Shown piece by piece: positions 1 to 64,000 of a DNA stretch of 64,000 bases. Under the pieces are notes generated by a model. The model was given only the letters and a program-made list of their open reading frames with translations, made no database searches and was not told where the DNA came from. Every line of letters begins with the position of its first letter. Positions within the stretch are counted from its first letter, which is position 1. Origin of the DNA: Acidaminococcales bacterium (GTDB taxonomy: Bacteria; Bacillota; Negativicutes; Acidaminococcales; JAISLQ01). Location of the stretch: contig JAVBNN010000023.1 in the NCBI GenBank assembly GCA_031551525.1, forward strand, positions 46,442 through 110,441. The letters are read 5' to 3'. A program made the translations under genes and the position numbers.

Positions 1-2
1 TT

Positions 3-170
3 ACGCAGCATCTGCGCAATATGGAGGAGAACGGCCTTGTGAAAAGAAAAGTATATGCCGAAGTGCCGCCACGCGTGGAATATTCCCTAACTGAAATTGG
101 GCACAGCCTCAAGCCTATTCATGATGCTATGTGGAAATGGGGCGAGGAGTACAAAGCCAATATAAAGTGA
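3..170 (+). CDS. HxlR-family winged-helix transcriptional regulator, C-terminal fragment (5' end outside window)
   Basis: Frame is open from the window edge to TGA at 168-170. Translation NGLVKRKVYAEVPPRVEYSLTEIGHSLKPIHDAMWKWGEEY is the typical HxlR wing and C-terminal helix signature. Confidence 0.75.
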   Translation, partial: TQHLRNMEENGLVKRKVYAEVPPRVEYSLTEIGHSLKPIHDAMWKWGEEYKANIK

Positions 171-458
171 TAATCTGTGGCATAGCGTTGAAATGCAGAC
201 ATCCTCTCAGCGAGACGTCCGGTATAGGGCGCTTGTGGCAAATACTTCTACTCTACGCTGTAAGCCTTTTGCGGCCATTTGGCTCATGCAAATGTTAATA
301 TCCTAATGCCTCTCGGAGACATCAAACAAGCTGGCGAAGCCCAGAAGACAAGGAGATACCGTTGCTGTCCCACTCGTTTGTGTGTATTACCATTAACTTT
401 TAATCGTATAAACCACTTGAGGTTTTTTTGAGGTTTTTTCGCATAAAAAGCACAAAAA

Positions 459-487
459 GGCAGGTTCCGAAAATTCTCGGAACCTGC
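459..487 (-). terminator. Intrinsic terminator after the GNAT/RND operon
   Basis: Hairpin GGCAGGTTCCGA-aaattc-TCGGAACCTGC. On the minus strand it is followed by CTTTTTGTGCTTTTT. Confidence 0.6.
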
Positions 488-597
488 TTTGCTACTGTTT
501 AAACACAAATCTAGTATTTTATCTTATACACCCGCTTACAAGTTGGAAGCATTATCGATATAGCATATACGGCGCATTTTGGCAATTCGGCTTTTCT

Positions 598-1242
598 TTA
601 ACCGGGTTCGTCTGTTAAACCGGACAGAGCAAGAAATCTTTCCTGACTAGCCGTCACTTCTTTTTTCTTATAGGAAAAAGCCTGGTCAAAACGCTCCACG
701 TCCGCTTCTTTTACTATAAAAGCGGAGCTGGTGCCTAGCCGCCCGGGCGGGCCACCCAGCGCACCTTCTGCAAGCTCAAAAGCCAGGAGCGCTTTGAGGT
801 ATTCTCCGTCCGGCGTACTGATATGGTATCTTGCAGCGCCGGTAAAAGCAACCCTTTGGTAATATTCTGGATCACCGTAGATAAGGATGGCTTTAAAACC
901 CATATCAGCGGCGATTCTTCGGGAGTGCTCGATAAGTGCCAATCCTATGCCCTGACCCTGTCGTTCCGGCAGCACGCTCAGTGGGCCAAAAGTCACTGTT
1001 TCTATGCTTTCTCCATCGCCCTTTACTACCGCAGAACGGCTATAGACTATACTCCCAACCAGCCGCCCATCGCTAAACGCGACTAAAGAAAGTTCCGGGA
1101 TAAAGTCCGGGCACTGCCGCAGTTTATGTAAAATAAAATGTTCCGAACAGCCCGGCTTGTATACATTCCAGAAGGCTTCCCTGGTCAGTTCTTCCACCTG
1201 TTTGTATTCGGTCGGTTTTTCCCGGCGTATTTCAAGATTCAT
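598..1242 (-). CDS. GNAT family N-acetyltransferase
   Basis: The acetyl-CoA binding motif is recognisable (LSVLPERQGQGIGLALIEH). I prefer the ATG at 1242 (MNLEIRRE), which has an AAGGA RBS 10 nt after the RND gene stop. Confidence 0.8.
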   Translation of the reverse strand: MNLEIRREKPTEYKQVEELTREAFWNVYKPGCSEHFILHKLRQCPDFIPELSLVAFSDGRLVGSIVYSRSAVVKGDGESIETVTFGPLSVLPERQGQGIGLALIEHSRRIAADMGFKAILIYGDPEYYQRVAFTGAARYHISTPDGEYLKALLAFELAEGALGGPPGRLGTSSAFIVKEADVERFDQAFSYKKKEVTASQERFLALSGLTDEPG

Positions 1243-1252
1243 ATCTTCGTCC

Positions 1253-4200
1253 TTACATATCAAGGTCGCTTATTTTCCGTTTAGTCATTTCTTTGCCGTG
1301 CTTTTCACCCCATCCTTCCAGCATCAGGTAGGCCACCGGCACTACGATCAAGGTCAAGATGGTCGAGGTTGTTATGCCGCCGACCATGGCCACACCCATC
1401 GATTGCCTCAGTTCAGCGCCCGCGCCGATACCTAACGCGATGGGCATCATAGCGAGTATTGTGGAAAAAGTAGTCATCAGTATCGGCCGTAAACGCAGGG
1501 AGCCGGCTTCTATCAGAGCTGCCCTTATAGATAGCCCTTCCTCACGGCCCTGATTGGCGTAGTCGACCAAGAGTATAGCGTTTTTCGTAACCACACCCAG
1601 CAGCATGATGATGCCGATCAAAGACATCATATTGATGGTCTGTCCGGCCACCATCAAACCTAAAATGGCGCCAATGATGGAAAACGGCAAAGACAGCATG
1701 ATGATGACCGGCTGTGTAAAGCTTTCAAACTGGGCGGCCAGCACCATATAGATCATGACAACAGCGATCAAGAGCGCCTTTTGTATTTCGCGGAAAGCAT
1801 CCGTCATCATGGTACCTTGCCCGATGAATTTATAACGGTAGCCGAGCGGCATGTTCATCTCGGGCAGCAGCTGGTCGCGCGTCTGGTCGAGTATCTCGCC
1901 CGGCGACACGCCTATGGCATTGGCATATACTATGACCTGCCTTTGCCGGTCTTCGCGGTCGATCTGGGTCGGGCCAGAGGTCAGACGCACATCGGCGATA
2001 TCTCCAAGCCGTACGAAGTTGCCTCCGCTGGCCGGCACCCTGATATCCGCCACATCGTTTATGTTCACCCGGTGCTGTTCCGCCAGGCGGACAAGTATTT
2101 CATAGTTTTCATCACCGACAGTAAAACGATTTTTCGTCTTATTCCCGGAAAACGCCGTTTCGATAAGTTTGCCCATTGTCTGGGCATTCGCCCCCACTGC
2201 CGCAGCTTTGTCGGGATTCAGCCTGATAGACACCGTTGGTTCGAACTCTGAACTTGAGATGTCAACGTCAGTCGCGCCCTGGGTGGATCGCAACTTGGTC
2301 GCCAGCTCGTTGGCGTATCTATTCAATTCATCGAGTTCTGAGCCCCTCAGACCTACCTGCACAGGACGCTGATCGCCGCGTCCGCCGCCCTGATTGGACA
2401 GTACCGCCACTTTTAGTCCGGTGATGTTGCGGAATTTCGCGCGCAGTTCGTCCATGATCTGCATCATACTGCGATCGCGCTCATGGCTGGGCACAAGTTT
2501 GACGTTTATCGTGCCTTCATATACAGGGCGACGCGAGCCGCCGATATTAAGATTGACCACCTGCACACCCTTTGTTTCCATGAGGGCCTTTTCCAACGGA
2601 GCAGACAAGTCTTTCATCTTGTCTATGGACGTCCCGGCCGGGGCTTTCATGCTGACGGAAAACTCTCCCGAGTCATAGGTCGGCTGGAACTCTTTGCCCA
2701 TAAAAGGCGTGAGGAAAATATTAAAGCCCAAAGACAATATAGCGATTATAAAGACCATTTTCGGCCGGTCGAGCGCCCATTCAAGCATCTCCAAGTATAA
2801 ATCCTTGGTTTTTTGGAAATATTCCTCAAACTTATCAAGGGATACCTGCAACCATCTGGGCCGGTTGGCTTCTTTTTCGTCATCAGTGACGTTCTTCAGC
2901 CAGTAGGCCGACAGCATGGGCGTCAAAGTAAAGGCGACCAAAAGGGAAAAGGCTATGGCAAAGGCTACCGTTAGTCCAAATTGCTTGAACATCTGCCCGA
3001 TGATCTCGCCCATGTTGCCGATCGGCACAAATACCGCCAAGAGAGAGAAGGTGGTCGCCAGTATGGCCAGCGATATCTCGGTAGTCGCCTGGTAGGCCGC
3101 TTGGAAATTGCTTTTGCCCATCTGCATATGCCGATAGATATTTTCAATAATGACTATCGCATCGTCGATCAGTATGCCGACCGCCAGCGACAGGCCCATC
3201 AAAGACATGTTGTTGAGCGTGAACTTCTGCCAGCTCATGATAGCAAAAGAAGCGACGATCGACGTTGGTATGGCTATACCGCCAACAACGGTCGCCCGCC
3301 AGTCCCGGAGGAACATATAAGTGATAAAGAGCGCCAGAAAACCGCCAAAGATGATGGCGTTCCAGACGTCGTCCACGTTTTCCTTGATATAAAAAGACTG
3401 GTCACGCACAAGTGCCGCCTTGATGTCTGGCGGCATATCATTTTTCATAAGCAGCGACATAGCCTCGATGACCCGGTCTGCTACATCCACCGTATTTGTA
3501 CCAGATTGTTTTCTGACCAGTATGCCGACGCTTGGGCCACCGTTCGTTCTCGAATAGGTGCGCTCTTCTCCCCATCCGTCCACTACTTCGGCTACGTCGC
3601 CGAGGCGGATCAGCCGCCCACTCTGGTTGGCCACCACCACAGCCTTCAAATCGTCGATATCGCGGTATTTGCCAACAGTCCTGACCGTCAGCTCGTTGCC
3701 GCTATCTTTTACCTTACCGCCTGGGGTATTTACATTCTCTGCGTCCACTTTATTGAGGATGTCCTGCATGCTGATGGCATAGGATTCTAGTTTTTTCGGG
3801 TCGACCTGTATTTGCAATTCGCGCGCGCTAGCGCCGATGACCGCCACTTCAGCCACTCCATCGAGCATCTGCAGTTCATCTTTTATAACATCTTCAACTA
3901 TTTTTCTGACTTCACCGCGCTCGCGTACCGGCGATGAGAATGTATAAATCAGGATGGCCTGCGAGCTGATATCGTAACGCTGCACTATCGGCTCGTCGAT
4001 ATTGTCGGGCAGCGACTTTCTTATACCCGCCACCTTTTCTCGCACTTCGCTGGCCGCCTGCCGGGGGTCTATCCCCAGTTCAAACTCGAGCGTGGTCTGC
4101 GAATACCCCTCCCTGGCCATGGAAATAATCGACTTTATGCCGGATACTGACGACACCGCGTCCTCTACCGGCTTTGTAATGAGAGTCTCCATCTCTTCCG

Positions 4201-4360
4201 GCGAAGCACCGGTATAGGTGACAGTCACATTGACATAAGGAAACTCTATCTCCGGATACAGATCCATGCCCAGATTAGGATACGCTATGCAACCAAAGAC
4301 GACCAGCACCAATACGAGCATAGTCGTAAAAACCGGCCTGGCGATGAAGACTTTGATCAT
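1253..4360 (-). CDS. RND efflux transporter permease (AcrB/HAE1-like)
   Basis: 1035 aa with the 12-TM RND layout and two large periplasmic loops. Conserved RND blocks are present (GLAVGILIDDAIVIIENI, LLVDYANQ). Confidence 0.95.
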   Translation of the reverse strand: MIKVFIARPVFTTMLVLVLVVFGCIAYPNLGMDLYPEIEFPYVNVTVTYTGASPEEMETLITKPVEDAVSSVSGIKSIISMAREGYSQTTLEFELGIDPRQAASEVREKVAGIRKSLPDNIDEPIVQRYDISSQAILIYTFSSPVRERGEVRKIVEDVIKDELQMLDGVAEVAVIGASARELQIQVDPKKLESYAISMQDILNKVDAENVNTPGGKVKDSGNELTVRTVGKYRDIDDLKAVVVANQSGRLIRLGDVAEVVDGWGEERTYSRTNGGPSVGILVRKQSGTNTVDVADRVIEAMSLLMKNDMPPDIKAALVRDQSFYIKENVDDVWNAIIFGGFLALFITYMFLRDWRATVVGGIAIPTSIVASFAIMSWQKFTLNNMSLMGLSLAVGILIDDAIVIIENIYRHMQMGKSNFQAAYQATTEISLAILATTFSLLAVFVPIGNMGEIIGQMFKQFGLTVAFAIAFSLLVAFTLTPMLSAYWLKNVTDDEKEANRPRWLQVSLDKFEEYFQKTKDLYLEMLEWALDRPKMVFIIAILSLGFNIFLTPFMGKEFQPTYDSGEFSVSMKAPAGTSIDKMKDLSAPLEKALMETKGVQVVNLNIGGSRRPVYEGTINVKLVPSHERDRSMMQIMDELRAKFRNITGLKVAVLSNQGGGRGDQRPVQVGLRGSELDELNRYANELATKLRSTQGATDVDISSSEFEPTVSIRLNPDKAAAVGANAQTMGKLIETAFSGNKTKNRFTVGDENYEILVRLAEQHRVNINDVADIRVPASGGNFVRLGDIADVRLTSGPTQIDREDRQRQVIVYANAIGVSPGEILDQTRDQLLPEMNMPLGYRYKFIGQGTMMTDAFREIQKALLIAVVMIYMVLAAQFESFTQPVIIMLSLPFSIIGAILGLMVAGQTINMMSLIGIIMLLGVVTKNAILLVDYANQGREEGLSIRAALIEAGSLRLRPILMTTFSTILAMMPIALGIGAGAELRQSMGVAMVGGITTSTILTLIVVPVAYLMLEGWGEKHGKEMTKRKISDLDM

Positions 4361-5505
4361 TTCTTCGTACCTGCCTTCTCCCCGGAAGGCTCGTCATACT
4401 TTATCTTTACACCCTGACGCAGTTTGTTTTGACCACTGACTACGATGCGTTCGCCTTCGGAAAGGCCCTTTAGCACCTCCACCCAGCCTTCTTCCACCGC
4501 GCCCAGTTCCAGAAGTTTCTGCTGCACCACGTTATCAGCATTTACCACGTACACTGTTTTTTGGTCTTCCCGCATCACCACGGCGGTTTGCGGTATCACT
4601 ACCGCACTGCGGTGTGTCTGCCCGCTCACCGATACGGCAGCATACATACCGGCGCGTAGCTGGTTGTTGGGATTGGGTACTCTTATCTCTGTCTTGAATG
4701 TACGAGCCGGCAAATCAGCCAAAGGCGAAATGCGGCTCACCTGGCCGCTGAAACTTTTTCCTTCATAGGCTGCCACGGTTATTTTGGCCGGAGCGTCCAT
4801 ATAGACATTACCTATCTGGCCCTCGCTGATATCCGATTTGGCCAATAGTACTGTAGTATCAGCCACGCTGACGATCGGCGAACCGCTCTTTAAAAAAACC
4901 CCCGCCTGTACATAGCGCCGGGTCACCACGCCGTCGCGCGGCGCCCTAATAGTCAAACCGTCAAGTTTTTCTTTTAATACTTTGAGCGCTCCTTGTGCTG
5001 CCGTATAACGGCCGGCTGTCATATCTTTGCGGGATTTAGAGTTATCGACTTCTTTTTTGGATATCGCATTTTGCTCGTATAGTTTGGTGTTGCGCTCATA
5101 TTCCCTCGCAGCGTCCTCGCTGTCCGCCATGGCTTCGTAAATAAGCCCTTCGGCCTGGAAAACCTGAGCACCAAGTTCCACCTTATCCATCTCCGCCAGT
5201 ATTTGCCCGGCTGTTACATAATCTCCTTCATTTACGTATAACTTATCAAGCCGGCTGTCTATCTTTGGTGAAATATCCGCCGACCAGACCGGTTCGAGGT
5301 TGGCGGAAAACTTTAAAGTAGGCACGATATCCTGCCGCTTTACTATAGCTGTATCCACCGACGCGGTCGTTCCCTGGAAAACCCTGGCCGCGCGTTCCCG
5401 ATTAAGTGCCATATTGCTGTAAATGCGGAACGCTACCACAGCCAGGATCGCCAGACAAACAGCTATGCCGATGGTCACTTTTTTGTTTTTCAGCCCAAAT
5501 TGCAT
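4357..5505 (-). CDS. RND efflux membrane-fusion (periplasmic adaptor) protein, HlyD/AcrA family
   Basis: 382 aa with an N-terminal TM anchor, lipoyl/coiled-coil hairpin/beta-barrel pattern, and a 4-nt overlap with the RND permease gene. Confidence 0.9.
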   Translation of the reverse strand: MQFGLKNKKVTIGIAVCLAILAVVAFRIYSNMALNRERAARVFQGTTASVDTAIVKRQDIVPTLKFSANLEPVWSADISPKIDSRLDKLYVNEGDYVTAGQILAEMDKVELGAQVFQAEGLIYEAMADSEDAAREYERNTKLYEQNAISKKEVDNSKSRKDMTAGRYTAAQGALKVLKEKLDGLTIRAPRDGVVTRRYVQAGVFLKSGSPIVSVADTTVLLAKSDISEGQIGNVYMDAPAKITVAAYEGKSFSGQVSRISPLADLPARTFKTEIRVPNPNNQLRAGMYAAVSVSGQTHRSAVVIPQTAVVMREDQKTVYVVNADNVVQQKLLELGAVEEGWVEVLKGLSEGERIVVSGQNKLRQGVKIKYDEPSGEKAGTKK

Positions 5506-5597
5506 GATAAGTCCCCTATCTTTGCACAGTTTCGTGTTATAAATTATTCTAGTAAAAGTGCCAAACTCCTACACGACAAACCGAGTTCACAAAAAAT

Positions 5598-6551
5598 TTA
5601 CACTTTAATATTTTCTTGCAAAAGTTGCCACATCCATACGCTTTTTTCACTATACAGCCGCAGCGCCTGACAGCGTCCGCCACATCTTTGCATTATCAGC
5701 CCATCGCCTCCAAAACAAAAGGGCTGTATGCCCGCCAAGAAAAATCCCTCCGCACAAAGGCTTTCTGTTGCATAACCCACAAAGGTACTCGATAACGGCA
5801 AATATACCTGCGCCGTTTCATAGCCTTCTCTTTGGCAACAGCGGGAAAATTTTCTCGCGCAAGCGTCAAAATCCGCCCCGATCAAGTAAACATACCCTTT
5901 TGCCGTACCTACCGTAGGATATTCATGGCGCGCCAGCACACTGTCCGCGCCATCCGGCATGCCCCGGGCCAGCAAAAATGTCCGTTGCCGCAAGCCGGCA
6001 AAAAAATCCGGCAGGATTTCCTTATAAACGGAAGGAAGATAGACCGGCTCAGCGTTGTCCGCCGCTTCATGACAGGACAAGACAAAACTCAGGCGCTCCA
6101 GGGGATCGTCAAGGGCCGGCATAGCAGACAGCAGAAGGGCCGTGTCTACTGCCCCGGCCCTTCGGGCAAGACGTTGGCTATAGCGGTGGCTTGCTACATT
6201 TTCCATATATACCGCATCAAAATCAGCCAGGTAGGGGAACTCCGCCCGGGCAAAGCGAGCTAAAGCCCGCGCCGTTTGCCCATCGCGAAACCGCGGCAAC
6301 ACCGACAGCATCCCAAGCTCATACAAACGCGGATTGCTTGTACTGCGTTTCAGAGAAATAAATCCTGCCGCTTCACCATCGGCAAAAGCCAGCGCCGTCA
6401 GTTCGTCTCCGCGCTTATAGGCCGTCAGCAACTCCTCTGGCGGCAAAAGTAAGAGTTCGCTAAAAATTCCGCCATATATACCGACCAGCAGCCCTTCGAG
6501 TAAGGCGGCGTTTTCGTCTTGCAATAGTTCTATCCTGATATCATAAGGCAT
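5598..6551 (-). CDS. GNAT-like two-domain protein (hypothetical acetyltransferase)
   Basis: The N-terminal half has a GNAT-like core (GFISLKR...LYELGMLSVLPRFRDGQTARAL). The C-terminal half has no recognised family. Start taken at MPYDIR. Confidence 0.45.
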   Translation of the reverse strand: MPYDIRIELLQDENAALLEGLLVGIYGGIFSELLLLPPEELLTAYKRGDELTALAFADGEAAGFISLKRSTSNPRLYELGMLSVLPRFRDGQTARALARFARAEFPYLADFDAVYMENVASHRYSQRLARRAGAVDTALLLSAMPALDDPLERLSFVLSCHEAADNAEPVYLPSVYKEILPDFFAGLRQRTFLLARGMPDGADSVLARHEYPTVGTAKGYVYLIGADFDACARKFSRCCQREGYETAQVYLPLSSTFVGYATESLCAEGFFLAGIQPFCFGGDGLIMQRCGGRCQALRLYSEKSVWMWQLLQENIKV

Positions 6552-6652
6552 GATACACCACCCGAACACACATCTACCCATCATTATACATCAAATATAT
6601 TGCCATAAACACATCTGCCGGGTTATTTTTAGAAGCTTATTTATATAAAAAA

Positions 6653-6678
6653 CCTGGGCAAAGCAGCCCAGGTTTTTT
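6653..6678 (-). terminator. Intrinsic terminator after the diguanylate cyclase gene
   Basis: CCTGGGC-aaagca-GCCCAGG, flanked by an A-run and a T-run (bidirectional shape), 8 nt after the stop at 6686. Confidence 0.7.
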
Positions 6679-6685
6679 ATATACC

Positions 6686-8197
6686 TCAACCTATAACCTT
6701 ATTGCGTCCGGCGTTTTTAGCAGTATAAAGATTTTTGTCCGCTTCGGCCACCAGTTCCTGCGCGCTGATTTTTTGCGCTCCGCTCACAGAAGCCACCCCC
6801 ATGCTGACCGTAACACTTACCTCTACATCATCGTCAGTAAAAATCATGTCCTCAACCTGTTTTCTTATTCTTTCCGCAATTTCCATGCACCGCTCCCGCG
6901 GGGCTCCACGGAAACACAGAAGAAACTCTTCACCGCCATAACGGGCTATCCAGTCATTTTTGCGGACATTGCGCTGCAATATTGCCACAAATTCCTTTAA
7001 TACAATGTCGCCCATCGGATGTCCATAAGTATCGTTGACGTTTTTGAAATGATCAAGGTCGGCCATTATGATACTAAGCGGCTCACAACTGCTTCTTGCG
7101 TTTTTCAAATCTTGCGGCAATTGCCGTTTGATCATCTCACGAGTATATATCTGCGTCAGCGGATCAAGGTTATAATGCATCAGTGTCCGCATTATGATCG
7201 GTATAGCTACCAGAAAACAGAGAATGGCTATGATATAATTTCTGGCGCTGACATTGGAGTTTATGAAGAAATTCAATACAGACGGCTGGTGCGCCACATA
7301 GCAAACGACCAGATTGCTTTCACTGGCATTCGCACCTGCTGGATAAGCCATAACCATCAAATTTGTCCAAAAATCCAGGTTGATATATTCTACGCCGCCT
7401 GCTCCTACCGCAGCATTTTTTAATACTTTATCTAAAACGCCTTGTTTTTTCAGAAAATCTTTATTATAGTCCGCATTTATCTGTATATCACAGGCTACTT
7501 CCTCGCCGCTGCTGGTCAAGATGAAACTATTGGTATTATTTATAGCGTTGGTACGTAAAAATCCCTCAAAATGCTTTACTTCATAGTCTGCTGCCCCCAC
7601 ACCGATAAAGCGTCCATTCTCCATTATCGGCATAAACAGCGACATTACTTTTTGCTTTTTTCCGCCTATATCATATTCTTTGGGATCAGACCAAAAAACA
7701 TGCGGATTGCTTTTTATTTCATCATACCATGCCCGGTCATCTTCTTTATAGGCCCATTCCACAGTAAGTCCATAGCTGTCCCGCCAAACATAGGGCATAA
7801 ATACGCCCTTGTCTAAATAAACCGGGTCGCCTCGATATTCGTCATCCCGGCCGTCAAACATGTTCGGCTCATAAACCAGGTCGATACCAAAAATATCTTT
7901 ATGTGTATTTATTGCCTGTTTTATCATATCTATAGTCAAATCGCGCCGGGCTATGCCATTTTTACGCAATAATTCAACATTCCCCACCAACATATTCAGA
8001 GAACTGTTAACATCATGCAAAGAAGCCGAGAGAATTAGCGATTTAATATATGTTTTTTCCGATATCTCATACCGCGAATTGACCAACCAGTCTGAGTGCA
8101 ACATATTTACTATCTGCAACAGCAAAAGGACTATGATAAAAATTACCATAAATAAAAGCATATTCATTTTTTTATGAATACTAAGAAACATGAGCAA
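6686..8197 (-). CDS. Sensor diguanylate cyclase (TM - Cache-like extracytoplasmic domain - TM - GGDEF)
   Basis: C-terminal GGDEF domain with RYGGEEFLL active site and DHFKNVNDTYGH. N-terminal TM plus a ~270-aa periplasmic domain and a second TM. Confidence 0.9.
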   Translation of the reverse strand: MLMFLSIHKKMNMLLFMVIFIIVLLLLQIVNMLHSDWLVNSRYEISEKTYIKSLILSASLHDVNSSLNMLVGNVELLRKNGIARRDLTIDMIKQAINTHKDIFGIDLVYEPNMFDGRDDEYRGDPVYLDKGVFMPYVWRDSYGLTVEWAYKEDDRAWYDEIKSNPHVFWSDPKEYDIGGKKQKVMSLFMPIMENGRFIGVGAADYEVKHFEGFLRTNAINNTNSFILTSSGEEVACDIQINADYNKDFLKKQGVLDKVLKNAAVGAGGVEYINLDFWTNLMVMAYPAGANASESNLVVCYVAHQPSVLNFFINSNVSARNYIIAILCFLVAIPIIMRTLMHYNLDPLTQIYTREMIKRQLPQDLKNARSSCEPLSIIMADLDHFKNVNDTYGHPMGDIVLKEFVAILQRNVRKNDWIARYGGEEFLLCFRGAPRERCMEIAERIRKQVEDMIFTDDDVEVSVTVSMGVASVSGAQKISAQELVAEADKNLYTAKNAGRNKVIG

Positions 8198-8363
8198 ACA
8201 TCCATTTCAGGTAAAATATAGTTAAAACCGTGCATATACACAGATATAATCAATTTATTATATAATCAATCAAAGGAAAAGTAAACGTTTTACGCGTAAC
8301 ATATCTCGACAAAAACAGCGGTATTTCGCCTCTTTTATCTGCTATTACACATGAAAAGCCGTA

Positions 8364-8392
8364 TTGCTTTTATACATGTTGGTGTCTATACT
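8364..8392 (+). promoter_or_regulatory. Candidate sigma-A promoter of bcp
   Basis: TTGCTT, 17-nt spacer, TATACT, about 48 nt upstream of the GTG start. Confidence 0.4.
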
Positions 8393-8439
8393 ATAAATAC
8401 AGTGTGTTGTTATCATAAAAAACACAAGGAGGTGCCACA

Positions 8440-8907
8440 GTGATAGAGAAAAATAGCGATTTTCCTGCTTTCAGCCTGGCTGACCAAACCGGCAGCCTGG
8501 CCCGTCTTTCCGATTACCATGGCGATTGGTTGGTCGTGTTTTTTTACCCTAAAGACAATACGCCTGCCTGCACTAGTGAAGTAGCGTCTTTTGCCGAATA
8601 TCAGGATGAATTCTCTTTAGCCGGCGCTAAAATAGTCGGCATAAGCGGCGACAGTGTCAATTCCCACAAAAAGTTCGCCGAAAACCTGGCCGCCGATTAC
8701 CAGCTTTTAGCTGATCCGGAGCGTGCTTTCACTGCCAGCCTGGGGCTTTTGGTGGATAAAAAAATGTATGGCAAGCCGGTAAAAGGCGTCCTGCGCTCCA
8801 CCTTTCTGGTAGACCCGGACGGAAAAGTAGCCGCACTCTGGTCCCCGGTAGAGGTCGAAGGCCATGCCAAAGCTGTTTTAGATGCTTTACACAAACTAAA
8901 AAAATGA
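8440..8907 (+). CDS. bcp: Thioredoxin-dependent thiol peroxidase (peroxiredoxin Bcp)
   Basis: 155 aa with FFYPKDNTPACTSE peroxidatic-Cys motif. GTG start with an AAGGAGG RBS. Confidence 0.9.
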   Translation: MIEKNSDFPAFSLADQTGSLARLSDYHGDWLVVFFYPKDNTPACTSEVASFAEYQDEFSLAGAKIVGISGDSVNSHKKFAENLAADYQLLADPERAFTASLGLLVDKKMYGKPVKGVLRSTFLVDPDGKVAALWSPVEVEGHAKAVLDALHKLKK

Positions 8908-8916
8908 ACATTAAAA

Positions 8917-8957
8917 AAACAACTCCCGTTGCCATTAAAGGGCAACGGGAGTTGTTT
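8917..8957. terminator. Bidirectional intrinsic terminator between bcp and fapA-like gene
   Basis: Perfect 17-bp stem AAACAACTCCCGTTGCC / GGCAACGGGAGTTGTTT with A- and T-runs on either side. Confidence 0.85.
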
Positions 8958-10388
8958 TTATGACTGATCGGCAGAACTCGTGCATATGCCTTCCTGAGTG
9001 CGGTAAAACTTGGTATATTTAAAATCGGTATCCAGTTTCATTTTCTCTTCGCCCATGATTATGAGAGTTCCGGCATATACAGTGCCCTTAGCATTTATCA
9101 CACCGTAACCCACACTGAGCATTCTTTGCTTTACGTCGCCCTGCTCCATTACCAGCCCGGCCAACTCAGCCCGCTGAGTTTCTATCGCCGCTTTAAGACG
9201 TAGCAGCGTGTTATATTTGTCCTGACTTAACCGCCCTAATTCGTACAATTTTTGAAAAAGATCGACCAGGGTATCCATGCGAACCAGATTTTTGCGTATT
9301 TCTTCCATTTCTTTAGGTATTGCAGCAGAACGTTTTACCAGGTACGGATCCGCCCCTACCTCTAACACCGAAGGCATAGAAACACTCTTGGAACCGATAT
9401 TGATACAATTTACCTGATGCCTTACTGTTATATGGCTGGCAATGATGCTTGATTTACTTCCGACAAACCGCACATTGCCGCCACAACTTATCGTACTGTT
9501 GACACAAGACTCCGCTTCGCAATAGTCTTCAACTTCCGCAAGCGCATTTTGCAGATACTTGCAGCGTAGTTCACCGCCGCTTTGTATTTGCCCTTTGCTG
9601 GCGCCCATAACACCCTGTTTGATAAAAATATTTCCGCCCGCAGACACCGTACCGCCATCGACACAGCCGTCTATCACTACATTGCCCTCAGCTTTAACCA
9701 CAAAGCCGGGCAACACATCGCCGTGTATATGAACGTTGCCGACAAAATCTATATTGCCCGTCCGGTAATCGACATCCCCTTTGACATGGTAAATATCCAG
9801 CACACAGGCTTTTTTGCCGAGGATATCCGCATAGCCGTCAATAGTAGCCAATATATGCAGCCCGTCTTCGGAAACCTGGACATTTTTGCCAAGGGGAAGC
9901 GGCAGGTCTTTTCCCCTCCTCGGTGTTATTTCTCCGCCCGCGACGTCTTTTCCCGGCGTGCCTTCAGTCGGGGGGATTTTCGTGCATAGGATGTCATTTT
10001 CCCTGACGTTATGCAATAAGCCCAGATTTTTATAATCTACGCTGCCGTCCTCCAACACCTCCGGCGCTTTATCCTTACTGGGAGAAAAATGCCAGACCAG
10101 CCTGCTGTCTGTACCCGGCATCGGCTGTAGCGCCTCCGCGACTATCGTCCGCTTGTTATAGCGCGGAGACTCGGCCAGGCCTTGTATTGCAGCAACACGT
10201 ATCCCAAATACAATACCGGCGGCTTGCAGCGCGGACAACAGTCCTTCTGCGTCCAGTTGCTTTCCGCCATTAGCTGGCGGAAAAAGGGTCGCATACGCCA
10301 CTTTTTTATCTTCAGCTATGCTGACCTCGCACCTGGCGTCTTTCACTATTACATTTGTATGCCTGTCCGGGCTCGCACTATCGTCCAT
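8958..10388 (-). CDS. FapA family protein (DUF342)
   Basis: Central beta-helix-like repeats (GNIDFVGNVHIHGDVLPGFVVKAEGNVVIDGCVDGGTVSAGGNIFI) and a C-terminal coiled coil typical of DUF342. ATG at 10388 has a GGAGGAG RBS and an upstream TGGTATATT -10. Confidence 0.8.
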   Translation of the reverse strand: MDDSASPDRHTNVIVKDARCEVSIAEDKKVAYATLFPPANGGKQLDAEGLLSALQAAGIVFGIRVAAIQGLAESPRYNKRTIVAEALQPMPGTDSRLVWHFSPSKDKAPEVLEDGSVDYKNLGLLHNVRENDILCTKIPPTEGTPGKDVAGGEITPRRGKDLPLPLGKNVQVSEDGLHILATIDGYADILGKKACVLDIYHVKGDVDYRTGNIDFVGNVHIHGDVLPGFVVKAEGNVVIDGCVDGGTVSAGGNIFIKQGVMGASKGQIQSGGELRCKYLQNALAEVEDYCEAESCVNSTISCGGNVRFVGSKSSIIASHITVRHQVNCINIGSKSVSMPSVLEVGADPYLVKRSAAIPKEMEEIRKNLVRMDTLVDLFQKLYELGRLSQDKYNTLLRLKAAIETQRAELAGLVMEQGDVKQRMLSVGYGVINAKGTVYAGTLIIMGEEKMKLDTDFKYTKFYRTQEGICTSSADQS

Positions 10389-10693
10389 AGCTCCTCCAGC
10401 TTTTACCACTGCGGCTGTTAGCTATAATATACCATAATTTCCGGCTCTTATGCTACTGCGCCCAGGAAGTGTTGCTCCAGGGGCTGCCGGTGTCCTTTGG
10501 CAAGGTATCGCCTACTTGTTTCAATGTCTTTCGCCCAAAACCGTCCAGTCCGTGTCGCTCTTTTGTGCGGCGCCGACGATGCTCTCGCCACAGGAAAACC
10601 CTTCTTCCCAGCCTTCTTTTATCGGATCTATAAGCATTTCTTTAATACACTTGAACACAGCAAGCTCCTTTTGCTGGCAGTAAAACTAAAAAA

Positions 10694-11779
10694 TCACTTT
10701 TCGCTTTTCAAACCCGCGCCGCACAGCGGTATGAGCGAATCGCCCGGCAAATCATGCTCTTTTATGTAATCAAGATAGGCGGCATAGGTCGCTGCAGTAG
10801 TATGTTCGACAAATAATCCGCTCTTTGCCAACTCGTCACGGGCACACAATATGCCCTCCTCCGGCACCAATATCACCTTGCATTCGCCCGGATATTCGCC
10901 GCTCAATATTTGCGCGCCGCGCATAGGACGGCCTATCGCGATCCCTTCGGCAAGCGTGTCCAGCGGCGCCACTTCGCGCGGCTTACCTTCCGCCGCATAA
11001 AGCGGCGCACAATGGGCGCTCTGCACCATGAATATTTTGGGTAACCGCTCTATCACATCAGCCCGCAAGAGATCCATCAGGGCAATCTGGCAGCCCAGCA
11101 GCAGCGTACCGTTGCCCACCGGGATGAAAAGATTGTCCGGGATGCGACCCAACTGTTCAAATACTTCGTAAATGTAGGTTTTTGTTCCCTGGTAAAAAAA
11201 CGGATTAAAAACATGGCTGGCATAATACAGCCCCTGCTCTATCACTTTTTGTCGGCAGGCGTCCGCGGTTTCGTCGCGAGTGCCGGCAAATACCGTGACC
11301 GTCGCCCCGTGTGACTTTATCATTTCGATTTTTTTCGGCGAAGTGCCCCGCGGAACGAATATTTCGCACTCTATGCCGGCGCGCGCCGCGTAGGCCGCGA
11401 TGGAGTTTCCTGCGTTGCCGCTCGAATCTTGCAAAATCTTTTTTACGCCGATCGTTTTACACAGCCAGATAAGCATAGCCGCTCCGCGGTCTTTAAACGA
11501 CAGTGTCGGCATGGCATAATCAAGTTTAAGATAAAGCTCTTTTTTATAAGGCACCAGGCTGGTCACGCCTTCGCCCAGCGTTATATCCCGCCACAATTCA
11601 TTTTCCAGAGGAAAAAACGCCCGGTAGCGAAAAATATTGAACTCCTTCTGGTCAATAAAAGACAAATCAAACTCCGGTGGCGCAAAATCCAGGTTGTAAA
11701 GACCGCCACAGGAACAACAATAATCAAAGGTGTCGATGGATACGCTCTTGCCGCAACCGGTACAAACAAATTTTGTCAT
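10694..11779 (-). CDS. PLP-dependent threonine synthase-like enzyme with N-terminal 4-Cys zinc ribbon
   Basis: SFKDRGA PLP-lysine motif and fold-type II pattern (SSGNAGNSIAAYAA). N-terminus is CTGCG...CCSCGG. Confidence 0.75.
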   Translation of the reverse strand: MTKFVCTGCGKSVSIDTFDYCCSCGGLYNLDFAPPEFDLSFIDQKEFNIFRYRAFFPLENELWRDITLGEGVTSLVPYKKELYLKLDYAMPTLSFKDRGAAMLIWLCKTIGVKKILQDSSGNAGNSIAAYAARAGIECEIFVPRGTSPKKIEMIKSHGATVTVFAGTRDETADACRQKVIEQGLYYASHVFNPFFYQGTKTYIYEVFEQLGRIPDNLFIPVGNGTLLLGCQIALMDLLRADVIERLPKIFMVQSAHCAPLYAAEGKPREVAPLDTLAEGIAIGRPMRGAQILSGEYPGECKVILVPEEGILCARDELAKSGLFVEHTTAATYAAYLDYIKEHDLPGDSLIPLCGAGLKSEK

Positions 11780-11810
11780 GATACACCCTCCGCAAACAGT
11801 TTATACTATT

Positions 11811-11839
11811 ATTATACTGGATGGAAAAATAGCTGGCAA
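11811..11839 (-). promoter_or_regulatory. Sigma-A promoter of the ThrC-like gene
   Basis: Minus strand reads TTGCCA, 17-nt spacer, TATAAT, about 30 nt upstream of the ATG at 11779. Confidence 0.65.
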
Positions 11840-11860
11840 AAAAAATCGCCAATAATACAA

Positions 11861-11886
11861 AACAGGCTGCTTATTTACAGCCTGTT
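11861..11886. terminator. Orphan intrinsic terminator-like hairpin in the 366-nt intergenic region
   Basis: AACAGGCTG-cttattta-CAGCCTGTT. The minus strand continues TTTTGTATTATTGGCGATTTTTTTT. No CDS lies upstream of it on either strand. Confidence 0.5.
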
Positions 11887-12145
11887 CTTTGCTTGAAGTC
11901 CCCGGGCAGCTGTTTAAAAGATACACACCGCATAATCAGCCGACCGATAGCCATAGCAAAAACTTGTAATATACTAGCATGAACACGCCAAACAGCAAGA
12001 CCGCGGGCAGCGTTTTCGCACCACTTCACCCGGAGCCAGACACACAGGCGCCAGCGATAGCAATATCATTTTCCCCTTGACTCGGGGTCGGCTACAGGCC
12101 TTATACTATAAATAAGAGCATAAATATTGAAGAAGGGTTGATAGC

Positions 12146-13285
12146 ATGACTAAAAAATTGGGCTTTGGCTGTATGCGGCTGCCGCTCCTGGACACAAAAG
12201 ACCCGACGTCTTTTGATATGCCGCTTTTGGAAAAAATGACAGACACCTTTATTGAAAAAGGCTTTACCTATTTTGACACCGCTTATCCTTATCACGCCTT
12301 CAAAAGCGAAGACGCGGTGCGGGAAGCGCTGGTAAAACGGCACCCGCGCAACGCTTTTCAGCTGGCGGACAAAATGCCTGTGCGCATGTTAAACAGCAAA
12401 GAGGATCTCGACATCATCTTTCAGGAACAGCTGCAAAAATGCGGTGTGGATTTTTTCGATTATTATCTTTTGCACAACCTGGGACAAAATTCTTACGTGC
12501 AGGTGAAACAATACGAATGCTTCGATTTCATCCGGCGCAAAAAAATAGAGGGCAAAGTACACTATATCGGCTTTTCCTTTCACGATACGCCCGAACTATT
12601 GGACGAAATACTCTCTACCCAACCGGGGCTTGATTTCGTGCAGTTGCAGATCAACTACATCGACTGGGAAAACCCCAACATCCAGTCCCGGCGCTGCTAT
12701 GAAACAGCACGAAAACACAACTTGCCCATCATTGTCATGGAGCCGGTCAAGGGCGGCAGCCTTGCCACATTGCCATCCGAAGCGGAAAATCTGCTGCGCA
12801 CCTGCAATGCGGAGGCATCGCCCGCTTCCTGGGCCATTCGCTTTGCCGCCAGTTTAAAAGGCGTATGCATGGTGTTAAGCGGCATGAGCAGCCTCGATCA
12901 GGTATTGGACAACACTTCTTACATGACAGACTTTTATCCCCTCTGCGAAGAAGAAATAAGCATCATAGAAGAGACGGCTGCAGTCATCAATGCCAATATC
13001 GCCGTCCCCTGCACCGTCTGCCGCTACTGTGAGCGCGTGTGCCCACAAAACATCGCCATACCAGACTATTTTTCGCTTTACAACAACGCCAAACGCACAT
13101 CGGTCGGCAGCCAGTTCGTCTACTATCTCAACATTGCAACGCAACGCGGAAAAGCCGGCGACTGCATAGCCTGCCGCCGCTGCCTGGGCGAATGTCCGCA
13201 ACATATAAGTATAATCGCGGCACTTGAAAAAGTATCCGCCATGTTTGACAATAGGTCCCTGCCAGGCCGACCTGTGAAAGAATGA
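12146..13285 (+). CDS. Aldo/keto reductase with C-terminal 2x[4Fe-4S] ferredoxin-like domain
   Basis: AKR N-terminal signature (LGFGCMRLP...FDTAYPYH) plus two CxxCxxCxxxCP motifs (CTVCRYCERVCP, CIACRRCLGECP). Confidence 0.85.
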   Translation: MTKKLGFGCMRLPLLDTKDPTSFDMPLLEKMTDTFIEKGFTYFDTAYPYHAFKSEDAVREALVKRHPRNAFQLADKMPVRMLNSKEDLDIIFQEQLQKCGVDFFDYYLLHNLGQNSYVQVKQYECFDFIRRKKIEGKVHYIGFSFHDTPELLDEILSTQPGLDFVQLQINYIDWENPNIQSRRCYETARKHNLPIIVMEPVKGGSLATLPSEAENLLRTCNAEASPASWAIRFAASLKGVCMVLSGMSSLDQVLDNTSYMTDFYPLCEEEISIIEETAAVINANIAVPCTVCRYCERVCPQNIAIPDYFSLYNNAKRTSVGSQFVYYLNIATQRGKAGDCIACRRCLGECPQHISIIAALEKVSAMFDNRSLPGRPVKE

Positions 13286-13355
13286 TTGGCCGTGCATCGG
13301 ACCGATACCAAGAGTATGACGTCACCCGTACGAAAATACGCTGTAAAGAACATGA

Positions 13356-13388
13356 AAAAGCCTTCCGGCATAATGCCGAAAGGCTTTT
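13356..13388. terminator. Bidirectional terminator (AKR gene on plus strand, original tRNA-Thr on minus strand)
   Basis: AAAAGCCTTCCGGCA-taa-TGCCGAAAGGCTTTT, directly abutting the displaced tRNA 3' end. Confidence 0.75.
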
Positions 13389-13397
13389 ACTTTTACA

Positions 13398-13443
13398 TGG
13401 AGCCACCAACAGGAATTGAACCTGCGACCCACGCATTACGAAT
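13398..13443 (-). repeat. attL: displaced original 3' fragment of tRNA-Thr (anticodon loop to CCA)
   Basis: The reverse complement reads ATTCGTAATGCGTGGGTCGCAGGTTCAATTCCTGTTGGTGGCTCCA: a canonical T-arm (GCAGG-TTCAATT-CCTGT), acceptor 3' strand and encoded CCA. 41 of 44 nt are identical to 60129-60172. Confidence 0.9.
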
Positions 13444-13535
13444 TTGCTCAAAAAACCTATATTTACGCGTGGTTACGGCATTTATCATTTTTTATCGGTT
13501 GCGAAAAAAGGCTTGAAATCGAGGTCGAATTTTCC

Positions 13536-13557
13536 GGTTGCACACCGGTTGCACACC
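13536..13557 (+). promoter_or_regulatory. Tandem GGTTGCACACC repeats (candidate integrase arm-type sites, attL side)
   Basis: GGTTGCACACC occurs twice in tandem. The same GTTGCACACC pair recurs at 60089-60110 just inside attR. Confidence 0.6.
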
Positions 13558-13566
13558 AAAAAAATT

Positions 13567-13998
13567 TCACCTCACCGCCGCATACACCGCCGCCCCGGCT
13601 ACCAGCCAGGCAATATTGCGCTGTTGCCTAACTACCCGGACTTTTCGCTTCATTTCTTTTTCGTACTGTACTAAGGATTGATTTGCCCTCTCCAATAAGG
13701 CTTTGGACGTCGCCAAGTCTAGCCTGGCCTTGGTTATTTCGTTCCTGTACGTCACTAAGTCCTGCTGCAACTGTTCTAAGGCCTGTTGATATTGCAGTAC
13801 TTTTGCCTGCTGCTCCGTCAAGTCCTGATTGGACGCTGTCAAGTTTGCCATCAGCTGACTGTTGTGCGTCTCGAGCTGAATGAATATCTCTTCCAACCGT
13901 ACCAGTTCCGCCTCCGTCACTTCGTAAGACTGGGCCAAGCAAGGCCCAGCCCACAAGAAGAAGGATAATACCAGCAATAACAAGATACGTCTTTTCAA
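13567..13998 (-). CDS. Spanin-like lysis protein (signal peptide or anchor + coiled coil + C-terminal hydrophobic anchor)
   Basis: Last gene of the holin-endolysin cassette. TTG start with a GGGGGA RBS. N-terminus MKRRILLLLVLSFFLWAGPCLAQ, Q/L/E heptad-rich middle, C-terminus NIAWLVAGAAVYAAVR. Third codon positions are G/C-rich, as in neighbouring phage genes. Confidence 0.5.
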   Translation of the reverse strand: MKRRILLLLVLSFFLWAGPCLAQSYEVTEAELVRLEEIFIQLETHNSQLMANLTASNQDLTEQQAKVLQYQQALEQLQQDLVTYRNEITKARLDLATSKALLERANQSLVQYEKEMKRKVRVVRQQRNIAWLVAGAAVYAAVR

Positions 13999-14032
13999 TT
14001 TGCTTTCCCCCTATCTCCATAAAATCACCGCC

Positions 14033-14692
14033 TCACAGCATGGCCAGCAGATCTTTTTTCTCGTTTATAAAACGATCACGCAGGCCATTTTTGACAACAT
14101 CTTCGCTGCCACAGGTCCAGCGTTCCGGATCCCGCCAAACGCCGTTACCGCGATAGGTAGCAATCTCACAGCAGTAGCGCAAAAAGTTGTAGACGCCGGA
14201 TATAAGCATTTCGTCAAAATTCGGCGCGTCAATATAGGACAGGTTAAGGTAGCCTGGTTGCTTAAACCGCATGCCCTTTAAAAACAATTCCGGTACCCAC
14301 CCGGGGCCGTAATGCACGGCGCGGGAAAACACCATTTCCTTTACCGCGCCCGAGTGTTTGGCCACATCAAAATTGTGCTGGCGCAACAACTCTACCGCCG
14401 GATCGTAGTACATTTTTTGTGCGTACTCGTGCTGTAAGGCGAGAAATTCATCAGGGGCATTTCCCGCTATATGCCGCCACAAGTCGGAAAAGGCCGGTGT
14501 CCCGGGATGAAGATCGGCCAATAAACTGCCGAAAGAATGTTGTCTGTCCAGTAACCAATCGACAAAATCGTCCGCCACCGAAACAATAAACTGGTGAGCG
14601 CCGTAAGATATTCCACCCAGGTCACCAACGCCGGTCGATACCGCGCCAGGCCGGTTGCCGCTCTCATATTTCCCTGAAACACTACCTAACAT
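14033..14692 (-). CDS. Putative endolysin (lysozyme/chitosanase-like glycosidase fold)
   Basis: N-terminal YESGNRPGAVSTGVGDLGGISYGAHQF resembles the Glu...Asp-GG-x-S/T-YG catalytic pattern of lysozyme-fold muramidases. The gene overlaps the holin gene by 11 nt. Confidence 0.55.
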   Translation of the reverse strand: MLGSVSGKYESGNRPGAVSTGVGDLGGISYGAHQFIVSVADDFVDWLLDRQHSFGSLLADLHPGTPAFSDLWRHIAGNAPDEFLALQHEYAQKMYYDPAVELLRQHNFDVAKHSGAVKEMVFSRAVHYGPGWVPELFLKGMRFKQPGYLNLSYIDAPNFDEMLISGVYNFLRYCCEIATYRGNGVWRDPERWTCGSEDVVKNGLRDRFINEKKDLLAML

Positions 14693-15212
14693 CGCGCCGC
14701 CCTCCTCGCTTTATTTTTACCAAATCCAGTAAATCCCCCGCCTGTTCTACGCCCGCCTCTTGCATGTTTTCTAGTATCGACATAGCCTCCGACGCCCCCA
14801 TGTAGGCGACAAATAGTTTTACAAAATATTGCGGCTCACCCAGCTCAAATAGCTTTGTATCAAGCGTGGCCGCCACTAGACACATCAGCGTATACCAGAT
14901 AAACTTCCCGGCAAAGCGGTGTTTCATCGGACCGCTTTGTATATAGCCCGCCTTGCGCGCCTTACGCATATTCCAGACACAGGCGGCCAAGCCCTTTTCC
15001 GCAGCCTCGCAGTCGTCGAGATATTGACGCGTCAGGGCGATCCAGCGCGTAATGAGATCGAACACCACCAAAATGACAAACAGCAGCAGCAGTTTGGTCG
15101 GCTTGGCGGCCAGCGCGGCCACCAAAAAAGACGCCGCCAGTTTGACCGGCCAGGCGTCTGCAAGTGTATGCATTACTTTGATGATTGATAAGTACAGTTC
15201 TTGGATGTTCAA
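14682..15212 (-). CDS. Holin (Phage_holin_4_1-like)
   Basis: 176 aa with 3-4 TM segments and the family-typical ASEAMSILENMQE motif, followed by a charged C-terminal tail. It lies immediately upstream of the endolysin. Confidence 0.75.
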   Translation of the reverse strand: MNIQELYLSIIKVMHTLADAWPVKLAASFLVAALAAKPTKLLLLFVILVVFDLITRWIALTRQYLDDCEAAEKGLAACVWNMRKARKAGYIQSGPMKHRFAGKFIWYTLMCLVAATLDTKLFELGEPQYFVKLFVAYMGASEAMSILENMQEAGVEQAGDLLDLVKIKRGGRRDVR

Positions 15213-15685
15213 TTACCGCCACCTTCTTCCCCCGGCCATACCAGCACCGGCAGCTCGGCAACAAGCTCGTCTACCGTAGGTATGCCCCGCAGTCCGGCCA
15301 TGACTTCATCAAGTATTTCATAGCACTTGGCCCAGGTAGCGTCACGCATTTCTACGCCGCGCTGCCCCTCGGCGGCAAATCTGGGATTGGTGCTGGTAGC
15401 GTAGGTGCAAAGGGCAAGAACGTTGTCATAATTGCGCGTCCTGGCCCATGCGTCAAGGTGGCGTTGTACTGCCGTCGTCAATTGTGCCAGTATTTGTTCA
15501 GGTGCAGGAGGCAATACCGGCTTTAGTGTAATTACTCCATCAATCAACACAATATCTGTAATATCATAATCATCTAAGGATTCCACCACAATCTCCCCGC
15601 GTGTATTCAAGTCGTCTGTGTTCGGCGCATATGCGGTTTTTGCAATGCAATCCTTATTATTTGCAAAAATATACAACATTTTCAA
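15209..15685 (-). CDS. Hypothetical protein, possibly tail-fibre accessory/chaperone
   Basis: 158 aa directly downstream of the distal tail-fibre gene and overlapping the holin start. No firm motif; the call is by position only. Confidence 0.3.
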   Translation of the reverse strand: MKMLYIFANNKDCIAKTAYAPNTDDLNTRGEIVVESLDDYDITDIVLIDGVITLKPVLPPAPEQILAQLTTAVQRHLDAWARTRNYDNVLALCTYATSTNPRFAAEGQRGVEMRDATWAKCYEILDEVMAGLRGIPTVDELVAELPVLVWPGEEGGGN

Positions 15686-15691
15686 TCCCTC

Positions 15692-16915
15692 CTATTTCAC
15701 GCCTACGCAAAGATATTGAGCAGTAGTATTTAAAGTTGTAAGTCCCTCATTACCTTGGCATATGATTTGTGCAGTCACCACACCCGTAGTTTGTACCACA
15801 CTGCACCTTCCCGCTACAACAGCATTTCCCCCTGCAGTGGTCTCGTAGCTATTCAGCCACACCGCACACATACACTGCGTCCTAGTGTAACCACTGGGCA
15901 AAGGTATTGTTCCACCATGAGAAATAGTGCCGCTCGTTACAACAGTCGTGTTTCCCCCGGCGGCGGCATAAGCCGCTATAGCCGCGCGAACAAAAGCCGT
16001 GGTGGCTATCTGCGTACTATTGGTAGCCGTAGCCGCCGTCGGCGCGGTCGGTGTGCCCGTCAATGCAGGAGAGGCCAGATTCGCCTTGGCCGCCAGCGCT
16101 GTGTTCATGTCCGCAGTATTCGCTTTACCACTAACCGCTCCGGTAACAAAAGCCGTCGTCGCCAGTTGTGTAGTATTCACTCCCGCCGCTGCGGTCGGCG
16201 CGGTCGGTGCGCCTGTAAATGCGGGGCTGGCCAGGTTGGCTTTTGTTGCCATATTCGCCTGCACAAAGGCAGTGGTAGCCAACTGCGTATTGCTGGTAGC
16301 CGTAGCCGCCGTCGGCGCCGTTGGCGTACCGGTCAAGGCCGGACTAGCCAGATTTGCCTTGGCCGCCAGCGCGGCGTTCACACCATTGGCCAGATCATAA
16401 GCCGTTTTCACCGCCTTTGAACTGGCAGCAGTGTTGCTGTCAGCGCTCGTCACGCTGTCCGAAAGCGGCGGCGTATCGCCCTTATCACCCTTCGCCCCGG
16501 CCGGACCAGTTGCGCCGGTCGCCCCCTGAATACCCTGCGCGCCTTTGGCCCCGGTAGCGCCAGTTGCGCCCGTATCGCCTTTAGGCCCTTGCAGCCCCTG
16601 CGGCCCTTGCGCCCCGCTGTCACCCTTTGCCCCGGTTGCCCCGGCCGGGCCGGTCGCACCTACGGGGCCTTGCGCTCCGTTAACGCCGTCCGCCCCGCGC
16701 AGGCCTTGTATACCCTCTTGCCCTTGTACTCCGGCTGGGCCCCGCTCGCCGGTCATTACCGGCAGAGCCGTGAACGGCGTCACACCGTCACCCAGTTTAA
16801 AATATGGATTGGGCCCGTCCGTAACCATGCCCAGTTCCCCTTTTAGCAGCACCGGATCGTACAGTTGCCAGTTCGCCAGCGTATCGCGCCGAAATTGTAT
16901 TTGCATTAAAGACAT
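15692..16915 (-). CDS. Tail fibre protein with Mtd/HylP-type N-terminus, collagen-like stalk and tail-fibre repeats
   Basis: N-terminus QFRRDTLANWQLYDPVLLKGELGMVTDG...KLGDGVTPFTALP. About 30 G-X-Y triplets. Three copies of KANLASPA[LF]TG.PTAPTA....T.T.[LI]ATTAFV. Confidence 0.85.
   Translation of the reverse strand: MSLMQIQFRRDTLANWQLYDPVLLKGELGMVTDGPNPYFKLGDGVTPFTALPVMTGERGPAGVQGQEGIQGLRGADGVNGAQGPVGATGPAGATGAKGDSGAQGPQGLQGPKGDTGATGATGAKGAQGIQGATGATGPAGAKGDKGDTPPLSDSVTSADSNTAASSKAVKTAYDLANGVNAALAAKANLASPALTGTPTAPTAATATSNTQLATTAFVQANMATKANLASPAFTGAPTAPTAAAGVNTTQLATTAFVTGAVSGKANTADMNTALAAKANLASPALTGTPTAPTAATATNSTQIATTAFVRAAIAAYAAAGGNTTVVTSGTISHGGTIPLPSGYTRTQCMCAVWLNSYETTAGGNAVVAGRCSVVQTTGVVTAQIICQGNEGLTTLNTTAQYLCVGVK
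16478..16750 (-). repeat. Collagen-like G-X-Y repeat region of distal fibre
   Basis: GERGPAGVQGQEGIQGLRGADGVNGAQGPVGATGPAGATGAKGD... is an uninterrupted Gly-X-Y periodicity over ~90 aa. Confidence 0.9.
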
Positions 16916-16929
16916 ACTTTATTTCCCCC

Positions 16930-18057
16930 TCACATAAAATCCGACGCCGTACCGGCGTCTATAACATCTACCTGCGTCTGATAAGCCCCGCCGCAATCAA
17001 TAAGCCCCGTAACCGGAGGCTGTCCGGGCGGCCCCGGCTCTCCCCGGTCGCCCTTGTCACCCTTTATTCCCTGCGCTCCAGTGTCGCCAATCGCGCCCCT
17101 TACACCCTGCGGCCCTTGCGGCCCCTGTGGCCCGGTCGCGCCTATGGAACCGGCGCCTCCCCTTTCTCCCGTCAGCCCTACTGGCCCGGGCGGGCCCTGC
17201 TGCCCTTGTGGGCCGGTCGCGCCGGTAGGCCCGTCCGCACCCTGAACACCCCCATCACCCTGTGTACCCTGCGGGCCGGTCGGACCGGGATCTCCCGGCT
17301 GCCCTCGCGGCACGCCAAACCATATCATATTGGTCTCCGGGTTGTAGATAGCCGACGGCCAGTCCTCGTGCGACACATCATAAGCGGCAGTAGACAACTT
17401 TTCCACATCAAGCGTTTCATCCCACAGACCGTTTCTGCGGCCATAAAGCTTCCCGTCTTCCGGCGCGTCCTTTACAGACGCTCCGGCCAACGCTATCGCC
17501 TCTCCCGCTATCTCTTTCGCCGCATCTGCCGTTTGTACCGCATACTCTATCCCGTCCGGGTTCGCCCCGTAGCGCAGCCCTGCGCCGTCATTCGTAACGG
17601 CGATACTCGCGCCCGGCTCTATAGGCGCCGGCAGCTCGGCATTAAAATCCTCGCTTACCGGAAATACTATAGCCCGGCCGACCTTCTCCCACAGTTGCTG
17701 GATCAGCATCGTGAGTTTGTCCGCCATCTTTTCAATGACTGGGAACGGCCAGCGGTCGCCGAGGTCTACCAGCTGCACCGGCGGCACCTCCCGGTAGAGT
17801 ACCAGCTTCCAGCCCGGCGGCAGTACCTCTGGCCGCTCGTTTTCCGGCGACTCCTCGCCCGGCGCATACCCCGGGTAAAACACCGACTTTTTCGCCATAT
17901 CGACGAAATAATTCTTGGCTAAAAGTTCCTCTTTCCCCTCCGGGTCTACCAGAAGCACCTTCACATGCTCTCTCTCGTGAAAATCGAACTGGCAGGGGAA
18001 CTCCACCGCCATCCCGTTGCCCTGGTAAACCACTTTCGTTAAAGTACCTGGTAACAT
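16930..18057 (-). CDS. Tail fibre protein with T7 gp17-like N-terminal attachment domain and C-terminal collagen-like region
   Basis: N-terminal pattern [18 protein letters not shown]...HVKVLLVD...YFVD...[17 protein letters not shown] resembles the T7 tail-fibre N-terminal domain. G-X-Y repeats span aa 252-347. Confidence 0.75.
17017..17304 (-). repeat. Collagen-like G-X-Y repeat region of proximal fibre
   Basis: [96 protein letters not shown]. Confidence 0.9.
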
Positions 18058-18095
18058 TTTTTACACCACCCCCTACATTTGAATTTGGGTATAAG

Positions 18096-18127
18096 AAAAC
18101 CACGTAGGCTAATCCCCACGTGGTTTT
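18096..18127. terminator. Intrinsic terminator downstream of the Bro-N gene, inside the late operon
   Basis: AAAACCACGT-12 nt loop-ACGTGGTTTT. The minus strand continues TTTTCTTATA. Confidence 0.7.
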
Positions 18128-18145
18128 GATATTTATTTATGTGGA

Positions 18146-18730
18146 TTAATTTTTCTTTGTGTGTTCGTAATGTAAATGGCTCGCGTTTGACGCCAAACAG
18201 TAAGCTATGGTTCTTAAAGTACCGGCCATTTCTATAAAAGTACCGCTAAAGCCTATCCCCTCATAAACCTCCAGCACCTTGATAAACGTCTGCGCCTTGT
18301 CTTTCATGTCTTTAGCCAGAACTTTTATGTCCTCCAGTTCGGTAGGCGAGACCAACGGTACAGGTTTCGGCAACATCGGCGTTGTCGGTACTGGCTGAAC
18401 TGGCGGTAAATTCAAGGTGTAGCTGCCGGTCTTTCTGATAGCCGGTATAACCTCGTGGGTTATCCAGCGTTTAAAGGCTTTGGCTTCGGGCTTACGACTA
18501 TAAAGAACAAGGTGATATAACCCATACTCATTAACTACTGCTAATTCTTGCTTGCCGCCAAGGGTGTGCATTGAACGCACACCCTTTTCATCTTCAGCTA
18601 GCCTGCGGGTTTGCGTTCGCTGTATACCGACGGCCTCACAAACATCATTAGCAACAAACCAAGTTTCGTCCTTCTCAACGATTGTACGAATTTTCTTTTT
18701 CTGAAAATCAAATACCCGCAAATTACCCAT
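18146..18730 (-). CDS. Bro-N domain protein (prophage antirepressor-like)
   Basis: FDFQKKKIRTIVEKDETWFVANDVCEAVGI...NEYGLYHLVLYSRKPEAKAFKRWITHEVIPAIRKTG is the Bro-N/antirepressor signature. ATG at 18730 has a GGGAGG RBS. Confidence 0.85.
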   Translation of the reverse strand: MGNLRVFDFQKKKIRTIVEKDETWFVANDVCEAVGIQRTQTRRLAEDEKGVRSMHTLGGKQELAVVNEYGLYHLVLYSRKPEAKAFKRWITHEVIPAIRKTGSYTLNLPPVQPVPTTPMLPKPVPLVSPTELEDIKVLAKDMKDKAQTFIKVLEVYEGIGFSGTFIEMAGTLRTIAYCLASNASHLHYEHTKKN

Positions 18731-18772
18731 AAATAAAAACCTCCCAAATTTTTGATTTGAAAGAGGTTTCCG

Positions 18773-18795
18773 CTGTGATATAATAGATTTCACAG
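18773..18795 (-). promoter_or_regulatory. Palindrome-flanked 15-nt motif AAATCTATTATATCA upstream of the Bro-N gene
   Basis: Minus strand reads CTGTGAAATCTATTATATCACAG. The identical 15-mer sits at 40796-40810 upstream of the Rha gene at a similar distance from the start codon. Confidence 0.55.
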
Positions 18796-18851
18796 AAGGA
18801 AACTTCTGGCGAATAGGGTTTCCCTAATGTCTTTGACCGGACGGGGAAACT

Positions 18852-18992
18852 CTATTTCTTTTTGCTATCAAGGTCTTTTTGAACAAGCGTAAGAATATAC
18901 TCTTTTAAAGAAAGTCCTCGCTTCGCGGCCTCTACCTTGATAGCCGTATGTTGTTCGCTTGTCACCCTGATAGTTATTGTTCTCTCTTCCAC
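18852..18992 (-). CDS. Ribbon-helix-helix (Arc/CopG-like) small DNA-binding protein, copy 1
   Basis: 46-47 aa, below the ORF-track cutoff: V(V)EERTITIRVTSEQHTAIKVEAAKRGLSLKEYILTLVQKDLDSKKK. GGAGGTGAA RBS. Paralogous to the 40595-40732 product (KEYILELIQKDL). Confidence 0.65.
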   Translation of the reverse strand: MEERTITIRVTSEQHTAIKVEAAKRGLSLKEYILTLVQKDLDSKKK

Positions 18993-19030
18993 CACTTCAC
19001 CTCCTTGTTTTGCAGTATATACTGCATTAC

Positions 19031-19082
19031 TGCAAAAGTCAAGAGGTTTTTATTTTATTAGTAACGTGGTATGATTATGACA
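19031..19082 (+). promoter_or_regulatory. Repeated promoter block, copy 1 (extended -10 TGGTATGAT)
   Basis: GCAAAAGTCAAGAGGTTTTTATTTTATTAGTAACGTGGTATGATTATGACAC is near-identical to 19736-19786. It is preceded by the palindrome TTTTGCAG-N14-CTGCAAAA. Confidence 0.65.
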
Positions 19083-19099
19083 CGGAAGGAAGTGGCAAT

Positions 19100-19447
19100 G
19101 TGGGATATCTTGTATACTTTGCAACAGCAAGCTACTTTTTATTGATGACCGACGATAATGGCCGCATAAATTGGCACGACAACGCAATATCTCTGCTTGG
19201 CTATTTCGCGATGTCCATGCTCTTTTTGTTCTGCCCTTCTTTATCGCTTTTCGCGGCAGTCTCCGGCATTGTATTTCTGTTGCCTTTCATTTCCAGTTTC
19301 CCATCGTCCTTCGCTGTGGGTTACTTTGCCGTCCTTATATTTTTTGCAGTTGCGGCATTCAGCACAAAAAAAGGCAATGTTTCTATTGCCGTCGTATACA
19401 CTGAACTTCGGAAGGAAATCTTGCAGAACATTAAAAGCTCCATATGA
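19100..19447 (+). CDS. Small integral membrane protein (moron, ~115 aa, 3 TM)
   Basis: GTG at 19100 has a GGAAGGAAG RBS 7 nt upstream. It lies downstream of the repeated promoter. The product is strongly hydrophobic and has no recognised family. Confidence 0.5.
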   Translation: MGYLVYFATASYFLLMTDDNGRINWHDNAISLLGYFAMSMLFLFCPSLSLFAAVSGIVFLLPFISSFPSSFAVGYFAVLIFFAVAAFSTKKGNVSIAVVYTELRKEILQNIKSSI

Positions 19448-19508
19448 CTAAAAGGAAACTTCTCGCCAGAATAAACAATCGCTTTATCTTTGACCGGATA
19501 GCGGTTGT

Positions 19509-19688
19509 TTATTTCTTTTTGTCCAGCTCAGACTTCACAAGATTAACCCCTTTTACAATTACTTCTGCTCGGGAAGTTTGTAACTGGTCTGCACACTCCT
19601 GTAAGGTTTTTGCAGTGTCTTGCGCTATTCTGATTTCCAGACGGATATTTTTAGGGTTATCTGTTGGCCTGCCTGTGCGTGGCGTCAT
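19509..19688 (-). CDS. Ribbon-helix-helix (CopG-like) small DNA-binding protein, copy 2
   Basis: 59 aa: MTPRTGRPTDNPKNIRLEIRIAQDTAKTLQECADQLQTSRAEVIVKGVNLVKSELDKKK. GAGGTGA RBS. Its 5' and 3' flanks are homologous to those of the 18852-18992 gene. Confidence 0.6.
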   Translation of the reverse strand: MTPRTGRPTDNPKNIRLEIRIAQDTAKTLQECADQLQTSRAEVIVKGVNLVKSELDKKK

Positions 19689-19735
19689 TTTATCACCTCA
19701 CTTTTGCCCGTGCTTAAATAATAATATATGCCCGT

Positions 19736-19786
19736 GCAAAAGTCAAGAAGTTTCTTTTTTATTAGTAATGTGGTATGATTATGACA
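19736..19786 (+). promoter_or_regulatory. Repeated promoter block, copy 2 (extended -10 TGGTATGAT)
   Basis: GCAAAAGTCAAGAAGTTTCTTTTTTATTAGTAATGTGGTATGATTATGACAC, preceded by ACTTTTGC...GCAAAAGT and a duplicated TGCCCGTGC. Confidence 0.65.
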
Positions 19787-19814
19787 CAATATAGTAAAGG
19801 GGGCGGATTGTTTA

Positions 19815-20555
19815 ATGAATACAGAACAAATTGCAATCACCGCTTTAACTGCTTTTACTACAACAATGGTAAGCAAAGGTGCAGATGCTCCTGCCCGAAC
19901 ACTGAATCTGCTATGGGAATTTATTTTTGGTAAATTTGACGCAATGATGCAAAACAGCATAAGCGCAAGACCCTATAACCTAACAAATTTTGGAAATAAA
20001 ATACACGAATTCACTAAAGACATCCCCCCCGAGCACATCCAAGAACCCGACCTTGCCATTATGGGCCCCGCCCTTGAAGCCTCAAAATATTACATTGAAA
20101 AAGAGCCTATCAGAAACGCGTTTGCAAAACTGATCGCGGCTTCATTCGATGCAAGAAAAAATGAAAGCACACATCATTCTTATGTTGAAATAATTAAACA
20201 GATGAACCCAAACGATGCAAAAATATTTACTAAACTTAAAAACCCATTTTATTTACTATGCTATAGTTTTTCTATAGAGTCACGCCCTTATATAAGACAA
20301 GATATTTATTTGGATGATTGCCACCAAGAGCCTAGTCTGGAAGATAGCATAGCAATTGGTAATCTGGAACGTTTAAATCTCATTGCCATTACAAGGCAAA
20401 GAGGCGGTATTACTACACACTATCCAGAAACACAAGAAATTATCACGCATTTTAAACAAACAAACCTCTATAAAACTTCTAAAGAAGAAATTATATTGGT
20501 CGAACAAGGGTTGCTTACTGAATACGGTTGGAACTTTAGACAGTGTTGTTTATAA
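19815..20555 (+). CDS. Abi-alpha (DUF4393)-like protein, candidate abortive-infection/exclusion factor
   Basis: Central block LAIMGPALEASKYYIEKEPIRNAFAKLIAASFDARKNESTHHSYVEIIKQMNPNDAKIF matches my recollection of the DUF4393/Abi_alpha core (..L...FA.LLA.A.D....HP.FVEII.QL.P.DA.IL). Confidence 0.5.
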   Translation: MNTEQIAITALTAFTTTMVSKGADAPARTLNLLWEFIFGKFDAMMQNSISARPYNLTNFGNKIHEFTKDIPPEHIQEPDLAIMGPALEASKYYIEKEPIRNAFAKLIAASFDARKNESTHHSYVEIIKQMNPNDAKIFTKLKNPFYLLCYSFSIESRPYIRQDIYLDDCHQEPSLEDSIAIGNLERLNLIAITRQRGGITTHYPETQEIITHFKQTNLYKTSKEEIILVEQGLLTEYGWNFRQCCL

Positions 20556-20675
20556 ATCTCTTATTTTTTCATAAATAAAATCCGCCATTTTCAGAGCTAA
20601 CCAGCCGCTTATCGTTACATTAACAACAGAACCTACAACCAATAGCCCAATTAAAAATACATATGTTTCTAACAT
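20550..20675 (-). CDS. 41-aa hydrophobic peptide (hypothetical)
   Basis: MLETYVFLIGLLVVGSVVNVTISGWLALKMADFIYEKIRDL. GAAGGTGAG RBS. Below the ORF-track cutoff, and convergent with the Abi-alpha gene with a 6-nt overlap. Confidence 0.3.
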   Translation of the reverse strand: MLETYVFLIGLLVVGSVVNVTISGWLALKMADFIYEKIRDL

Positions 20676-20748
20676 ATTCTCACCTTCTTTCATTAAATAT
20701 TATTATGTCGCGTCCCGCGTAAACGCGTGGCTTGAAATGGAGGCCCCT

Positions 20749-21105
20749 ATGAAAAAACTACTGCACATTTTCGCGCTGATAGATGTACAGCACATTTTAA
20801 TTTTAGCAACAGTTGCCCTTCTCTACGCGGGCATAATAGGCTTTGATGATATTAAGTATTATGGTTGGGTGCTGTATGGAGCCTCTATCGCATCTTTCTT
20901 TTTGTTCTTAAGCGGGAATTATCAGAGCGAACATAAGACAACCACAAGGGTTTTTCTCGGCTTGATAATGTCACTAAGCGGGCTATCTCTGTCGTTAGAA
21001 ACAGAAAGTATTGTTGGTTTTGAAAAAGTCTCGTTATTTTTCGCAGGCATCATGCTAGTGTTTCTATTGCAAGATATAAATAACGAAACCCCACCGCCCT
21101 GCTAA
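20749..21105 (+). CDS. Small integral membrane protein (moron, 118 aa, 4 TM)
   Basis: ATG at 20749 follows GGAGG with a 5-nt spacer. The product is hydrophobic throughout, and a terminator follows directly. Confidence 0.5.
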   Translation: MKKLLHIFALIDVQHILILATVALLYAGIIGFDDIKYYGWVLYGASIASFFLFLSGNYQSEHKTTTRVFLGLIMSLSGLSLSLETESIVGFEKVSLFFAGIMLVFLLQDINNETPPPC

Positions 21106-21117
21106 CTGCGGGGCGGT
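21093..21117. terminator. Bidirectional terminator between the membrane moron and the giant protein gene
   Basis: ACCGCCCTGC-taact-GCGGGGCGGT followed by TTTTCTTTT. Confidence 0.7.
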
Positions 21118-21123
21118 TTTCTT

Positions 21124-24100
21124 TTACCTCTCTCTTTTCGGCCGCCGCTTGGCCAAGTCCATAAACTCAAAGTCCATTTCGTCCTGTAAAAGATTCCACG
21201 CATTGAAAAACCAGTCATTTATCTGGTCCGGGTATTTGAGAAGGAAAGCCGATGCAGCCGCGATAGCCTCTGCCTTGTCCGCCGGCTCCGCGTCGTCTTT
21301 CATCATCTTTTGCCCGGCGCGGATGATTCCGCCGATCTGGCTTTCTAGCGGCGACATGGTATAACCGAAGGACTGGAAGCCGAGCGCCTGTTCTATGCCG
21401 ACTTTTATACCTGAGCCGATGAACGGCACCATGGCCAGCGGCCAGAGTGCTATCTCCTTGATAAACCATTCCAGATACTTGTCGTCGTCCGGCATTTTGA
21501 AGGAGTACAGCGCGGACAACACGCCGAAGCCGATATACTGTTTTGCCGTAAACACAAACAGCCGGCCGACGTCTTTTTTGTCCATGAAGATATTGGCTTC
21601 GCGCATCCAGCGGTTGAGCTGAGTATTGAAAAAGCCGGTGTACATGGTCAAAAGCCGCGTCCCGGAACCTCCTCTTTGCAGGCCGGAAGTGTCTATCAGG
21701 CGGCCGCTGCCGGTACTGCGCTCGATAACCGTATCGGCAAAGTGGACAGCGTCTTTCTCGGACATCTTCATGGACAGCGCCTTGTCGTAAGCCCCTAGCC
21801 ACATCGGAATGTCGGTCAGTTGGTCCGACCAGGCGAGTACATCGCCGCCCAGTTTTATCATCTGGTTTTGCGTCAGCTCTATCTTGATACCGGCCTCCTG
21901 TAATGCGCCGGTAGCGTTGCGGGAAAGTACGTTGCCCTCCTTCACCATACTTTGCAGCTCTCTCAGGGTAAAGTCCGGCGCATCCATTTTGTCGCGCATC
22001 ATCACCGACTTTTCAAATACAAAGGCGCGCAGCTCTTTGGCCCGCGCCGAATTTGTAATGGCCGCCGGTATGTAGTCGCCCACGCCACGCCTGGTGTACG
22101 CCTCGAAAGCGTCCATCTCCGTAAAGCCATTTACCGCATTGCCATACAGGGTAAAGTTGGCGTTGTTCTGTACTATCGTCCCCGGCCGGAACAACAGACC
22201 GGCCGTCACCGTCCGCGCGCGCATCCAGTTCAAAAGCGGAGCCATCCAGTTTTTCACCGGGGCCGTATCCCGCCCGCGCGCCACTGCACCCTGCCAGTCT
22301 ACTATTGCCTTGTACCCTTCCTCGCCCAGCTTATGCCGGAGGGTGTCGCGCACTTCCTCCTTGCGCATCAGTTTGTTTATATCGTGCATGACCGGACGGA
22401 AGGCTATGTCCTGCGTCACCTGTTCCAGATGGTTAAAGGCATTGTTGAAGTCAAGGTCTACCGAGTAGCTGGCCTTCGTCCTTGTTTTGGAGGCCCCGCT
22501 GTTCGGGTAGGGCATGACACCGACAAAGTCGCCCAGCGCCTTTTCTGCGTTGAGTTCTGCCTGCAAAGTCGAACGCCGGTCTTGCTTTAACGGATAATAG
22601 CCGCCCTGCAAAACTATTGTGTTGCCGTCCGGCAGGGTAAATTCCACCGGCATGGCTTCCACCTTCGGCAGAGAAAAGCCGGTCATTTTCGTGACCATCT
22701 CGTTATACGGAGTGTAAAGATTTATGGCATTCCAGATATCCTGCACCAGGTGGAAGTCTTTTTCGGTCAGGTACTTGGCCAGCACTTCTTTTATTTGCGG
22801 CTCTGTCCAGTTGGCTTGTTTCCATGCCAATGACTGGTTGAAGCCGACGGGGGCTTGGCTGACGAGCCGTTCCATATTGGATTCACTGCCCATATTGAGC
22901 GCGATCACCCGCATGTCCATCTTGGATAGCGACACATCCCATTCCGGAATATATTTTTTGTTATTTACATCCCGGTACTTTTGGGCGTTGTCTATGCCGG
23001 CGCGCTTGAAAGCCTCGTCCAATTTCGTGCTGGACTTGCGCAAAAGGTCGCTTTTGTAGTCGGCCGCTTCTTTGACATAGCGGTAAAAGGCTGTGTGCCA
23101 GGGGCCAAAGTCTTTCATGCCGTCTAGTTCGAGCAGTATCTCGGTCACTTTTTTATTGCCTAGGTAGATCTCTTTTATCATCCTGGTCACCGGGCTGGTC
23201 GCCCCTACCGCCCCCGCTTCATCCCGCAGTACATCCTCCATCCTCGCGGATACTTCCATTAACTTTCGCGCCAGTTCGCTGGACGAGCCGCCATTGTCGA
23301 TAACCGCGAAAGCGTCGCTGTTCACGCCTATCCGGTCGATCATCCTGATGTTCCTGATGGCGTTGGCCACGTCCTTATACTGTTCGATGGTCAGTTCGGC
23401 GCGCGCGTTGGGCGCCTCGGTGTCCGCCTCCAGCCACTCGGCTATGCTGATGATGTCGGGATTGCTGCCCGGCATGTTCAGGTTTTCCTGCCTCGCCACA
23501 TAAGCCATCAGGCTTTCTCTTTTCAGCGCCGGGTTGTAGTCGCTGCGCCCCATACCGAAGCGGCGCAAGAGATCGGCCGCCTGGACGAAGTTCGTTTCCA
23601 TGTCCCAGTTGGCCTTTTTCCTGTTGCGCTGGCGCTGGAGGTATTTCTTTATGCCGTCGTATTCCCGGCGCACCCGGAGGCTTTCCTGTACCATGGCGTG
23701 ATTGTACAACTGGAGTTTTTTCTGCTCAAGCGCGATATCCAGGTCGCCATTGGCCAGCGCGACGGCCGACTTCTCGGCGGCCTTTCTTTCGGACGATATG
23801 TAGGTCTGCAAGTTGCTGGCCCGGTCGATGGTCATTTGACTTATTGCTTCTTTGGCGGCCAGTTTGGCGTAACGCTTATTCATCTGTGCTATTACTTGGT
23901 CGCCTATCTTCATCGGGCTTTGGTGCGTCATTTCGTGCAGCTTGTCCTCGATGATGGCCAGCTCCAAAGCCATCAGCTCCGCCCCGTACTCGTTGTACAT
24001 GGCCTGCTTGGCTTCTTCGGCGAAAACCGCCTTATTGTCGTATACGCCGTCAAACTCTGCCTTGATGAAAGTGTCCGTCATGTGGGTAGCCGCTTTGTTG

Positions 24101-27100
24101 ATCGGCTCGGTTTCCAGTATCTTGGTTGCCAACTCCGACCCCGATGAATAGTCGCTGAGTTCGGCCAGATAGTCAAAATGCACCGACTGATCGTCGGACA
24201 GGTTGCCTTTGTACTCCGTGCCGTTGAAGTAGCTTTGCTCTTTTTGCTGGTAGGCTTTGGCCAGCGTCCAGGCGTTCTTCCACTCGCCAGAGAATTCCAG
24301 ACTCACTGCGTCGATGGTTTTATATATCTGCTGGTCGGCCAGTATTGCGAGGTTGGCTTCGTAGGTCTGTTCGCGTATCTCGGTGATCTCCTGCTTGGCT
24401 TCTTCGGTAAAGGATTTCAATATCTTGCCGGATAGAATGTCCTCTGCCTTTTGCCGTGCCCCGATAATCGCTTTGTCGAGACGCTCCTTTTGCGCCGGGG
24501 TGAGCGTTTCCAATACCACCTGCGGCAGTTTGTTGTAGTAGCCGTCTACATACTGGCGCTGGGCGATCTGTTCTTCGGTGGCCAACATGCGGTCAAATAC
24601 CTGGCGCACTTCATCGGTCAGGGGAATAGCATTCGGGCTTCTTTTTATTCCCCGGTAGATTTGACGCATCCACTCTTTAAAACGCGCCATTACCGGGCGC
24701 ATTTCCGCCGACGGCGCTTTACCTTCGAGGATATAGCTCTCCGCTGCCTCCGCCCATCTTTCATGCGCTTTTTTGCGTTGCTCTGCGGTGGCCGTCTCCC
24801 AGTTTTCTATCTCCGCGTATGTCAAAAGCGCCTGCCAGTCCTTCTGTACTTGCTCCGGCGCGTCCTCCATCAAATAACGCTTGTATATCTCATTTACCGC
24901 GAAATGCCCTAAAAGCTCATGTACCACCGTTGAAGCGTCCGCCCCGCCTAGTAGAGTAATGACCGCCCGGCCTTCCTTGTTCCAGCCGATAGCGCCTTTG
25001 TTTTGCTGATACAGCGTTCCGTCCTCTATGCCCGACGGCTTGACATCACCACGTAAAACATCTATACTGATATCAGAGATAGACGCTTGGCTCCGGATGT
25101 CCGGCGTCGCCTGGGAGGTCTGGCTGCTCTTTGAAGCAGATGAACCTTCGGACAGGAGAGTGTCTATGTCGATAGGACCTTCCGTCTGGGTAGTGCTCCG
25201 GTTATCGGATATGCTGCCGTACAGAGAGGGTTCTATTTTTATTTTTGCTGTTTTGTGGTCTTTGTATGACGCAGGCAAATCTAAACGAGGGATATCTACT
25301 TTAAATCGAATAGAATAGTATTCGTCGCCTATCTTGCAGGCGGCATAGTATCTGTTTTGCCCTTTCACAGAAGGATGGCCTTCGCTAGCCTCTTCAAAGC
25401 TATCAAACACCGCATTTTCAAGAAGTTTGTCCAAAATGGCGTACGCTTCGTTATGGCCTTCATGCCGCTTACGCTTTAAGCTGGCGTCCAGCCCCGCTCC
25501 AGTAAAGCGCTGCAAAGTGCTGTCATCAGCTATGGTTATTTCCTTTCCCTGGAATTGCCCACGTAACCATTTTCGTAAAGTAGCGGCGCTTCCTTCCCCT
25601 TTAGCAAAAACTTCCTGCGGCATACTGGCCGGGTCTATTTCAATAACTGACGCACTTTTGCCATTCTCCAATTTCACGGATTGATTATACTGCGCTTTGA
25701 GCCCCTCCCCGCCCTTCATCCATAGAGGGGCGTTTTCTTTTAGCCATGTGGCGGGGTCGGTTGAGAGGTTTTTCGCCATAGCGGAAAGAAACTCCACCGC
25801 GCCGCTAGCTTCGCCTATAGGCATACCGGCCTGGCGTGCGTCGTGGAGTATTTTGTCTTTTTCCACCTGGAGCGCCTCTTGCTGGCGCAGAACCTCTTCC
25901 TTACTCCGGCGGATATCTTTATCGTTGAGGATTTCTATCCGTTTAGCCGAAAGAGAAGTCTCGTCAAAAGAAATATCGTCTTTTAGCGCGGCGTGCATAT
26001 CTTCGTGCTGTACGGCGGCTACTTCATATGTGCCTTTGGGTATTTCTATTGTTTCTCCCCGCGCGGCTGCTTTCTGTACTTCGTCCGGCGTCAGGTTAAG
26101 GTCTTCCAGCACTGTGCCGTCGCTCTCTTGAAAATACGTCAAAAGCGCGTCGCCCTCTATATAGACCTTTTCCCCGGTACGGTTAAGAAACTGCTCCATC
26201 GCCTCCGGGCTGCGCTGCATGACCGGCGAACCTTTGATAGTCGCTATCTCGCCATCTAGTTGTTGTATTTGCGCCTTGAGGAGGTTGCGGTCAAAAGCTA
26301 CACTCACGCCGCCAGTCGCACCACCAAAGGCCATACCAAGCAATCCGGCGTACCCGGCTTTTTTCGTTATCTCGCCAAACTCGTCAAGAAACTGCTGTCC
26401 GCGCTCCGTCCAGGTCTTGCCCTCTGACTTCGCCCAGATAATGGCCGCTTCTTCCGGGTACTGCTGTAAGGCTTCGGTCAGACCTTCCGTAAAAACAGTC
26501 TCGGCAAACTTTCTTAGCGCGGCATTCTTTGCGCCCTGCTTGGCTGGTTTAAATAGCTTACCGATACCTAGCTGCTCTAGCGGAGCCTGTAAAAAAGCGT
26601 TACCCATGCCAGCAGTAAAAGCCCTCGACGGGTCAACTCCCTCGTCAGCTAGTTGCTCGTAGCTGCCCCCCGCTATCTGCGTACCCATGAAAACCGCGCC
26701 GCCTGCGCCGCCTGTCAAAGCGGTCGCCACTATCTGCGCCGCTATCTGTGGGGAGTTTTCCACAAAGTCCAGCATAAACTGTTTTACATATTTGTCTTTG
26801 GGCGCTTCGTTGAACTCCCGTTTTAAGAGGTCGCTTTTTCTGATGCCCTCCCAGTCCACTACCTGATTATTTTTTGCAGAGGTCGCCATCTCTGCTGCTT
26901 GCGGGTGTACCAGCGCGGCATCATCCCCAAACAACCTCCTCGCCAGCGCCACTTCTTCCTCTGTAGCAGCGACCGACGACTTGTTCCAGCCCTCCATGAA
27001 AGCGGCGAAAGTGCGCGGCAGCGCCTTTGCGCCGTTTGTAAACGCCGTGCCAAAACTCGAAGTGTCCTGTAAGTCCGTCAAGCTCTTTACCCCTTGCCGA

Positions 27101-27393
27101 TCGCGCACGATAGCCATATGGATAGGATCTTCGAGAAAAGTCTTTACTTCTGGATGAGTAAAGCCCAGCCGCTTAAATTCCTCCGGGTTGATTAGGTTTT
27201 CTACTCTTGCCGCTGGATTATTCAAAGCCGTTGACATGTCAAGGTTGGTTTTCATGGAAAGGTGCAGCGCCTGTGAGGCTTCCTGCTGCCGGATATTGGC
27301 TACTCTTTTTAAATAGCCATATTCCGGCGTTTCTTTTACCAGTATTTCGTTTTTTATAGTTTCTCTCTGTTCAGGTGTAAGAGCTATAGACAT
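21124..27393 (-). CDS. Giant (2089 aa) virion-internal/ejection protein, polyvalent-protein-like, with HExxH motif
   Basis: One uninterrupted 6.27-kb ORF in the position of podovirus core/ejection proteins. Gly-rich hydrophobic segments at aa 215-365, HELLGH at aa 825-830 (24904-24921), and hydrophobic C-terminal segments around aa 1940-2010. Confidence 0.6.
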   Translation of the reverse strand: MSIALTPEQRETIKNEILVKETPEYGYLKRVANIRQQEASQALHLSMKTNLDMSTALNNPAARVENLINPEEFKRLGFTHPEVKTFLEDPIHMAIVRDRQGVKSLTDLQDTSSFGTAFTNGAKALPRTFAAFMEGWNKSSVAATEEEVALARRLFGDDAALVHPQAAEMATSAKNNQVVDWEGIRKSDLLKREFNEAPKDKYVKQFMLDFVENSPQIAAQIVATALTGGAGGAVFMGTQIAGGSYEQLADEGVDPSRAFTAGMGNAFLQAPLEQLGIGKLFKPAKQGAKNAALRKFAETVFTEGLTEALQQYPEEAAIIWAKSEGKTWTERGQQFLDEFGEITKKAGYAGLLGMAFGGATGGVSVAFDRNLLKAQIQQLDGEIATIKGSPVMQRSPEAMEQFLNRTGEKVYIEGDALLTYFQESDGTVLEDLNLTPDEVQKAAARGETIEIPKGTYEVAAVQHEDMHAALKDDISFDETSLSAKRIEILNDKDIRRSKEEVLRQQEALQVEKDKILHDARQAGMPIGEASGAVEFLSAMAKNLSTDPATWLKENAPLWMKGGEGLKAQYNQSVKLENGKSASVIEIDPASMPQEVFAKGEGSAATLRKWLRGQFQGKEITIADDSTLQRFTGAGLDASLKRKRHEGHNEAYAILDKLLENAVFDSFEEASEGHPSVKGQNRYYAACKIGDEYYSIRFKVDIPRLDLPASYKDHKTAKIKIEPSLYGSISDNRSTTQTEGPIDIDTLLSEGSSASKSSQTSQATPDIRSQASISDISIDVLRGDVKPSGIEDGTLYQQNKGAIGWNKEGRAVITLLGGADASTVVHELLGHFAVNEIYKRYLMEDAPEQVQKDWQALLTYAEIENWETATAEQRKKAHERWAEAAESYILEGKAPSAEMRPVMARFKEWMRQIYRGIKRSPNAIPLTDEVRQVFDRMLATEEQIAQRQYVDGYYNKLPQVVLETLTPAQKERLDKAIIGARQKAEDILSGKILKSFTEEAKQEITEIREQTYEANLAILADQQIYKTIDAVSLEFSGEWKNAWTLAKAYQQKEQSYFNGTEYKGNLSDDQSVHFDYLAELSDYSSGSELATKILETEPINKAATHMTDTFIKAEFDGVYDNKAVFAEEAKQAMYNEYGAELMALELAIIEDKLHEMTHQSPMKIGDQVIAQMNKRYAKLAAKEAISQMTIDRASNLQTYISSERKAAEKSAVALANGDLDIALEQKKLQLYNHAMVQESLRVRREYDGIKKYLQRQRNRKKANWDMETNFVQAADLLRRFGMGRSDYNPALKRESLMAYVARQENLNMPGSNPDIISIAEWLEADTEAPNARAELTIEQYKDVANAIRNIRMIDRIGVNSDAFAVIDNGGSSSELARKLMEVSARMEDVLRDEAGAVGATSPVTRMIKEIYLGNKKVTEILLELDGMKDFGPWHTAFYRYVKEAADYKSDLLRKSSTKLDEAFKRAGIDNAQKYRDVNNKKYIPEWDVSLSKMDMRVIALNMGSESNMERLVSQAPVGFNQSLAWKQANWTEPQIKEVLAKYLTEKDFHLVQDIWNAINLYTPYNEMVTKMTGFSLPKVEAMPVEFTLPDGNTIVLQGGYYPLKQDRRSTLQAELNAEKALGDFVGVMPYPNSGASKTRTKASYSVDLDFNNAFNHLEQVTQDIAFRPVMHDINKLMRKEEVRDTLRHKLGEEGYKAIVDWQGAVARGRDTAPVKNWMAPLLNWMRARTVTAGLLFRPGTIVQNNANFTLYGNAVNGFTEMDAFEAYTRRGVGDYIPAAITNSARAKELRAFVFEKSVMMRDKMDAPDFTLRELQSMVKEGNVLSRNATGALQEAGIKIELTQNQMIKLGGDVLAWSDQLTDIPMWLGAYDKALSMKMSEKDAVHFADTVIERSTGSGRLIDTSGLQRGGSGTRLLTMYTGFFNTQLNRWMREANIFMDKKDVGRLFVFTAKQYIGFGVLSALYSFKMPDDDKYLEWFIKEIALWPLAMVPFIGSGIKVGIEQALGFQSFGYTMSPLESQIGGIIRAGQKMMKDDAEPADKAEAIAAASAFLLKYPDQINDWFFNAWNLLQDEMDFEFMDLAKRRPKRER

Positions 27394-27411
27394 AAAAATG
27401 CTCCTTTGCTT

Positions 27412-29607
27412 TTAATCGCCGCGCCGCCAATTGTCCGTAAACATGCCGCGTATTTTATCGTAACTGCTTTTTGTCAGAGGTATGCCTTCATCAAGGCAAT
27501 GGTCAAGTGCCGCTTGCGCGGTCGGGTCGCCTTTCGCGTTGGCTGTGGATATTTGAGCCGCTATATAGCTGGAAGTTTTATTCAACTCCTGCCCGCTGCC
27601 GCCAGTTCCCTCTGTAAGCGCACCGCGTTTGAGCAGTTCACCAACCTCGCCCCCACGCGCCCCCCATGAATTCACCATGACGTTGTATTCTCGGCTGCTG
27701 TGCTGGTAATACTCTGTGTGTATGGTGGGAGTGGCTTTTTCATCTTTCAGCCACTGCCGAACTTTGTCTTGCCTTTCCCACCCCTGGACATTTTCCTGAT
27801 CCAGACGCAGCTTTGCCATAACAGCAAACCGCTCTTTGACCGCCTTTGTTTTGGGGTCGCTGTATTGTGCGTTCACATCTACAAACCAAGCTTTGTCGAT
27901 TTGATTATTTAAGTCGTTGGCTTCGTCTTTGCGAGTTTTACCTGCATCCTTGCTATACTTCAAAAAGTCTTTATCGCTCAAAGCCCCTTGTTTGAATAGC
28001 ATCTCCACATCGTCCTGTTGGAGCTGCCCGTTTATTGCTAATGTATCTAAGCGGTACAAAGCCGCTGTCTCGCTGCTTTCTCTTTTCGGCTTTGTTAGCA
28101 GTTCGGTTTTTAAGCCTTTCAGCCTCATACGGGTATGGTCGTCATAAGAGTACCTGCTGACTACATCCGCCGACGCTGTCTCGTCAAAAATACCCGCCTC
28201 GCGCAGTTTGAAAAGCTCCACCATTCCGTTTTGGTACGCCTCGTTACGCTTAAAGTTGCGAGCGCTGATTTCGCTGCCGAGTTTTGCACTGTATTTTTTG
28301 CGGAAGTCCTCTGTTTCAAGCGCGCCTAGGCTTCTTCCTGTTTTGCCGCCCTCAAAAGGAATTCGGCTGAACCCGGCTATCTCACCGATAGCGTCCATAT
28401 CCGCGTCTTTGATAACCTTCCCATAGCCGGAACTGGCGTGCATTAATTTGCCGTTGCCCTGATAAATACCAGCATGAGTTATTCCCTTATATGCTTCGCC
28501 CGCCTGACTAGACGTGTTACAGTAATAAACTATATCGCCCGGTTGGAGCTGGCTGCGATCAGTAAAGGCGATCCCTTTGTCTTCGGCTACTTTGTACATA
28601 TCATCGACTGTCCGCAGGTTTGTAGTCTCGTACCCTGCCGCAGTAGCCGTTCTTTCGATAAACTTACCGCAATCAGTGGAGCTTTTCCCGTCTCCCCCCA
28701 ACACGTAGGGAATACCTAGTTGACTTTCCGCCGCTCGCATAAAGTCCTTGTCACCGCTGCCGGACTTTGTTGCCTTGGCCGACCAAGCTTTTACCGCGCC
28801 GTCAACATCATCACCATAAATAGCGTACAGGCTATTTATGTCTTGCATACCTTGCTCCGCCTCCCGGCAGTCGTTTAGCCGCGAGGTAACCTTCGACAAC
28901 CGGGCAACGTCCACTTGCTCCTTGAACTCATCATACACAGCCTGCGCTCCGGCGTAGTCCTTCTTGTCCGTCAGGTCTAACATCAGAACCCCCACCAATT
29001 CAGTCGCGCTGTCCTTATCGAGGGCCTTTATATAATCCTGCCCTTTGTTTCGTCCATAAATAGCATTACTTATCTTCATCTGGCCGAGAGCATTTTGCGC
29101 TGTCTCCTTGCCGAGCAGCACCTTATCCCTAAGTGCGCCGTTGCTTTCGTTGCGAACGAGTAGCCCGTGTTTATCCATCTCTCCCGCCTGGTAGCGGCTC
29201 AGCACCTTGAGATTGCCGGTAACACTGCGGTCAGCCATATTATTAAAAGCCCGCTGCGCTTTTTCGTAGCGCAGGCCACTTTCACCCCATACTTTCTGAC
29301 GGATTTTCGCTTCTTTCTCGGCGAACTCTTTATCAATGTCGATCGTCTTATCAAGCTGGCGGCTCAATAAATCAGTGTTGACAACATTTATCTGCCGCTC
29401 ATATTCGTTACTGGCCTCCATGACCTTGAGCGCCAGGTCGTTCTCCATCTGGCGCTGTTGCTCCGCGCCGACGAGCGCCAACCCTTGCGCCACCGCCCCC
29501 ATCGCCCGACCCATCCCCGCGCCGTAAGCGGCTGCATTGCCCGGCGCGCGTACCTGTCCTTGCGCCACATTCGGGTCGACCGCCCGGCTATAAGATTGCA
29601 TTTTCAT
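27412..29607 (-). CDS. Internal virion protein with NlpC/P60 cell-wall endopeptidase domain
   Basis: aa ~289-405 (28393-28743): QLGIPYVLGGDGKSSTDCGKFI...GDIVYY...GITHAGIY...LMHAS has the NlpC/P60 Cys-His signature. It lies between other core-protein genes. Confidence 0.8.
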   Translation of the reverse strand: MKMQSYSRAVDPNVAQGQVRAPGNAAAYGAGMGRAMGAVAQGLALVGAEQQRQMENDLALKVMEASNEYERQINVVNTDLLSRQLDKTIDIDKEFAEKEAKIRQKVWGESGLRYEKAQRAFNNMADRSVTGNLKVLSRYQAGEMDKHGLLVRNESNGALRDKVLLGKETAQNALGQMKISNAIYGRNKGQDYIKALDKDSATELVGVLMLDLTDKKDYAGAQAVYDEFKEQVDVARLSKVTSRLNDCREAEQGMQDINSLYAIYGDDVDGAVKAWSAKATKSGSGDKDFMRAAESQLGIPYVLGGDGKSSTDCGKFIERTATAAGYETTNLRTVDDMYKVAEDKGIAFTDRSQLQPGDIVYYCNTSSQAGEAYKGITHAGIYQGNGKLMHASSGYGKVIKDADMDAIGEIAGFSRIPFEGGKTGRSLGALETEDFRKKYSAKLGSEISARNFKRNEAYQNGMVELFKLREAGIFDETASADVVSRYSYDDHTRMRLKGLKTELLTKPKRESSETAALYRLDTLAINGQLQQDDVEMLFKQGALSDKDFLKYSKDAGKTRKDEANDLNNQIDKAWFVDVNAQYSDPKTKAVKERFAVMAKLRLDQENVQGWERQDKVRQWLKDEKATPTIHTEYYQHSSREYNVMVNSWGARGGEVGELLKRGALTEGTGGSGQELNKTSSYIAAQISTANAKGDPTAQAALDHCLDEGIPLTKSSYDKIRGMFTDNWRRGD

Positions 29608-29686
29608 ATTCCGCCTCCAAATCAGGGGTATTTATACATATCCATTTTATAAATAGGCTTTTTCGTTCCTATGTCATAGGCAACCG

Positions 29687-29720
29687 GCTTACCTTTGCTT
29701 ACCTTTGCTTACCTTTGCTT
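29687..29720. repeat. 10-nt tandem repeat (GCTTACCTTT x3.4) spanning a stop codon
   Basis: GCTTACCTTTGCTTACCTTTGCTTACCTTTGCTT. The TAA of the 29699-30229 gene lies within the repeat. Confidence 0.9.
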
Positions 29721-30229
29721 GCCCCCGCCCAGTCTTTGCTAACGCCCCACGCGCTGGCCGCTGTACCGAGGATAGTACCTATCCCGGCCACCTGCGCCTG
29801 CTTTCTCACATTGTAAGCCGCCGCCCGATTGGCGCTGGCCGACTGCAAAAAGGTGTGCTCTTGCAACTGTCCGCCGTATATGTCATTGCGCTGATTGCCG
29901 AGGAGCGTCAGGCTGTCCTGGTTGTAAGCTTCCTTCCCTGCGCCCATTACATCGAGTACGCTACCGGACATGCCGGACAGACCAGACCCGCCCGCCTCCG
30001 CCGCCGCCGCGCCGCGAAACAGCTGGTGCCGGTCGGCGAGTTTTTGCTGCTCGGAGGCATACCGGTCGGCGACCTGCTCGTTCTGCCGGGCCTGTATTTT
30101 AGCGTTCTGCTCATCTGCCGCCGCCTGCGCGTTATACTGCGCCGCCTGCGCCTTGGCCTCCTGCCGCTGTCCCATATACTGCATCGCACCCGACGCTACT
30201 GTCAAAAGTGCCGCTGCCGGTAAACACAT
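29699..30229 (-). CDS. Hypothetical internal virion (core) protein
   Basis: ~176 aa, Ala/Gln-rich with N- and C-terminal hydrophobic segments. Call is by position between gp13-like and NlpC/P60 core genes. Start at MCLPAAALL abuts the upstream stop. Confidence 0.4.
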   Translation of the reverse strand: MCLPAAALLTVASGAMQYMGQRQEAKAQAAQYNAQAAADEQNAKIQARQNEQVADRYASEQQKLADRHQLFRGAAAAEAGGSGLSGMSGSVLDVMGAGKEAYNQDSLTLLGNQRNDIYGGQLQEHTFLQSASANRAAAYNVRKQAQVAGIGTILGTAASAWGVSKDWAGASKGKQR

Positions 30230-30230
30230 A

Positions 30231-30704
30231 TCACTCGCCCCTTCCCAACCAAAACATAATAAATTCACTTTCCCCCACGGAAAAGGGAACGGAAAACTCC
30301 GCCCCCAGCCAGGTCAACCAGCGGATAGCTTTTTTATTGCGCACATCCACCATATTGTAGAGCTGGCCGAAGTTCTTTACCCAGCTGTCCACGATCAGGC
30401 GGCTGTGGTATAAGAACTCTTTTTTATACCCTTCGAGCGCCTCCGTACCGAGCAGCCAAATCCCCCGCCCATGTTGCGGATGGACCTCCGCCGATAGGCC
30501 GAAGATGCACAGCACCCTCGACCCGTCGCGCACCACGAAAGATACATCCTCCCTGACAAGGCTGCTGTCGAGCGCCTCTATCAGATCGTCATAGCCCATG
30601 GCCGCCATTTCCGCCCGGTCGGACTTACGCAGATACTTGTCTAACTGAACAACCGCCGGACGGTGTTTTATTTTATCGAATACCTCTATCTGTAAAAAGC
30701 GCAT
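30231..30704 (-). CDS. Hypothetical virion-assembly protein (podovirus gp13/DUF2833-like, tentative)
   Basis: GIWLLGTE...LYNMVDVRNKKAIRWLTWLGAEF resembles a block I recall from podoviral gp13-like proteins. ATG at 30704 has a GGAGGA RBS overlapping the nozzle gene stop. Confidence 0.35.
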   Translation of the reverse strand: MRFLQIEVFDKIKHRPAVVQLDKYLRKSDRAEMAAMGYDDLIEALDSSLVREDVSFVVRDGSRVLCIFGLSAEVHPQHGRGIWLLGTEALEGYKKEFLYHSRLIVDSWVKNFGQLYNMVDVRNKKAIRWLTWLGAEFSVPFSVGESEFIMFWLGRGE

Positions 30705-30705
30705 T

Positions 30706-33297
30706 TCATCCTCCGAAACTAACTTGCCGTATAATCGCATTCACCGCAAACGGGTATGGCTCATCCTGCATAAGGCACAGCCGCCCGTGCGTATTGAACC
30801 CGCCTTCGGACGACGGCTCCTGCGGTGGAGTCAACTGTTTATCCCCGCTAAACAGTTTGAGCGGCTCAAAGGCCCTGTCCTCATAGGTTATCTCGTCCAT
30901 CAGAGAGAACGAACAACCTACCCGCCCGCCGAAAGAGTTCCTCATACGAAGCACCGCCCCGGTCAAGACTTTACTGCGCCCCTGCATAGTACCGTCGCGT
31001 AGTTGCATTTCAAAATTCGGCTGCTCCACCTTCAAAGTATAGGGGAGGCCGACTATCACCTTCTTGCAGGGCGCGGGGAGGGTTATCCTGCCGTTTGTCA
31101 CCACCCAGGGCGTCGGCTGGAGGTCGAAGCTGTCGCCTACCGCCACAACGCTTTCCCCTTCGAGATGATCAAGGCCGTCGATGGTCGCCGTAGCCGCGCT
31201 ATTCGTTACCACCTTGGCAACATCCACCATAATATGATCCAATGGATCGCCGCTTTCTGACATCGGGGCGAAGCTCTCCACATACCGCCGCGTTTGGCCG
31301 TTCACCACGCGCCGCACTATAGCGTACACCGTATCGCCCCCCGCACCTGGTATCGCCGTCACCGCCTCGAACGCCCCGTCCGTCACGATGCGCGACCAGG
31401 CATACACCTCCTGTTCGCGGATATATGTAAGGCACAAGAGCACCCCGTCGCCCCGCACGAAATAGATAACGCTGTCCGGCTCCTGGCTGTACGTTGCGTC
31501 CACTATTCTGTGCCCCTTCACCAGATGCTTGGCCAGCAGCGTCAAGTCCATCCCGGTGTAATTGTCGCTGTCGTAGCTGTAGCCCATATCGCGCACCGTC
31601 GCCCCGCGCCGCTGCACATACACGATGCGGTTGCCGATAAACTGCGGCGGCACCTCACTCACCCCGCGCGCCGTCTGGAGCTTCGGAGTCATGCGTTTAG
31701 GCGTAACTATCTCGCTGCCCGAGATCATCCACTCGTTACCCTCGGTAAGTACGATCAAGTCCTGTCCTGGGATAAGGTGCTGCACTTTAAACAACTCGCG
31801 CGAAATAAGCGACTGCTGCACGGCGCTGTCGTCCGTCACATCCCCGCCCGCTTTTTCCACGCCAAAGTTCGGATAATCGCCCGTCCGGCTCATCCAGACC
31901 ATGTTGGGAAACTTCGCCGACCCCGCAAACACCAGACGGTCCTGAAAGAAAGTCGCACAGTACGGATAGCCGTTCACCGCATTCCACGCGCCCATATTCC
32001 AGTCCGCCGTGCCGCCGGTCGTCGCCAGCGGCGTGCCCTCCACCGCCGCCTGTACCTGCCGGGCGTTCGCGTAACTCGTTATCCGAAGAACGCTCTCATG
32101 CGTATAGGCATAGGCCGACAAGTCAAAGCGCACCGTCCCGGTAAACCCGCTATGCGTCACCAGCCGCAGTTCTCCGTATTCTTCCACTGTGCCGCTCTCG
32201 ACCACATTATAATCTTCTTTCGAACTGTACGTCCGGTACGAGCGCCAGACATCCGAATGGTACGGCCGGTATTCGAGGCTGATCTTGCCAGTCCACTTTT
32301 CGTTGGTTATCAGCTTCCACGAACTCCCCACCATCATACTGGCCAGAGCAGCGGACACCGGCGACAGCATTTCCTCATAAAGCAACGCATCAGTATCCGC
32401 GTTATATAGTTTTACCGTGGCGCTGCCTGTCACTACATTGGCGCTAAAGCGCATCTCCCGGTAATACGCCTGCGTGTGCGTGCTGCCATCATTATCTACC
32501 GTATATTCATTATCAAAAACCTGAGAGCCATTGCCGCTGAACACCCTTATGTTCGTCCACCGACTATAACTGCCGCCCTGCCAGGTCACCGACCCGGCCC
32601 ACGTACCCGACACCTCCGCTCGCACGGTGTATATACCCACGCTGATTTTTGCGGGTTCCACCGCCGTCGCCGCACCGAAACTCGAATTGACGCTCACCTC
32701 CTCGACAAAGTGACTTATCTTCAAAAGCGCGCCCACCTGCCCCGGCAAAAAAACATCTTTAGAACTATTGAGCAGTACACTCCCCGCCGTGCCACTCGCG
32801 TATACCTTACAATCCGCGTCCGGGTTTATCGGCTCGAACGGCCCATTTTCAAAACGAAACTCCGCCATCCGCCAGTCGCTTTCGCTATAACGCGTTATCA
32901 CCTGCACAGGGCAACGCCCGCTCGTTATATACATCACATCCGCCGACTGCGTAAACCTCAAATGCGGCAAGTCCGCCTCCGTCCAGGGCGTCGCCAGCTG
33001 CACAGGCAGCTTCACCCCATCCCGCCAGATGTTTATATACCCTTGCCCGGCCTCCAAAAGATAGCAAATACTCTCAGTAAAATTGAACCGCACCAAAAGA
33101 GCCTGTTTGTCGTGATAAACGCACGGCCCGTGATAAAGCATACCGGTGCGTTTATATAGCCCTCCATATGGCCGCAGTAGCGCGTTCTCTGCCGTAAGGA
33201 GCGCTAGTTGGTATTTTTCGAGATCTACCCTCGATGCCACTTCCTCAGAAATCTCCCCGGCGGTAAAAGCCGGCTGGATAGCATGTATCACAGACAT
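30706..33297 (-). CDS. Tail tubular protein B / nozzle (T7 gp12-like)
   Basis: 863 aa. The N-terminus IQPAFTAGEISEEVASRVDLEKYQLALLTAENALLRPYGGLYKRTG follows the gp12-family pattern (Q.SF..GE.S....GR.DL..Y...L...EN......G....RPG). Size and position after the adaptor also fit. Confidence 0.75.
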   Translation of the reverse strand: MSVIHAIQPAFTAGEISEEVASRVDLEKYQLALLTAENALLRPYGGLYKRTGMLYHGPCVYHDKQALLVRFNFTESICYLLEAGQGYINIWRDGVKLPVQLATPWTEADLPHLRFTQSADVMYITSGRCPVQVITRYSESDWRMAEFRFENGPFEPINPDADCKVYASGTAGSVLLNSSKDVFLPGQVGALLKISHFVEEVSVNSSFGAATAVEPAKISVGIYTVRAEVSGTWAGSVTWQGGSYSRWTNIRVFSGNGSQVFDNEYTVDNDGSTHTQAYYREMRFSANVVTGSATVKLYNADTDALLYEEMLSPVSAALASMMVGSSWKLITNEKWTGKISLEYRPYHSDVWRSYRTYSSKEDYNVVESGTVEEYGELRLVTHSGFTGTVRFDLSAYAYTHESVLRITSYANARQVQAAVEGTPLATTGGTADWNMGAWNAVNGYPYCATFFQDRLVFAGSAKFPNMVWMSRTGDYPNFGVEKAGGDVTDDSAVQQSLISRELFKVQHLIPGQDLIVLTEGNEWMISGSEIVTPKRMTPKLQTARGVSEVPPQFIGNRIVYVQRRGATVRDMGYSYDSDNYTGMDLTLLAKHLVKGHRIVDATYSQEPDSVIYFVRGDGVLLCLTYIREQEVYAWSRIVTDGAFEAVTAIPGAGGDTVYAIVRRVVNGQTRRYVESFAPMSESGDPLDHIMVDVAKVVTNSAATATIDGLDHLEGESVVAVGDSFDLQPTPWVVTNGRITLPAPCKKVIVGLPYTLKVEQPNFEMQLRDGTMQGRSKVLTGAVLRMRNSFGGRVGCSFSLMDEITYEDRAFEPLKLFSGDKQLTPPQEPSSEGGFNTHGRLCLMQDEPYPFAVNAIIRQVSFGG

Positions 33298-33301
33298 AGC
33301 A

Positions 33302-33895
33302 TCACTCCCTCGCCCTGATATAACTGTCCGGGTATTCCGGCATCTTCTCTCTCTCTTGTGCCGTCGCCAGCATAGCCTTTTGTATCGCCACCTGATAAAG
33401 CTGGTACTGTGTCTGTTGCAGTCCCGCGTTAGCGGTCAGCGCCATAGAGAGTGCCGAGGCCAAAAGCCGCGACAACGCCTCCACAAAATCCGGCGGGAAC
33501 AGCTCCGCATCCGTCGCGTCATATGTATATTCAAGATAAGCCTCCGGTATATCGCAGCCGATAGCCTGGATATTTCCCTTCACCAAAAAGCTGTCGTATT
33601 TTTCCTTTTCAAACTCTCTTACGCTGGCCCCGGCTTCGTTGAAAATCAACCTGGCCGCCAGACACATCTCCGGCAGGGCGTACACATGCTCCCAGCCAGG
33701 GATATTTATATCGAGGCGCGCCAGAACTATCATCCTTTTGGCAAAACCCCAGGTATAGTCACGCAGCAGCATCCGCCGCAAATGATCGTAATGTATCCGG
33801 CACTGCCGGGCCGTCTCCGTATTCTCATCGAGCGCCACTATCCGCCCCTTGGCGATATGCGACAGCGCCATATTGCAAATATCTGTATTAGTCAT
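33302..33895 (-). CDS. Tail tubular protein A / adaptor (T7 gp11-like)
   Basis: 197 aa. ICNMALSHIAKGRIVALDENTETARQCRIHYDHLRRMLLRDYTWGFA matches the gp11-family N-terminal signature. Confidence 0.75.
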   Translation of the reverse strand: MTNTDICNMALSHIAKGRIVALDENTETARQCRIHYDHLRRMLLRDYTWGFAKRMIVLARLDINIPGWEHVYALPEMCLAARLIFNEAGASVREFEKEKYDSFLVKGNIQAIGCDIPEAYLEYTYDATDAELFPPDFVEALSRLLASALSMALTANAGLQQTQYQLYQVAIQKAMLATAQEREKMPEYPDSYIRARE

Positions 33896-33925
33896 ATCAA
33901 TACCCCCAAAAAGAGGGGGCAGGCA

Positions 33926-34096
33926 TCATTCGCCCGCCCCTGCCTTTCCCTCTATTAAGTCGATCAATTCTTGCCGGGTCGCGTCCTCCGGGTAGACTTT
34001 GCCCTCCGCGTAAAGACGCGCTCTCAACTCGTTCATGCTCAGACGGTCGTAACCGCCGCTGGCTTTCGCCAGATCATGCAGGCTGTACGTTTCCAT
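33926..34096 (-). CDS. 56-aa hypothetical protein (SAP/HeH-like helix pair)
   Basis: METYSLHDLAKASGGYDRLSMNELRARLYAEGKVYPEDATRQELIDLIEGKAGAGE. Its ATG overlaps the upstream TGA (TGATG). Below the ORF-track cutoff. Confidence 0.4.
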   Translation of the reverse strand: METYSLHDLAKASGGYDRLSMNELRARLYAEGKVYPEDATRQELIDLIEGKAGAGE

Positions 34097-34452
34097 CACC
34101 CATGATCCACATCATTTACCAGACCGGCGGTAACCGTACCAGCGGTAAAGGTGGACGTCACCTTGAGGCGCAAATACTTCTTCGCCCCGATCGGCAGCTT
34201 GGCCTTGACCGGCGCGGTCGCAGTCCCTTCAAAAGTACCCAGCGTCACCGGAGTGGTAAACGCCTCCACATCCGCCGTCTCCAGCACCACCGTTATTTTC
34301 TTTCCGGCGTCGCCGCCCTTCACCCCGGCAAATAGGTACAGAGGGTTGGCAGCGTTGCCGCCCTCGCCGTTGACCACCACATTCGACAGCGCGTTCGTCA
34401 TACCGCTCGCCGCCACACCATCAAGAAACAAATTCTCTTTATCAAAAATCAT
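34096..34452 (-). CDS. Putative capsid decoration/cement protein
   Basis: 118 aa, predicted beta-rich, immediately downstream of the major capsid gene as in BPP-1-like phages. ATG at 34452 has a GAGGTGA RBS. Confidence 0.4.
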   Translation of the reverse strand: MIFDKENLFLDGVAASGMTNALSNVVVNGEGGNAANPLYLFAGVKGGDAGKKITVVLETADVEAFTTPVTLGTFEGTATAPVKAKLPIGAKKYLRLKVTSTFTAGTVTAGLVNDVDHG

Positions 34453-34506
34453 GTCATCACCTCGTAAATTTTTTTTGGGCGGCAAATGCCGCCCGGATCT
34501 GTTCTC

Positions 34507-35520
34507 TTACACCAGCGCCGCTTCATCCTCACGCATAACGTCGAGCTTTTTCAATACTATGCCGGAAAGATAGAGTTGGGGCGGTTTACCCATTATATCC
34601 TGGCGCGTCACATGCACATTGCTCTTGTCCACCAGGTAAGTTTCGACAAACGTGTACACCGCGTCAGAAACATACCAGACATAATTCACCCCGGCCGCAT
34701 TGAGATTGCGTATGCGGTTTTTCGCGTAGATAAATTTTTCAATCAGTGCCAGCTTCTTGTCCGAAGTCATTCCAGCCAGCGCCGCCGCATTGATATTCCT
34801 CACCGCCGCGTTTGCCCGGATGTCGCGCACCGTCATGCCGATATTCCACTCAAACAGCGTCTGCACGGCTCGGAAAGGTTTGCCCTTGTCATCGAGGACA
34901 TCGCTTTCGCCAAGGTCGGTCATTTTTAGACCGGCTGTGGTGTTCTTAGGATAAATACCCGCCGTGGTATGTTCGCCCCAGCCGATCAAAAAGGCCGAAG
35001 TGTTGGTATTCGTACCGGCAGTACCGCCGGAAATCACCTGATAGCCCGGATCGCCCTTCGCCCCGGTGAGCGTATTGTACCTCACCGCAATACCATTAAA
35101 AGCATCCGGGTCAGCGGCAATATCGCCGTAGAGCGCAGCCTGCGCCACGCGCTGGGAAAAGCCCTCAATGTGCGCCGCATCCTCCGAGCGGCGGAAAGCC
35201 TCCTTGTCCGACTGCAAGGACAAAAGTTTTATGTCCACCCTCGACCTGTCCTCGAGCATCATACAGGTGTCGACGATCTGTTTTGTGTTCGACTTGGTAG
35301 CGTCCACGCCCTGGTTGATCCGGCGGATAGAAGGAGTCGGGATACTGGTTCTCTGCGTGGTCTGAATACCGGTCGGCAGATTGCCCTCCATCATCTTCAT
35401 ATCCTCCAAAATCGGGTTGGACTGGGCCAGCGTCTCGATAATATAATCGAGCTTCCCGTCAGGAGTCATCCTCTTTCTAAAATCATTCAGCGTTACCGCC
35501 AAAGCTCCAACTGTTGCCAT
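34507..35520 (-). CDS. Major capsid protein
   Basis: 337 aa following the scaffold gene. N-terminal block ILEDMKMMEGNLPTGIQTTQRTSIPTPSIRRINQGVDATKS is a pattern seen in HK97-fold capsid proteins of BPP-1/epsilon15-type phages. Confidence 0.8.
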   Translation of the reverse strand: MATVGALAVTLNDFRKRMTPDGKLDYIIETLAQSNPILEDMKMMEGNLPTGIQTTQRTSIPTPSIRRINQGVDATKSNTKQIVDTCMMLEDRSRVDIKLLSLQSDKEAFRRSEDAAHIEGFSQRVAQAALYGDIAADPDAFNGIAVRYNTLTGAKGDPGYQVISGGTAGTNTNTSAFLIGWGEHTTAGIYPKNTTAGLKMTDLGESDVLDDKGKPFRAVQTLFEWNIGMTVRDIRANAAVRNINAAALAGMTSDKKLALIEKFIYAKNRIRNLNAAGVNYVWYVSDAVYTFVETYLVDKSNVHVTRQDIMGKPPQLYLSGIVLKKLDVMREDEAALV

Positions 35521-35537
35521 TTCACATCACCTCATGT

Positions 35538-36170
35538 TTAATATTTTTCAAAATTTGTCTTGTCATACAAACTGCCCGCCCCCTGGGCAGCCACACCGCC
35601 CAACAGCCGCGCACCGTTATCTTCACCCACCAGCTCGCCTACCTTGGCAAAGAGGCGGATAAATTCAACCCGGTTACCAGCGCCCGTTTCATTGAACGCC
35701 TCGCGCAAGCCCGGCACTGCCTTTTCGAGCGTCTCCACCGCCACGGCGGCAAGGCCAACCGTTTTGTCATAATCAGCGCCCAGCTGTGCCTTGGCGTCTT
35801 TACCCCAGTCGGCTACCTCTTTTTGCAGCTCCTGGGTGATAAGCGCCTCTTGTGCCGCCAGCGCCTCCTTGGTGTAGTTGAGGCCATACTGCGCCCACTT
35901 TTGCGCCGCCTCATTATTCAGGCCACTTTCTTTAGCAAGAGCGGTAAAACTCTCCATTATCGCCGGGTCGGTCTCCGCCCCCTCAGGCAAGACTGCCTTT
36001 AAGTCATACGCATCCGGCAAGGCAGTATCTACCGTCGATTTTGGCGCACCACCGAGAATGGTACCCATTTCCTCCTTTGGCGTTTCCACCGCCGGGGCTG
36101 TTACCTGTTGCTCTGTCTGCTGCTCCGCACCCGTGTTATCGTTGGCGGCAGCATTGTTTTGTTCATCCAT
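35538..36170 (-). CDS. Scaffolding protein
   Basis: 210 aa, acidic, Ala/Glu/Gln-rich and predicted helical, between the portal and capsid genes. Confidence 0.7.
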   Translation of the reverse strand: MDEQNNAAANDNTGAEQQTEQQVTAPAVETPKEEMGTILGGAPKSTVDTALPDAYDLKAVLPEGAETDPAIMESFTALAKESGLNNEAAQKWAQYGLNYTKEALAAQEALITQELQKEVADWGKDAKAQLGADYDKTVGLAAVAVETLEKAVPGLREAFNETGAGNRVEFIRLFAKVGELVGEDNGARLLGGVAAQGAGSLYDKTNFEKY

Positions 36171-36173
36171 CTT

Positions 36174-36515
36174 TTAGTCCTCCTGCTCCATTAGCTTTAT
36201 AGCCTCCTGCTGGGCTTTTATGTATTCCAGCTCAGCCAGTTGCTTTAGTTTGATAGCCTCAAGGCCCATCGCCGCAATATCCTCCTGGTACATGATGGCC
36301 ACCTTCCTCATGCCCTCATTGCGAAAAGTCGCACTGTTCCCGGTGAATATCTCCGCATTAAGGCGGCAGCGATCAAACAGCCGCATTAAAAACCAGCGCC
36401 CATCTGGACTAGACAAAAGCGCCTCCAGCGCCTCTTTGTCACGCCGGGCCACCTCGCCCTGGATAAGTGCGTTTATCCTCTGTTGGCGGTCGGTAGTTAT
36501 CGTTTGCATGGTCAA
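36174..36515 (-). CDS. Hypothetical head-module protein
   Basis: 113 aa. 4-nt overlap with the portal gene. Conserved-looking core GRWFLMRLFDRCRL...FRNEGMRKVAI. Confidence 0.4.
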   Translation of the reverse strand: MTMQTITTDRQQRINALIQGEVARRDKEALEALLSSPDGRWFLMRLFDRCRLNAEIFTGNSATFRNEGMRKVAIMYQEDIAAMGLEAIKLKQLAELEYIKAQQEAIKLMEQED

Positions 36516-38275
36516 CCTCCCAGGTTAGGCATACCCAACCACTCCTGCACCGCCGGGTTCGGCGACTGCGCCGCCTCGCTCAAATTCTTGGCCGCCTGGG
36601 TCGCCTGATTGATCGCCGGGGCCGCCTGCATCACCATTTCTGCCTCTTTCTCCTGCTGCGCCGCTTCCGCCTTGGCTTGAGCCATCTGCTGTACTTCCTC
36701 GTCACTGCGCCGGATAGTCGCCGGTGCGCCCAGCATCTCCATATAGCGATTGACCGTCTCGGTCGGATTTATCTTATCGATAGCCTCCGGCCAGAGTTGG
36801 ACTAACTGCCCGACGAAAGCCACCGACTGCTCGATGGCAGTAAGCCCCGACATCTTTTGCGCCATAGCGAGCGGTGAAATATATTCTATCTTTATCTCCC
36901 GCCCGTCCACATCCATCTCCTCCGGCCAGGGCGGGAACACCCCCGCACGGTCGAGTATGCCGTACACCCGCTCGATCAAAGGCGATAAAAACTCAAACTG
37001 CAAACGCTCAGTCACCGGCCCCAGCTGCTGGAGTTTCTCCTGCGTCCGCTCCATAACCTCGCGCGCCGTCATCTGCCCGTTCTGGATACTATCGAGCATC
37101 AAAAAGAGATCCGCCGAATACGCCCTTTTGATAGCGTTCTCCAACCGCTCGATCTTGCCGACCAAGTGATCGAGATGCACGTTCACCTGAAAAAGCGGTG
37201 TTACCGGATGGGACAGATCATCCACCACCGTCGCGCTGCCCGGTATCAGATTTATCCCTTTCATCGCGGTCGCCGCCGTCGACTGCATGGGCGGCTTGAC
37301 TGCTAGCTCCACCGCCGTACCGTAATCCGCCTCCATACGCTGGAGCATTTTGGCGTCACCCTCGGCAAACCAGCCCGGCCCCTTCGCGTAAGGCTCAAGA
37401 CCCGCCACCATATAGCGCGCCACCGGCACCGGCCACTCGTAGAAACCGCCGACGTGCAGCCATTCCTCCCCGCTGCCGCCCTCCAGCCAATAAAGCGACC
37501 TATACGCCAGGTATTCCCGGCCCAGCTTCTCACCGTCCGCCGCATCGTTCGGCTCTACCAGCCAGCACACCTTAAACTTGGCGCTGTACTTGTTGTTGCC
37601 CGTTAAGACCTCGCGCACCCGCTGCGGCAAGTTTTCCTCACCGAACTGCTCTTTTAACTGCGCCGCCGTCAGCTCATAGCGCCGGGCAAAAGTATTCACC
37701 ACACCACCCGCGCCAACATCGAGCGCATAGCTGCCGATCGGGAAAGGCATAAAAAACACACCCGTTTCAGGGTGCGGGAAGATCGCCAACGGACATTGCC
37801 CAAAAGGCAACTCGGTATAAACGCTGTGAACGGAATTATAAAAATTGCTCTTGGCTAAAACCCCTAAAAGTATCTCCTGCCGTGCGTCCATGATGGCCGC
37901 CGCCTGCGTATCGTCCGCCAGAGCCTTGTCGGCAAAGGTAAACTTGAACCATTGGCGGCTGGGCGGAGTCAGTCCGCTCATCACCCCGCCGGCAAATACC
38001 TGGCAAGCCTCCCAGGCGATACCGTTATTTACCGACAAATCTTTCCGGCGCGCCGGGTTAGAGCTGTCCGCCGTATCATCAAAATGTCCGAGAAACGGCA
38101 GCTGGTAGTCCCTTATAGCTTTCCAGCGTATCTCATAGTCCCGCCGCTTATCTAAAAGTTGACGAAACCGCGCCGCCACCCTCGCCCGGTCGGGAGCTTT
38201 GCCCTTGCCCTCCGAGGCCGGAGCCACTGCTCGAATAGTAGGCTGCCTCGCCCTTGCCAAAACCGTCTCACTCAT
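36512..38275 (-). CDS. Portal (head-to-tail connector) protein, podovirus type
   Basis: 587 aa directly after the terminase genes. N-terminal block YEIRWKAIRDYQLPFLGHFDD...GIAWEACQVFAGGVMSGLTPPSRQWFKF is typical of T7-like connectors. Confidence 0.85.
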   Translation of the reverse strand: MSETVLARARQPTIRAVAPASEGKGKAPDRARVAARFRQLLDKRRDYEIRWKAIRDYQLPFLGHFDDTADSSNPARRKDLSVNNGIAWEACQVFAGGVMSGLTPPSRQWFKFTFADKALADDTQAAAIMDARQEILLGVLAKSNFYNSVHSVYTELPFGQCPLAIFPHPETGVFFMPFPIGSYALDVGAGGVVNTFARRYELTAAQLKEQFGEENLPQRVREVLTGNNKYSAKFKVCWLVEPNDAADGEKLGREYLAYRSLYWLEGGSGEEWLHVGGFYEWPVPVARYMVAGLEPYAKGPGWFAEGDAKMLQRMEADYGTAVELAVKPPMQSTAATAMKGINLIPGSATVVDDLSHPVTPLFQVNVHLDHLVGKIERLENAIKRAYSADLFLMLDSIQNGQMTAREVMERTQEKLQQLGPVTERLQFEFLSPLIERVYGILDRAGVFPPWPEEMDVDGREIKIEYISPLAMAQKMSGLTAIEQSVAFVGQLVQLWPEAIDKINPTETVNRYMEMLGAPATIRRSDEEVQQMAQAKAEAAQQEKEAEMVMQAAPAINQATQAAKNLSEAAQSPNPAVQEWLGMPNLGG

Positions 38276-38286
38276 GTCGCACCCCT

Positions 38287-38502
38287 TTATCCTAAAGTCT
38301 TTCTCAAGCCGCTCGAAGCCTGTTCCACCGCGCCCAATATGGTGCGGTCAGTGGCGGCCTGCGTCGAAGAAAAGCCTTTCTTTCGCCGCTGCTTGGCTGT
38401 CACATCCGCCTCCGCGTTGCCCGCACCCACATCGGACGACACCGGAGTTGGCGCTGCTGCCGGAGTTGGCGCCGCCGCCGGAGTCTTTGTTTTCATGCAC
38501 AT
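38287..38502 (-). CDS. 71-aa hypothetical protein with PAAAPT duplication
   Basis: Between TerL and portal. Contains an 18-nt tandem duplication (38442-38477) encoding PAAAPTPAAAPT. Confidence 0.45.
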   Translation of the reverse strand: MCMKTKTPAAAPTPAAAPTPVSSDVGAGNAEADVTAKQRRKKGFSSTQAATDRTILGAVEQASSGLRKTLG

Positions 38503-38514
38503 AGTTCATTCCTC

Positions 38515-39960
38515 CTATCCATACGGATCATATTTGGTATTACACATCGGCACAGAGCCGTTATATAAGCTATCCCGCTTCATCACCGGCGCGGCAAAGG
38601 TCAGGGCTAGCGCATCCGCCCGGTTAGGCGACGGCAGTCCGCGTTTCTTCATATCATCTTTACTCTCCAGTTGTAACTTGCCGCGAGAATTAATAAAAGC
38701 CTCTGGCCCGATAAGATCATCCATCAAGACCTGGTCGGCGTCTATCATACCGCCATTCACCAGCCAGTCTTTCATCTCGCCCCACATCTCAACGCGCTTA
38801 TTAAGATACTGGTCTTTGTTTGGCTTCCCGGCAAAATCCACCAGCCGCCAATGCCGCCCCAACTGCAGACCGAAAGAATAAATACCCGTACCGAACCCCT
38901 TGTCAAGATTAACCGCGTCCGCCTTGTAAGTATCTTCAAAATATGCTATCAGCCCGGCCATGCGCCCGTCGTCGTCGTTCTTCTCATACTTGGCCAGCAT
39001 CTTAGAGTAAAGCCCCTGCCTGAGATAAATAACAAACTCATCCGAGCCGGTCCAGGCCGGATCAACGCCAATAATAACCGGCGCAAAAGAAAACTGCTCT
39101 TTGCGTAAATGCACCTTGGTGGCCGCGTCTACAATATCCATACCGATAAACTGTGCGTCGCCAGCTGACGGGAACACACCGCGCACACGGACTTTGACAA
39201 AGTCGCTATCTTCGCCATAGTCCGCCACCCACTCATCGATCTGTTTCTTGTTGGTCATGCGGGCTTTGCGGCTATCTATCTGCTTACAGTCCCAGCGGTG
39301 GCGGAATTTGTGGAAGCAATCAAAAAAGCGTCCAGTATTCCTTGTCGGATTACCAAACGCGCACCAGATTATTTCCGTATCGCTGTCCGTCAGAGCTCCT
39401 TCAGTAACTTCCCAAATAGTGTTCGGGATGGCTGACGCTTCGTCGAACACCACCAGGATACGCTTGTTTTTGTTATGCAGCCCCGCAAACGCTTCTGAAT
39501 TACGCTCACTCCACGGCACCATATCTATACGCCACGTTCGCATGTGGTCTTTGTCTGCACTGAACAGCGCCGTGGCAGTGAGCACAAAGAGAGAATTACC
39601 GATAAACAAGTGGAACCACTTGGACAATTCCGCCCACGTCTTGGTACGCAGCTGCGTATCCGTGTTGGCTGTAACGACGCCCTTAGTATCTTCATGCGTC
39701 GCCATAGACCAAAGGATGATCCAGGACACCAGAGCAGACTTGCCGATGCCGTGACCGGACGCGACCGCTATCTGCAAGGCTGTTTCAACACTTAATCCAT
39801 CGCGGATAGCGCACAGTATACCTTTTTGCCAGTCGTCCGGGCCGTCGTAGTCTTTCAAGTCGCCCTCGCCCCACGGGAAGGCGTAATACACAAAGGACAA
39901 CGGGTCGCGGCTAAAGCCGGCCAGGTCATTGACAAGCTCGACCATTTCACTTTGCTGCAT
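38515..39960 (-). CDS. Terminase large subunit
   Basis: 481 aa. Walker A-like VASGHGIGKSALVSW, Walker B LVVFDEAS, C-terminal nuclease region. Overlaps the TerS gene. Confidence 0.9.
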   Translation of the reverse strand: MQQSEMVELVNDLAGFSRDPLSFVYYAFPWGEGDLKDYDGPDDWQKGILCAIRDGLSVETALQIAVASGHGIGKSALVSWIILWSMATHEDTKGVVTANTDTQLRTKTWAELSKWFHLFIGNSLFVLTATALFSADKDHMRTWRIDMVPWSERNSEAFAGLHNKNKRILVVFDEASAIPNTIWEVTEGALTDSDTEIIWCAFGNPTRNTGRFFDCFHKFRHRWDCKQIDSRKARMTNKKQIDEWVADYGEDSDFVKVRVRGVFPSAGDAQFIGMDIVDAATKVHLRKEQFSFAPVIIGVDPAWTGSDEFVIYLRQGLYSKMLAKYEKNDDDGRMAGLIAYFEDTYKADAVNLDKGFGTGIYSFGLQLGRHWRLVDFAGKPNKDQYLNKRVEMWGEMKDWLVNGGMIDADQVLMDDLIGPEAFINSRGKLQLESKDDMKKRGLPSPNRADALALTFAAPVMKRDSLYNGSVPMCNTKYDPYG

Positions 39961-40435
39961 CCTGTACCCGCTTTCTGGCGGCGGCCATGGTGTTGGCTAT
40001 CTGCAATTCGCCGCTGACTTCGACTTTGTCCTTGAACATAGCCAAGTGCCTGCCTATCAGTTCAGCCGCTTTTAAAGCACCTTTGCTGTCGAATACATAT
40101 TCGCCTGTTTCCTCCATCTGCCGTGTCTCGTAGTTAAAAGCCAGCACCGGCTTTTCCGACATGCACTTTTCGTAAATATCTATCAGGCGCAGGACCACAT
40201 TGTCCGCGTCAAGACAAAGTCTTTCCGCGCGTTCCCTGATAAGTTCCTTCACACGCACGAGGATGTTAGGCTTTGCAAGGAGTTTGCTGGCTTCTGTTCT
40301 CGCTGTTTGATAGCTGACTTTAAAACCGGCGCGTAAATACGCCTGTGTGCCGTTGAAGTCATTTATATATTCCAAACAAAAAAGCTCCTCGCGGCCCGCT
40401 TTTGTAATTTTTATTGTTTCTGTTCTTTTAGCCAT
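39947..40435 (-). CDS. Terminase small subunit (Terminase_2 type)
   Basis: EELFCLEYINDFNGTQAYLRAGFKVSYQTARTEASKLLAKPNI is the characteristic TerS HTH block. Confidence 0.85.
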   Translation of the reverse strand: MAKRTETIKITKAGREELFCLEYINDFNGTQAYLRAGFKVSYQTARTEASKLLAKPNILVRVKELIRERAERLCLDADNVVLRLIDIYEKCMSEKPVLAFNYETRQMEETGEYVFDSKGALKAAELIGRHLAMFKDKVEVSGELQIANTMAAARKRVQDAAK

Positions 40436-40455
40436 TCCCACCACCCCAAATAAAA

Positions 40456-40477
40456 AACCGCCCCTTTCGGAACGGTT
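40456..40477 (-). terminator. Promoter-proximal intrinsic terminator just upstream of terS
   Basis: Minus strand reads AACCGTTCC-GAAA-GGGGCGGTT followed by TTTTTTATTT. It lies ~20 nt downstream of the TGGTATATT promoter and ~15 nt upstream of the terS start. Confidence 0.6.
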
Positions 40478-40499
40478 GTGTGTAAATCTCTACGATACC

Positions 40500-40534
40500 A
40501 ATATACCACACAAGAGTGTGCGGAAGTGTGCGGA
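40500..40534 (-). promoter_or_regulatory. Candidate late promoter: extended -10 TGGTATATT with tandem TCCGCACACT repeats in the -35 zone
   Basis: Minus strand reads TCCGCACACT TCCGCACACT cttgtg TGGTATATT. There is no -35 hexamer, so the tandem 10-mers probably form an activator site. Confidence 0.5.
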
Positions 40535-40542
40535 CTTTTTTC

Positions 40543-40571
40543 TTGACCTTTACACTATTTCGTGTTATAGT
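40543..40571 (+). promoter_or_regulatory. Sigma-A promoter with overlapping palindromic operator for the RHH-Rha operon
   Basis: TTGACC, 17-nt spacer, TATAGT, with a TG at -15/-14. The palindrome TACACTAT-N8-ATAGTGTA covers the spacer and -10. Confidence 0.7.
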
Positions 40572-40594
40572 GTAATCGTGGAGGTGATGAAACG

Positions 40595-40732
40595 ATGCCC
40601 GATAAAAATATCGGGTTCAAGGTCGATGAAGAGCTTTATAGACGCATTAAAATACACATAGCACGTAAAGGTAAAACGCTAAAAGAATATATTTTAGAGC
40701 TAATTCAAAAAGACCTTGAAAACGACAAATGA
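40595..40732 (+). CDS. Ribbon-helix-helix (Arc/CopG-like) small DNA-binding protein, copy 3
   Basis: 45 aa: MPDKNIGFKVDEELYRRIKIHIARKGKTLKEYILELIQKDLENDK. GGAGGTGA RBS. Below the ORF-track cutoff. Confidence 0.7.
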   Translation: MPDKNIGFKVDEELYRRIKIHIARKGKTLKEYILELIQKDLENDK

Positions 40733-40790
40733 GAAAGTAGCCGCCCCTCCAGCAAGAGAATAAGCGGCTACCTCACAGCACCAGCCGAGG

Positions 40791-40811
40791 CTGATAAATC
40801 TATTATATCAG
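40791..40811 (+). promoter_or_regulatory. Palindrome-flanked 15-nt motif AAATCTATTATATCA upstream of the Rha gene
   Basis: CTGATAAATCTATTATATCAG. The same 15-mer occurs at 18776-18790 (minus strand) upstream of the Bro-N gene. Confidence 0.55.
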
Positions 40812-40848
40812 CATTGGCTTGGTGTATCAACTTTAAAGGTGGTGCACT

Positions 40849-41394
40849 ATGACAAATTTATTAAAAACAAAAACTACTTTTACTTTGGACAGCCGCGAAG
40901 TTTCTAAAATGGTAGATAAAAGACATGATAATTTATTAAGAGATATCACAGGGTATAGTACAATACTAGCAAATTCTAGTGCCCTCAAAATTGAGGTGAC
41001 TGATTTTTTCCAAGACAGTGTGTATTTTGATGAACAAGGCAAACCTCGGCCTTGCTATAAAATCACTAAAAAGGGTTGTGAATTGATTGCCAATAAATTG
41101 ACTGGCAAAAAAGGAATATTGTTTACAGCCGCCTACGTCACCAAGTTTAACGAAATGGAATCTGGCAAAAATAACGTACTCCCCAGCCAGTCCGACATTG
41201 ACCGCGAGACCGAACGTCTAGTAAAAGCCGTCCGCGATCAAGCCGCGCTAATGGCAAAAGCTGCCGAAGCCTATCTTGAATACAACGATCAAAGTACAAA
41301 AAAGGCTTCGTTAAAGCTTCTAGGCTTTTTCGGTGTTGATGTCTGGGGCGCCTTTTGTAAACTTAGCAAGCACGAAGAAAACTACACGACCTAA
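40849..41394 (+). CDS. Rha family phage regulatory protein
   Basis: LDSREVSKMVDKRHDNLLRDI...CYKITKKGCELIANKLTGKKGILFTAAYVTKFNEME is the Phage_pRha signature. Confidence 0.85.
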   Translation: MTNLLKTKTTFTLDSREVSKMVDKRHDNLLRDITGYSTILANSSALKIEVTDFFQDSVYFDEQGKPRPCYKITKKGCELIANKLTGKKGILFTAAYVTKFNEMESGKNNVLPSQSDIDRETERLVKAVRDQAALMAKAAEAYLEYNDQSTKKASLKLLGFFGVDVWGAFCKLSKHEENYTT

Positions 41395-41400
41395 TAACAT

Positions 41401-41422
41401 GCCCTGCGCCCACGCGCGGGGC
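41401..41422. terminator. Bidirectional terminator between the Rha gene and the sigma-r4-like gene
   Basis: GCCCTGCGC-ccac-GCGCGGGGC followed by TTCTTTATT. Confidence 0.7.
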
Positions 41423-41426
41423 TTCT

Positions 41427-41834
41427 TTATTGGATAAGCCCCTCAAAATACAACAGCGCCCGCGAATGCAGTTCGTGTATGCGTCTATAACTGTAATGCA
41501 TTTCCAGCGCAATTTCCTCCCACTTTTTATAATTGACATACCGCAAAGTCAACAGCCGCCGGTAATCCAATACCTCCAACGCGTCAATCCGTCCGATTAT
41601 TTCCGCTTCCAGCTCCGCCAGCCTTAGCTCGTCCAGCGCCAGCCTTACCTCCAGGTCACATATCTTTGCAACAGCCGCACTCATACGATCCCCCCCGCTC
41701 TGTGCCCTTGGCTCGAAACTCAAGCGGTTGTTACAGCTGACCGCGCGTTCCCGTAACTGTGCTATCTTTTCTTTCTTGGCCCGGATAAGCCCCTGTAAAT
41801 GATAACACCGCCGCAAATACTCTTTGGCTGTCAT
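41427..41834 (-). CDS. Putative late-gene transcriptional regulator (sigma-70 region 4-like HTH; DUF1492/ArpU-RinA-like)
   Basis: C-terminus RRLLTLRYVNYKKWEEIALEMHYSYRRIHELHSRAL is a region-4 type HTH. It is the last gene of the early/middle operon before the packaging genes. Confidence 0.55.
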   Translation of the reverse strand: MTAKEYLRRCYHLQGLIRAKKEKIAQLRERAVSCNNRLSFEPRAQSGGDRMSAAVAKICDLEVRLALDELRLAELEAEIIGRIDALEVLDYRRLLTLRYVNYKKWEEIALEMHYSYRRIHELHSRALLYFEGLIQ

Positions 41835-42103
41835 TCATGCACCACCCTTGCGGCAGCTTCATCCTGCTTGGCCGGGTTAAAATTCTTTACCTCGGACAAA
41901 TACCCCGTTATCCGCCGTATCCTGATAACACTGTCGTAATGCGGGTGCAGCTCCACAAAGCCATCATCGGCCAGTTTTATATCCATAGCGACCAGTTTGC
42001 CTTTGCGGACTTTCAGCTGGTCTTCTACATATTCGGACGCCTCGGCCTCGGGCATACTGTTCGGACGAGTAACTTTTACGCCCAGGATTATACTGATTTT
42101 CAT
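41831..42103 (-). CDS. Stand-alone glycyl-radical domain protein resembling the NrdD (class III RNR) C-terminus
   Basis: 90 aa. C-terminal IRRITGYLSEVKNFNPAKQDEAAARVVHE parallels the NrdD end as I recall it (R-V/I-C/T-G-Y-L ... N-x-G/A-K-Q-E/D-E ... R-V-x-H). There is no Zn-ribbon and no catalytic barrel. Confidence 0.6.
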   Translation of the reverse strand: MKISIILGVKVTRPNSMPEAEASEYVEDQLKVRKGKLVAMDIKLADDGFVELHPHYDSVIRIRRITGYLSEVKNFNPAKQDEAAARVVHE

Positions 42104-42390
42104 TTTTCCCTCCTAAAATCCACCAAAAACGCTATATTGCAAAGCAAATGCTCGATATGCGGCAACCCGCTCTCGTCATCCACACTCCCCGGGTTTTCCA
42201 GATACGCCAGCCAGTGCCGCCAGGCTGCGTCTTTGTACCGCTGCGGATCTACCCTTCGCCAGCTGTCCGGATCGATATACTTCTTGCAGCCATATTCCCG
42301 TACAGCGGTTATTGCATGTATCGCCGAAAGCGGTACCAGCGACGGCCTCGGCTTGCCCGCGTCCTGTTTTATAGTTTGGTCAATATTCAC
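42100..42390 (-). CDS. dATP/dGTP diphosphohydrolase-like domain protein (DUF5664 family)
   Basis: DAGKPRPSLVPLSAIHAITAVREYGCKKY...WRR...YKDAAWRHWLAYL...DDESGLPHIEHLLCNIAFL matches the family signature. Confidence 0.75.
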   Translation of the reverse strand: MNIDQTIKQDAGKPRPSLVPLSAIHAITAVREYGCKKYIDPDSWRRVDPQRYKDAAWRHWLAYLENPGSVDDESGLPHIEHLLCNIAFLVDFRREK

Positions 42391-43775
42391 GCCACCACCT
42401 CCTTTTTCACGTTTTCTATTCTCGCCTTGAGACTATCGATCAAATTTGTTTGCGTCGCGTCCTTATCCGCCAAAGCGGCAATCACATCTTCATCCCGCGC
42501 GCCATCGACCGCCAGGTGATGCACTATCACCTTTTGTTGCTGGCCCTGCCGGTGCAGCCGCTTGATGGCCTGCTGGTACAATTCCAGCGACCAGTTGAGC
42601 CCAAACCAAACAACGTGATTGCCGCCGTCCTGCAAGTTAAGCCCGTAGGCACTTGACGCCGGATGCGCCAAAAGTATATCTATCTTCCTCGCGTTCCAGT
42701 CGTCCTCGTCCTGCGGCGTATCGAGGCGGCGCACCCGCAAACCCGTCTTGGCCAAAAGCGTCTCCAGCCGGTCGAGGTCATGGCGGAAGTTGTAAAACAC
42801 CATGGCCGGCTTGCCGTTTAGGCTCTCCACCAATTCCATAAAAGCCTCCAGCTTGCAGTCGTGGATAGCCGCGACGCCCCCAACGTCGTCGTACACCGCC
42901 CCATTACACAGCTGCAAAAGCTTATTGGACAAGGCGGCCGCCGTCCCAGCATTGATGGTCTTTGTGTCCACCTGTAAAAGCATATCCCGCTCCAGTCGCT
43001 TATACGCCCGGCGGGCTTTTTCATCCAACACGACCGAAATATAGTTTGGCGTGCAGTCCGGTAGTTGCAAGTAGTCCTCGGCCTTCATGCTCACACACAA
43101 GTCGGCCAGTTTGGCGTATATGGCTTCCTGCGCGTCCGACTTGGCCTCATAGCTGCAAAACTGCTGGTTGTAACCAAAGTCTTTGTTGAAATACCGCTCC
43201 CGGTAGTGGGTTATCTTCTTGCCCAGCCTCTCGCCTTCGTCCAAAAGATAGATCTGCGACCATAAGTCCATCAGGCTTTGCGGCGCCGGCGTACCGGTCA
43301 GTTCGTATATTCGCGTTATCCGCGACCGCACCAGGCAAAGCGCCTTAAACCTTTTCGCTTGGTTATTTTTAAAGCTGGACGCCTCGTCGATCACCACCGT
43401 GTCGAACGGCCAATGGTGGCCGTAATATTCGACCAGCCAAGGCACGTTCTCCCGGTTTATCACCCACACGTCGCCCGGCGAGTTAAGCGCCCGGACACGG
43501 AATTTCTGACTGCCCAGTACCGGCACAACGCGCAGAAGGGAAAGGTGATCCCACTTCTTCGCCTCTTTGGCCCAGGTGGATTCGGCGACTTTCTTCGGCG
43601 CTATGACGAGGGTTTTCGTGATGGCGAAACGGTCATATTTCAAAGTGTTTATCGCGGTCAAGGTTATAACCGTTTTGCCCTAACCCAAGCCCATATCCAG
43701 CCAAAACGCCTGCATGGGGTTATCTATCATCCGGGTTATGCAATAGTTCTGATATTGATGCGGTATGAACTTCAT
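42387..43775 (-). pseudogene. SNF2-family helicase gene with in-frame TAG (43680-43682) inside motif I
   Basis: ATG at 43775 is coupled (ATGA) to the VRR-NUC stop. Translation is MKFIPHQYQNYCITRMIDNPMQAFWLDMGLG*GKTVITLTAIN..., where the normal motif is DMGLGKT. The remaining 460 aa are intact (DEASSFKN, TGTP, helicase C). Confidence 0.8.
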
Positions 43776-44062
43776 CGTGGCATCACCTCCTCTACAATCG
43801 CCCTCGCCGCTTCCCAGCCTTTAGCCACGCGAACATCGGCGCCGAGTTTTTTCATCTGTTCGATCTGGTATTTTTGTATCCTGGCCAGCCGCCCGACATA
43901 TGTTTTCAGTTCCACATATACCGTACGGCCATCCGGCGCTATTATTATCCTGTCCGGCACACCGGGATTGCCGGGGCTGACAAATTTATAACACAGCCCG
44001 CCCCGTTCTCTTACCATTCGTACCATTCTCGCCTCAATTTGTGCTTCAGTCATTTTTCGCAC
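43772..44062 (-). CDS. VRR-NUC domain nuclease
   Basis: 96 aa. GVPDRIIIAPDGRTVYVELK is the PD-(D/E)xK core typical of VRR-NUC. Confidence 0.8.
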   Translation of the reverse strand: MRKMTEAQIEARMVRMVRERGGLCYKFVSPGNPGVPDRIIIAPDGRTVYVELKTYVGRLARIQKYQIEQMKKLGADVRVAKGWEAARAIVEEVMPR

Positions 44063-44350
44063 CTCGTGTGAACTTGTTAACTAACTTTTCGCGCACGCGT
44101 ATACAGGCGTGTACATAAGCGTGTATGGGCGTATATGCGGGTGTTTATTCTCTATATTTTCTTATTTATATTATTTATATAGAAAAGTTAGTTAACATAG
44201 TTCACATAGTATATTTCGCCTAGATTTTACGCGGCTTTTTCTGTGAACTAAGCTGTGAACTTTATGCTTTTTGTTCGTTCACAAGGTTAACAGTAGTGTG
44301 AACTAACTTTTTTGACAAAGTTAACACTTCTGCCCCTACTTGGTTCACAC
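44057..44350. promoter_or_regulatory. Putative phage origin of replication (iterons + AT-rich segment + TGTGAAC boxes)
   Basis: A 24/25-nt inverted repeat (44057-44080 and 44172-44196) encloses four GCGT[AG]TA iterons at 10-12 nt spacing (44087-44125) and an AT-rich stretch (44138-44171). Seven TGTGAAC/GTTCACA boxes fall between 44057 and 44339. Confidence 0.6.
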
Positions 44351-46793
44351 GCCTAAAACCTTTTTGCGTTCCGTAATCCACGCCGACTCTTATGTTGCCG
44401 CTGCGTTCCCAGCCTTTCAGTTGTTCCAAAATCCGGTTTATGCGCAGGGCTTCATGCCTTTGTGGTAAATATCTATTGTTAAAACATTCCTGCCAAACTT
44501 CCGCTGCGCAAATACGGTCGCGCGGCACCAGGCGCCCTTCGTATTTCAGGCCCCCGCCCCAGAACATATTCCGGCGGGCCAGCTCCCACTTTTGCCAATC
44601 TTCCGGTACGGCTTTACTCAAAAATTCTTCTATCTGTCCCTGCAAAGGGTCGCGGTCGAAATGTTCCTCCCGCCGTTTTTCCGCCTCGCCCTCCAGCTCT
44701 GTACCGTTTGGCAGATATAGCGGCTCTCCTTGCCGGTAGTACGCCACCGCCTCCGCCCAAAGTTGGTTTATCTCGTTGTCGGTCAAATCTTTGAATACCG
44801 ACTTCGTCGGTTCTTGGATAAGAGCGTCTACTGGCCAAAAGCGACGGTTGCCTGTTGCGTCTTTTAGAAAATCGTGGTCGTTCGTCGTGCCGAAGAACAC
44901 GCACCTGCGCGGGTGTTTTTCCACTATCCGCCCATACGCGGCGCGGTACTGGTCGTCGCATTTAGAAAGAAAGGATTTTACTGCCCGGACGTCTGCCTTA
45001 TCGAAAGCTTCCATTTCGCTGATCTCTACTATCCAAACGCCCTGTATCAGCTCGGCGGCTTCTTTGCCTTCAAAAGTCCTCACGCTGTCGGAAAACCAGC
45101 CTCTGCCCAGTTTGGCAAACAAAGTAGACTTGCCGATGCCCTGCTTGCCGCAGATAACCGTCATACAGTCAAATTTGATACCGGGATTGAACGCCCGGGC
45201 CACCGCCGCCACGATCGCCTTGCGCGTCACCGCGCGCGTGTAGGCGCAGTCCTCGGCCCCCAGGTATTCAATATAAAGGGTGTCGAGGCGCGGCGTGCCG
45301 TCCCACTGTATCGTACTGAGATAAGCGGTCACCGGGTTGTAGCTGTGTGCCGTAGCGCATAAAATGACTGCGTCTGTGGTAAGGTCTTTTCCCCGGGTAT
45401 CGAATATCGCCTCAATGTGACTGCGTATTCCGGCGTAATCGGCGTCCGTCCATTTAAAAAGCCCGCTGGTGGTGTCGCGCCCCGCCCAGGGGAGCGGCGC
45501 CACCCCCATGATAAATTCGGAAAATTCATCCCACAGTATCCGGCCTTTTAGCCGCGGATCATATTCGAGGGCCAAGAGTACGTTTTTTATGGTCTTGACC
45601 GGCGCAAGAGAGGTTTTTGACTTTATAAGGACTTTCATCCAGTCGACGTCCGTCACTCCGGCAATGCTGCTAAGGTCGCGCGTCGCCTTTTCGTAGCGCT
45701 CCCGGTTGACCATATCCGCCACCGGTTCCTGCTGCAAGGCAAATTCGCACATGGCCAGATAGGACGGTATCTTGTGGGTGGGCGTGCCCGCCTTTGCTTC
45801 CTCGTCGAGGTGGCCGAACTTATGCAGGCGCACCAGGTCGAAAGCGTTAACCAGTTGGCCGCTGGTCGGGTCGGTCGAATGGTGGGAATAAAGGAATTTA
45901 CCATCGTCGTACACCACCGCGCCGCCGGCCGTTGTACCGTGCGTGTAGGTATAGCGGCCTGGTATGTCGGTCGCGGCATATTCCCCCGGCAGGAAAGCAT
46001 CCAGCGCCGCGTAAACGTCATAGCATTTACAGAAAGCCCCGATAACGCCGGTCTTTTCTTCTGGATCACCCTGCCGGGCGGCTGTCTTTGTCCGCAGTTC
46101 CTTTTCCCCCGGCACGTCCGGCCATTGGCTGACGTCCTGCCAGGCCGCTCTTGCGCCGTCCGTGGCGCCCGCGGCACTCGGCCCTCCTTGGCCAGCGTTT
46201 CCATATAAGGCAAGGACTCCATCGGCTGACAGAAAAGGCTTGTCCTCGAACTGGAATATGTATTGGCTGTTACTGCTGCAACTTGGCCAATACATTAAAC
46301 GGTGCGCCTCGAAGGTCGTCGGGTCGCACAGGTTGAGGCCGATGAGCTCGGCCAGCTTTCTGGCTACCGGCTGGTATTCATCCACCGCCAGCGGCCGGTC
46401 GGTCGGCAGCACCACCCGGAGGCGCGGCGCGGCCGGCTCGTGTTTGCGGGTGGAGTAAACCGCGTAGCCGCAATTCAGAGCAGACAGGCGACGGAGAACG
46501 TCGTCTGTTCCACCGGCCGGTATCTGGTCGAGGTCAAGCGTTATCAGGTCGCGGTTCTTTATGTTGTGCGCCTTCCGGCGCCCGGAAAGAGCGCCGCCCA
46601 CAAAGCCGCCGACGTCTTTTAATTCGTTCTGGTCACCCTTCGGCAGGGCCAGGTAGTCGGCCAGCGTCTCCGGGCTTTTTACCGGCACGCGCAGCTTGTC
46701 GATGAACTCAGACCACCAGAGCGTTTGTTGTATCCAGTCGAGCGCCTTTCTCGACGTGGCCGTTGAAATTGTTATTTGTCGGTTGTGCTGCAT
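44262..46793 (-). CDS. DNA primase/helicase (prim-pol-like N-terminus + VirE-family P-loop NTPase)
   Basis: 843 aa. Walker A VICGKQGIGKST, VirE-like C-terminal half, and an N-terminal primase-like region (LITLDLDQ...YAVYSTRKH). Confidence 0.85.
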   Translation of the reverse strand: MQHNRQITISTATSRKALDWIQQTLWWSEFIDKLRVPVKSPETLADYLALPKGDQNELKDVGGFVGGALSGRRKAHNIKNRDLITLDLDQIPAGGTDDVLRRLSALNCGYAVYSTRKHEPAAPRLRVVLPTDRPLAVDEYQPVARKLAELIGLNLCDPTTFEAHRLMYWPSCSSNSQYIFQFEDKPFLSADGVLALYGNAGQGGPSAAGATDGARAAWQDVSQWPDVPGEKELRTKTAARQGDPEEKTGVIGAFCKCYDVYAALDAFLPGEYAATDIPGRYTYTHGTTAGGAVVYDDGKFLYSHHSTDPTSGQLVNAFDLVRLHKFGHLDEEAKAGTPTHKIPSYLAMCEFALQQEPVADMVNRERYEKATRDLSSIAGVTDVDWMKVLIKSKTSLAPVKTIKNVLLALEYDPRLKGRILWDEFSEFIMGVAPLPWAGRDTTSGLFKWTDADYAGIRSHIEAIFDTRGKDLTTDAVILCATAHSYNPVTAYLSTIQWDGTPRLDTLYIEYLGAEDCAYTRAVTRKAIVAAVARAFNPGIKFDCMTVICGKQGIGKSTLFAKLGRGWFSDSVRTFEGKEAAELIQGVWIVEISEMEAFDKADVRAVKSFLSKCDDQYRAAYGRIVEKHPRRCVFFGTTNDHDFLKDATGNRRFWPVDALIQEPTKSVFKDLTDNEINQLWAEAVAYYRQGEPLYLPNGTELEGEAEKRREEHFDRDPLQGQIEEFLSKAVPEDWQKWELARRNMFWGGGLKYEGRLVPRDRICAAEVWQECFNNRYLPQRHEALRINRILEQLKGWERSGNIRVGVDYGTQKGFRRVNQVGAEVLTLSKKLVHTTVNLVNEQKA

Positions 46794-46857
46794 GGTATTA
46801 CCTCTGTAATATGTTTTTCGTTTGTGCTATACTCGAAAATAAAAAGGTCGTGAAAAC

Positions 46858-47613
46858 ATGCGTAACATAAAGTTTCCTATTTGCGATGAAAATTACATTG
46901 AAGATACATATTCTAAGGAGTTATGGGGCGATTTAGCGGTTGAGTGCCCACATTGCGAATATGATGTAGAGCCCAAAGTAGTCGTGGGTTGCGCCTATTT
47001 TCATCCTGAAAGCGAAACTGGTGAAGCTTTCGCTTTCGCTATGTGCCCCAGGTGTGAAGAAAAGATATTTATCAAATACACATTAGCCGTTGAACCATAC
47101 CAATATGGTGAATTTGGCATGAATGGCGAAACGCACTACTTAGCAATTCGTAAGCCACAAACTTATCCTGCTGGATCTGTATATTATGACCCAGAAAGCA
47201 TTGAGCAAATTTCTCCTGCTTTTATAAAAATATACCGCCAAGCCTTACAAGCTGAAAATATGGGGCTTGATGAGGTTTGCGGCGCAGGCTACCGACGCGC
47301 AGTTGAGTTTTTAATTAGGGATTATTTGATCGAAACTTTGCCAGATGAAGCTGAAAAAATTCCATCCTGGCCATTTGCAGATTGTATTAACAAACTAGAT
47401 GATGATACAAAAACACTTACACAAGGAATAAGCTGGCTATCGACTGATTTTGTCCACTACTCTAAAAATTACGAGGATTATAGCCTAGACGATCTCAAAG
47501 AATTTATAGACCTTCTTGTTCTGCGGTTTCAAAGTAAAATCAAAGAGACTCTGGCAATAAAAAAGATTGCTAACATACAAGAAAAACGAAAAGCAAACGG
47601 AACTAAGAAATAA
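46858..47613 (+). CDS. Zn-ribbon + DUF4145-like protein (moron; candidate defence gene)
   Basis: N-terminal CPHC...CPRC. C-terminal IYRQALQAENMGLDEVCGAGYRRAVEFLIRDYL resembles the DUF4145 core. Opposite strand to the replication genes, with its own TGcTATACT promoter at 46825-46833. Confidence 0.5.
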   Translation: MRNIKFPICDENYIEDTYSKELWGDLAVECPHCEYDVEPKVVVGCAYFHPESETGEAFAFAMCPRCEEKIFIKYTLAVEPYQYGEFGMNGETHYLAIRKPQTYPAGSVYYDPESIEQISPAFIKIYRQALQAENMGLDEVCGAGYRRAVEFLIRDYLIETLPDEAEKIPSWPFADCINKLDDDTKTLTQGISWLSTDFVHYSKNYEDYSLDDLKEFIDLLVLRFQSKIKETLAIKKIANIQEKRKANGTKK

Positions 47614-47794
47614 CCACGCTTTCTACACCCACGCAAATAACACTCTCTTCTTTGTAGAAAAACATACTCGGATTGCCTGTTATACTGCTAAACCCAACAA
47701 CAATACCTTCGCCAAAAGCCTCATGTGTAACAAAAGCTCCTGCTTTCAAGTTTGTGTTTGCAGGGGCTTCTTTTATTGTTTTTACTTCTTTCAT
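47603..47794 (-). CDS. 63-aa hypothetical protein (SH3/Tudor-like G..V.H..FGEG.V motif)
   Basis: MKEVKTIKE...AGAFVTHEAFGEGIVVGF. GAGGTGGG RBS, 11 nt after the polymerase stop. Confidence 0.45.
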   Translation of the reverse strand: MKEVKTIKEAPANTNLKAGAFVTHEAFGEGIVVGFSSITGNPSMFFYKEESVICVGVESVVIS

Positions 47795-47804
47795 CAAACC
47801 CACC

Positions 47805-49832
47805 TCATTCCTTCTTGTAAAATTCACAAATAAATCCTTCCGCTTTCAACAAAAGCCCCGGCGCCCACGCTATCGGCCGCCCCATCACTTCACAAATAAA
47901 GCCCACCGCCTCCGGCTTGTCTACCTCAAAAACCGCCTCGTCGTGCACATGCATAACTATTTGGTAGTACGGCGCAGTCGCCAGCAGGGCTTCGGCCAGG
48001 CAGTCGCGGGCGATGGCTTGCACGATGTTCTCCACCAGCTTGCCGCCGTAGGTTTCCTGTACCCCCCACTTCTTGGTTTCCTGGTCCATGCCGTAGTAGT
48101 GAAGGCTGTCACTGCCGAATTGGTTTGGCGCGAGGAAGGGCTTTGCATAAAACAGCTTGCGCCCGCTGGGCAGTGTGATTGTGAAAAAATCCATCGCCGC
48201 TTCTGCGCCATCCGTGGCGCCCGCGGCATTCGGTCTCCTGACCATCCCGCTGCCAAGGTCGCACGCTCTTGCAAACCATACGCCCCTCACATTGACCGGC
48301 CGCCCAGTCTGCATAACCTCGATTGCGGCCCTTTCGACTTTGTACCATAAGTCGACTATCCGTTTATTGGCGTTGCGCCAGCGGCGCACTATCTCCGGCA
48401 GCTCGTCTTCCATCAGCCCCATCGTGAGGGCGCCCATATTTATTAGCGCACCCTTGCTGCCCTGGTAGCCGAGGGCCAATTCCGCCACTTTGCCTTTTTG
48501 CCGCAACTCGTATTCCGGGTTGCCTTTTTTTATCAACTCCAGCGGCACGCCAAACATGGCCGAGGCCGAGGCTTCATAAATCTTTCCGTGGGTGGCGAAT
48601 ACGTCCTGCCGCCATTGTTCCCCGGCCAGCCAGGCTATCACCCGCGCCTCTATGGCGCTAAAGTCCGCTACCGCGAACACTTTACCCGGGGGAGGCACGA
48701 AAGCCGTTCTAATGAGCTGGGAGAGCGTGTCAGGTATGTTTCCATACACCACTTTCAGAGCGTCGAGCTTCTTTCCTTTTACACACTCGCGGGCATGTTC
48801 CAGCGTTTCGAGGTAGTTTCGCGGGAGGTTTTGCACCTGCACGATGCGCCCCGCCCAGCGTCCGGTACGATTGGCACCGTAAAATTGCAACAGCCCCCGC
48901 ATCCGCCCGTCAGCGCAAACAGCCTCGCGCATGGCGTAATACTTTTTGACCGAGGTCTTGGCCAGCTCTTGGCGTATCTCTAAAATCCGTTTCACTATCA
49001 GGTCTTTTGTATTTTCGGCCAGCTCTTTTACAGTGGCTTTTTGCATATTCGGCGCGTCTACGCCATGGCCGCTGAGCCAACCGGAAAGCTGCACCGCGCT
49101 GTTTGGGTTATCAAGGCCAGACAGTTGTTGCGCCTCTGCCATCAGTTGGCCGTTCACCACGTCGTCGCAGTGGATGGCGCTGTCTACCAGTTCCATATCC
49201 ACCGCCACGCCGGCCGTATTTATATTCTGGTCGAGGCGGTAAAGCATTTCCTCTTTCTCCGGAACCGGCCAGGCTTTGAGTTTTTCCAGCACGGCCATTT
49301 CCGCCACTACGTCCTGCTGGCAGTATTCTTTAAACAACTCCCAGCGTTCCGGTTCGTGATGCGGCAAGGTGCGCGTCCGGCCGCCGTTCGATTTAGTCGG
49401 TTTGACCGGTGAGCAAAACGTCCTTATCAGGGCCGCGCCGACTGAGGATTTACGTTTGTCCTCCGGGAGGCCGAGCACTGACGATATGGCCGCCAGGCCC
49501 ATCGGGTAACCACAATACAGGCCGTGTAGCTGTGTGCAGCGCCATTGTTCCAACGGCGTTTGCGCTATCCTGTTCAGGCAATACCATTCAAACGCGGCAT
49601 TGTAGGCGTGTTTTATTACATTCGGGTCTTGCAGGGCAACTTTTAAGGCCAACCAGCCGGGATCTGTCTGACTGTCCGGACGAGTAAAGTCTATTATGCC
49701 GACTTCCCCGCCATCCCAGGAGTAAGCCAGTAGAAGTATTTGAAAATCGGGGGACTGCACATACTTGTACAGCCCCGATTTTTTAATATCCACTGGCGAA
49801 AATGTTTCCAAATCTACGGACAAATGACGCAT
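47805..49832 (-). CDS. Family A DNA polymerase with 3'-5' exonuclease domain
   Basis: Exo I (SVDLETFS), motif A (DFSAIEARVIAWL), motif B (RQKGKVAELALGYQG) and motif C (VMHVHDEAVF). Confidence 0.9.
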   Translation of the reverse strand: MRHLSVDLETFSPVDIKKSGLYKYVQSPDFQILLLAYSWDGGEVGIIDFTRPDSQTDPGWLALKVALQDPNVIKHAYNAAFEWYCLNRIAQTPLEQWRCTQLHGLYCGYPMGLAAISSVLGLPEDKRKSSVGAALIRTFCSPVKPTKSNGGRTRTLPHHEPERWELFKEYCQQDVVAEMAVLEKLKAWPVPEKEEMLYRLDQNINTAGVAVDMELVDSAIHCDDVVNGQLMAEAQQLSGLDNPNSAVQLSGWLSGHGVDAPNMQKATVKELAENTKDLIVKRILEIRQELAKTSVKKYYAMREAVCADGRMRGLLQFYGANRTGRWAGRIVQVQNLPRNYLETLEHARECVKGKKLDALKVVYGNIPDTLSQLIRTAFVPPPGKVFAVADFSAIEARVIAWLAGEQWRQDVFATHGKIYEASASAMFGVPLELIKKGNPEYELRQKGKVAELALGYQGSKGALINMGALTMGLMEDELPEIVRRWRNANKRIVDLWYKVERAAIEVMQTGRPVNVRGVWFARACDLGSGMVRRPNAAGATDGAEAAMDFFTITLPSGRKLFYAKPFLAPNQFGSDSLHYYGMDQETKKWGVQETYGGKLVENIVQAIARDCLAEALLATAPYYQIVMHVHDEAVFEVDKPEAVGFICEVMGRPIAWAPGLLLKAEGFICEFYKKE

Positions 49833-49836
49833 GGCG

Positions 49837-50520
49837 TCAACCTGTAATAGGCAGCCCGGTTATAGGGTCGACCGGCGCTGCTTGCGGCGGGTAAGCCGGG
49901 TAGCCGTAGTTTGGTGCAACCGGAGCGGGAGCCGGATTATAGGCCGGTTGTGTTGGCGCAGGTGCGGCAGCGTATTGTTGTCCGGTCAGCGCCGCCAGAT
50001 CCTCATTTACCGAAGTCCGGCCGCCGAGTGGTTCTCCATCTTCAATTTTTATAATGCTGGACAGGCTGCACCCGACACCCTTTTTCTGGTTGTTGTAAGG
50101 GAAGAAGTCAAGTCCGACATGCGCGTACACGCCGCTGTATATTTCACTTTCGCCGATTATCGGATTGCCGCCAAGGTCGACGATCTGCGGACGGAACTTG
50201 GAACTTGCTGTAAATACCCAGTGCCCCTTACACTCGTCACCGTACTGCTGCCCGTCCGAAGGGCGGCCGCCGTCACCGTCGTAAATAGGTATCGCCAGTA
50301 TCTGCGGCTTCACCCCCGCCCACAGTTTGCTGATGCCTTCCTGGATGGCGGCGTTTATCGCCCCGTCTATCCGTTGGCGTGTCGGAAAGTCGGTTTTCGG
50401 TATCAGTATGGTCGAGCTGTATTTAGCTTCGCCTCCGTCTTTGCCGGGCTTCGGGTTGAACACATTTACATAACTGAGTCTTGCCTTACCTGTAACAATA
50501 TGTTTCCGATCTGTTGCCAT
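49837..50520 (-). CDS. DUF2815 family single-stranded DNA-binding protein (T7 gp2.5-like)
   Basis: GKARLSYVNVFNPK...YSSTILIPK pattern, a proline-rich tail, and conserved synteny with DUF2800 and PolA. Confidence 0.7.
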   Translation of the reverse strand: MATDRKHIVTGKARLSYVNVFNPKPGKDGGEAKYSSTILIPKTDFPTRQRIDGAINAAIQEGISKLWAGVKPQILAIPIYDGDGGRPSDGQQYGDECKGHWVFTASSKFRPQIVDLGGNPIIGESEIYSGVYAHVGLDFFPYNNQKKGVGCSLSSIIKIEDGEPLGGRTSVNEDLAALTGQQYAAAPAPTQPAYNPAPAPVAPNYGYPAYPPQAAPVDPITGLPITG

Positions 50521-50521
50521 T

Positions 50522-51715
50522 TTATTTACCTTCACTTTCTTTTATTTGCTGGATATCGTCCAGCACGCTTGTTTTGACATAAGGTTCACGGGGATCGCTT
50601 TCCGGAACCAGCGCCGGTTTACCCGGCGGCCGCACGATGTGTTCGCCCAAAAGGTCGCCGAACTTCTTTTTGCCCAAGAGTTTTTCCGTATCGGGTAAGC
50701 TTATCGGCCGCCTCTCATAAAGCAGCGCTTCGTCTATGCCGGAAGCTTTAAGTACGCCAAAGGCAGTGTCAACGTCAACGAAGTTTCTGTTGCCCGCCCG
50801 GCCTTCGACCAGTTTCCAGCCGGGTATTTCACTGCCGCGCAGCGCTTCTGTGAGGGCGAAGTCTTTTACCTCGTTGGCCCATTTCACCAGGCCGTCTACC
50901 CGCGCTATGATCTCGCTGATTTCTTCCAGCGTCAACAGTTCCGGCAACTTCTTTTGGTAGTCGCGTTCCAGTGCGAGGTTAGCGTCTGCCCGTGCCCGGC
51001 AAAGTGACCGCGCCCGGCAAAAGCGGCAGTGGTCGCCGTCTTTAAATTCTCCTTTGCCCTCGAAGGCTATCTGCGCTATCGGTTTTGCATATTCGCCCCA
51101 GGCTAAAAGGCTTTCGAGCGGCATTTCAAAACTGGTGATACTGCCGATACGCGGCTGCACTATGGCCATCACGACTTTTTCTATTTGGTAGAAGAGGCCA
51201 TACAGCGCGTGGGCGCCGAGTGCATAAAGCATCATCTGAGGGTTATTTTCCGCGCTGACTGATACGCCTTTACCGTATTTGTAGTCAACGACGCACAGCG
51301 TGTCGCCGCCGATCATAACGAGGTCGGATGTGCCGAAGCCCTCCGGCGCGATGTGGGAAAAATCGAGGCGCTTTTCTATACCAGCCGTCGGCTTGTCCGC
51401 ATACTTCATGTATAGTTCGCTGATAAATTCTTTGTAGGTGTTGGCGTGTTCCAGCATTTCATCTTGCCAGAGCGGGTTTTCTTTCAGCTTTTTTAACCGG
51501 TTGTTAAAGGCTTTTACGCCCATCGGCTCAAGATATTTCCGCATTACCAGCTCCGCAGCTTCGTGGGCGAGGCTCCCTTCCGCTGCATATTCCGATGCGG
51601 TGTCCGGCAGGGTCTCGCCGAGCCTTGCCGATGGCGGACAGTTCAGCCATGTGCTGGCCGACGATGCGCTAAGAAGCGCGTGCGCCGACTGCTGTTCCGC
51701 TTTCTTTGCAGTCAT
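50522..51715 (-). CDS. DUF2800 family PD-(D/E)xK (Cas4/RecB-like) nuclease
   Basis: 397 aa. N-terminal LSASSASTWLNCP, DYKYGKG core, and a C-terminal Cys cluster CRFCRARSLC. Confidence 0.75.
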   Translation of the reverse strand: MTAKKAEQQSAHALLSASSASTWLNCPPSARLGETLPDTASEYAAEGSLAHEAAELVMRKYLEPMGVKAFNNRLKKLKENPLWQDEMLEHANTYKEFISELYMKYADKPTAGIEKRLDFSHIAPEGFGTSDLVMIGGDTLCVVDYKYGKGVSVSAENNPQMMLYALGAHALYGLFYQIEKVVMAIVQPRIGSITSFEMPLESLLAWGEYAKPIAQIAFEGKGEFKDGDHCRFCRARSLCRARADANLALERDYQKKLPELLTLEEISEIIARVDGLVKWANEVKDFALTEALRGSEIPGWKLVEGRAGNRNFVDVDTAFGVLKASGIDEALLYERRPISLPDTEKLLGKKKFGDLLGEHIVRPPGKPALVPESDPREPYVKTSVLDDIQQIKESEGK

Positions 51716-52167
51716 ATCTTCGCCCCCATAGCGCGCAGCTTCGTAGCCAGCGCACCGTAGTGTTCTGGAGCAAGGTTGGTTAAACTCGGCGCACCGAAAG
51801 AACGGATCAGCGCCAGAACTTCATCCCTGCGCCCGGCGTCCACGAGCTGCGTCATGGCGACCGCCAGCTGGTTTTGTGTGTAGACCGGCGCGGCAGTTGG
51901 TACGGCTACCGGTACGGGGTTTGTCATTGGCGCGGGTGCCAGAGCAACCGGCGCAGGAATTGGCGCCGGGGCCTGTACTGCCGGGGGCGCAACTGGCGCA
52001 GTTACTGGTTCGGGATTCGTCATTCGCCCAGCAGGAAACGGTGCGGGTTTGTTTTCATCCCTTGTCGGCGCATTGAAAGGCTCTATTCCCCGGTTTTGTA
52101 TATTAGCTAAATGATTGATAGCAGCCACCAGTTCCGGGGCCTCGATTTTCACAGTTATTTCAAACAT
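51712..52167 (-). CDS. Hypothetical protein with Pro/Ala-rich linker
   Basis: ATG at 52167 has an AAGGAG RBS. First gene of the DUF2800-SSB-PolA block. Confidence 0.5.
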   Translation of the reverse strand: MFEITVKIEAPELVAAINHLANIQNRGIEPFNAPTRDENKPAPFPAGRMTNPEPVTAPVAPPAVQAPAPIPAPVALAPAPMTNPVPVAVPTAAPVYTQNQLAVAMTQLVDAGRRDEVLALIRSFGAPSLTNLAPEHYGALATKLRAMGAKI

Positions 52168-52189
52168 AGTTTCATTCTCCTTTTTTGAT

Positions 52190-52294
52190 TTACTTTGATA
52201 TCCCATCTATCAATTCCCTGTGCCTCAGCACCCAGCAGACGATGGCAACGGCCACCGAAAAGTAAAAGAACTCCCAAAGCAACAAGTCTTTCAT
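52190..52294 (-). CDS. 34-aa hydrophobic peptide (hypothetical)
   Basis: MKDLLLWEFFYFSVAVAIVCWVLRHRELIDGISK. Its ATG overlaps the stop of the upstream 42-aa ORF (ATGA). Confidence 0.3.
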   Translation of the reverse strand: MKDLLLWEFFYFSVAVAIVCWVLRHRELIDGISK

Positions 52295-52419
52295 GTCATT
52301 ACTACACTGTGGTACACCAGTACGATCAACGAAACACATATAACCGCGATACCCAAACGCTCCATTGCTATGGTGTCTACCTGCACACGTTGCAAACGCA
52401 GTCTTTCGGAAAACTTCAT
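52291..52419 (-). CDS. 42-aa hydrophobic peptide (hypothetical)
   Basis: MKFSERLRLQRVQVDTIAMERLGIAVICVSLIVLVYHSVVMT, downstream of the HTH gene in the early operon. Confidence 0.3.
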   Translation of the reverse strand: MKFSERLRLQRVQVDTIAMERLGIAVICVSLIVLVYHSVVMT

Positions 52420-52453
52420 TTTGCTATCCCCTTTCATATTTTGGAGATATCTG

Positions 52454-52849
52454 CTACAATGTACTTGATATTGATGAGCCGATATCTTTTTGCCCCGCCT
52501 GGGGCGGATTAGTCGTCAGCGTTGCCGCGCTGGCGGCTTTTGCTTTTTCCAGCCTTGCCTTTTGGATATCAGTCAACTTCCCTCCTTTCTTTGGCGCCAA
52601 GAGTCTGCGCATCAACTCAGAATCCGCCGTGATTTCGGGCATGCTTACCTGCTTTACTTCCGGCTGGCGGCAAAGCGCATATTTTTCCAGCGCCTCAAGG
52701 CCTGCCGCCAGCGGTATCTTTATGTGCGCCTTGCCAGCAATTATGCAGGGGAGAGATCCCTCCATAGCCAGCTTGCGTATAGTGTTGAGGCTTACCCCCT
52801 GTACTTTTTTATGTAGCTCTCGCGGCGATACATACTGCGTTTCTGCCAT
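52454..52849 (-). CDS. Helix-turn-helix DNA-binding protein (excisionase/MerR-like HTH)
   Basis: N-terminus YVSPRELHKKVQGVSLNTIRKLAMEGSLPCIIAGKAHIKIPL is an excisionase-type wHTH. Confidence 0.5.
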   Translation of the reverse strand: MAETQYVSPRELHKKVQGVSLNTIRKLAMEGSLPCIIAGKAHIKIPLAAGLEALEKYALCRQPEVKQVSMPEITADSELMRRLLAPKKGGKLTDIQKARLEKAKAASAATLTTNPPQAGQKDIGSSISSTL

Positions 52850-52904
52850 TATTTTTCACCTCCTATATTTTGATGGTATAATCACCTTATGAAAGGAGGT
52901 GATT

Positions 52905-53399
52905 ATGATGGACGAGAAAGATTTTTTGAATCTCTTCATATCTCTGTTGGCATCGGTAATTTTCACATTATTTGTGTATGAACATTTAAAGAAAAACCTG
53001 GAAGACGCCTATATTGGTATTGCGGAAGAATGCATTAAAAATTTTGATTTACCAGAAGATACTTCGCCTGCGAAAATACTCCGTTTTGCTTATTTCATTT
53101 TTTCCGGTATTCTTTTTGTAATCTACGTAAAGACCCCTACGCTTTTGATGCCTGTAATCTTTGCAATACCGGCTGCTGTCATCTCACCGCCGATAATATT
53201 GCTTATATTGGTTATTTTTGCTTTTTCCATTTGGCACACATTGGCGTTTCTTTTTGATCTGATTTTATTTGTCGCATATGTGCCCAGTAAAATGTATCGC
53301 GATCGTGAAAACCCCAGTATTAAGCAGTTTAGAATGTTTGTAAGCTATTTGATGGTGTTAGTTTTTATTTGGGGTATCATCTGGGGTTACCTTAAATAA
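52905..53399 (+). CDS. Integral membrane protein (moron, ~164 aa)
   Basis: Perfect extended -10 TGGTATAAT at 52874-52882 and an AGGAGG RBS. 4-5 TM segments. Opposite strand to the early operon. Confidence 0.6.
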   Translation: MMDEKDFLNLFISLLASVIFTLFVYEHLKKNLEDAYIGIAEECIKNFDLPEDTSPAKILRFAYFIFSGILFVIYVKTPTLLMPVIFAIPAAVISPPIILLILVIFAFSIWHTLAFLFDLILFVAYVPSKMYRDRENPSIKQFRMFVSYLMVLVFIWGIIWGYLK

Positions 53400-53540
53400 C
53401 GCAATCATTTTCTTTTTCACTTCCGGCGCTTCGTCGACCAGCATCTTTACAAAGTACCAAGCCAAAAAAAGAAAAAGTTGAAACCAAACTAAAGATAAAA
53501 GAAATAAAAATATTTCCATTAACACAGTATTGTCCTTCAC
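53358..53540 (-). CDS. Small membrane protein (hypothetical; start uncertain)
   Basis: Hydrophobic core IFLFLLSLVWFQLFLFLAWYF. Several candidate starts (GTG 53540, GTG 53525, ATG 53519). Confidence 0.3.
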   Translation of the reverse strand: MKDNTVLMEIFLFLLSLVWFQLFLFLAWYFVKMLVDEAPEVKKKMIALFKVTPDDTPNKN

Positions 53541-53608
53541 CTCCTATGCCGTAGTTTTGGTTTGTATATGGTATAATCTATCTGTGAAGCCCCTGGAAAG
53601 AAGGCACA

Positions 53609-53800
53609 ATGCTGTTTAGCTACTACACTCTTGGCCTAACCCCCGAAGCCGTAAAGGCTTTGGTAGCAAACCTTAAAGCAGAAGGCAAGTCTACCGAAGA
53701 AATCATTGTCGAAGTTGTAAGCCAAAACAACCAGGATATTAACGCCAATCTCCGCTCCACCCTTCAATCCTTTGAAGATGAAATAAGAAAACTCCGATAA
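53609..53800 (+). CDS. 63-aa hypothetical protein (moron)
   Basis: Own extended -10 TGGTATAAT at 53569-53577 and a GAAAGAAGG RBS region. Confidence 0.45.
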   Translation: MLFSYYTLGLTPEAVKALVANLKAEGKSTEEIIVEVVSQNNQDINANLRSTLQSFEDEIRKLR

Positions 53801-53812
53801 CCGCGAGGGGCT

Positions 53813-54028
53813 TCACTTTGCACTAAGCACCGCATTAAAATCGCCCTTTTTCAAAATGCAGGTAATTTTTACCATCTCGCCGTCAGCCGAATCCTCAACA
53901 AAAGATACATTCAAATCCTCAACACTGGTGCGCTTTGCCACAAGCTGCCAGTCCTTTTTTTCTAAAGGCGACTTTTCCACCTTGACACTGCCTGCCCATC
54001 GCCCCTGCGTTAACATCTCAACTTTCAT
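53813..54028 (-). CDS. 71-aa hypothetical early protein
   Basis: Directly downstream of the cro-like gene. No motif recognised. Confidence 0.45.
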   Translation of the reverse strand: MKVEMLTQGRWAGSVKVEKSPLEKKDWQLVAKRTSVEDLNVSFVEDSADGEMVKITCILKKGDFNAVLSAK

Positions 54029-54041
54029 ATTCTCTCTCCTT

Positions 54042-54269
54042 TCAGGCCGTAGTTTTTGCTTGTTTTAACAAATCATTTTTGTTGTTTTCGGCAAAAAAAA
54101 GTAACTCCACTGAAAACCCTGAGTCTTTAGAAATTTCTTTCATAGTCTTTACTGGTGGATTTACCTTACCCTGTTCCCAGTTACTCCAAGTTTGTTGAGT
54201 TACATTGTATTTGTCTGCCATTTCTTGTTGGCTGCGATCTCCGCGATACTTGACTAACATAAAGTTCAT
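54042..54269 (-). CDS. Cro-like XRE-family HTH regulator
   Basis: RSQQEMADKYNVTQQTWSNWEQGKVNP is an HTH_3 motif. Divergent from the repressor gene. GAGGTGA RBS. Confidence 0.8.
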   Translation of the reverse strand: MNFMLVKYRGDRSQQEMADKYNVTQQTWSNWEQGKVNPPVKTMKEISKDSGFSVELLFFAENNKNDLLKQAKTTA

Positions 54270-54290
54270 TTTGCTGTCACCTCGCTTTCA

Positions 54291-54421
54291 ACAAATTTAA
54301 TTTGTTAAGACAAGATTAACACAAATTATTTTTGTTGTAAATAGTTTTTTCACAAATTATTTTTGTGGCTTTCTTTTCACAAATATTTTTTGTATAATAC
54401 AAGTATACAAATTATTTTTGT
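54291..54421. promoter_or_regulatory. Genetic-switch operator array: five 15-bp ACAAAT(T)ATTTTTGT sites
   Basis: Sites at 54291-54305 (ACAAATTTAATTTGT), 54321-54335, 54352-54366, 54379-54393 and 54407-54421. A TATAAT lies at 54393-54398, facing the repressor gene. Confidence 0.75.
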
Positions 54422-54436
54422 TAGGGTGTGTGTATT

Positions 54437-54799
54437 ATGGATTTAGATAGAACGGCCGTTGCAACGGCTCTCAAAAAACTAAGAGAAGAAAAGGAAATGT
54501 CCCAGCAGGAGTTAGCAAATATGCTTGGCAAGACACAGCAGGCTGTCGATGCTTGGGAGCGTGGCCTTGCTGTGCCCGCGCCTAATATGCTTTCGCGCAT
54601 GGCTACTATTTATGATGTTTCCGTAGACTACCTTCTTGGCCGCACCATTGTCCGGCGGCCTATTGAAACTACCGCTGCACATATGACGGACATCGACGGC
54701 GAATTGACGGACACGGAAGAGGCTAGTCTACGGGCATATCTGGCTATTATGCGCCAGCAGGCAAAAGACAAACAGGCGAAACTGCCGCCGGAGAAATGA
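54437..54799 (+). CDS. CI-like XRE-family repressor (no S24 peptidase domain)
   Basis: MSQQELANMLGKTQQAVDAWERGLAVP is an HTH_3 motif. ~120 aa with an acidic C-terminal extension. Confidence 0.8.
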   Translation: MDLDRTAVATALKKLREEKEMSQQELANMLGKTQQAVDAWERGLAVPAPNMLSRMATIYDVSVDYLLGRTIVRRPIETTAAHMTDIDGELTDTEEASLRAYLAIMRQQAKDKQAKLPPEK

Positions 54800-54902
54800 A
54801 CATACACAAAAAATTATGCGAAATGCAGAGAAAAAGTGCAAAAATGACACTTAAAGCTTAATAAATTAACTTAAAGGCATAAAAAACTACTCTTTTCGCT
54901 TT

Positions 54903-54931
54903 ATGACAACAACAATCAAATATGTTACAAT
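54903..54931 (+). promoter_or_regulatory. Strong promoter of the Abi_2 gene
   Basis: ATGACA, 17-nt spacer, TACAAT, with a TG at -15/-14. Confidence 0.65.
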
Positions 54932-54982
54932 GGTCGCAGAGAGATCTGGGAATGAGTTCATACTCACACCCCCAGGCCAACG

Positions 54983-55013
54983 ATAGCCCCTGTACCATTG
55001 GTACGGGGGCTAT
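54983..55013 (+). promoter_or_regulatory. Stable leader hairpin (attenuator or terminator-like) upstream of the Abi_2 RBS
   Basis: ATAGCCCCTGTACC-att-GGTACGGGGGCTAT (14 bp, one G-U) followed by TCGTCTTTCT and then the GGGAGG RBS. Confidence 0.5.
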
Positions 55014-55036
55014 TCGTCTTTCTGGGAGGTTTTATT

Positions 55037-55987
55037 ATGACTGAAAAAGTATTTAAAACTTATGATGAGCAAATTGATCTTTTAGTAAAACGTGGTCTTA
55101 TTGTTGATGATAGAGACAAGGCCATACAAATACTTAAAAAGGAAAATTATTATAATCTTATAAACGGTTATAATGATCTTTTCCTTGCCAATACCCAGCC
55201 GGAGGAATGTTATAAAAAAGGTGCGAATTTTGTTGAAGTATTTGCACTTTATGATTTTGACAGGGTGTTGCGCGAGTTACTTTTGATTGAGCTATTACGC
55301 ATTGAAAAATGTATCCGTACCACAATAACACACGTTTTCTCAAGCCATTATGGACATGATCATCGTACGTATCTTGACCCAGCACATTTTAACACCAGAA
55401 ATGAGGTCAACCAAAAAAACACACAAGAAATTATAGATGACCTGCAAAAGTTAATCCAGTCACATAGCAGTAACCATAAAGCGATTGCCCACTATCTTGA
55501 TAAACATAAATACATCCCCTTGTGGGTATTATCTGCTGTTATAACATTTGGCACTTTGAACAAGTTTTTTACGCAACTGCAATTGGCAAAAAAACAGGAA
55601 ATAACTGCTGCTTTCAATCTTTCTATCAGAGAATTCGAGCCGTTTTTATATATATTATCCAGTTTTAGAAATAAATGTGCCCACGGTGAAAGGATTTATT
55701 ATTACGCAAAAGATGGTGCAAAACCGAGGTTTATTCCGGAACTAAACTATCACCACCGTTTACACATTCCTAAAAACTCCAAAGGCTATAAGTATGGAAC
55801 AAATGATATATTAGCTGTATTGATTACAATGAAGCATTTTATGCCTAAGGATCGTTACGCCACTCTAATTGTAAAAATAGAAGAAATCTTAACAAAACTT
55901 TCTTCGAAGCTTTTTGTTGTAAAAATCGACGAAGTAAACCACATCATGGGCCTCGTACCTAACTGGACAGATTTGAGGAAAATCTAG
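55037..55987 (+). CDS. Abi_2 (AbiD/AbiF-like) abortive infection protein with HEPN-type R-x4-H motif
   Basis: YDEQIDLLVKRGLIV...ENYYNLINGY...LYDFDRVLR...IPLWVLSAVITFGTL...FRNKCAHGERIY has the family hallmarks and RNKCAH. Confidence 0.85.
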   Translation: MTEKVFKTYDEQIDLLVKRGLIVDDRDKAIQILKKENYYNLINGYNDLFLANTQPEECYKKGANFVEVFALYDFDRVLRELLLIELLRIEKCIRTTITHVFSSHYGHDHRTYLDPAHFNTRNEVNQKNTQEIIDDLQKLIQSHSSNHKAIAHYLDKHKYIPLWVLSAVITFGTLNKFFTQLQLAKKQEITAAFNLSIREFEPFLYILSSFRNKCAHGERIYYYAKDGAKPRFIPELNYHHRLHIPKNSKGYKYGTNDILAVLITMKHFMPKDRYATLIVKIEEILTKLSSKLFVVKIDEVNHIMGLVPNWTDLRKI

Positions 55988-56006
55988 AAACATTGGAGCT
56001 TTTACT

Positions 56007-56465
56007 ATGAACTCACTAATCGCCCTTGCCGACCAGGAGAACATTAGCGTTTCATATGACAACGTATTCAAACGCTTTCACACCCTTGGCCTATACAACA
56101 GCGATGGCGCAACACACCAGATAATCCTCGACAACACCCTCAAAAACGACTACCGACTTTGCCGCTGCATTCTCGCCGAAGAACTTGGCCACCACTTCAC
56201 CAGCGTTGGCCCCACCTTCTACAAAGCCGCCAACTTCTGCTTCTGGAAGCTTAACCACATAAAAGCAGAGCTCAAAGCCTTAAAGTGGTCAGCTTTTTAT
56301 CTCATGCCGGAACCTTTGTTGCAGCAAGCCATAAACAGAGAGCATTTTAATATGGGCTATGAATTTGAAGATTACTTTGAAGTAACACCACAACTCTTAA
56401 TTCACCGGCTGCGCTATGTGCCTGACCTTAGCTTTTTGTGCATTAGTGATTTAGCGGAAATGTAA
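56007..56465 (+). CDS. ImmA/IrrE-family (M78) metallopeptidase-like protein with variant EELGH motif
   Basis: The layout is typical of ImmA (QIILDNTL...CRCILAEELGHHF...ELKALKWSAFYLMP), but the first His of HExxH is replaced by Glu. Confidence 0.65.
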   Translation: MNSLIALADQENISVSYDNVFKRFHTLGLYNSDGATHQIILDNTLKNDYRLCRCILAEELGHHFTSVGPTFYKAANFCFWKLNHIKAELKALKWSAFYLMPEPLLQQAINREHFNMGYEFEDYFEVTPQLLIHRLRYVPDLSFLCISDLAEM

Positions 56466-56489
56466 ATACTATACAAAGGGGCTAACAAG

Positions 56490-57044
56490 GTGATTGATAA
56501 TCCAGTGAAAAAATTTTTGTTTTTAGACTACATGAATTACAAGAAAAGGGAAGCGAAAGAAACACAACTCTTTTCTTTATGGATTCATCACAGTGAGCTA
56601 TTATGGACTAACATAAAGTACCTAGTTACCATTTTTCTCGCCTCTATAACTGGCTGGTTTTTCTTGATAGAAAAAGCTAAGGCGCCTGGGGATAAGTACT
56701 ACATGTGTGCTGCTGTGGTATCTCTTCTCTGCCCTATCTTTGTATTTTTTCCATGGCAACTTGGTGTTCGTTGTGTCGATAAACAAAAAGCGATTGAAAA
56801 AAAACTGCCACATATTTTTAATCTTTTTGATGAAATGCCAAACACTGCCATTATGCGCGGGCGTATTATTTATAACCGAATATTTTATACGATAGCCTTT
56901 GTGTGCGCTATATTGCTTGTAATTGCAACAAGTCTGTTAATATGGCCTATAATATGGTCTGTAATATGGTCTTTTACATGCTCCATCCAAAATTTTAAAT
57001 TTATACACAACTTTATAAAAATCATTCTCCCTTTATTTCAGTAA
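56490..57044 (+). CDS. Integral membrane protein (184 aa, 2+2 TM), unknown function
   Basis: GTG start. TM pairs at about aa 45-105 and 135-170. No family recognised. Confidence 0.5.
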   Translation: MIDNPVKKFLFLDYMNYKKREAKETQLFSLWIHHSELLWTNIKYLVTIFLASITGWFFLIEKAKAPGDKYYMCAAVVSLLCPIFVFFPWQLGVRCVDKQKAIEKKLPHIFNLFDEMPNTAIMRGRIIYNRIFYTIAFVCAILLVIATSLLIWPIIWSVIWSFTCSIQNFKFIHNFIKIILPLFQ

Positions 57045-57060
57045 AGAAAGGATCCCCGCC

Positions 57061-57243
57061 ATGATGTTCCCTAAAAAACCAAAATCGCCAGTCCTGCCAG
57101 TTGACCCGGCAGATATTGACGAGCTGGAACGAAGCGTCGTTTCAATAAACGGCAAGCCATACACTGAGACAAGCGAAAAAGAAAAAGCCGCGCTCCGTGA
57201 AGCGCTGGCTGATGAGTGGAGGAAGTATCCGAATAAGGAATAA
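57061..57243 (+). CDS. 60-aa hypothetical protein
   Basis: ATG with an AAAGGA RBS region. The product is hydrophilic and Pro/Glu/Lys-rich. Confidence 0.4.
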   Translation: MMFPKKPKSPVLPVDPADIDELERSVVSINGKPYTETSEKEKAALREALADEWRKYPNKE

Positions 57244-57353
57244 AAAAATTTTGTGGAATATTTTATTGGTTTTTTAAAGTACTAGTTTTCGCCCCAACCG
57301 CTATTTTAGGCCCTTTTTATTGGTTTTTTATTGGTTTTCATTTACAAAAAGGA

Positions 57354-58877
57354 GTGAATTACATCTTGGATTTCAATAAGTTGTCAAGAGAAAATGGCTG
57401 TATAGAATACAAGCTTTGTGCCCATAAACTTCCTGGCACTTTTTGGGAAACTTATTCTGCTTTCGCAAATACCGCTGGCGGCACAATAATACTAGGGGTA
57501 CAAGAAAATGCTCATCACGCGCCTACTATTGAAGGCGTTGTGAATCCTGAAAAAATTATTACTGACCTTTTCAGCACGGCCTCGTCTTTAGAAAAAGTTA
57601 ATCTTAACCTGCTAAAAGAAGAAAACATATCTATAGAAACTAGCGATGATAAAAAATTTATTTGCATTATAATCCCGGAAGCGCCTATGAATAAAAAACC
57701 TGTGTATCTTAAGAAAAACATGAAACTTACGTATATCCGCAAATATGACGGTGATCATATTGCTACAGACGAGGAGCTGCGTGCATTCGTCAGAAATACT
57801 TTTGATAATATTGATAGTGAACTTTTAGATGGTTATGACATAAATGACCTCCACTTTACAAGTATTATTAATTTCAGAACACTTATACAGGAAAGAAATC
57901 CCTCCACAGATTATTCGCAAATGAACCCTACTGATTTTTTACGTCAAATGGGGTTGTTTGGTGAAGACAAAAATGATGGCGGAAAAATAAAACTTACATT
58001 AGGAGGATTATTGTTTTTAGGTAAATATCAATCTATAATAAACAAAATTCCGCATTTTCATTTAGATTATTTTGATAAGCGCGGCAATAGTGAGCGTTGG
58101 CGAGATAGAGTTGCTGCGGGTGATCTTTTATACCCTGAACTTAATGTGTTTTCATACTATTGGACGATTTACAGTAAATTGAAATCCACAATAGAAGAAC
58201 CATTTAAGTTAGACAAAAATATCATTCGTAAATCAGCTATAGAATTAGATGTGGCGTTACGTGAAGCACTAGTAAACATGCTCATTCATGCTGATTATAG
58301 AGAAGCAAGTACTTCATTAACAACTGAAGTACATGATGCATATTATATATTTATAAATCCCGGAATAATGAAAATCTCCCCAAAAGAGTTTTTTACTGGA
58401 GGAATTTCTAAGCCCCGAAACCATGTTTTAACAACTTTATTTCGTAAAATGGGGGTCTCCGAGCGTGCCGGTAGTGGCGGGCCCAAAATATATGATGTTG
58501 TAAATAAAAACCAATTTCGTATGCCAGAACTGGAAACAAACTTGGAAAAAACCATTCTTAAACTATGGGGCGTAGAGTTGGAACATTCTTACCCAGAACT
58601 ATCCGCCAATGCAAAGGCCGTATATTTGGTCTTAAAGGATCCTTCCAATACCTATTCATCTTCACAAATCCAAGACAAAACCAAGTTGAGTAGGCATTAT
58701 TTACGACAAGCACTAAAAGAATTAGAAGATAAGGACTTAATCATAAGAACAGGACAAAAAAAATCTCAGAAATATACTAAAAAAATGTCTAATATAGAGC
58801 TTATTTCCATAATTGACAGAGGATTTAAGCATGCTAAAGATTTATTACTTGCTTACGATAACAAAGAAGATCGGTGA
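57354..58877 (+). CDS. AlbA_2 (Schlafen-like) + HATPase_c_4 + C-terminal wHTH protein
   Basis: N-terminus IEYK...TYSAFANTAGGTIILGV (AlbA_2/divergent AAA). Middle ALREALVNMLIHADYR (RecG-C-like HATPase_c_4). The true start may be the TTG at 57366. Confidence 0.75.
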   Translation: MNYILDFNKLSRENGCIEYKLCAHKLPGTFWETYSAFANTAGGTIILGVQENAHHAPTIEGVVNPEKIITDLFSTASSLEKVNLNLLKEENISIETSDDKKFICIIIPEAPMNKKPVYLKKNMKLTYIRKYDGDHIATDEELRAFVRNTFDNIDSELLDGYDINDLHFTSIINFRTLIQERNPSTDYSQMNPTDFLRQMGLFGEDKNDGGKIKLTLGGLLFLGKYQSIINKIPHFHLDYFDKRGNSERWRDRVAAGDLLYPELNVFSYYWTIYSKLKSTIEEPFKLDKNIIRKSAIELDVALREALVNMLIHADYREASTSLTTEVHDAYYIFINPGIMKISPKEFFTGGISKPRNHVLTTLFRKMGVSERAGSGGPKIYDVVNKNQFRMPELETNLEKTILKLWGVELEHSYPELSANAKAVYLVLKDPSNTYSSSQIQDKTKLSRHYLRQALKELEDKDLIIRTGQKKSQKYTKKMSNIELISIIDRGFKHAKDLLLAYDNKEDR

Positions 58878-58934
58878 CCATGGAAAACTCATTCCATGCC
58901 GACTGTTCCAGCGACAGCCAGCACCAAGGAGCAC

Positions 58935-60050
58935 CACATGACCAAACGCAAACGCCCTAATGGAGAGGGAACCATATATTACGACAAGAAAAAAGACCTC
59001 TGGCGCGCCATGCTGCCGACACCGCTTGGCCGACGCATGACCAAATCCAGCAAAAGCGAAGAAGTAGTCAAGGACTGGTACAACCAGCAGCGCCTGCTTA
59101 TCGGCCGCGGCAAACACATAGAGCCGCACGCTATCACAGTTTTGCAGTGGATAACAGAGTGGCTGGACAGTTATGCCAAAATCAAAGTAAAGCCTCGGAC
59201 ATATGACCGATATGTCAGCATATCCAAACACCTTGCCCCCATTTATCAGGAACGTCTCCTTGCGCTCTCTCCAGCACACCTACAACGCGTTTACAATGGA
59301 ATGCTGAACACTTACTCGCCCCAAACCATAATCTACGTTCACAGCCTCGCACACAACAGCCTGCGGCAAGCCGTACTTAACAACCTAATACACGATAACC
59401 CGGCGGACAAAGTAACCTTACCCAAAAAGACCCGCAAGCCTATAGCCATATACACCCCCGATGAAATCCTTGCCCTGATCGCGGCAGCCGAAAATTACCG
59501 CAATAGCCTAGTCGTCAAACTCACCTACGCCACCGGACTGCGCCTCTCGGAAGTGCTGGCCCTGCGCTGCGAAGATATTAAAGGTAATGATCTTGAAGTA
59601 AATCAAACCGTCCACGAAAGTACCAGCCAAGGCAAATACTACTCGGACACAAAGTCCACCAACTCACGCCGTAAAATACCCATCCCGCAAATCATCGCAA
59701 CGGCCATCGACGAGCACAAACTAAAAACCGGCATACGGCAAGGACTCCTGTTCCTGAATACCCGAAAAACCGGCGAAAGCCCACATAACTACCTAAGCAA
59801 AATCTTCTCAAAAATTCAGGAAGATGCCGGCGCGAAAAAAGGATTTCACTGCCTGCGCCACACACACGCAACCGAACTCCTCAGCTCCGGCATACCCATA
59901 CACGACGTATCGCGTCGCCTTGGCCATGCTAAAGCAAGCTTTACCCTCGATACCTATATCCAATTTATGCCCGCCTCAGATGAACGAATGATAAGTGCGA
60001 TCGACATCCTCTTAAACCTAGACGCCAGAAAAACAAAAACGCCGCAATAG
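58935..60050 (+). CDS. int: Tyrosine recombinase / phage integrase
   Basis: TGLRLSEVLALRCEDI (Arg), HCLRHTHATELL (H-x-x-R), LGHAKASFTLDTYIQF (His and Tyr). AAGGAG RBS at the ATG at 58935. Adjacent to attR. Confidence 0.95.
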   Translation, partial: HMTKRKRPNGEGTIYYDKKKDLWRAMLPTPLGRRMTKSSKSEEVVKDWYNQQRLLIGRGKHIEPHAITVLQWITEWLDSYAKIKVKPRTYDRYVSISKHLAPIYQERLLALSPAHLQRVYNGMLNTYSPQTIIYVHSLAHNSLRQAVLNNLIHDNPADKVTLPKKTRKPIAIYTPDEILALIAAAENYRNSLVVKLTYATGLRLSEVLALRCEDIKGNDLEVNQTVHESTSQGKYYSDTKSTNSRRKIPIPQIIATAIDEHKLKTGIRQGLLFLNTRKTGESPHNYLSKIFSKIQEDAGAKKGFHCLRHTHATELLSSGIPIHDVSRRLGHAKASFTLDTYIQFMPASDERMISAIDILLNLDARKTKTPQ

Positions 60051-60082
60051 CTTAAAAACTACTGCGACGTTTTTTATTTTTT
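60039..60082 (+). terminator. Terminator after int
   Basis: ACGCCGCA...TGCGACGT stem (one mismatch) followed by TTTTTTATTTTTT. Confidence 0.5.
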
Positions 60083-60088
60083 GTTTAC

Positions 60089-60110
60089 GTTGCACACCCG
60101 GTTGCACACC
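60089..60110 (+). promoter_or_regulatory. Tandem GTTGCACACC repeats (candidate integrase arm-type sites, attR side)
   Basis: cGTTGCACACCC gGTTGCACACCC, in the same orientation and with the same sequence as 13536-13557. Confidence 0.6.
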
Positions 60111-60129
60111 CGAAACCTTGAAGGCATTG

Positions 60130-60202
60130 AGCCACCAACATGAATTTAACCTGCGACCAACGCATTACGAATGCGTTGCTCTACCGGCTGAGCTATGGTG
60201 GC
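60130..60202 (-). tRNA. tRNA-Thr (anticodon CGT) whose 3' half is prophage-derived (attR)
   Basis: Manual cloverleaf: acceptor GCCACCA/TGGTGGC, D-arm GCTC-AGCCGGTA-GAGC, anticodon arm ACGCA-TTCGTAA-TGCGT. The T-arm GCAGG-TTAAATT-CATGT has a G52-A62 mismatch and A56. No CCA is encoded. Confidence 0.85.
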
Positions 60203-60258
60203 GATATGGAAACATTTTATCCCCAAAGAGCGTTGTTGTCAACTTTAAAGTACCGCAG

Positions 60259-61866
60259 TCAGGAGTGTCCACGCTGCAAATAGCGCTCACGCAGTGTGTC
60301 GCAGTAACGTCCGAGGATTGGCACCTGTGCCGCGTCGCTCCAAGGTAGCCCGCCGGTAAAAAGCACCAGCGGCATATATATACCCGCCCCCAAGAACACC
60401 GCCAGCAGTAAGAACCAGTTGCCGATGTAGGCCTGGCTGTAGGATGCCAAAAAGATCCCGCCCGCCATGACCAGCGACGCGCCGAAGACACGTAATGTTA
60501 CTCCCATCTCGAGGACAAAACCTGTATAACGCCAAATAAAAAACATGTTTATCAAAGCCGCCAGTGCCATATCGGCTACCGTGGCATAGGCCGCGCCTTT
60601 TATCGCCAAGGGAGCCTCTGCCACCAGTTGCCAGTTGAGCACTACCTTTACCGCCGCCGCCGCGATCATGGCTAGTACCGGTATGCGGGTGAGGCCCAGC
60701 CCCTGCAGTATCCCCGTACTAACCTGATGTAGCCCGAGAAAAAAGATAGCCATGCTGGATGCACCGATGACTGTAGCTGCGCCAGGTGAATTGTACACTA
60801 CACTCGCCACCGGTTCAGCCAACAGAAAGAGGCCCACTGCGCAAGGCACCGTGACCGCCACTGCTATCCGAAAGGCTGTTCCCGCTTTATCGGCTATATC
60901 CTTTTCATCTCCGGCAGTACGCGCCGTGGCAATCGCGGGAACCAGCGCTATGGACAAGGCTGCCGTCAGGAGGGTGGCAAGGTTTATCAGCGGCACTGCC
61001 ATGCCGGTCAGATAGCCAAATAACTCCGTTGCCTTATGCGTATTATAACCGGCTACTTCGAGGCGCTGCGGTACGATGAGCATATCAAGATTCGCCACAA
61101 TCGGTAGCATCAAGCTGGCCGCCGATATCGGCAACGCCAAACGTAAAAGCCGTTTAAAGAGTTCTGTGCTGCTTTCCTGTTCCCGCTCCTCGGTCGCGAT
61201 AAAACGGTTCGCATGCAGCCGATGAAGGCGCTGCACACAAAAAGACAGTAATAAGAGCGCCATCAACGCACCCGCAGCCGCGCCCATACTGGCGCCCGCC
61301 GCTCCATAGCTCAATCCCAAAGGTAAAAGCAGCCAGGCAAAGAAAAGCATGGTGATAACTCTAAACAGTTGCTCAATGATTTCCGATGCCGCCGTAGGTG
61401 CCATTTTTTGCCAGCCCTGCAAGTAGCCGCGCATACTGGACATAAAAGTTACCAAAAAAACTGCAGGCGCCAGGGCAATAATCGACCAAAAGGCTCGTTC
61501 ATCGCGGATCCATTCATACTTGACCAGCCAGCCGGCGCCAAGAGTCATAAGAAACATACATAGCGCGCCCGTAATAAACAATACCCGTCGGGACAGTTCA
61601 AACACCTGCCGCGCGCCGCAGTAATCCCCTTTAGCCAGTTTTTCCGCTGTGACAATAGATATGGCCACTGGAATCCCGGCCGACGACAGCGTCAAAGCCA
61701 ACAGGTATATAGGAAATCCCATCTGGTAGAGGCCGATACCTTCGCCGCCCAGTATCCGGGAGAGGAACACCCAGTTCAAAGAGCCAATAACTTTGACGAC
61801 TATCCCCGATATAGTCAATATAAGCGTCCCTTTTAAGAGGATCTTGTTTTTACCGGATTCGTCCAT
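60259..61866 (-). CDS. MOP-superfamily flippase (SpoVB/MurJ-like polysaccharide or lipid II transporter)
   Basis: 535 aa with ~14 TM. The N-terminus LLKGTLILTISGIVVKVIGSLNWVFLSRILGGEGIGLYQMGFPIY is typical of the SpoVB/YtgP group. Confidence 0.8.
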   Translation of the reverse strand: MDESGKNKILLKGTLILTISGIVVKVIGSLNWVFLSRILGGEGIGLYQMGFPIYLLALTLSSAGIPVAISIVTAEKLAKGDYCGARQVFELSRRVLFITGALCMFLMTLGAGWLVKYEWIRDERAFWSIIALAPAVFLVTFMSSMRGYLQGWQKMAPTAASEIIEQLFRVITMLFFAWLLLPLGLSYGAAGASMGAAAGALMALLLLSFCVQRLHRLHANRFIATEEREQESSTELFKRLLRLALPISAASLMLPIVANLDMLIVPQRLEVAGYNTHKATELFGYLTGMAVPLINLATLLTAALSIALVPAIATARTAGDEKDIADKAGTAFRIAVAVTVPCAVGLFLLAEPVASVVYNSPGAATVIGASSMAIFFLGLHQVSTGILQGLGLTRIPVLAMIAAAAVKVVLNWQLVAEAPLAIKGAAYATVADMALAALINMFFIWRYTGFVLEMGVTLRVFGASLVMAGGIFLASYSQAYIGNWFLLLAVFLGAGIYMPLVLFTGGLPWSDAAQVPILGRYCDTLRERYLQRGHS

Positions 61867-62048
61867 CTTTACCTCGTTAAACCGCCGGCCACAACCTTAG
61901 CCTGCTTTCTTCTATCTATATTACCAGCAGTAAGGGTTTTTACCAAGTATTTTGTTTGTGGTGTAAATTTGTTGACACAGAAAAAAAACCGTGTTATATT
62001 TCATGTGAATAACTGTTCATTTGTTCATGTAAAAAAGGAGGTGCTATC

Positions 62049-62393
62049 TTGCAAGAAAAACTGGCTTCTATAAGATCACTGGCAAGCGAAGAAAACAAAA
62101 CCCGCTTGCTTGCGTCTGAGCAACCGCGTAAGCTTGCCGAAATATTCCGGGTGTTGGGAGATACCACGCGTATCAAGCTTATTTTGGCCCTCCTTTATGA
62201 GGAAAAATGCGTCCAGCATTTGGCCGAAAACATAAGCATGAGTCAGTCCGCTGTATCCCACCAACTTAGGCTGCTGAAAACAGCGCGTCTGGTAAAGACC
62301 CGCCGCGAAGGTAAAAACATCGTGTACTCACTGGATGATGACCACATCGAGGGCCTGGTCGCCCAAGGTCTCGAACATGCGAGCCACACTTGA
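62049..62393 (+). CDS. ArsR/SmtB-family metalloregulator (alpha5-site type)
   Basis: LAEIFRVLGDTTRIKLILAL...SQSAVSHQLRLLK HTH. C-terminal DDDHIEGLVAQGLEHASH resembles the alpha5 D-H...H-x-x-H/E metal site. TTG start with an AGGAGG RBS. Confidence 0.85.
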   Translation: MQEKLASIRSLASEENKTRLLASEQPRKLAEIFRVLGDTTRIKLILALLYEEKCVQHLAENISMSQSAVSHQLRLLKTARLVKTRREGKNIVYSLDDDHIEGLVAQGLEHASHT

Positions 62394-62408
62394 TAAGAGA
62401 GGTGCATT

Positions 62409-64000
62409 ATGACAAATACTGCTTCCATAAATATGCAAATATTTCAGATATCCGGCTTGGACTGCCCGGACTGCACCAGCTCGCTGGAAAAGCTTATCCA
62501 AAAAATACCTGGTGTACAGTCTGCCACTATCCAGTTTCCTTCCGGCAAACTAACCGTACGGCATGAAACGGCGCCGGAAGCCATCATCAGTCTGATTGAA
62601 CAGCAAGGTTATTCGGCGGTTTTAAAATCGTCCGATTATACCACAGTACACACTTTCAATATACAAGGCCTTGACTGCCCCGACTGCACAAAAAGCTTGG
62701 AACAATTACTTTTAAAACGTCCGGGGGTAAAACAGGTTTCCCTGAAGTTCCCTTCCGGTAAACTGCTGATAGAGCACACCAGCCCGCCCGGCGAGATAAT
62801 AAGCCTCATCCAGGCGCAAGGCTACACCGTTGCCCTGGAAGGGCTGGCCGTCAATAAACGTGCCTGGTGGAAAGACCCCGCCACTTTTTCTTTGTTTGTC
62901 GGCATTATATTGCTGGCGGCAAGTTTCACTCTTAAAGCTTCCGGCTATGCGGGCTCGCTTTCTTATTTATTTGCCTTTTCGGTTCTGACCGCCGGTTGGC
63001 CGGTTTTTCGCGCCGGGTCAAGGTCTCTCTTGGCAGGCCTGTTGGACATGAACGTACTTATGACGATTGCGGTTCTGGGCGCCGCCTTTCTCGGCGACTG
63101 GCTGGAAGCGGCGGCTGTAGTCGTTTTATTCGGTTTGGGCCGGGCTTTACAGGCCTACACACTCGCCAACGCCGAACGTTCACTCAACGCCCTCCTAACT
63201 GCCGCCCCCTCCTCCGTACTCAAATTGGTCAACGGCAAGTCCCAGGAAGTAGACAGCGCCACCGTCCAAACTGGCGATACCCTGCTTATTCGTACAGGAG
63301 AAGTACTGGCGGTAGATGCTGTTGTACAAGACGGGCGGGCCGCCGTAAATCAAGCTTCGGTCACCGGCGAGTCGCTGCCCCGCGATGTAGCGCCCGGCGA
63401 CAAACTGTTCGCCGGCAGTTACCCGACGGACAGCCAACTTACTGTGACCGCCAGCAGTACCATGGCGGATTCCATGCTCAGCCGGATAAAAACACTGGTA
63501 GAAAACGCCCAGACGGAAAAGCCGCCCAGCCAGGAATTTGTCGAGCGCTTTGCCCGCATCTATACTCCCATCGTCATAGCCAGCACGGTGCTTTTAGTGG
63601 CCGTACCCTGGCTGCTGCTTGGTCAACCGCTCGATACCTGGCTATACCGGGGATTGGTATTGTTGGTGGTGGCCTGCCCCTGCGCGCTCATACTCTCGAC
63701 ACCGGTCGCCACCGCCGCCGCCATTAGTGCGGCCTCGCGCCTCGGTATACTTATAAAAGGCGGCGTCGCCCTTGAGAATGCCGGCAAGGTCAAAGCTATC
63801 GCTCTTGATAAAACAGGCACTTTGTCTACCGGAAAGCTTACCGTAGCCAATCTTTACGCTCCCCATCCTTTTTCCAAAGAAGAGGTGCTGCGCCTGACCG
63901 CCGCACTCGAAACGTCGTCTTTTCACCCGGCCGCACTGGCCATTCTGGCTGAAGCCCAAAATCTCGAATTGCCGCCGGTAAAAGACATAAATAACCAGTC
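62409..64000 (+). CDS. Heavy-metal translocating P1B-type ATPase, N-terminal 530 aa (3' end outside window)
   Basis: Two HMA domains with GLDCPDC motifs, then TGES (VTGESLP), CPC (ACPCALILSTPV) and DKTGTL. Not in the ORF track because no stop falls inside the window. Confidence 0.9.
   Translation, partial: MTNTASINMQIFQISGLDCPDCTSSLEKLIQKIPGVQSATIQFPSGKLTVRHETAPEAIISLIEQQGYSAVLKSSDYTTVHTFNIQGLDCPDCTKSLEQLLLKRPGVKQVSLKFPSGKLLIEHTSPPGEIISLIQAQGYTVALEGLAVNKRAWWKDPATFSLFVGIILLAASFTLKASGYAGSLSYLFAFSVLTAGWPVFRAGSRSLLAGLLDMNVLMTIAVLGAAFLGDWLEAAAVVVLFGLGRALQAYTLANAERSLNALLTAAPSSVLKLVNGKSQEVDSATVQTGDTLLIRTGEVLAVDAVVQDGRAAVNQASVTGESLPRDVAPGDKLFAGSYPTDSQLTVTASSTMADSMLSRIKTLVENAQTEKPPSQEFVERFARIYTPIVIASTVLLVAVPWLLLGQPLDTWLYRGLVLLVVACPCALILSTPVATAAAISAASRLGILIKGGVALENAGKVKAIALDKTGTLSTGKLTVANLYAPHPFSKEEVLRLTAALETSSFHPAALAILAEAQNLELPPVKDINNQ

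Follow-up and report, generated by a model that had tools for sequence, protein, structure and literature searches.

A probable temperate podovirus of the BPP-1/epsilon15/Carin-1 kind in an Acidaminococcales-like Negativicute

The integrated element and its early genes

The window, i.e. the whole stretch of 64,000 nucleotides analysed here, contains an intact-looking prophage of 46.8 kb (13398-60202), delimited by a tRNA-Thr duplication and carrying its own integrase.

13398-13443, no strand assigned: attL, a 46-bp copy of the tRNA-Thr 3' half
60129-60202, minus strand: attR within an intact tRNA-Thr(CGT) gene, called by ARAGORN
58896-60050, plus strand: tyrosine integrase (PF00589)

The empty site is found at locus L002 of a related Acidaminococcales MAG, where SpoVB, tRNA-Thr and the terminator follow one another without interruption. 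The attL copy is original bacterial sequence, identical to this locus, and is followed by the original terminator hairpin of the tRNA-Thr gene. At attR, the 3' half of the tRNA gene is phage-supplied, with 3 mismatches to both attL and the empty site. The 46-bp duplication and the empty site together show that the boundaries given in the first-pass annotation are exact.

Family searches assign the regulatory, replication and cargo genes as listed below. The early operon further includes a 90-aa NrdD-C-terminal-like protein and a dATP/dGTP diphosphohydrolase N-domain, and four proteins of the operon are common to BPP-1, as detected using tblastn.

18146-18793, minus strand: Ant-like anti-repressor
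18977-21105, plus strand: low-GC moron island of four opposite-strand ORFs, including an Abi_alpha/PADLOC candidate PDC-S47 at 19815-20555
40849-41394, plus strand: Rha regulator
41427-41834, minus strand: sigma-r4-like transcriptional regulator
41831-52206, minus strand: early/replication operon
42387-43661, minus strand: SNF2 helicase, early operon
43772-44062, minus strand: VRR-NUC, early operon
44262-46793, minus strand: VapE primase-helicase, early operon
46858-47613, plus strand: 251-aa DNA-binding protein within the early region
47805-49832, minus strand: family-A DNA polymerase, early operon
49837-50535, minus strand: Enc34-type SSB, early operon
50522-51715, minus strand: DUF2800 PD-(D/E)XK nuclease, early operon
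54042-54269, minus strand: Cro-like XRE-type HTH, divergent from the next gene
54428-54799, plus strand: cI-like XRE-type HTH
54998-58877, plus strand: low-GC lysogeny-strand cargo, consisting of the next three genes and a 184-aa ORF
54998-55987, plus strand: AbiD/Abi_2
56007-56465, plus strand: ImmA/M78-like protein
57354-58877, plus strand: Schlafen-AlbA_2/HATPase_c_4 protein

Virion genes and their known relatives

The late genes run, according to PHROGs and Pfam, from TerS, TerL, portal, the Bbp19-like protein and the scaffold/protease-like protein via capsid, cement, adaptor and nozzle to the gp13-, gp14- and gp15-like proteins, the giant protein, the fibres and the lysis genes.

39947-40444, minus strand: terminase small subunit, TerS (PHROGs)
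38515-39960, minus strand: terminase large subunit, TerL (PHROGs; 53-54% identical to epsilon15 and Carin-1 TerL)
36512-38275, minus strand: portal, T7-type Head-tail_con (Pfam E 7e-145; PDB match to Carin-1)
36174-36515, minus strand: Bbp19-like small protein (PF25181)
35538-36170, minus strand: scaffold/protease-like protein, BPP-1 Bbp18 homologue (PHROGs; tblastn)
34507-35520, minus strand: major capsid protein, epsilon15 GP7 family (PF20911, E 2e-103)
34096-34485, minus strand: capsid cement/decoration protein, Carin-1 gp42 homologue (33% identity, E 9e-9)
33302-33895, minus strand: tail adaptor, gp11-like tail tubular protein A (PHROGs, PDB match, AlphaFold2 and Foldseek)
30706-33297, minus strand: tail nozzle, gp12-like tail tubular protein B (PHROGs, PDB match, AlphaFold2 and Foldseek)
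30231-30740, minus strand: gp13-like internal virion protein (phrog_308; 41% to epsilon15 gp13)
29699-30268, minus strand: T7 gp14-family internal virion protein (PF24072, 40.8 bits, cut-off 27)
27412-29607, minus strand: ejection protein of 731 aa at the place of gp15, carrying a peptidoglycan endopeptidase domain (NlpC/P60)
21124-27393, minus strand: 2089-aa giant internal/ejection protein, equivalent in position to T7 gp16, with an LPD3 domain; homologue of BPP-1 Bbp10 and Carin-1 gp32
16930-18057, minus strand: fibre 1, a tail-attachment N-domain of ~130 aa followed by a collagen repeat
15692-16915, minus strand: fibre 2, Mtd_N/HylP-like N-terminus, collagen triple helix and Phage_fiber_2 repeats
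15209-15685, minus strand: 158-aa protein downstream of the fibre genes, no family match

The module order previously read from TerS to the fibres is confirmed by these assignments and by sequence searches of the PDB, in which the Carin-1 tail structure is matched by the nozzle at E 2e-106, the adaptor at E 6e-22 and the portal at E 7e-94. AlphaFold2 models compared using Foldseek match the Carin-1 connector (TM 0.83) and T7 gp11 (TM ~0.6, E 1e-5) for the adaptor, and Carin-1 (TM 0.7) and T7 gp12 (TM 0.52-0.56, E 1e-20) for the nozzle, so that the proposed gp11- and gp12-like folds are borne out. Tape-measure, tube and sheath families find no match among the ORFs of 13.4-40.4 kb, in agreement with the earlier reading that such genes are missing.

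Comparison with known phages places the element closest to three podoviruses, with 11 proteins in common with BPP-1, 10 with Carin-1 and 9 with epsilon15, in the same gene order (tblastn), and virion proteins that are 24-54% identical. BPP-1 (Rauchvirus) is likewise temperate and located at a tRNA 3' end, and has the same succession of lysis, fibre, giant, peptidoglycan hydrolase, internal protein, nozzle, adaptor, cement and capsid genes, continuing with Bbp18, Bbp19, portal, terminase, replication and integrase; its 11 matches include exonuclease, PolA and SNF2, and the Mtd_N and Bbp19 Pfam domains are shared. However, identity to BPP-1 is just 24-40%, the host phylum differs, the fibres here are collagen-like, and the NlpC/P60 ejection protein takes the place of the BPP-1 lytic transglycosylase. 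Reverse transcriptase, Avd and TR/VR are absent from the window, which thus holds no DGR; the related locus L062 carries Mtd and RT.

With epsilon15 (Uetakevirus), the element shares a 54% identical TerL, TerS, the portal, a GP7-family capsid, adaptor, nozzle, gp13, gp14 and the tailspike N-domain, as well as the order holin, endolysin, overlapping gene pair, att and integrase. Epsilon15 differs in its canonical embedded Rz/Rz1 with a lipoprotein o-spanin, its replication module, a tailspike without collagen fibres, and a giant protein split into gp15-gp17. Cobetia phage Carin-1 (tail PDB 8CK0/8CK1) provides the best structural matches and has the cement and giant proteins in common, whereas it infects a marine gammaproteobacterium, has an EPS depolymerase as its fibre, and differs in its replication and lysogeny genes. 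Resemblance to T7 comprises the adaptor and nozzle folds, the gp14 Pfam family and the succession from portal via adaptor-nozzle to internal core proteins; tblastn gives no sequence-level match to T7 and hhalign against single T7 sequences is weak. Unlike T7, the element is temperate, lacks a phage RNA polymerase, and combines an epsilon15-type capsid with a cement protein. The initial description as T7/BPP-1/P22-style therefore holds for BPP-1, with epsilon15 and Carin-1 as further precise relatives; the T7 likeness is confined to the fold level, and no P22-specific feature was confirmed.

The N-terminus of fibre 1, first described as T7 gp17-like, matches gp17 in register yet marginally, and is better matched by the N-terminus of the Carin-1 fibre/depolymerase Dpo31 (profile E 1.5e-17); the domain is also common to BPP-1 Bbp9 and the epsilon15 tailspike N-terminus. 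For fibre 2, the proposed Mtd/HylP-like N-terminus is recovered, with Pfam Mtd_N above its cut-off (E 6e-9) and a HylP-like N-terminal match.

Two overlapping genes at the end of the lysis cassette

The cassette contains a holin and an endolysin, and its last 'gene', earlier termed spanin-like, is two overlapping genes, encoding an Rz-like membrane protein (B) and a signal-peptide coiled-coil protein (A). Neither A nor B reaches significance against spanin families, and the pair is not a canonical spanin.

14682-15212, minus strand: holin, Phage_holin_4_1 (family searches)
14033-14692, minus strand: endolysin, VgrG3-like C-terminal lysozyme-type domain (PF21277, E 6e-34)
13567-13998, minus strand: lysis gene A, 143 aa, SPase-I-type signal peptide and coiled coil
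13628-14020, minus strand: lysis gene B, 130 aa, in the -1 frame with ~370 nt overlap with A; Rz-like i-spanin candidate

Gene A, whose codon usage is normal, encodes a heptad coiled coil of ~95 aa, followed by a short C-terminal hydrophobic anchor with a K/R end. Its family comprises 258 cluster representatives of 125-160 aa, found downstream of four different endolysin types, and the family alignment reveals no conserved lipobox or Cys. Gene B has a conserved N-terminal transmembrane domain and a helical periplasmic domain, i.e. the architecture of Rz, and a conserved C-terminal motif, LIxEG(K/Q)SIL..VR.R. Matches of B to Rz-like PHROGs are weak, and hhalign against epsilon15 Rz gives 33% (E 4e-4). 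As in the Rz/Rz1 spanins of lambda, epsilon15 and T7 (18.5/18.7), the last lysis gene uses two frames of one DNA stretch. In contrast to Rz1, which is a short proline-rich lipoprotein, A matches B in length and overlaps it almost completely from nearly the same start; the topology of A, with an export signal at its N-terminus and an anchor at its C-terminus, rather resembles the unimolecular spanin T1 gp11.

Whether B is a gene of this kind has to be weighed against a possible but less favoured account, in which frame B is a by-product of the coiled-coil composition of A, or the pair serves another role, e.g. in holin regulation or superinfection exclusion. Synonymous shuffles of A yield -1 open frames averaging 110-230 nt, so that its composition alone predisposes the -1 frame to be open; frame B has a dN/dS of ~1, and the missing family match and lipobox fit this account as well. 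On the other hand, all 14 homologous, diverged loci keep frame B open from the point where A begins (synonymous-shuffle p = 0-0.06 per locus) and none does so for the +1 frame, B is preceded by an SD of its own and starts at a separate ATG (a single SD serves both genes in L062), and its transmembrane domain is conserved. Depending on the genome, gene callers annotate either A or B, the synonymous divergence (pS) of A is below that of neighbouring genes, and the pair invariably follows the endolysin and closes the lysis cassette, like Rz/Rz1 in epsilon15. Judged from these sequence features, we give about even odds that the B/A pair performs a third, outer-membrane lysis step as an Rz/Rz1 analogue. 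LolA/LolB are absent from Negativicutes (Antunes et al. 2016, PMC5007114), and we read the pair as a candidate spanin analogue for Lol-less hosts, hosts being known for a minority of pair-carrying loci. Both A and B could be anchored in the inner membrane, which makes contact with the outer membrane only putative.

Host, infection cycle and occurrence

The first-pass annotation had left two options, a diderm Firmicute such as a Negativicute or an unusual monoderm-infecting lineage, and the former is supported by flank similarity and by where the virion module recurs. The right flank, with its SpoVB-like gene, is 80% (amino acid) and 72% (nucleotide) identical to an Acidaminococcales MAG, in synteny, and 54% identical to Megasphaera; lineage look-up places Acidaminococcales as an order within the class Negativicutes, to which Megasphaera likewise belongs. 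The flanks are not proteobacterial. The complete chromosome (2.59 Mb) of Selenomonas sp. TAMA-11512 carries the same virion module, as do Selenomonadales MAGs and at least 40 IMG/VR contigs. As the window contains no outer-membrane biogenesis gene, we infer the diderm envelope from taxonomy. Of the expression signals considered Firmicutes-like, Shine-Dalgarno motifs are common, while TGnTATAAT is weakly enriched (6 seen versus ~2 expected). The host identity is based on MAG similarity rather than on a named isolate.

We consequently favour, with a probability of roughly 0.85, a temperate podovirus of the BPP-1/epsilon15/Carin-1 kind, integrated at tRNA-Thr(CGT) by its tyrosine integrase in an Acidaminococcales-like Negativicute. 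An ordinary monoderm Firmicute carrying an unusual adaptor/nozzle podovirus would agree with the Firmicute-type flank genes (SpoVB-like, FapA) and the lack of outer-membrane biogenesis genes, but is very improbable given the Negativicute flank matches, the named phage relatives in Selenomonas/Selenomonadales, and the RND pump with periplasmic adaptor encoded in the window. An assembly or binning chimera, joining a proteobacterial phage to Firmicute DNA, might be suspected because all sampled cultured relatives infect Proteobacteria and the source, a contig of 120,861 bp, is apparently a draft assembly; it appears extremely improbable in view of the precise att duplication, the original terminator at attL, the empty site, the module within a complete Selenomonas chromosome, and the closest relatives, which are metagenomic (44-67% identical, versus 24-54% for proteobacterial phages). 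That the element is defective or domesticated, complete-looking without releasing infectious particles, is unlikely: two low-GC cargo islands break up the late and lysogeny regions and the phage-derived tRNA half has mismatches, but no ORF of the expected lysogeny, replication, packaging, head, tail and lysis set is broken, codon usage is normal, both att sites are intact, and ARAGORN still calls the tRNA.

For the temperate podovirus, we infer the infection steps from the established T7-type mechanism. The fibres would bind a surface receptor, the adaptor-nozzle would dock on the outer membrane, and the gp14-like, NlpC/P60 and 2089-aa proteins would be ejected, forming a DNA channel through outer membrane, peptidoglycan and inner membrane. 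Lysogeny may be governed by the divergent XRE pair, the ImmA-like protease and Ant, and the genome presumably replicated by the PolA/VapE/SNF2/SSB/nuclease module. Lysis would proceed via holin and endolysin, then the B/A pair, with B as the inner-membrane-anchored partner and A as a secreted coiled-coil partner independent of lipoprotein sorting.

The kind of phage is known, and the host clade is unusual for it. The view that the group is sparsely described is true for the literature searched; the one large Negativicute prophage survey found makes no mention of podoviruses. Sparse as this literature is, metagenomic homologues are many: more than 880 nozzle homologues were detected, and the lineage is abundant in metagenomes.

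Tail machinery and cultured relatives

We tentatively propose, at a joint probability of about 0.4, that the prophage belongs to a Negativicute-wide clade of BPP-1/epsilon15-like podoviruses, and that an overlapping gene pair in its lysis cassette is an unrecognised, lipoprotein-independent outer-membrane disruption system of Negativicute phages. The prophage itself is a divergent new phage of the BPP-1/epsilon15/Carin-1 kind, Carin-1 being a Cobetia phage with a solved tail. The first-pass annotation, which had described a podoviral prophage residing either in a diderm Firmicute or in an unusual monoderm-infecting lineage, is upheld in observation and interpretation, with refinements. The late region was assigned by PHROGs, Pfam and PDB sequence searches.

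Late-region genes of the prophage
39947-40444, minus: TerS
38515-39960, minus: TerL, 54% identical to epsilon15 TerL
36512-38275, minus: T7-type portal of the Head-tail_con family (PF12236, E 7e-145)
36174-36515, minus: Bbp19-like protein (PF25181)
35538-36170, minus: Bbp18-like scaffold/protease
34507-35520, minus: epsilon15 GP7-family capsid (PF20911, E 2e-103)
34096-34485, minus: 129-aa protein (orf129), 33% identical to Carin-1 cement protein gp42
33302-33895, minus: adaptor
30706-33297, minus: nozzle
30231-30740, minus: gp13-like protein
29699-30268, minus: T7 gp14-family protein (PF24072 T7_gp14, 40.8 bits, above cut-off)
27412-29607, minus: 731-aa protein with an NlpC/P60 endopeptidase domain
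21124-27393, minus: 2089-aa protein, homologous to BPP-1 Bbp10 and Carin-1 gp32
16930-18057 and 15692-16915, minus: two collagen-repeat fibres (fibre 1 and fibre 2)
14682-15212, minus: holin
14033-14692, minus: endolysin, VgrG3-like

PDB sequence searches place the tail closest to that of Carin-1 (nozzle 8ck1_A, E 2e-106; adaptor 8ck1_E, E 6e-22; portal 8ck0_A, E 7e-94), the identity of 8ck1 as the Carin-1 tail being confirmed by its Foldseek description. Pfam finds no domain in the adaptor or nozzle of the window, and relatives carry a precomputed PF25675 Phage_nozzle match. Alignment of the two families by hhalign to the single T7 gp11 and gp12 sequences gave uninformative probabilities of 0.2% and 5%, and the likeness to T7 was settled by Foldseek searches with AlphaFold2 models built from alignments of metagenomic homologues (pLDDT 84 for the adaptor, 79 for the nozzle). 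The adaptor model matches the Carin-1 connector (TM 0.83), LME-1, PhiM1, HRP29 and KP32 tail tubular protein A, as well as T7 gp11 (E 1e-5, TM about 0.6). The nozzle model matches Carin-1 (E 1e-49, TM 0.7), LME-1, HRP29 and T7 gp12 (E 1.6e-20, TM 0.52-0.56). The adjoining genes are hence gp11-like and gp12-like, as had been suggested, with fold matches to Carin-1 much stronger than those to T7. By length, the homologues of the nozzle form two classes, of about 750 and about 865 aa; the window nozzle is of the long class and therefore has an extra segment of ~110 aa. Some nozzle relatives bear Gly_rich_2 (PF21722) extensions, reaching up to about 900 aa.

Downstream of the nozzle, the PF24072, NlpC/P60 and 2089-aa proteins are the equivalents of gp14, gp15 and gp16 and predicted ejection proteins; a PDB sequence search with the giant protein returned no match. 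The hydrolase domain at the gp15 position varies, with NlpC/P60 in the window, SLT plus Peptidase_M15_3 in a Selenomonas locus (L046, 13531-15765) and SLT in BPP-1 (bbp11) and epsilon15. None of the ORFs of at least 80 aa between 13.4 and 40.4 kb matched a tape-measure, tube or sheath family, in line with the first-pass annotation. The Head-tail_con portal, the gp11 and gp12 folds, the core-protein genes and this lack of tape measure, tube and sheath together make up a T7-type adaptor-nozzle tail. By analogy with T7-type podoviruses, the fibres would bind the receptor, after which the adaptor-nozzle would dock and the gp14-like, NlpC/P60 and giant proteins would be ejected to bridge two membranes; the phage would integrate at tRNA-Thr and lyse its host via holin and endolysin.

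The expected Mtd/HylP-like N-terminus is present in fibre 2, where Pfam Mtd_N scores 36 bits (cut-off 26.3) and the N-terminus matches a prophage hyaluronidase structure. For fibre 1, a T7 gp17-like N-terminus had been claimed: the similarity is in register (residues 7-100 against 7-100) yet marginal (BLASTP E 0.009; hhalign 18%), and the N-terminal domain profile is better matched by that of the Carin-1 Dpo31/tail-fibre chain (E 1.5e-17), with further tblastn matches to BPP-1 Bbp9 and the epsilon15 tailspike N-terminus.

A tblastn comparison of all 43 prophage proteins with four complete phage genomes found 11 in common with BPP-1 (including the nuclease, PolA, VRR-NUC-like and SNF2 replication genes), 10 with Carin-1, nine with epsilon15 and none with T7, at 24-54% identity to the first three. 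The gene order of BPP-1, Carin-1 and epsilon15 is collinear with the prophage, including the lysis cassette just before the att site. The GP7-family capsid with its cement protein, the collinearity of the structural genes and lysogeny by way of an integrase acting at a tRNA likewise mark the prophage as BPP-1/epsilon15-like. The early region encodes a DUF2800 PD-(D/E)XK nuclease, an Enc34-type SSB, a family-A polymerase, a VapE primase-helicase, a VRR-NUC nuclease and an SNF2 helicase.

Closer or different affiliations fare less well. The P22-style machinery named in the first-pass annotation has to be dropped: the portal is T7-type, the tail is of the adaptor-nozzle kind, and no P22 family (portal, gp4/gp10/gp26 needle, tailspike) was matched. 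Membership of Rauchvirus or Uetakevirus, which is a matter of nucleotide identity, is rejected from the 24-54% protein identities and from portal matches that all lie below 60% identity among the 221 matching records of the cultured-phage collection. In an even sample of 60 of these records, the hosts are all proteobacterial or the sequences environmental, and the same holds for nozzle matches except for a single Caudoviricetes record of metagenomic origin, with Methanomicrobiales entered as host. A diversity-generating retroelement (DGR) as in the Mtd system of BPP-1 is also rejected for the window, which has the Mtd_N domain only, with no RT ORF and no TR/VR-like repeat. A close structural relative found through its fibre-1 homologue, L062, differs from the window here, carrying at 11761-14417 an Mtd-like gene (PF21916, mtd_2nd) followed by RVT_1, i.e. 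a BPP-1-type DGR.

We note that TerL, at 53-54% identity to epsilon15 and Carin-1, is nearly as close to these as to Negativicute-associated IMG/VR relatives (about 60%), in contrast to portal and nozzle, whose identity to proteobacterial phages is down at 31-36%. This hints, at the level of protein identities, at module-specific exchange.

Integration site, host and Negativicute relatives

Integration site, lysogeny genes and right flank
13398-13443: attL, a 46-bp duplicate of the tRNA 3' half
54042-54799: divergent XRE pair
58896-60050: tyrosine integrase (PF00589), adjoining tRNA-Thr
60129-60202, minus: tRNA-Thr(CGT), the sole tRNA of the window, with attR inside it
60259-61866: SpoVB-like protein

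A scan with the SpoVB-like protein, taking one genome per species, gave four loci: an Acidaminococcales MAG (80% aa identity), a second Acidaminococcales MAG (61%) and two Megasphaera (54%). The SpoVB-tRNA-Thr arrangement of the flank recurs in the first of these (L002), where it is uninterrupted. By BLASTN, L002 11656-11769 aligns with window 13449-13335 and L002 9947-11708 with window 61928-60129, and in a three-way alignment the 46-bp copy at 13398-13443 is identical to the empty site, with the terminator hairpin of the tRNA itself following directly. The intact tRNA carries three substitutions in its 3' half relative to this displaced bacterial copy; since none occurs in the copy when compared with the empty site, the 3' half of the intact tRNA is phage-supplied. 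The functional tRNA-Thr now runs on this phage-supplied half, and ARAGORN still calls it as a tRNA. From the 46-bp copy, the empty site and the integrase next to the tRNA, it follows that the integrated element measures 46.8 kb and ends exactly at 13398 and 60202, as first drawn. All listed prophage ORFs are intact, so that "complete-looking" was a fair description; among the lysogeny and regulatory genes are also an ImmA-like M78 protein, Ant and Rha.

Judged from the flanking genes, i.e. the similarity to Acidaminococcales and Megasphaera and the conserved synteny, the host is a Negativicute. Therefore the first alternative of the first-pass annotation, a diderm Firmicute, is supported over an unusual monoderm-infecting lineage. 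Negativicutes are Firmicutes bearing an LPS outer membrane. Within the 64-kb window there are no outer-membrane or LPS biogenesis genes. On the left flank, the genes for an RND efflux permease and its periplasmic membrane-fusion adaptor (1253-5505, minus) have no outer-membrane factor gene beside them, and this flank, unlike the right one, is not syntenic with L002.

Relatives of the prophage occur in Negativicutes and are common in public metagenomes. The nozzle has >880 homologues at E <= 1e-10 (best 44-53% identity), those named being from Selenomonas sp. TAMA-11512 and Selenomonadales MAGs; named adaptor relatives are mostly Selenomonadales, with one from a MAG labelled Bacteroidales. The Selenomonas locus sits in a complete 2.59-Mb chromosome and keeps the prophage gene order: TerS, TerL, portal, Bbp19, scaffold, GP7, adaptor, nozzle (PF25675), T7_gp14, a peptidoglycan-hydrolase protein and a 3190-aa giant protein. 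In IMG/VR, at least 40 contigs of 35-45 kb, with portals 51-55% identical, have the TerL-through-gp14 core in common, and two relatives found by fibre-1 homologues, L062 among them, share the downstream layout. The closest relatives reach at most about 67% aa identity, even in the adaptor.

The group had been called sparsely described. This stands for the searchable literature, in which no phage of the BPP-1/epsilon15/Carin-1 kind is described for the host clade and nothing specific on podoviruses or spanins of Negativicutes turned up, but not for public metagenomes, where the lineage is common. The only large survey found, covering 485 Negativicute prophages, describes them as mostly lambdoid, Firmicute-like and unlikely to be of Proteobacteria origin (Rands, Brussow and Zdobnov 2019, bioRxiv 10.1101/606087); "podovir" and "BPP-1" do not occur in its text, and the prophage lineage is an exception outside its coverage. 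If the clade is indeed Negativicute-wide, phages of Proteobacteria and those of diderm Firmicutes would have exchanged virion and replication modules, which runs against the published view of Negativicute prophages as essentially Firmicute-type. Whether Negativicute phages follow host ancestry or envelope type is an explicit question, with this lineage as a concrete test case: the prophage and its many metagenomic relatives combine a predicted apparatus for ejection across the envelope with a replication module, and the cultured relatives sampled are without exception phages of Proteobacteria. They might also yield tools and receptor probes for gut and oral bacteria of the Veillonella, Selenomonas and Acidaminococcus type.

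The overlapping lysis pair

13628-14020, minus: gene B, in the -1 frame relative to gene A
13567-13998, minus: gene A

The most novel element of the prophage is this overlapping pair. The product of gene A consists of a signal peptide, a coiled coil of ~95 residues and a short hydrophobic anchor at the C-terminus; the codon usage of its frame is normal. Its family has 258 cluster representatives of uniform length (125-160 aa), found directly after four endolysin types (VgrG3-like in the window; Amidase_2, Glucosaminidase and Amidase_3 elsewhere), and finds no match in the cultured-phage collection. Gene B usually comes with a Shine-Dalgarno sequence and ATG separate from those of gene A, and its product with a transmembrane domain at the N-terminus and a conserved motif at the C-terminus. 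Automatic annotation picks up just one gene of the pair, and not always the same one: B in the podophage relative L062, A in the homologous locus L063.

From its codon usage, 13628-14020 could be taken for a spurious overlapping ORF, a reading overturned by its conservation in all homologous loci. In 14 of 14, the -1 frame is stop-free from the start of gene A for 303-396 nt, ending about 60 nt before the gene A stop codon, and the +1 frame is never open for >135 nt. Synonymous-codon shuffles yield p = 0-0.06 per locus for the open -1 frame, which the composition of gene A partly favours. Between L062 and L063, the synonymous divergence of gene A (pS 0.57) lies below that of five neighbouring genes (0.69-0.92). 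In L062, a single AAGGAGG serves two ATGs, 4 nt apart and in different frames; under the joint proposal, both genes would in some relatives be translated off one ribosome-binding site.

Gene B has the layout of an i-spanin: it follows the endolysin gene, and its product joins an N-terminal transmembrane domain to a helical periplasmic one. Similarity to Rz is weak: repeated N-to-N matches to Rz-like spanin PHROGs are sub-threshold (E 0.006-0.05), and in an hhalign comparison of the gene B profile with epsilon15 Rz the two transmembrane domains are in register, at a weak 33% probability. In epsilon15, Rz/Rz1 occupy the position of B/A, after holin and endolysin and before att. Gene A departs from an Rz1-type o-spanin, which is a short lipoprotein of the outer membrane whose lipobox contains a Cys. 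It has no lipobox, because the Cys near the cleavage site is unconserved and many members have xSA|x, an SPase-I-type signal. This speaks against gene A as an o-spanin and also as a lipoprotein u-spanin of the T1 gp11 type, although the C-terminal anchor of the latter is present. The spanin-like gene of the first-pass annotation resolves into two overlapping genes at the end of the lysis cassette, and these do not make a canonical spanin.

Canonical Rz1-type o-spanins require the LolA/LolB pathway. No homologue of LolA or LolB turned up in any of the Negativicute genomes analysed by Antunes et al. (2016, PMC5007114), and we therefore propose, by inference only, B/A as a candidate lipoprotein-independent analogue of the two-component spanin. 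The pair makes it testable by what means phages get through an outer membrane that has OmpM tethers and no Lol pathway.

Cargo and accessory genes

Two islands, 54998-58877 and 18977-21105 (both plus), stand out by low GC (0.38-0.42) and by a strand opposite to the phage operons. They encode AbiD/Abi_2 (PADLOC E 1e-58), an Abi_alpha protein matching PADLOC candidate PDC-S47, a Schlafen-AlbA_2/HATPase_c_4 protein and several ORFs without a family, and are probably prophage-encoded defence genes. In the moron island at 18977-21105, a 53-nt direct repeat, 92% identical (19031-19083 and 19735-19787), falls within two adjacent ORFs with no assigned function.

In the early region, a 90-aa protein (41831-42103, minus) matches the extreme C-terminus of NrdD alone, the glycyl-radical region (PF13597, 26.6 bits), and may be a stand-alone glycyl-radical "spare part" fitting an anaerobic host. 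It adjoins a protein with a dATP/dGTP diphosphohydrolase N-domain (42100-42390).

Follow-up and report, generated by a model that had tools for sequence, protein, structure and literature searches.

How a phage of the Negativicutes, bacteria that possess a lipopolysaccharide outer membrane, breaches that membrane is a question for which no account was found in the literature. To our knowledge, no spanin has been described that does without an outer-membrane lipoprotein signal. The stretch of DNA analysed here (the window, 64,000 nucleotides from an Acidaminococcales bacterium) poses the question at the extreme end of a prophage integrated at tRNA-Thr, where the holin and endolysin genes of a lysis cassette are followed by two open reading frames, ORF130 and ORF143, that overlap almost completely in different frames (Table 1). 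A fragment of tRNA-Thr lies just downstream of this pair, and the intact tRNA-Thr (60129-60202) together with a Phage_integrase gene (58896-60050) marks the opposite prophage end. The host flank in the window encodes an AcrB/HlyD RND pump. The first-pass annotation of the locus had called holin, endolysin and both overlapping ORFs at the positions at which they are found, all on the minus strand, and Pfam bears out the first two assignments. It favoured the 143-codon frame and took the 130-codon frame to be doubtful, reading the product of the former as a single hybrid between unimolecular (u-) and inner-membrane (i-) spanins. The analysis below departs from that reading: the pair is probably a spanin-like lysis module without the lipid anchor that known spanins need.

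Table 1. Features of the lysis cassette and of the overlapping gene pair (positions in the window).
Feature	Position	Strand	Remarks
Holin, first lysis-cassette gene	14682..15212	-	176 aa; Phage_holin_4_1, E 2.7e-9 (Pfam); PHROG 199 holin
Endolysin	14033..14692	-	219 aa; VgrG3-like C-terminal muramidase-type domain; Pfam PF21277, E 6.4e-34
Shine-Dalgarno GAGGCGGTGA for ORF130 ATG	14025..14034	-	Overlaps endolysin stop codon; read from sequence
ORF130	13628..14020	-	ATG start; upstream-starting frame; predicted i-spanin-like (Rz-like architecture) membrane protein
Shine-Dalgarno AGGGGGA for ORF143 TTG	14006..14012	-	Inside ORF130 codons 3-5 (I-G-G)
ORF143	13567..13998	-	TTG start; +1 frame relative to ORF130; homologues P0001-P0004
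Dual-coding overlap	13628..13998	-	371 nt, two frames
ORF130 transmembrane helix, residues 12-32	13925..13987	-	YLVIAGIILLLVGWALLGPVL; Kyte-Doolittle windows up to 2.6
ORF143 Sec signal peptide, residues 1-22	13933..13998	-	MKRRILLLLVLSFFLWAGPCLA; predicted SPase I cleavage CLA|Q
ORF143 C-terminal tail	13570..13617	-	NIAWLVAGAAVYAAVR; within 58-nt coding stretch 13570-13627 free of ORF130
tRNA-Thr 3' fragment (attachment-site duplicate)	13398..13443	-	Aligns with 3' part of intact tRNA-Thr

Within the cassette, the holin overlaps the start of the endolysin by 11 nt, and the distance from the endolysin stop to the ORF130 ATG is 12 nt rather than the 10 nt first counted. Each frame has its own start and its own Shine-Dalgarno sequence, so that a programmed frameshift fusing the two is not required. 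ORF143 starts not at an ATG but at a TTG located 22 nt after the ORF130 start, and the AGGGGGA that serves it ends 7 nt before this codon; the counterpart in the homologous loci L001 and L002 is AGGAGGG, which likewise ends 7 nt 5' of the TTG. Both loci also keep a GAGGTG-type Shine-Dalgarno 6-9 nt 5' of the ORF130 ATG, and L002 does so despite a different upstream gene. With ORF143 ending 61 nt past the ORF130 stop, the whole two-frame stretch measures 454 nt, and the overlap accounts for 94% of ORF130 and 86% of ORF143. No minus-strand promoter-like site was found inside the lysis cassette in the window; both ORFs would be co-transcribed with holin and endolysin.

Is this one gene or two? 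A single long open alternative frame is not very rare: among 68 long ORFs, stop-free runs in the +2 frame extend over at least 90 codons in 15 cases and at least 120 codons in four, roughly 2-6% per gene-sized stretch. In a comparison set of 16 homologous loci that includes the window and reaches down to about 30% identity, every locus keeps the ORF130 frame open between the same limits, a constancy that, judged from the sequences compared, is far beyond chance. The third frame on the same strand is broken wherever it was examined (the window, L001, L002, L005 and eleven other loci, L006 not included), its open runs measuring 1-9 codons in the first four, at the gene start, and 2-30 codons in the eleven others, mid-gene. 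Given the ORF143 protein and local codon usage, the probability that the ORF130 frame is open ranges from <2.5e-5 to 7.5e-4 in each of the 13 loci tested, with 5e-4 in the window; when the gene's own codons are permuted, it ranges from 2.5e-5 to 0.13 across loci, with values of 2e-4 in L005, 1.3e-4 in L012 and 2.5e-5 in L014. ORF130-frame similarity exceeds a conservative resampling null in 79 of 79 divergent locus pairs (median z 3.2, z>2 in 60), the pairs being phylogenetically non-independent and the null blind to codon-pair bias. The excess is not significant in some pairs, such as L001-L005 (P=0.09) and L002-L005 (P=0.26), and the lowest z is 0.3.

The pattern of substitution points the same way. 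Divergence of the overlap from L001 is flat by codon position (0.23/0.27/0.28), as compared with 0.22/0.19/0.53 for the neighbouring endolysin and 0.16/0.06/0.45 for the holin. Synonymous-site conservation had been proposed as the means of telling which frame is under purifying selection, and both turn out to be constrained: synonymous change among identical residues is 0.32 in ORF143 and 0.19 in ORF130, against 0.54 and 0.47 in neighbouring genes. These observations bear on the simpler reading in which ORF143 is the only gene, a unimolecular spanin-like or disruptin-like outer-membrane disruptor, and ORF130 an open frame without function that a Q/E/L-rich coiled-coil gene poor in third-position T (0.09 versus 0.22 in the genome) tolerates. 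For such a reading speak the percent-level frequency of long open +2 frames, the pairs without excess conservation, the better conservation of the ORF143 frame (45.8 versus 23.9 bits to L005), its choice by most gene callers and its G/C-richer third positions (GC3 0.65 versus 0.31), a contrast that the first-pass annotation had correctly noted and on which it had based its preference. In addition, ORF130 as a lone query against 5.8 billion proteins retrieved no homologue, its relatives being found only with an alignment of alternative-frame translations as query. However, the identical limits of the ORF130 frame across all loci, the low codon-permutation probabilities in L005, L012 and L014, the excess similarity in every divergent pair, the suppressed third-position divergence and the strong Shine-Dalgarno and ATG conserved 22 nt upstream in the other frame make it improbable that ORF143 stands alone. 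To the converse, in which only the Rz-like frame ORF130 is real and ORF143 a by-product, we give next to no credence. It is true that the ATG start and the stronger Shine-Dalgarno belong to ORF130, and that in L005 the ORF130-frame protein makes an open ORF143 frame no surprise (P=0.09). The same reverse probability is 1e-4 to 4e-4 in the window clade, however, ORF143-frame similarity to L005 (31% identical) lies far above a synonymous-resampling null given ORF130 in three of three comparisons (P<2e-4), and the non-overlapped C-terminal extension, the signal peptide and the mature-end motif of ORF143 are conserved across at least 110 clusters. Either frame alone was thus rejected on the frame-openness and conservation nulls. 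The comparative evidence indicates that both frames are conserved coding sequence, and what the DNA encodes is therefore an overlapped module of two genes rather than a unimolecular hybrid. Gene callers chose the ORF130 frame in P0154-P0163, where the +1 frame holds an ORF143-family protein in three loci; since they keep one frame only, one gene of the pair is missed in every genome.

At E<=1e-3, the ORF143 family numbers 428 clusters. In 14 of the 16 loci, an endolysin gene is either adjacent to the pair or no more than about 900 nt away, and at least four unrelated endolysin types accompany it (VgrG3-like_C, Peptidase_M15, Amidase_3 and Amidase_2), the PF21277 domain preceding the pair also in L001 and L009; a Phage_holin_4_1 holin was identified in seven loci. 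The gene pair is a fixed unit travelling with lysis cassettes, and the first-pass annotation is supported in having read here a lysis-cassette gene with spanin-like features. Hosts are named for two of the 16 loci, both Acidaminococcales (Negativicutes), and the closest DNA relatives lie in an Acidaminococcales genome; beyond the named loci, we infer the host range. A tblastn search with ORF143 and three family members against 50,697 phage records yielded one weak match, to an unannotated faecal metagenome phage, and a viral-contig scan with four close ORF143 homologues yielded none. Neither ORF130 nor ORF143 of the window matched a spanin in Pfam, PHROGs or NCBIfam. NCBIfam returned below-cut-off coiled-coil noise only (best TIGR04211 SH3_and_anchor, 27 bits versus a cut-off of 65), PDB sequence searches returned generic coiled coils only (Lpp, tropomyosin, SMC, designed coils), a Foldseek comparison, made with one long helix as query, proved uninformative, and Rfam gave nothing meaningful in the region.

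AlphaFold models ORF130 as a membrane helix (residues 6-28) followed by a second helix (41-126) at a pLDDT of 71, and this layout of membrane helix and helical domain is common to all aligned relatives. Their N-terminal segment has a rough Hessa sum with a median of -0.8, and K/R residues ahead of it in relatives predict an N-in topology. On these models, ORF130 is i-spanin-like in architecture, with an N-terminal transmembrane domain and a largely helical periplasmic domain. Two relatives, from L014 and L006, weakly match eight Rz-like spanin PHROGs (E 6e-4 to 0.016), matches that are partly driven by the membrane helix; Rz-like spanin is the only annotated PHROG category recurring among the matches.

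For ORF143, the first-pass annotation had listed an N-terminal hydrophobic signal, a heptad coiled coil and a C-terminal hydrophobic stretch, all of which are present. The heptad register is continuous from about residue 8 to 110, and AlphaFold predicts one helix of about 114 residues (29-142, pLDDT 87). The c-regions of the family are of AXA type (CSA, CLA, VSA, ASA, GMA, AKA), and the signal is probably cleaved by SPase I. The C-terminal stretch is encoded outside the overlap, the ORF130 stop lying upstream of it in every locus. It had been called an anchor, a description in need of correction: in the window it has 14 uncharged residues, and the best 19-residue window has a rough Hessa sum of +11.8. 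Across the family the tail has a median of 12 uncharged residues (mostly 11-16), with a net charge of about +3 before it and K/R after it. The rough, position-independent Hessa sum, taken over the best 19-residue window, shows a median of +9.4 and drops below +2 in 2% of members. By this rough sum, the short, Ala/Gly-rich tail does not look like a conventional membrane span. The u-spanin topology once proposed for ORF143 is not sustained either: ORF143 lacks a lipoprotein signal, and its tail seems shorter than a normal span requires.

The absence of a lipoprotein signal deserves scrutiny, for ORF143 might be a true o-spanin or u-spanin lipoprotein with an unusual lipobox (AGPC, GTCS), lipidated at a conserved Cys. 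Of 101 family members, 64, among them the window protein and its close relatives without exception, have a Cys no more than 12 residues from the mature-end motif, and unusual lipoboxes such as AWAC work in u-spanins (PMC6139136). In the window, however, the box reads AGPC, with Pro at -1, and the Cys sits at -3 of the AXA-type SPase I site. The first 45 residues are free of Cys in ten of 110 members, and 37 of 101 lack one close to the cleavage site; the residue preceding the Cys is mostly T, P, I, S, L or Y, being G/A in only 2 of 64. Of 101 members, one has a classical lipobox and six have a PROSITE-type lipobox. The non-canonical box and the SPase I-type site were thus rightly read from the outset. 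Negativicutes, moreover, lack LolA/LolB, which closes the known route for sorting a lipoprotein to the outer membrane (PMC5007114), and outer-membrane lipoproteins have not been identified in Veillonella parvula (PMC5007114, PMC10665443). Lipidation of ORF143 is accordingly very improbable, and the lipoprotein reading was rejected on the family's Cys and lipobox statistics; the sequences indicate that ORF143 is not a lipoprotein. A small o-spanin hidden elsewhere in the cassette was rejected as well, there being no lipobox ORF anywhere in 13300-15300.

Compared with known systems, the pair most resembles two-component spanins. Like P2 LysB/LysC and lambda Rz/Rz1, it forms the last element of a holin-endolysin cassette, with ORF130 providing the predicted N-terminal membrane helix and helical periplasmic domain. 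As in lambda Rz1 and P2 lysC, the second subunit, ORF143, occupies the +1 frame and starts inside the first gene. The comparison with Rz/Rz1 embedding made in the first-pass annotation was apt. Overlapped and embedded spanin architectures have been defined by Kongari et al. 2018 (PMC6139136), and the pair belongs to the overlapped class: ORF143 runs past its partner's end as lysC does in P2 lysB/lysC, with the overlapped layout taken to an extreme. The weak matches of ORF130 relatives to Rz-like PHROGs are a further likeness to lambda Rz/Rz1. Several differences exist. ORF143 has no lipobox and is apparently secreted by the SPase I route; it is longer than its partner and has a long coiled coil and a hydrophobic C-terminal tail; and the overlap spans about 122 codons, versus 60 for Rz1. 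The pair contains no conserved periplasmic cysteines and shows no significant sequence homology to the P2 and lambda spanins.

Likenesses to single-protein systems are looser. In T1 gp11, an outer-membrane lipoprotein signal is combined with a true membrane span at the C-terminus and a periplasmic domain that is mostly beta (PMC6139136). ORF143 resembles it in being small, in combining an N-terminal export signal with a C-terminal hydrophobic segment and in its position at the end of the lysis cassette, but differs in lacking a lipobox, in its 11-16-residue tail, in its predicted single helix and in being accompanied by an overlapping partner gene in 16 of 16 loci. The disruptin gp28 of phage phiKT is a short cationic amphipathic peptide, in which we know of no signal peptide, coiled coil or overlapping partner. 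ORF143 is likened to it by description rather than by sequence, through its basic cluster and hydrophobic tail and through the prospect of an attack on the outer membrane from within that depends neither on spanins nor on a lipid anchor. In the literature, gp28 is described as a phage-encoded cationic antimicrobial peptide (bioRxiv 10.1101/515445).

We favour the view, to which we assign a probability of about 0.6, that ORF130 and ORF143 constitute a lipoprotein-free, overlapped two-component spanin analogue, outer-membrane disruption being suggested by where the genes lie, by the architecture and by what the host requires. In such a mechanism, ORF130 would sit in the inner membrane as a type II protein, its N-terminal membrane helix being followed by a single periplasmic helix of about 86 residues. 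ORF143 would be exported via its cleavable Sec signal to yield a helical rod of about 17 nm, with the basic cluster and the Ala/Gly-rich hydrophobic tail at its end. The two rods would associate in the periplasm, with ORF130 holding the inner membrane; the ORF143 tail, doing the work of the canonical o-spanin lipid anchor, would engage the outer membrane at its inner leaflet. With the peptidoglycan cleared away by the endolysin, the complex would collapse and the outer membrane be disrupted or fused. Both complex formation and the membrane contacted by each end we infer. A lipid-free outer-membrane subunit would fit a host with a lipopolysaccharide outer membrane, without LolA/LolB and, in the case of V. 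parvula, without identified outer-membrane lipoproteins. In this model, ORF143 would have to reach the outer membrane rather than be retained at the inner one; its tail could instead be a weak inner-membrane stop-transfer anchor.

Spanins have been compared to class I viral fusion proteins such as influenza HA2 and HIV gp41. In shape, the pair invites the same analogy, with a long coiled-coil rod, a short Ala/Gly-rich hydrophobic end and an anchor at the other; there is no homology, and here anchor and would-be fusion peptide reside on two polypeptides. A more specific and tentative version of the spanin reading, which we hold to be possible but doubtful, is a heteromeric, periplasm-spanning coiled coil free of any lipid anchor, whose ORF143 tail inserts into the outer membrane like a viral fusion peptide. 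The approximately 122-codon overlap would then encode two co-evolving helical rods, with ORF130 as the inner-membrane anchor. A 21-nt periodicity in the DNA places heptads in register in both proteins, which could thus assemble into one coiled coil. For the tail, the fusion-peptide idea draws on composition and is an analogy of shape only.

Both proteins might, alternatively, be genuine lysis-cassette proteins that act elsewhere than on the outer membrane, for example in antiholin-like holin timing, in lysis inhibition, on the inner membrane, on the OmpM-peptidoglycan tether or in superinfection exclusion. Function is deduced from position and shape only, significant homology to a characterised spanin is lacking, and both proteins may be anchored in the inner membrane, where the N-terminal helix would hold ORF130 and a weak stop-transfer tail at the C-terminus would hold ORF143. 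We nevertheless regard such a role as unlikely. The pair is the constant third element beside four unrelated endolysin types, as spanins are; rods of about 13 and 17 nm would suit a periplasm-spanning structure; nothing else in the cassette presents itself for the outer-membrane step, and the cassette is devoid of lipobox ORFs; and Rz-like spanin is the one annotated category to recur among the PHROG matches.

The preferred reading, a lipid-anchor-free spanin analogue, also bears on how spanins are searched for. Survey pipelines drop candidates without a lipobox (PMC6139136, PMC12596118), so that the ORF143 family is invisible to them, and spanins have been reported absent from phages of Gram-positive and cyanobacterial hosts (PMC12596118). 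The family is moreover almost absent from 50,697 deposited phage genomes. The pair constitutes a clean natural case of near-total dual coding, in which about 122 codons appear to be under selection in two frames, both predicted to encode long helices. With its 428 clusters, the family is a concrete candidate for the outer-membrane step in Negativicutes phages and, if it indeed represents a lipid-anchor-free spanin, would be the solution of these phages to that step.

The genes of the lysis region follow one another on the minus strand in the order tail fibre, a 158-aa gene of unassigned function, holin, endolysin and, finally, two overlapping open reading frames of 143 and 130 amino acids (ORF143 and ORF130, together the pair). 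No promoter-like sites were found on the minus strand inside the cassette in a scan of the window. Downstream of the pair lies a diverged duplicate of the 3′ part of tRNA-Thr, and an integrase gene adjoins the intact tRNA; the pair therefore forms the last gene of a prophage of ~47 kb, with the lysis module at the end opposite the integrase.

Positions in the window of the overlapping pair and of cassette, prophage and flanking features
Feature	Position	Strand	Remarks
AcrB-family RND transporter and HlyD-type periplasmic adaptor	1253-5505	-	host flank
tRNA-Thr 3′ part, 46-nt copy	13398-13443	-	~125 nt downstream of the pair; matches intact tRNA-Thr
ORF143	13567-13998	-	TTG start
ORF130	13628-14020	-	ATG start
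Endolysin	14033-14692	-	PF21277 match
Holin	14682-15212	-	Phage_holin_4_1 match
Tail fibre	15692-16915	-	collagen repeats and Mtd_N domain
Direct repeats, 53 nt	19031-19083 and 19735-19787		92% identical, 704 nt apart
507-aa protein	57354-58877	+	Schlafen AlbA_2 and HATPase_c_4 domains
Tyrosine-type integrase gene	58896-60050	+	Phage_integrase; beside intact tRNA-Thr
Intact tRNA-Thr(CGU)	60129-60202	-	adjoins integrase gene

Several other features of this region were recorded. The tail fibre combines collagen triple-helix repeats and phage tail-fibre repeats with an N-terminal major tropism determinant (Mtd_N) domain; in Bordetella phage BPP-1, diversity-generating retroelements target Mtd. 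The 53-nt direct repeats (TGCAAAAGTCAAGAGGTTTTTATTTTATTAGTAACGTGGTATGATTATGACAC) look like duplicated promoter or operator regions. The 507-aa protein, encoded just within the prophage beside the integrase, may act in regulation or defence. The AcrB/HlyD genes of the host flank are consistent with, and no proof of, a double-membraned host.

A word-indexed search returned only four ORF143 homologues, two of them on contigs from an Acidaminococcales (Negativicutes) genome and each of these behind a holin and an endolysin. An exhaustive profile search enlarged the family to 428 clusters at E ≤ 1e-3 (110 at E ≤ 1e-10), all of 120-170 aa and matched over their full length; it is nearly missing from the deposited phage genomes searched. 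Sixteen loci—the window and 15 further ones with DNA from metagenomes, IMG/VR, and assemblies—were compared. The pair adjoins an endolysin or sits within ~900 nt of one in 14 of the 16; these endolysins are of the VgrG3-like_C, Peptidase_M15, Amidase_3, and Amidase_2 types, and a Phage_holin_4_1 holin was identified at seven loci. At L016, a baseplate-like gene (weak Gp10_C match) precedes the pair, and the holin and a GH25 endolysin lie ~2.5 kb away. A constant element beside unrelated peptidoglycan hydrolases is, by analogy, what spanins look like. Two loci carry additional genes. In L015 (1975-3923), a DNA methylase and a HaeIII-type restriction enzyme are inserted in the lysis region; the holin and an unannotated gene of 136 aa lie upstream of this insertion, and the overlapping pair follows it. 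In the Acidaminococcales prophage L002, a 109-aa signal-peptide protein (1114-1443) and a 104-aa protein with several hydrophobic segments (1509-1823) are encoded between an M15 endolysin and the pair.

ORF143 occupies the +1 frame of ORF130, with 371 nt in common. The first-pass annotation had placed both frames as found here; the ORF143 start is corrected to a TTG, 7 nt behind the Shine-Dalgarno sequence AGGGGGA, and the spacer between the endolysin stop and the ORF130 ATG, which stands behind GAGGCGGTGA, is corrected to 12 nt. A GAGGTG-type Shine-Dalgarno before this ATG is kept in the window, L001, and L002, the last with a different upstream gene. The ORF143 start likewise keeps a Shine-Dalgarno of its own, located within ORF130 codons 3-5. 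In L014, no ATG, GTG, or TTG precedes the membrane helix in the ORF130-family frame; the sole candidate start is an ATT at position 3446, which follows a TAGGAGGT Shine-Dalgarno and precedes the ORF143-family TTG by 1 nt. This ATT may be a non-canonical start, or the ORF130-family partner may not be expressed there.

A contrast in third-position G/C content accompanied the earlier preference for the 143-aa frame as a single spanin-like gene. The contrast is confirmed (GC3 0.65 for ORF143 versus 0.31 for ORF130) and the spanin-like character stands, while two genes are found rather than one. At all 16 loci, the ORF130 frame contains no stop between a point upstream of the ORF143 start and ~20 codons short of the ORF143 stop; the third same-strand frame is broken after 1-9 codons at the gene start (window, L001, L002, L005) or after 2-30 codons at mid-gene (eleven other loci; L006 left out). 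With the ORF143 protein fixed and synonymous codons redrawn from local usage at 13 loci, the probability of an ORF130 frame open that far ranged from <2.5e-5 to 7.5e-4 per locus; permuting the ORF143 gene's own T3-depleted codons gave P = 2.5e-5 to 0.13. The resampling null takes no account of codon-pair bias. Thymine makes up 0.09-0.21 of ORF143 third positions as opposed to 0.22-0.40 in surrounding genes, which is the bias required for avoiding NNT|AA, NNT|AG, and NNT|GA stops. In the reverse direction, with the ORF130 protein fixed, the probability of an open ORF143 frame was 1e-4 to 4e-4 for the window clade. When the window is compared with L001, divergence within the overlap is even across the codon positions (0.23/0.27/0.28); the corresponding values are 0.22/0.19/0.53 for the endolysin and 0.16/0.06/0.45 for the holin. 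Codon changes among identical residues amount to 0.32 in ORF143 and 0.19 in ORF130, whereas the neighbours show 0.54 and 0.47.

Conservation at the protein level points the same way for both frames. ORF143-frame similarity to the 31%-identical L005 far exceeds the level imposed by the other frame (P < 2e-4 in 3/3 comparisons). ORF130-frame similarity surpasses a conservative null in 79/79 non-independent locus pairs with ≤45% ORF143 identity (median z 3.2; z > 2 in 60); in single pairs the excess can be non-significant. Gene callers at times chose the ORF130 frame (P0154-P0163), and in three such loci the +1 frame encodes an ORF143-family protein. Neither family turned up as a standalone copy. 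Since stop-free +2 runs of ≥90 codons occur in roughly 6% of gene-sized stretches, and those of ≥120 codons in ~2%, one locus alone would prove little. The case for two genes rests on the same boundaries in 16/16 loci together with the substitution pattern, protein conservation, and translation signals; the one-gene reading is poorly supported, and both frames are very probably coding. By these comparisons the pair constitutes fixed overlapping genes, both under selection and tied to lysis cassettes.

ORF130 has i-spanin architecture: family members share basic residues, a membrane helix of ~20 residues, a short linker, and one helix with the kept motifs G-x-D-x-V-R-x-D-L ... L-I-x-E-G-x-x-I-L-x-x-V-R-x-R. 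AlphaFold places helices at residues 6-28 and 41-126 (pLDDT 71). The L014 and L006 members match eight different 'Rz-like spanin' PHROGs (E 6e-4 to 0.016), matches that are best taken as resemblance, not membership.

ORF143 is secreted, rod-shaped, and not lipidated. The N-terminal signal, heptads, and hydrophobic C-terminus described earlier are all present, the C-terminal tail being short. The family signal peptide (K/R n-region, Leu-rich core, AXA-type end) is followed by the mature end Y-x-I-T-E-x-E-L-T-x-L-E-x-I-F, a rod of ~104 residues, the motif A-N-x-S-L-x-x-Y-E-x-E-x-K ... K-x-Q-R-N, and an uncharged Ala/Gly-rich tail (median 12 residues, K/R at its end); AlphaFold predicts a single helix over residues 29-142 (~17 nm, pLDDT 87). 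A lipoprotein reading would take Cys20 (13939-13941), at -3 of a predicted SPase I-type site, as a lipobox residue. It is poorly supported, since a Cys near the cleavage site is missing in 37/101 family members, is preceded by G or A in only 2/64 cases, and is absent from the first 45 residues altogether in 10/110; the -3 Cys is ruled out as a lipobox. About 63% of the family (P0001-P0110) carry Cys at this position (C-S-A or C-L-A), an unusually high frequency that could reflect overlapping-frame constraint or another function. The tail's median score on a rough, position-independent Hessa sum is +9.4, compared with ~0.2 for the signal core and ~-0.8 for the ORF130 membrane helix; a standard membrane span is improbable. 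At every locus, ORF130 terminates before the tail-coding stretch is reached, which leaves the tail encoded outside the DNA read by ORF130.

The gene layout corresponds to the 'overlapped' class of two-component spanins, exemplified by P2 lysB/lysC, and the frame relation is that of lambda Rz/Rz1. In contrast to these systems, the pair lacks the defining lipobox as well as significant homology. An outer-membrane lipoprotein signal is the defining feature of o-spanins and u-spanins alike (PMC6139136; PMC12596118). A u-spanin was rejected: ORF143 has neither such a signal nor any clear membrane span at its C-terminus, is helical and not beta in its periplasmic part, and always occurs with a partner. 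The original observation as a whole is confirmed; its interpretation is partly supported, in the spanin-like character though not in the single gene. Negativicutes possess LPS outer membranes but lack LolA/LolB, and V. parvula has no identified outer-membrane lipoproteins (PMC5007114, PMC10665443). No papers linking spanins to Negativicutes were found in the literature searched.

A function of the pair in lysis is highly probable. That it provides the outer-membrane step in these hosts is given a probability of about 0.6, the main rival being two genuine proteins that work at another point of lysis control. In the outer-membrane scheme, ORF130 would hold the inner membrane, while ORF143, through its basic cluster and hydrophobic tail, would engage the outer membrane, these parts replacing acyl chains; rods of ~13 and 17 nm could together span the periplasm. 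Once peptidoglycan is removed, their collapse would disrupt or fuse the membranes, as proposed for Rz/Rz1. Which end meets which membrane, and rod-rod binding, are put forward tentatively and may well prove otherwise. The pair represents an unusually long and well-supported dual-coding region and is a candidate for the mechanism that phages of diderm Firmicutes use to breach the host's outer membrane.

Follow-up and report, generated by a model that had tools for sequence, protein, structure and literature searches.

The window (the whole 64-kb stretch of DNA that was analysed) contains a BPP-1-like temperate podovirus prophage of ~46.7 kb, at about 13.44-60.13 kb, integrated in tRNA-Thr. Between the gene of its giant internal-virion/ejection protein and the tail-fibre genes lies an island of ~3.0 kb with a G+C content of 40.2% (fibre genes 60.4%, giant gene 53.2%). 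On the minus strand, which is the late strand, the island carries a Bro-N domain gene (18146-18730), the ribbon-helix-helix (RHH) genes RHH1 (18852-18995) and RHH2 (19509-19688), and a putative gene for a 41-aa peptide (20550-20675). The plus strand carries TM115 (19100-19447), Abi-alpha (19815-20555) and TM118 (20749-21105). All seven reading frames listed in the first-pass annotation are present where it had placed them. Public gene calls give identical lengths for Bro-N, TM115, RHH2, Abi-alpha and TM118, and RHH1 (47 aa) is 46 aa long in the L001 gene calls.

The giant gene has the fibre gene immediately after it in 8 of the 9 related sequences compared (BPP-1, Carin1, two metagenomic relatives and 4 of the 5 informative Negativicutes/Bacilli prophages), thus the island is an insertion. 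It is a foreign, horizontally acquired accessory ("moron") element. In P. faecium the same slot is filled by a different island, with an RHH-antisense RNA-Rha unit and a KilAC gene, so that two of the compared prophages have an antirepressor cassette there. A 14-nt inverted repeat at both island ends is at chance level (~0.9 expected by our own estimate).

The prophage shares with BPP-1 (Rauchvirus) the order tail tubular proteins, internal virion proteins, giant protein, fibres, lysis genes and att. The giant proteins are 24% identical over 84% of the query, which is the C-terminal 999 residues of the protein in the window. Unlike here, the bbp10-bbp9 junction of BPP-1 has no island, and BPP-1 has an mtd/DGR cassette further downstream that is missing from this prophage. 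The late operon may be of the antitermination type, as suggested by a promoter-proximal terminator shortly before TerS. The HTH_3 repressor candidate (54428-54799) has no peptidase domain, which fits antirepressor-dependent induction.

Two intrinsic terminators bracket the island, as had been noted from the sequence, and both fold far better than shuffled sequences. The one ending the RHH1-bro unit (18096-18127, minus strand; -21.5 kcal/mol, z -5.6) is a stem followed by UUUUCUU, with a weaker fold on the plus strand (z -2.1). It lies 33 nt upstream of the fibre start codon (18057), too close for a promoter to fit in between, and transcription must therefore read through it or be antiterminated. 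Of the two ways first suggested for expressing the fibre and lysis genes, antitermination is thus retained and a separate promoter is not. The plus-strand terminator (21093-21117; -22.0 kcal/mol, z -5.7) has a 10-bp stem with 8 GC pairs and a U tract, and closes the cargo genes. It would keep antisense transcription out of the giant gene, whose stop is at 21124. Read on the minus strand the hairpin is weak and lacks a U tract, so late transcription is able to enter the island.

RHH1 heads an operon with bro. Its Pfam matches to ParD (30.7 bits) and NikA-like (29.4 bits) are both above the cut-off, and it matches the "Arc-like repressor" family phrog_582 at 3e-4. Upstream, in a divergent control region (18996-19099, both strands), a predicted minus-strand promoter, P(RHH1), has its -35 at 19042-19037 and its -10 at 19019-19014. 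The -10 is covered by a perfect 16-bp palindrome, TGCAGTATATACTGCA (19011-19026), and a third half-site is found at 19028-19034. A rightward extended -10, TGgTATGAT (19067-19075), lies within a 53-nt sequence (19031-19083) that recurs at 19735-19787 with 92% identity. The repeated promoter proposed earlier is therefore real as a direct repeat.

Bro-N proteins are a heterogeneous group, for which "antirepressor" is largely an annotation label. The 194-aa member encoded here matches Pfam Bro-N with 75 bits (cut-off 25.6; 6.7e-21) and PHROG "anti-repressor Ant" families with a best value of 9e-44. Homologues occur in more than 1000 phage records and are mostly annotated as antirepressors among the matches listed. 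The Bro-N match is limited to the N-terminal 96 residues, and no Pfam family was found for residues of about 100-194. The Shine-Dalgarno sequence of bro, GGGAGG, lies inside a predicted hairpin with an unpaired probability of 0.03, and the predicted occlusion is stronger when the antisense target is masked.

That target belongs to a predicted cis-antisense RNA unit on the plus strand of the RHH1-bro spacer (18757-18864), similar to sar of P22. Its promoter, TTGAAA-16-TGaTATAAT (18757-18784), agrees at 11 of 12 positions and has the TG. The predicted RNA of ~73 nt would start at about 18791 and contain a first hairpin (18793-18808) and a terminator hairpin (18811-18858) with a U tract to 18863; this terminator overlaps the stop codon of RHH1 (18852-18854). 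The fold has -31.3 kcal/mol and z -4.9. In this module the Shine-Dalgarno is predicted to be closed whether or not the antisense RNA is present, and the RNA leaves the bro ribosome-binding site uncovered, unlike sar, which makes its mode of action uncertain.

A descriptor of promoter, hairpin and terminator matched twice in the 64-kb window, both times in RHH-antirepressor spacers, and not at all in 20 shuffles. The second match belongs to a complete RHH3-antisense RNA-Rha cassette on the plus strand, outside the island (40543-41394). Here P(RHH3) (40543-40571) has the inverted repeat ACACTAT/ATAGTGT over its -10, RHH3 (40595-40732) is 42% identical to RHH1, and the minus-strand antisense promoter (40830-40802) would give an RNA from near 40795 to about 40738. 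The Rha antirepressor-type gene (40849-41394) matches Pfam Phage_pRha at 8e-25.

Outside the window the unit recurs in RHH-antirepressor modules of Phascolarctobacterium, Fusobacterium, C. difficile and Streptococcus phages, upstream of genes for Bro-N, Rha and ANT proteins. Of 31 long RHH spacers, 19 carry it, versus 0 when the sense strand is read; its frequency was 0.6% in shuffles, and among RHH-integrase spacers it was seen in 1 of 35. In 1.36 Mb of loci, 21 of the 22 units adjoin a small upstream ORF, nearly all of RHH type. A sequence-based alignment of two close homologues has four compensatory double substitutions; the structure was not recovered by RNAalifold from MAFFT alignments. 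At the sequence level the unit is conserved, with its promoters, antisense RNA and operators as predictions.

RHH2 (59 aa) belongs to a different family, marked by GRPx(S/T)DNPK, and matches the "transcriptional repressor" family phrog_876 at 1e-13. It is 36-47% identical to RHH genes preceding antirepressors in prophage L020, phiPaco, phiCD211 and Javan phages. The second divergent control region (19689-19814, both strands) contains the predicted minus-strand promoter P(RHH2), with -35 at 19746-19741 and -10 at 19723-19718, flanked by the direct repeats GCCCGTGC (19706-19713 and 19730-19737). The other copy of the rightward promoter is in the 53-nt repeat at 19735-19787, with its -10 at 19774-19779. 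L020 has the same layout with other repeats (GGCAGAC twice). Overlapping the RHH2 stop codon (19509-19511) is a plus-strand element (19452-19521) whose direct repeats D2 and D10 match 18796-18864. It folds with -20.5 kcal/mol (z -3.3) and has a U tract, and no promoter was detected for it. The element is a counterpart of the antisense unit that has lost its promoter and now serves as the TM115 terminator. RHH2 and this remnant form a truncated second copy of the cassette type. RHH2 as a Mnt-like partner of RHH1 was ruled out, since the two have no detectable similarity and RHH2 is part of the truncated cassette. The proposed Mnt/Arc-like pair with an antirepressor is thus kept for RHH1 followed by Bro-N on the late strand, but not for RHH2.

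Among the cargo genes, the 246-aa Abi-alpha protein is a candidate abortive-infection protein. The suggested Abi-alpha/DUF4393 relationship is clear: the protein matches Abi_alpha (PF14337) with 130 bits (cut-off 29; 1.4e-37), and a PADLOC search gave a match to PDC-S47 (2e-33). Its closest database homologues are 43-46% identical. Homologues occur in defence islands beside CBASS-, Thoeris- and AAA_15-type genes and also in prophage immunity regions. No RHH gene was found beside them elsewhere, which makes control of Abi-alpha by RHH2 doubtful. For the family founder, EF2833 of Enterococcus faecalis V583 prophage 6, an Abi phenotype was demonstrated by experiment: it blocks a Picovirinae phage through premature lysis (PMC6356687). 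Both are single prophage-encoded genes of the PF14337 family; the gene in the window differs in that its predicted promoter derives from a cassette and that it probably shares a transcript with a membrane ORFan.

TM115 (115 aa) and TM118 (118 aa) are hydrophobic and probably multi-pass membrane ORFans, with several stretches compatible with TM helices in a hydropathy scan. TM115 has its own predicted promoter, ribosome-binding site and terminator. We found no TM115 homologue among 5.8 billion proteins, and no Pfam, PHROG or PADLOC match below the libraries' thresholds; an exhaustive HMMER search with TM118 gave only two marginal matches at 3e-4. No link of either to any known exclusion protein was found. 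By analogy they are candidate exclusion proteins, and we infer both exclusion and expression in the lysogen. The 41-aa peptide, antisense to the probable Abi-alpha-TM118 transcript, has a ribosome-binding site, is called in L001, has one TM helix by hydropathy and weakly matches phrog_17665 (0.0018).

According to its annotated record, P22 has sieA and immI between gene 16 and gene 9, as the first-pass annotation stated, and the slot of the island matches. Both slots follow the last ejection-protein gene and precede the receptor-binding protein gene (2.7 kb in P22, 3.0 kb here). Both have an opposite-strand membrane protein gene directly after the ejection gene, so that TM118 sits in the sieA position, a late-strand operon headed by an RHH repressor and including an antirepressor-type gene, and a terminator ahead of the fibre or tailspike gene. 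The predicted antisense RNA resembles sar in its length of ~70 nt, its pair of hairpins and the overlap of its terminator with the RHH (arc) stop codon. The contents had been called unrelated in sequence. For BLASTP this is correct, with no similarity for any island protein, but the RHH class is common with Arc and Mnt, and the Bro-N protein has a weak sub-threshold match to the N-terminal domain of P22 Ant (P22_AR_N, E 0.02). The P22 hallmark, two RHH repressors face to face with overlapping operators, is missing, each RHH gene here facing a cargo gene. While sar covers the ribosome-binding site, here the antisense promoter lies in a ~120-nt spacer upstream of the Shine-Dalgarno, which is in its own predicted hairpin. 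P22 also has neither the duplicated cassette nor the added Abi-alpha gene and second membrane ORFan. Furthermore, the "Firmicutes podovirus" of the earlier comparison is BPP-1-like and not P22-like, with probably a Negativicutes host. As an analogy of position and architecture, the likeness to P22 immI/sieA holds, and it is a known theme. RHH1 would be the analogue of Arc, and RHH1-antisense RNA-bro a working analogue of arc-sar-ant.

Similar layouts are known from copy control of Gram-positive plasmids (copG-RNAII-repB of pMV158, CopR-RNAIII of pIP501, attenuation in pT181). In these modules a small repressor (CopG is an RHH protein) is combined with a constitutive cis-antisense RNA between the repressor and the controlled gene, acting via ribosome-binding-site access or attenuation. 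The likeness is by layout alone, as a replication initiator is controlled there and a phage antirepressor-type gene here. The immI regions of P1/P7 (c4 antisense RNA-icd-ant) also lock the antirepressor at the RNA level, with private specificity (heteroimmunity) (PMC12197685), as predicted here. Unlike the RNA in the island, c4 arises by processing of the same transcript, its target sites lie upstream of ant, and the region has neither an RHH repressor nor a separate antisense promoter.

We propose, with a probability of about 0.6, that the island consists of two portable regulatory cassettes plus cargo, a P22-like antirepressor lock beside candidate defence genes. Its anatomy, family memberships, insertion status and the conservation of the antisense unit are observed, and from these we infer every regulatory and phenotypic step. 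RHH1 would repress its own promoter via the palindrome over the -10, the constitutive antisense RNA would pair with the RHH1-bro spacer, and the hairpin would sequester the bro Shine-Dalgarno. With these three locks the antirepressor-type protein would be silent unless the unit is newly introduced or overrun by antiterminated late transcription. In both cassettes the same back-to-back outward promoter, in the 53-nt repeat, would drive opposite-strand cargo, one copy TM115 and the other Abi-alpha and probably TM118, up to the terminator at 21093-21117. The prophage would express this cargo and thereby protect the lysogen, Abi-alpha through premature lysis or abortive infection as for the family founder, and the membrane proteins possibly by blocking DNA entry. 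The outward-facing terminators would insulate the island, with the fibre and lysis genes relying on terminator read-through. However, the outward promoters have the extended -10 GTGGTAT in common with the putative late promoter, so the cargo could be late- and not lysogen-expressed.

It is possible, though on balance unlikely, that unrelated morons were heaped at a recombination-permissive junction. The P22 likeness would then reflect a shared permissive site and not a shared function, and the membrane proteins would have no role in exclusion but could act in lysis timing or host fitness, or be ORFs without a function. The wholly different content of the L020 slot, RHH-antirepressor cassettes elsewhere in late operons of other phages, the ORFan status of TM115 and TM118 and the many contexts in which Abi-alpha homologues stand alone agree with such a heap. 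On the other hand, the cargo is served by cassette promoters in duplicate and by a terminator derived from a cassette, so that the parts are physically tied together; all genes are preceded by plausible ribosome-binding sites, strong terminators face outward, and the recurrence of the antirepressor cassette at the slot in two prophages also argues against a heap. We find it doubtful that the Bro-N protein is instead a DNA-binding regulator or a host-takeover/kil-type protein, the lock guarding a toxic or regulatory gene and not a second immunity region. This would suit the restriction of the match to the N-terminal 96 residues and the presence of cargo other than antirepressors, namely DUF6809 proteins and also genes of Streptococcus satellite phages, in the same cassette type, but most cassettes carry Bro-N, Rha or Bro-N+KilAC(ANT), classes annotated as antirepressors, and the peptidase-less repressor candidate speaks for antirepressor-dependent induction.

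It is very improbable that each RHH gene forms a toxin-antitoxin pair with its divergent neighbour (an RHH antitoxin and a membrane or Abi toxin), even though the best Pfam matches of RHH1 are antitoxin families (ParD, HicB, TacA) and Abi and toxin-antitoxin systems overlap conceptually. The genes are divergent and not co-transcribed and RHH1 heads an operon with Bro-N, a layout that is already a weak refutation. Elsewhere, members of the RHH2 family lie upstream of antirepressor or integrase genes and never of toxin genes, Pfam, PADLOC and PHROG searches found no toxin domain, and Abi-alpha homologues lack RHH neighbours. Equally little credence can be given to the antisense RNA being a bidirectional terminator beside a fortuitous promoter-like sequence. 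The cassette 2 copy does act as a promoterless terminator, but unrelated sequences of several bacterial phyla have near-consensus extended -10 promoters with this same spacing, and the descriptor is absent from the shuffles and the rest of the window.

The island occupies 18096-21122, between the giant ejection-protein gene and the tail-fibre genes, and contains exactly the seven ORFs listed for it in the first-pass annotation. Five of these also appear in the public gene calls for this DNA, and L001 has calls for the remaining two. The minus strand, which is the late strand, carries a Bro-N protein (18146-18730), two RHH proteins, RHH1 (18852-18995) and RHH2 (19509-19688), and a 41-aa peptide (20550-20675), while Abi-alpha (19815-20555) and two hydrophobic membrane ORFs, TM115 (19100-19447) and TM118 (20749-21105), are on the plus strand. 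The bracketing terminators hold up, as both end hairpins fold much better than shuffled sequence (z about -5.6), and so does the repeated promoter, a 53-nt promoter-bearing repeat present in two copies with 92% identity. The G+C content is 40%, against 60% in the fibre genes and 53% in the giant gene. The island thus has the properties of a moron, i.e. its own promoter and terminator, a deviant composition and absence from related phages. A 14-nt inverted repeat at the island ends was considered as a transposition signature and rejected: chance alone would give about 0.9 such matches, and each copy is the tail of a terminator. A type II toxin-antitoxin reading of the island was also discarded, because the orientation is divergent (not co-transcribed) and a toxin domain is absent.

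The prophage spans about 46.7 kb of the window. Its ends are an imperfect duplication of about 45 nt from the 3' half of a tRNA-Thr (attL/attR, 13396-13443 and 60129-60172), and the integrase gene is at 58896-60050. The late operon, on the minus strand, runs in the order TerS, TerL, portal, protease/scaffold, major capsid protein, tail tubular proteins A and B, internal virion proteins, a 731-aa NlpC/P60 protein, the 2089-aa giant protein, the island, two collagen-repeat fibres, holin and endolysin. The endolysin candidate (14033-14692) matches a VgrG3-like C-terminal (peptidoglycan hydrolase) domain. The best phage relatives of the giant protein are Bbp10 of Bordetella phage BPP-1 and its kin, and the gene order of the late region is that of BPP-1; BPP-1 has a lytic transglycosylase where the 731-aa internal virion protein (27412-29607) has an NlpC/P60 domain. 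Six related prophages were identified, in Veillonellaceae, Sporomusa, Phascolarctobacterium, another Negativicutes and one Bacilli MAG, and judged from these the host is probably a Negativicutes. Single-protein scans of IMG/VR with the giant protein and with Abi-alpha gave no close relatives.

The gap between the giant gene and the fibre gene is only 4-150 bp in BPP-1, in Cobetia phage Carin1, in two metagenomic relatives (about 50% identity) and in four prophages (L015, L016, L018 and L019). Among the relatives compared, only the prophage of Phascolarctobacterium faecium DSM 14760 (L020) has an island in this slot. It is 3.6 kb long (11781-15377), low in G+C and different in content, with a signal-peptide protein, a 160-aa ORFan, an RHH-antisense RNA-Rha unit, a 79-aa ORF and a KilAC (ANT) protein; its RHH gene, 36% identical to RHH2, thus precedes Rha-type and KilAC-type antirepressor genes. 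Judged from these gene orders, the island was inserted into a slot that is used repeatedly. The slot had been likened to the sieA-immI region of P22. According to the annotated P22 record, the junction between gene 16 and gene 9 holds sieA(-), orf59a(-), mnt(-), arc(+), sar(-), ant(+) and a terminator, and the positional analogy is therefore real. The membrane gene TM118, on the opposite strand directly after the ejection gene, further resembles sieA in its placement.

At the protein level we agree that the content is unrelated in sequence to P22, since no BLASTP match to Arc, Mnt or Ant has an E-value below 0.3. The links are class-level or weak: the RHH fold class, the 'Arc-like' phrog_582 (3e-4) and a sub-threshold P22_AR_N match (0.02). 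The Bro-N assignment is clear (PF02498, 6.7e-21; 75.2 bits, cut-off 25.6), with residues 13-96 spanning the whole profile. RHH1 matches the ParD (30.7, cut-off 27.3) and NikA-like (29.4, cut-off 27) families, its match to an Arc-like PHROG is weaker, and tblastn found no match to it in phage records. RHH2 falls under the cut-off of RHH_1 (17.6, cut-off 20.5), matches phrog_876 at 1e-13 and is 43% identical to a phiCD211 gene annotated 'RHH, copG family'. Between RHH1 and RHH2 similarity is not detectable. Alignment depth is absent for TM115, TM118 and the Bro-N C-terminus.

A likeness to immI is seen in the arrangement of RHH1 and the Bro-N gene (bro). RHH1 is the first gene of an operon with this antirepressor-type gene, and the 121-nt spacer that separates the two has no terminator on the sense strand. 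Its other strand contains the best promoter match of the whole region, TTGAAA-16-TGaTATAAT (18757-18784, 11/12 positions and an extended -10), followed by a 6-bp hairpin (18793-18808), a long hairpin (18811-18858) and a U tract. The predicted antisense RNA of this unit (18757-18864) folds at -31.3 kcal/mol (z -4.9) and contains no ORF of at least 35 codons. The RNA terminator and the RHH1 stop codon overlap, and the U tract is complementary to the lysine codons at the RHH1 C-terminus, thus the same bases encode the protein tail and the terminator. This predicted antisense unit is a sar-like element overlooked in the first-pass annotation. P22 sar, likewise small at 70 nt, also forms two hairpins and overlaps the arc stop codon with its terminator. 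However, sar covers the ant ribosome-binding site directly, while the predicted RNA, which starts at about 18791, excludes the bro Shine-Dalgarno sequence (about 18740-18745) and ATG (18730). No Rfam covariance model matches 18757-18864 with E ≤1, and the single match over 17500-21700 is a chance Phe_leader at the 21093 terminator.

The same antisense arrangement is found in L020, Fusobacterium phage phiPaco, C. difficile phage phiCD211 and Streptococcus phage Javan190. In the last three an RHH2-family gene precedes a Rha/Bro-N/ANT 'antirepressor' gene within the structural operon; the two genes are adjacent and 122 nt apart in phiPaco and phiCD211, and a single small ORF lies between them in Javan190. 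We then collected RHH2-family genes from IMG/VR and metagenomes with a back-translated pattern, and their spacers fall in two classes. Long spacers (about 107-190 nt) precede Bro-N, Rha, ANT, DUF6809 or satellite genes, cargo types that were confirmed by Pfam, and short ones (33-44 nt) precede Tn916-type integrases. The antisense unit was detected in 19 of the 31 long spacers, compared with none on the sense strand and 0.6% of dinucleotide shuffles, and in one of the 35 short ones; the long spacers lacking a detected unit mostly have the hairpins and a weaker promoter. In the short-spacer class (metagenome loci L042-L154, class A), a member of the same RHH family (GRPxSDNPK) is encoded 33-44 nt upstream of tyrosine integrases of about 413 aa, without the antisense unit, and is presumably an excisionase-like or regulatory partner of the integrase.

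All 19 predicted RNAs have a common two-hairpin shape, and their stem sequences are unrelated. Consensus folding of MAFFT alignments with RNAalifold recovered no structure. A stem-anchored alignment is not counted as evidence here because its 100% pairing arises by construction, i.e. it is circular. The support comes instead from a descriptor scan with shuffled controls and from a sequence-anchored comparison. The descriptor (promoter, hairpin 1, hairpin 2 and U tract) matches the 64-kb window exactly twice and 20 shuffles of it not at all. In 1.36 Mb of fetched loci it matches 22 distinct places, 21 of which adjoin a small upstream ORF, nearly always of RHH type. When two close homologues are aligned by sequence, double compensatory changes are seen at four stem pairs.

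The second match in the window is a complete RHH3-antisense RNA-Rha cassette (module 3, 40543-41394), a paralogue of the RHH1-bro cassette, adjoining the terminase small subunit gene. It consists of RHH3 (40595-40732), 42% identical to RHH1, an antisense promoter (40830..40802) matching at 11/12 positions, a predicted antisense RNA with a fold of -33.8 kcal/mol (z -3.9), and the Rha gene (40849-41394). The RHH1-bro cassette (module 1) and module 3 align end to end and have in common a 15-nt stretch around the antisense -10, and their operators and RNA stems differ. In each of three copies the antisense terminator U tract (18859-18863, 19514-19521 and 40735-40745) is complementary to the RHH gene where this encodes a lysine-rich C-terminus.

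RHH2 might be read as the counterpart of Mnt. In P22, Mnt is divergent to arc with overlapping promoters and operators; here the divergent neighbour of RHH1 is TM115, and RHH2 lies about 0.5 kb from RHH1 in the same orientation with its own predicted operator. RHH2 is flanked on both its 5' and 3' sides by the same sequences as RHH1, and its antisense element (19452-19521) has no promoter and acts as the predicted terminator of TM115. Given these flanks, the promoterless element and the dissimilarity of the two proteins, RHH2 is the remnant of a second cassette (module 2) and not a Mnt analogue. Tandem RHH-antisense RNA cassettes are also present in Javan190 (L024) and in the comparison locus L053, and the duplication in this island is thus not unique. 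Of the P22-like reading, the slot, the RHH-antirepressor operon and the Abi family member stand, while the Mnt assignment does not.

At each RHH promoter a private repeat motif lies over or around the -10: the palindrome TGCAGTATATACTGCA with a third half-site at RHH1 (motif m1), two copies of GCCCGTGC at RHH2 (m2), ACACTAT/ATAGTGT at RHH3 (m3) and two copies of GGCAGAC at the L020 RHH gene. Such motifs would fit autorepression by the cognate RHH protein. In the predicted sense mRNA the antirepressor Shine-Dalgarno sequence is part of a hairpin, the 5' arm of which is complementary to the antisense -35 region. The predicted accessibility of this sequence across the modules is low (0.00-0.63). 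When the antisense target is masked, the accessibility drops or stays within 0.01. It decreases from 0.63 to 0.00 in Javan190 and from 0.31 to 0.05 in phiCD211, and in module 1 of the window the site is predicted to be closed either way (0.03, or 0.02 with the target masked). We therefore favour a three-layer lock, in which the antirepressor-type gene would be held down by RHH autorepression, by a constitutive countertranscript and by an occluded ribosome-binding site. Such a lock resembles the copG-RNAII-repB and pT181-type control of Gram-positive plasmids.

The island is best filed as a P22-immI/sieA-like accessory island of a BPP-1-like Negativicutes prophage, with Abi-alpha and two membrane ORFans as cargo, built from a portable RHH-antisense RNA-antirepressor cassette. 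In the wider reading, to which we give roughly even odds (about 0.5), this cassette, present here twice and in a truncated copy, is an apparently undescribed regulatory unit, widespread in the phages and satellites of Firmicutes, Negativicutes and Fusobacteria, and a structural analogue of P22 arc-sar-ant. With an operator and antisense stems of its own, each copy would be an orthogonal 'second immunity' plug-in of late operons, and here its outward promoter and terminator would be re-used for defence cargo (Abi-alpha and the membrane ORFans). Our literature searches gave no account of such a cassette from Gram-positive phages, although our coverage of the literature is incomplete and an earlier description is possible. 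According to a 2025 review of phage small RNAs, the RNA regulators of antirepressors are sar, c4 and 24B_1 only, none from Gram-positive phages (PMC12197685).

If the predictions hold, the immI logic, i.e. an RHH autorepressor and a countertranscript guarding an antirepressor, embedded in a late operon, is recurrent and portable across distant phage lineages and not an enterobacterial curiosity. The lineages covered would include gut Negativicutes, C. difficile, Fusobacterium, and streptococcal phages and satellites. Antirepressor switches and an unannotated family of small RNAs could then be recognised by a simple sequence signature, and it would show how cassettes seed defence-gene expression in prophages, here of Abi-alpha beside the Abi_2 and Schlafen-like genes elsewhere in the prophage. 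In practical terms the island offers a few candidate genes for defence and exclusion in a little-studied phage-host group.

In Abi-alpha, residues 53-245 match positions 3-196 of the 196 in the Abi_alpha profile (PF14337; 130 bits, cut-off 29), phrog_2232 is matched at 3.6e-55, and on these profile matches the protein is a solid member of the family. PADLOC assigns it to PDC-S47 (PDLC05025, 2.1e-33), which is a candidate, unvalidated system. The founder of the family, EF2833 from an Enterococcus faecalis V583 prophage, aborts infection by a Picovirinae phage via premature lysis; this phenotype has been shown for the E. faecalis protein only (PMC6356687). The nearest homologues of Abi-alpha (40-46% identity) adjoin CBASS, ThsA-like or AAA_15/DUF4276 genes or are in a prophage immunity region. 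In one prophage (L009) the gene is beside repressor and cro-like genes in the immunity region and not in the late operon, and this prophage has the same replication module as the one studied here (VapE, PolA, Enc34 ssDNA-binding protein and DUF2800). A conserved RHH-Abi-alpha pair was considered and rejected, as the homologues have no RHH neighbour, so control of Abi-alpha by RHH2 is doubtful.

The outward promoters lie inside the 53-nt repeat and face TM115 and Abi-alpha; their -35 is weak and their -10 is of the extended type (TGgTATGAT). Abi-alpha and TM118 are probably on one transcript ending at the terminator 21093-21117, because no terminator separates them; the promoter match of TM118 itself is weak (9/12). 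TM118 has a multi-pass hydrophobic profile. Homology searches with TM115 and TM118 returned only the proteins themselves or marginal matches; neither matches a family, and comparison with SieA gave E ≥2. They are candidate exclusion proteins by virtue of being small membrane proteins in a moron position. Within the probable Abi-alpha-TM118 transcript the 41-aa peptide ORF is antisense. With its single TM helix and charged tail the peptide is shaped like a type I toxin, and it could represent a type I toxin-antitoxin-like arrangement or else a spurious ORF.

It had been proposed that the fibre and lysis genes need antitermination or a separate promoter. Read in the late direction, the right-hand hairpin is not followed by a U tract, and late transcription can therefore extend into the island. 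In this direction the left-hand terminator is strong, and the 33 nt between its end and the fibre ATG leave no room for a promoter; expression of fibre, holin and endolysin must therefore pass the terminator. Directly 5' of the TerS start codon (minus strand, 40444-40509), a promoter-like extended -10 (TGTGGTATATT) is followed by a terminator (40477..40456), and together they look like a late promoter with a tR'-like terminator. Just upstream, a 135-aa protein (41427-41834) has a weak match to sigma-70 region 4. The layout of the late region fits an antitermination-type or a dedicated late-factor system, in agreement with the proposal of antitermination. A GTGGTAT motif is common to the putative late promoter and the outward promoters of the island; given this motif, a caveat is that the cargo may be expressed late rather than lysogenically.

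At the lysogeny side of the prophage there is another island of low G+C (52900-60050, 35-40%). Besides the integrase it encodes an HTH_3 repressor candidate without a peptidase domain (54428-54799), an Abi_2 protein (54998-55987, Pfam 1e-42) and a Schlafen-like protein with Schlafen/AlbA_2 and HATPase_c_4 domains (57354-58877). With Abi-alpha, the Abi_2 and the Schlafen-like gene, the prophage therefore carries at least three candidate defence genes.
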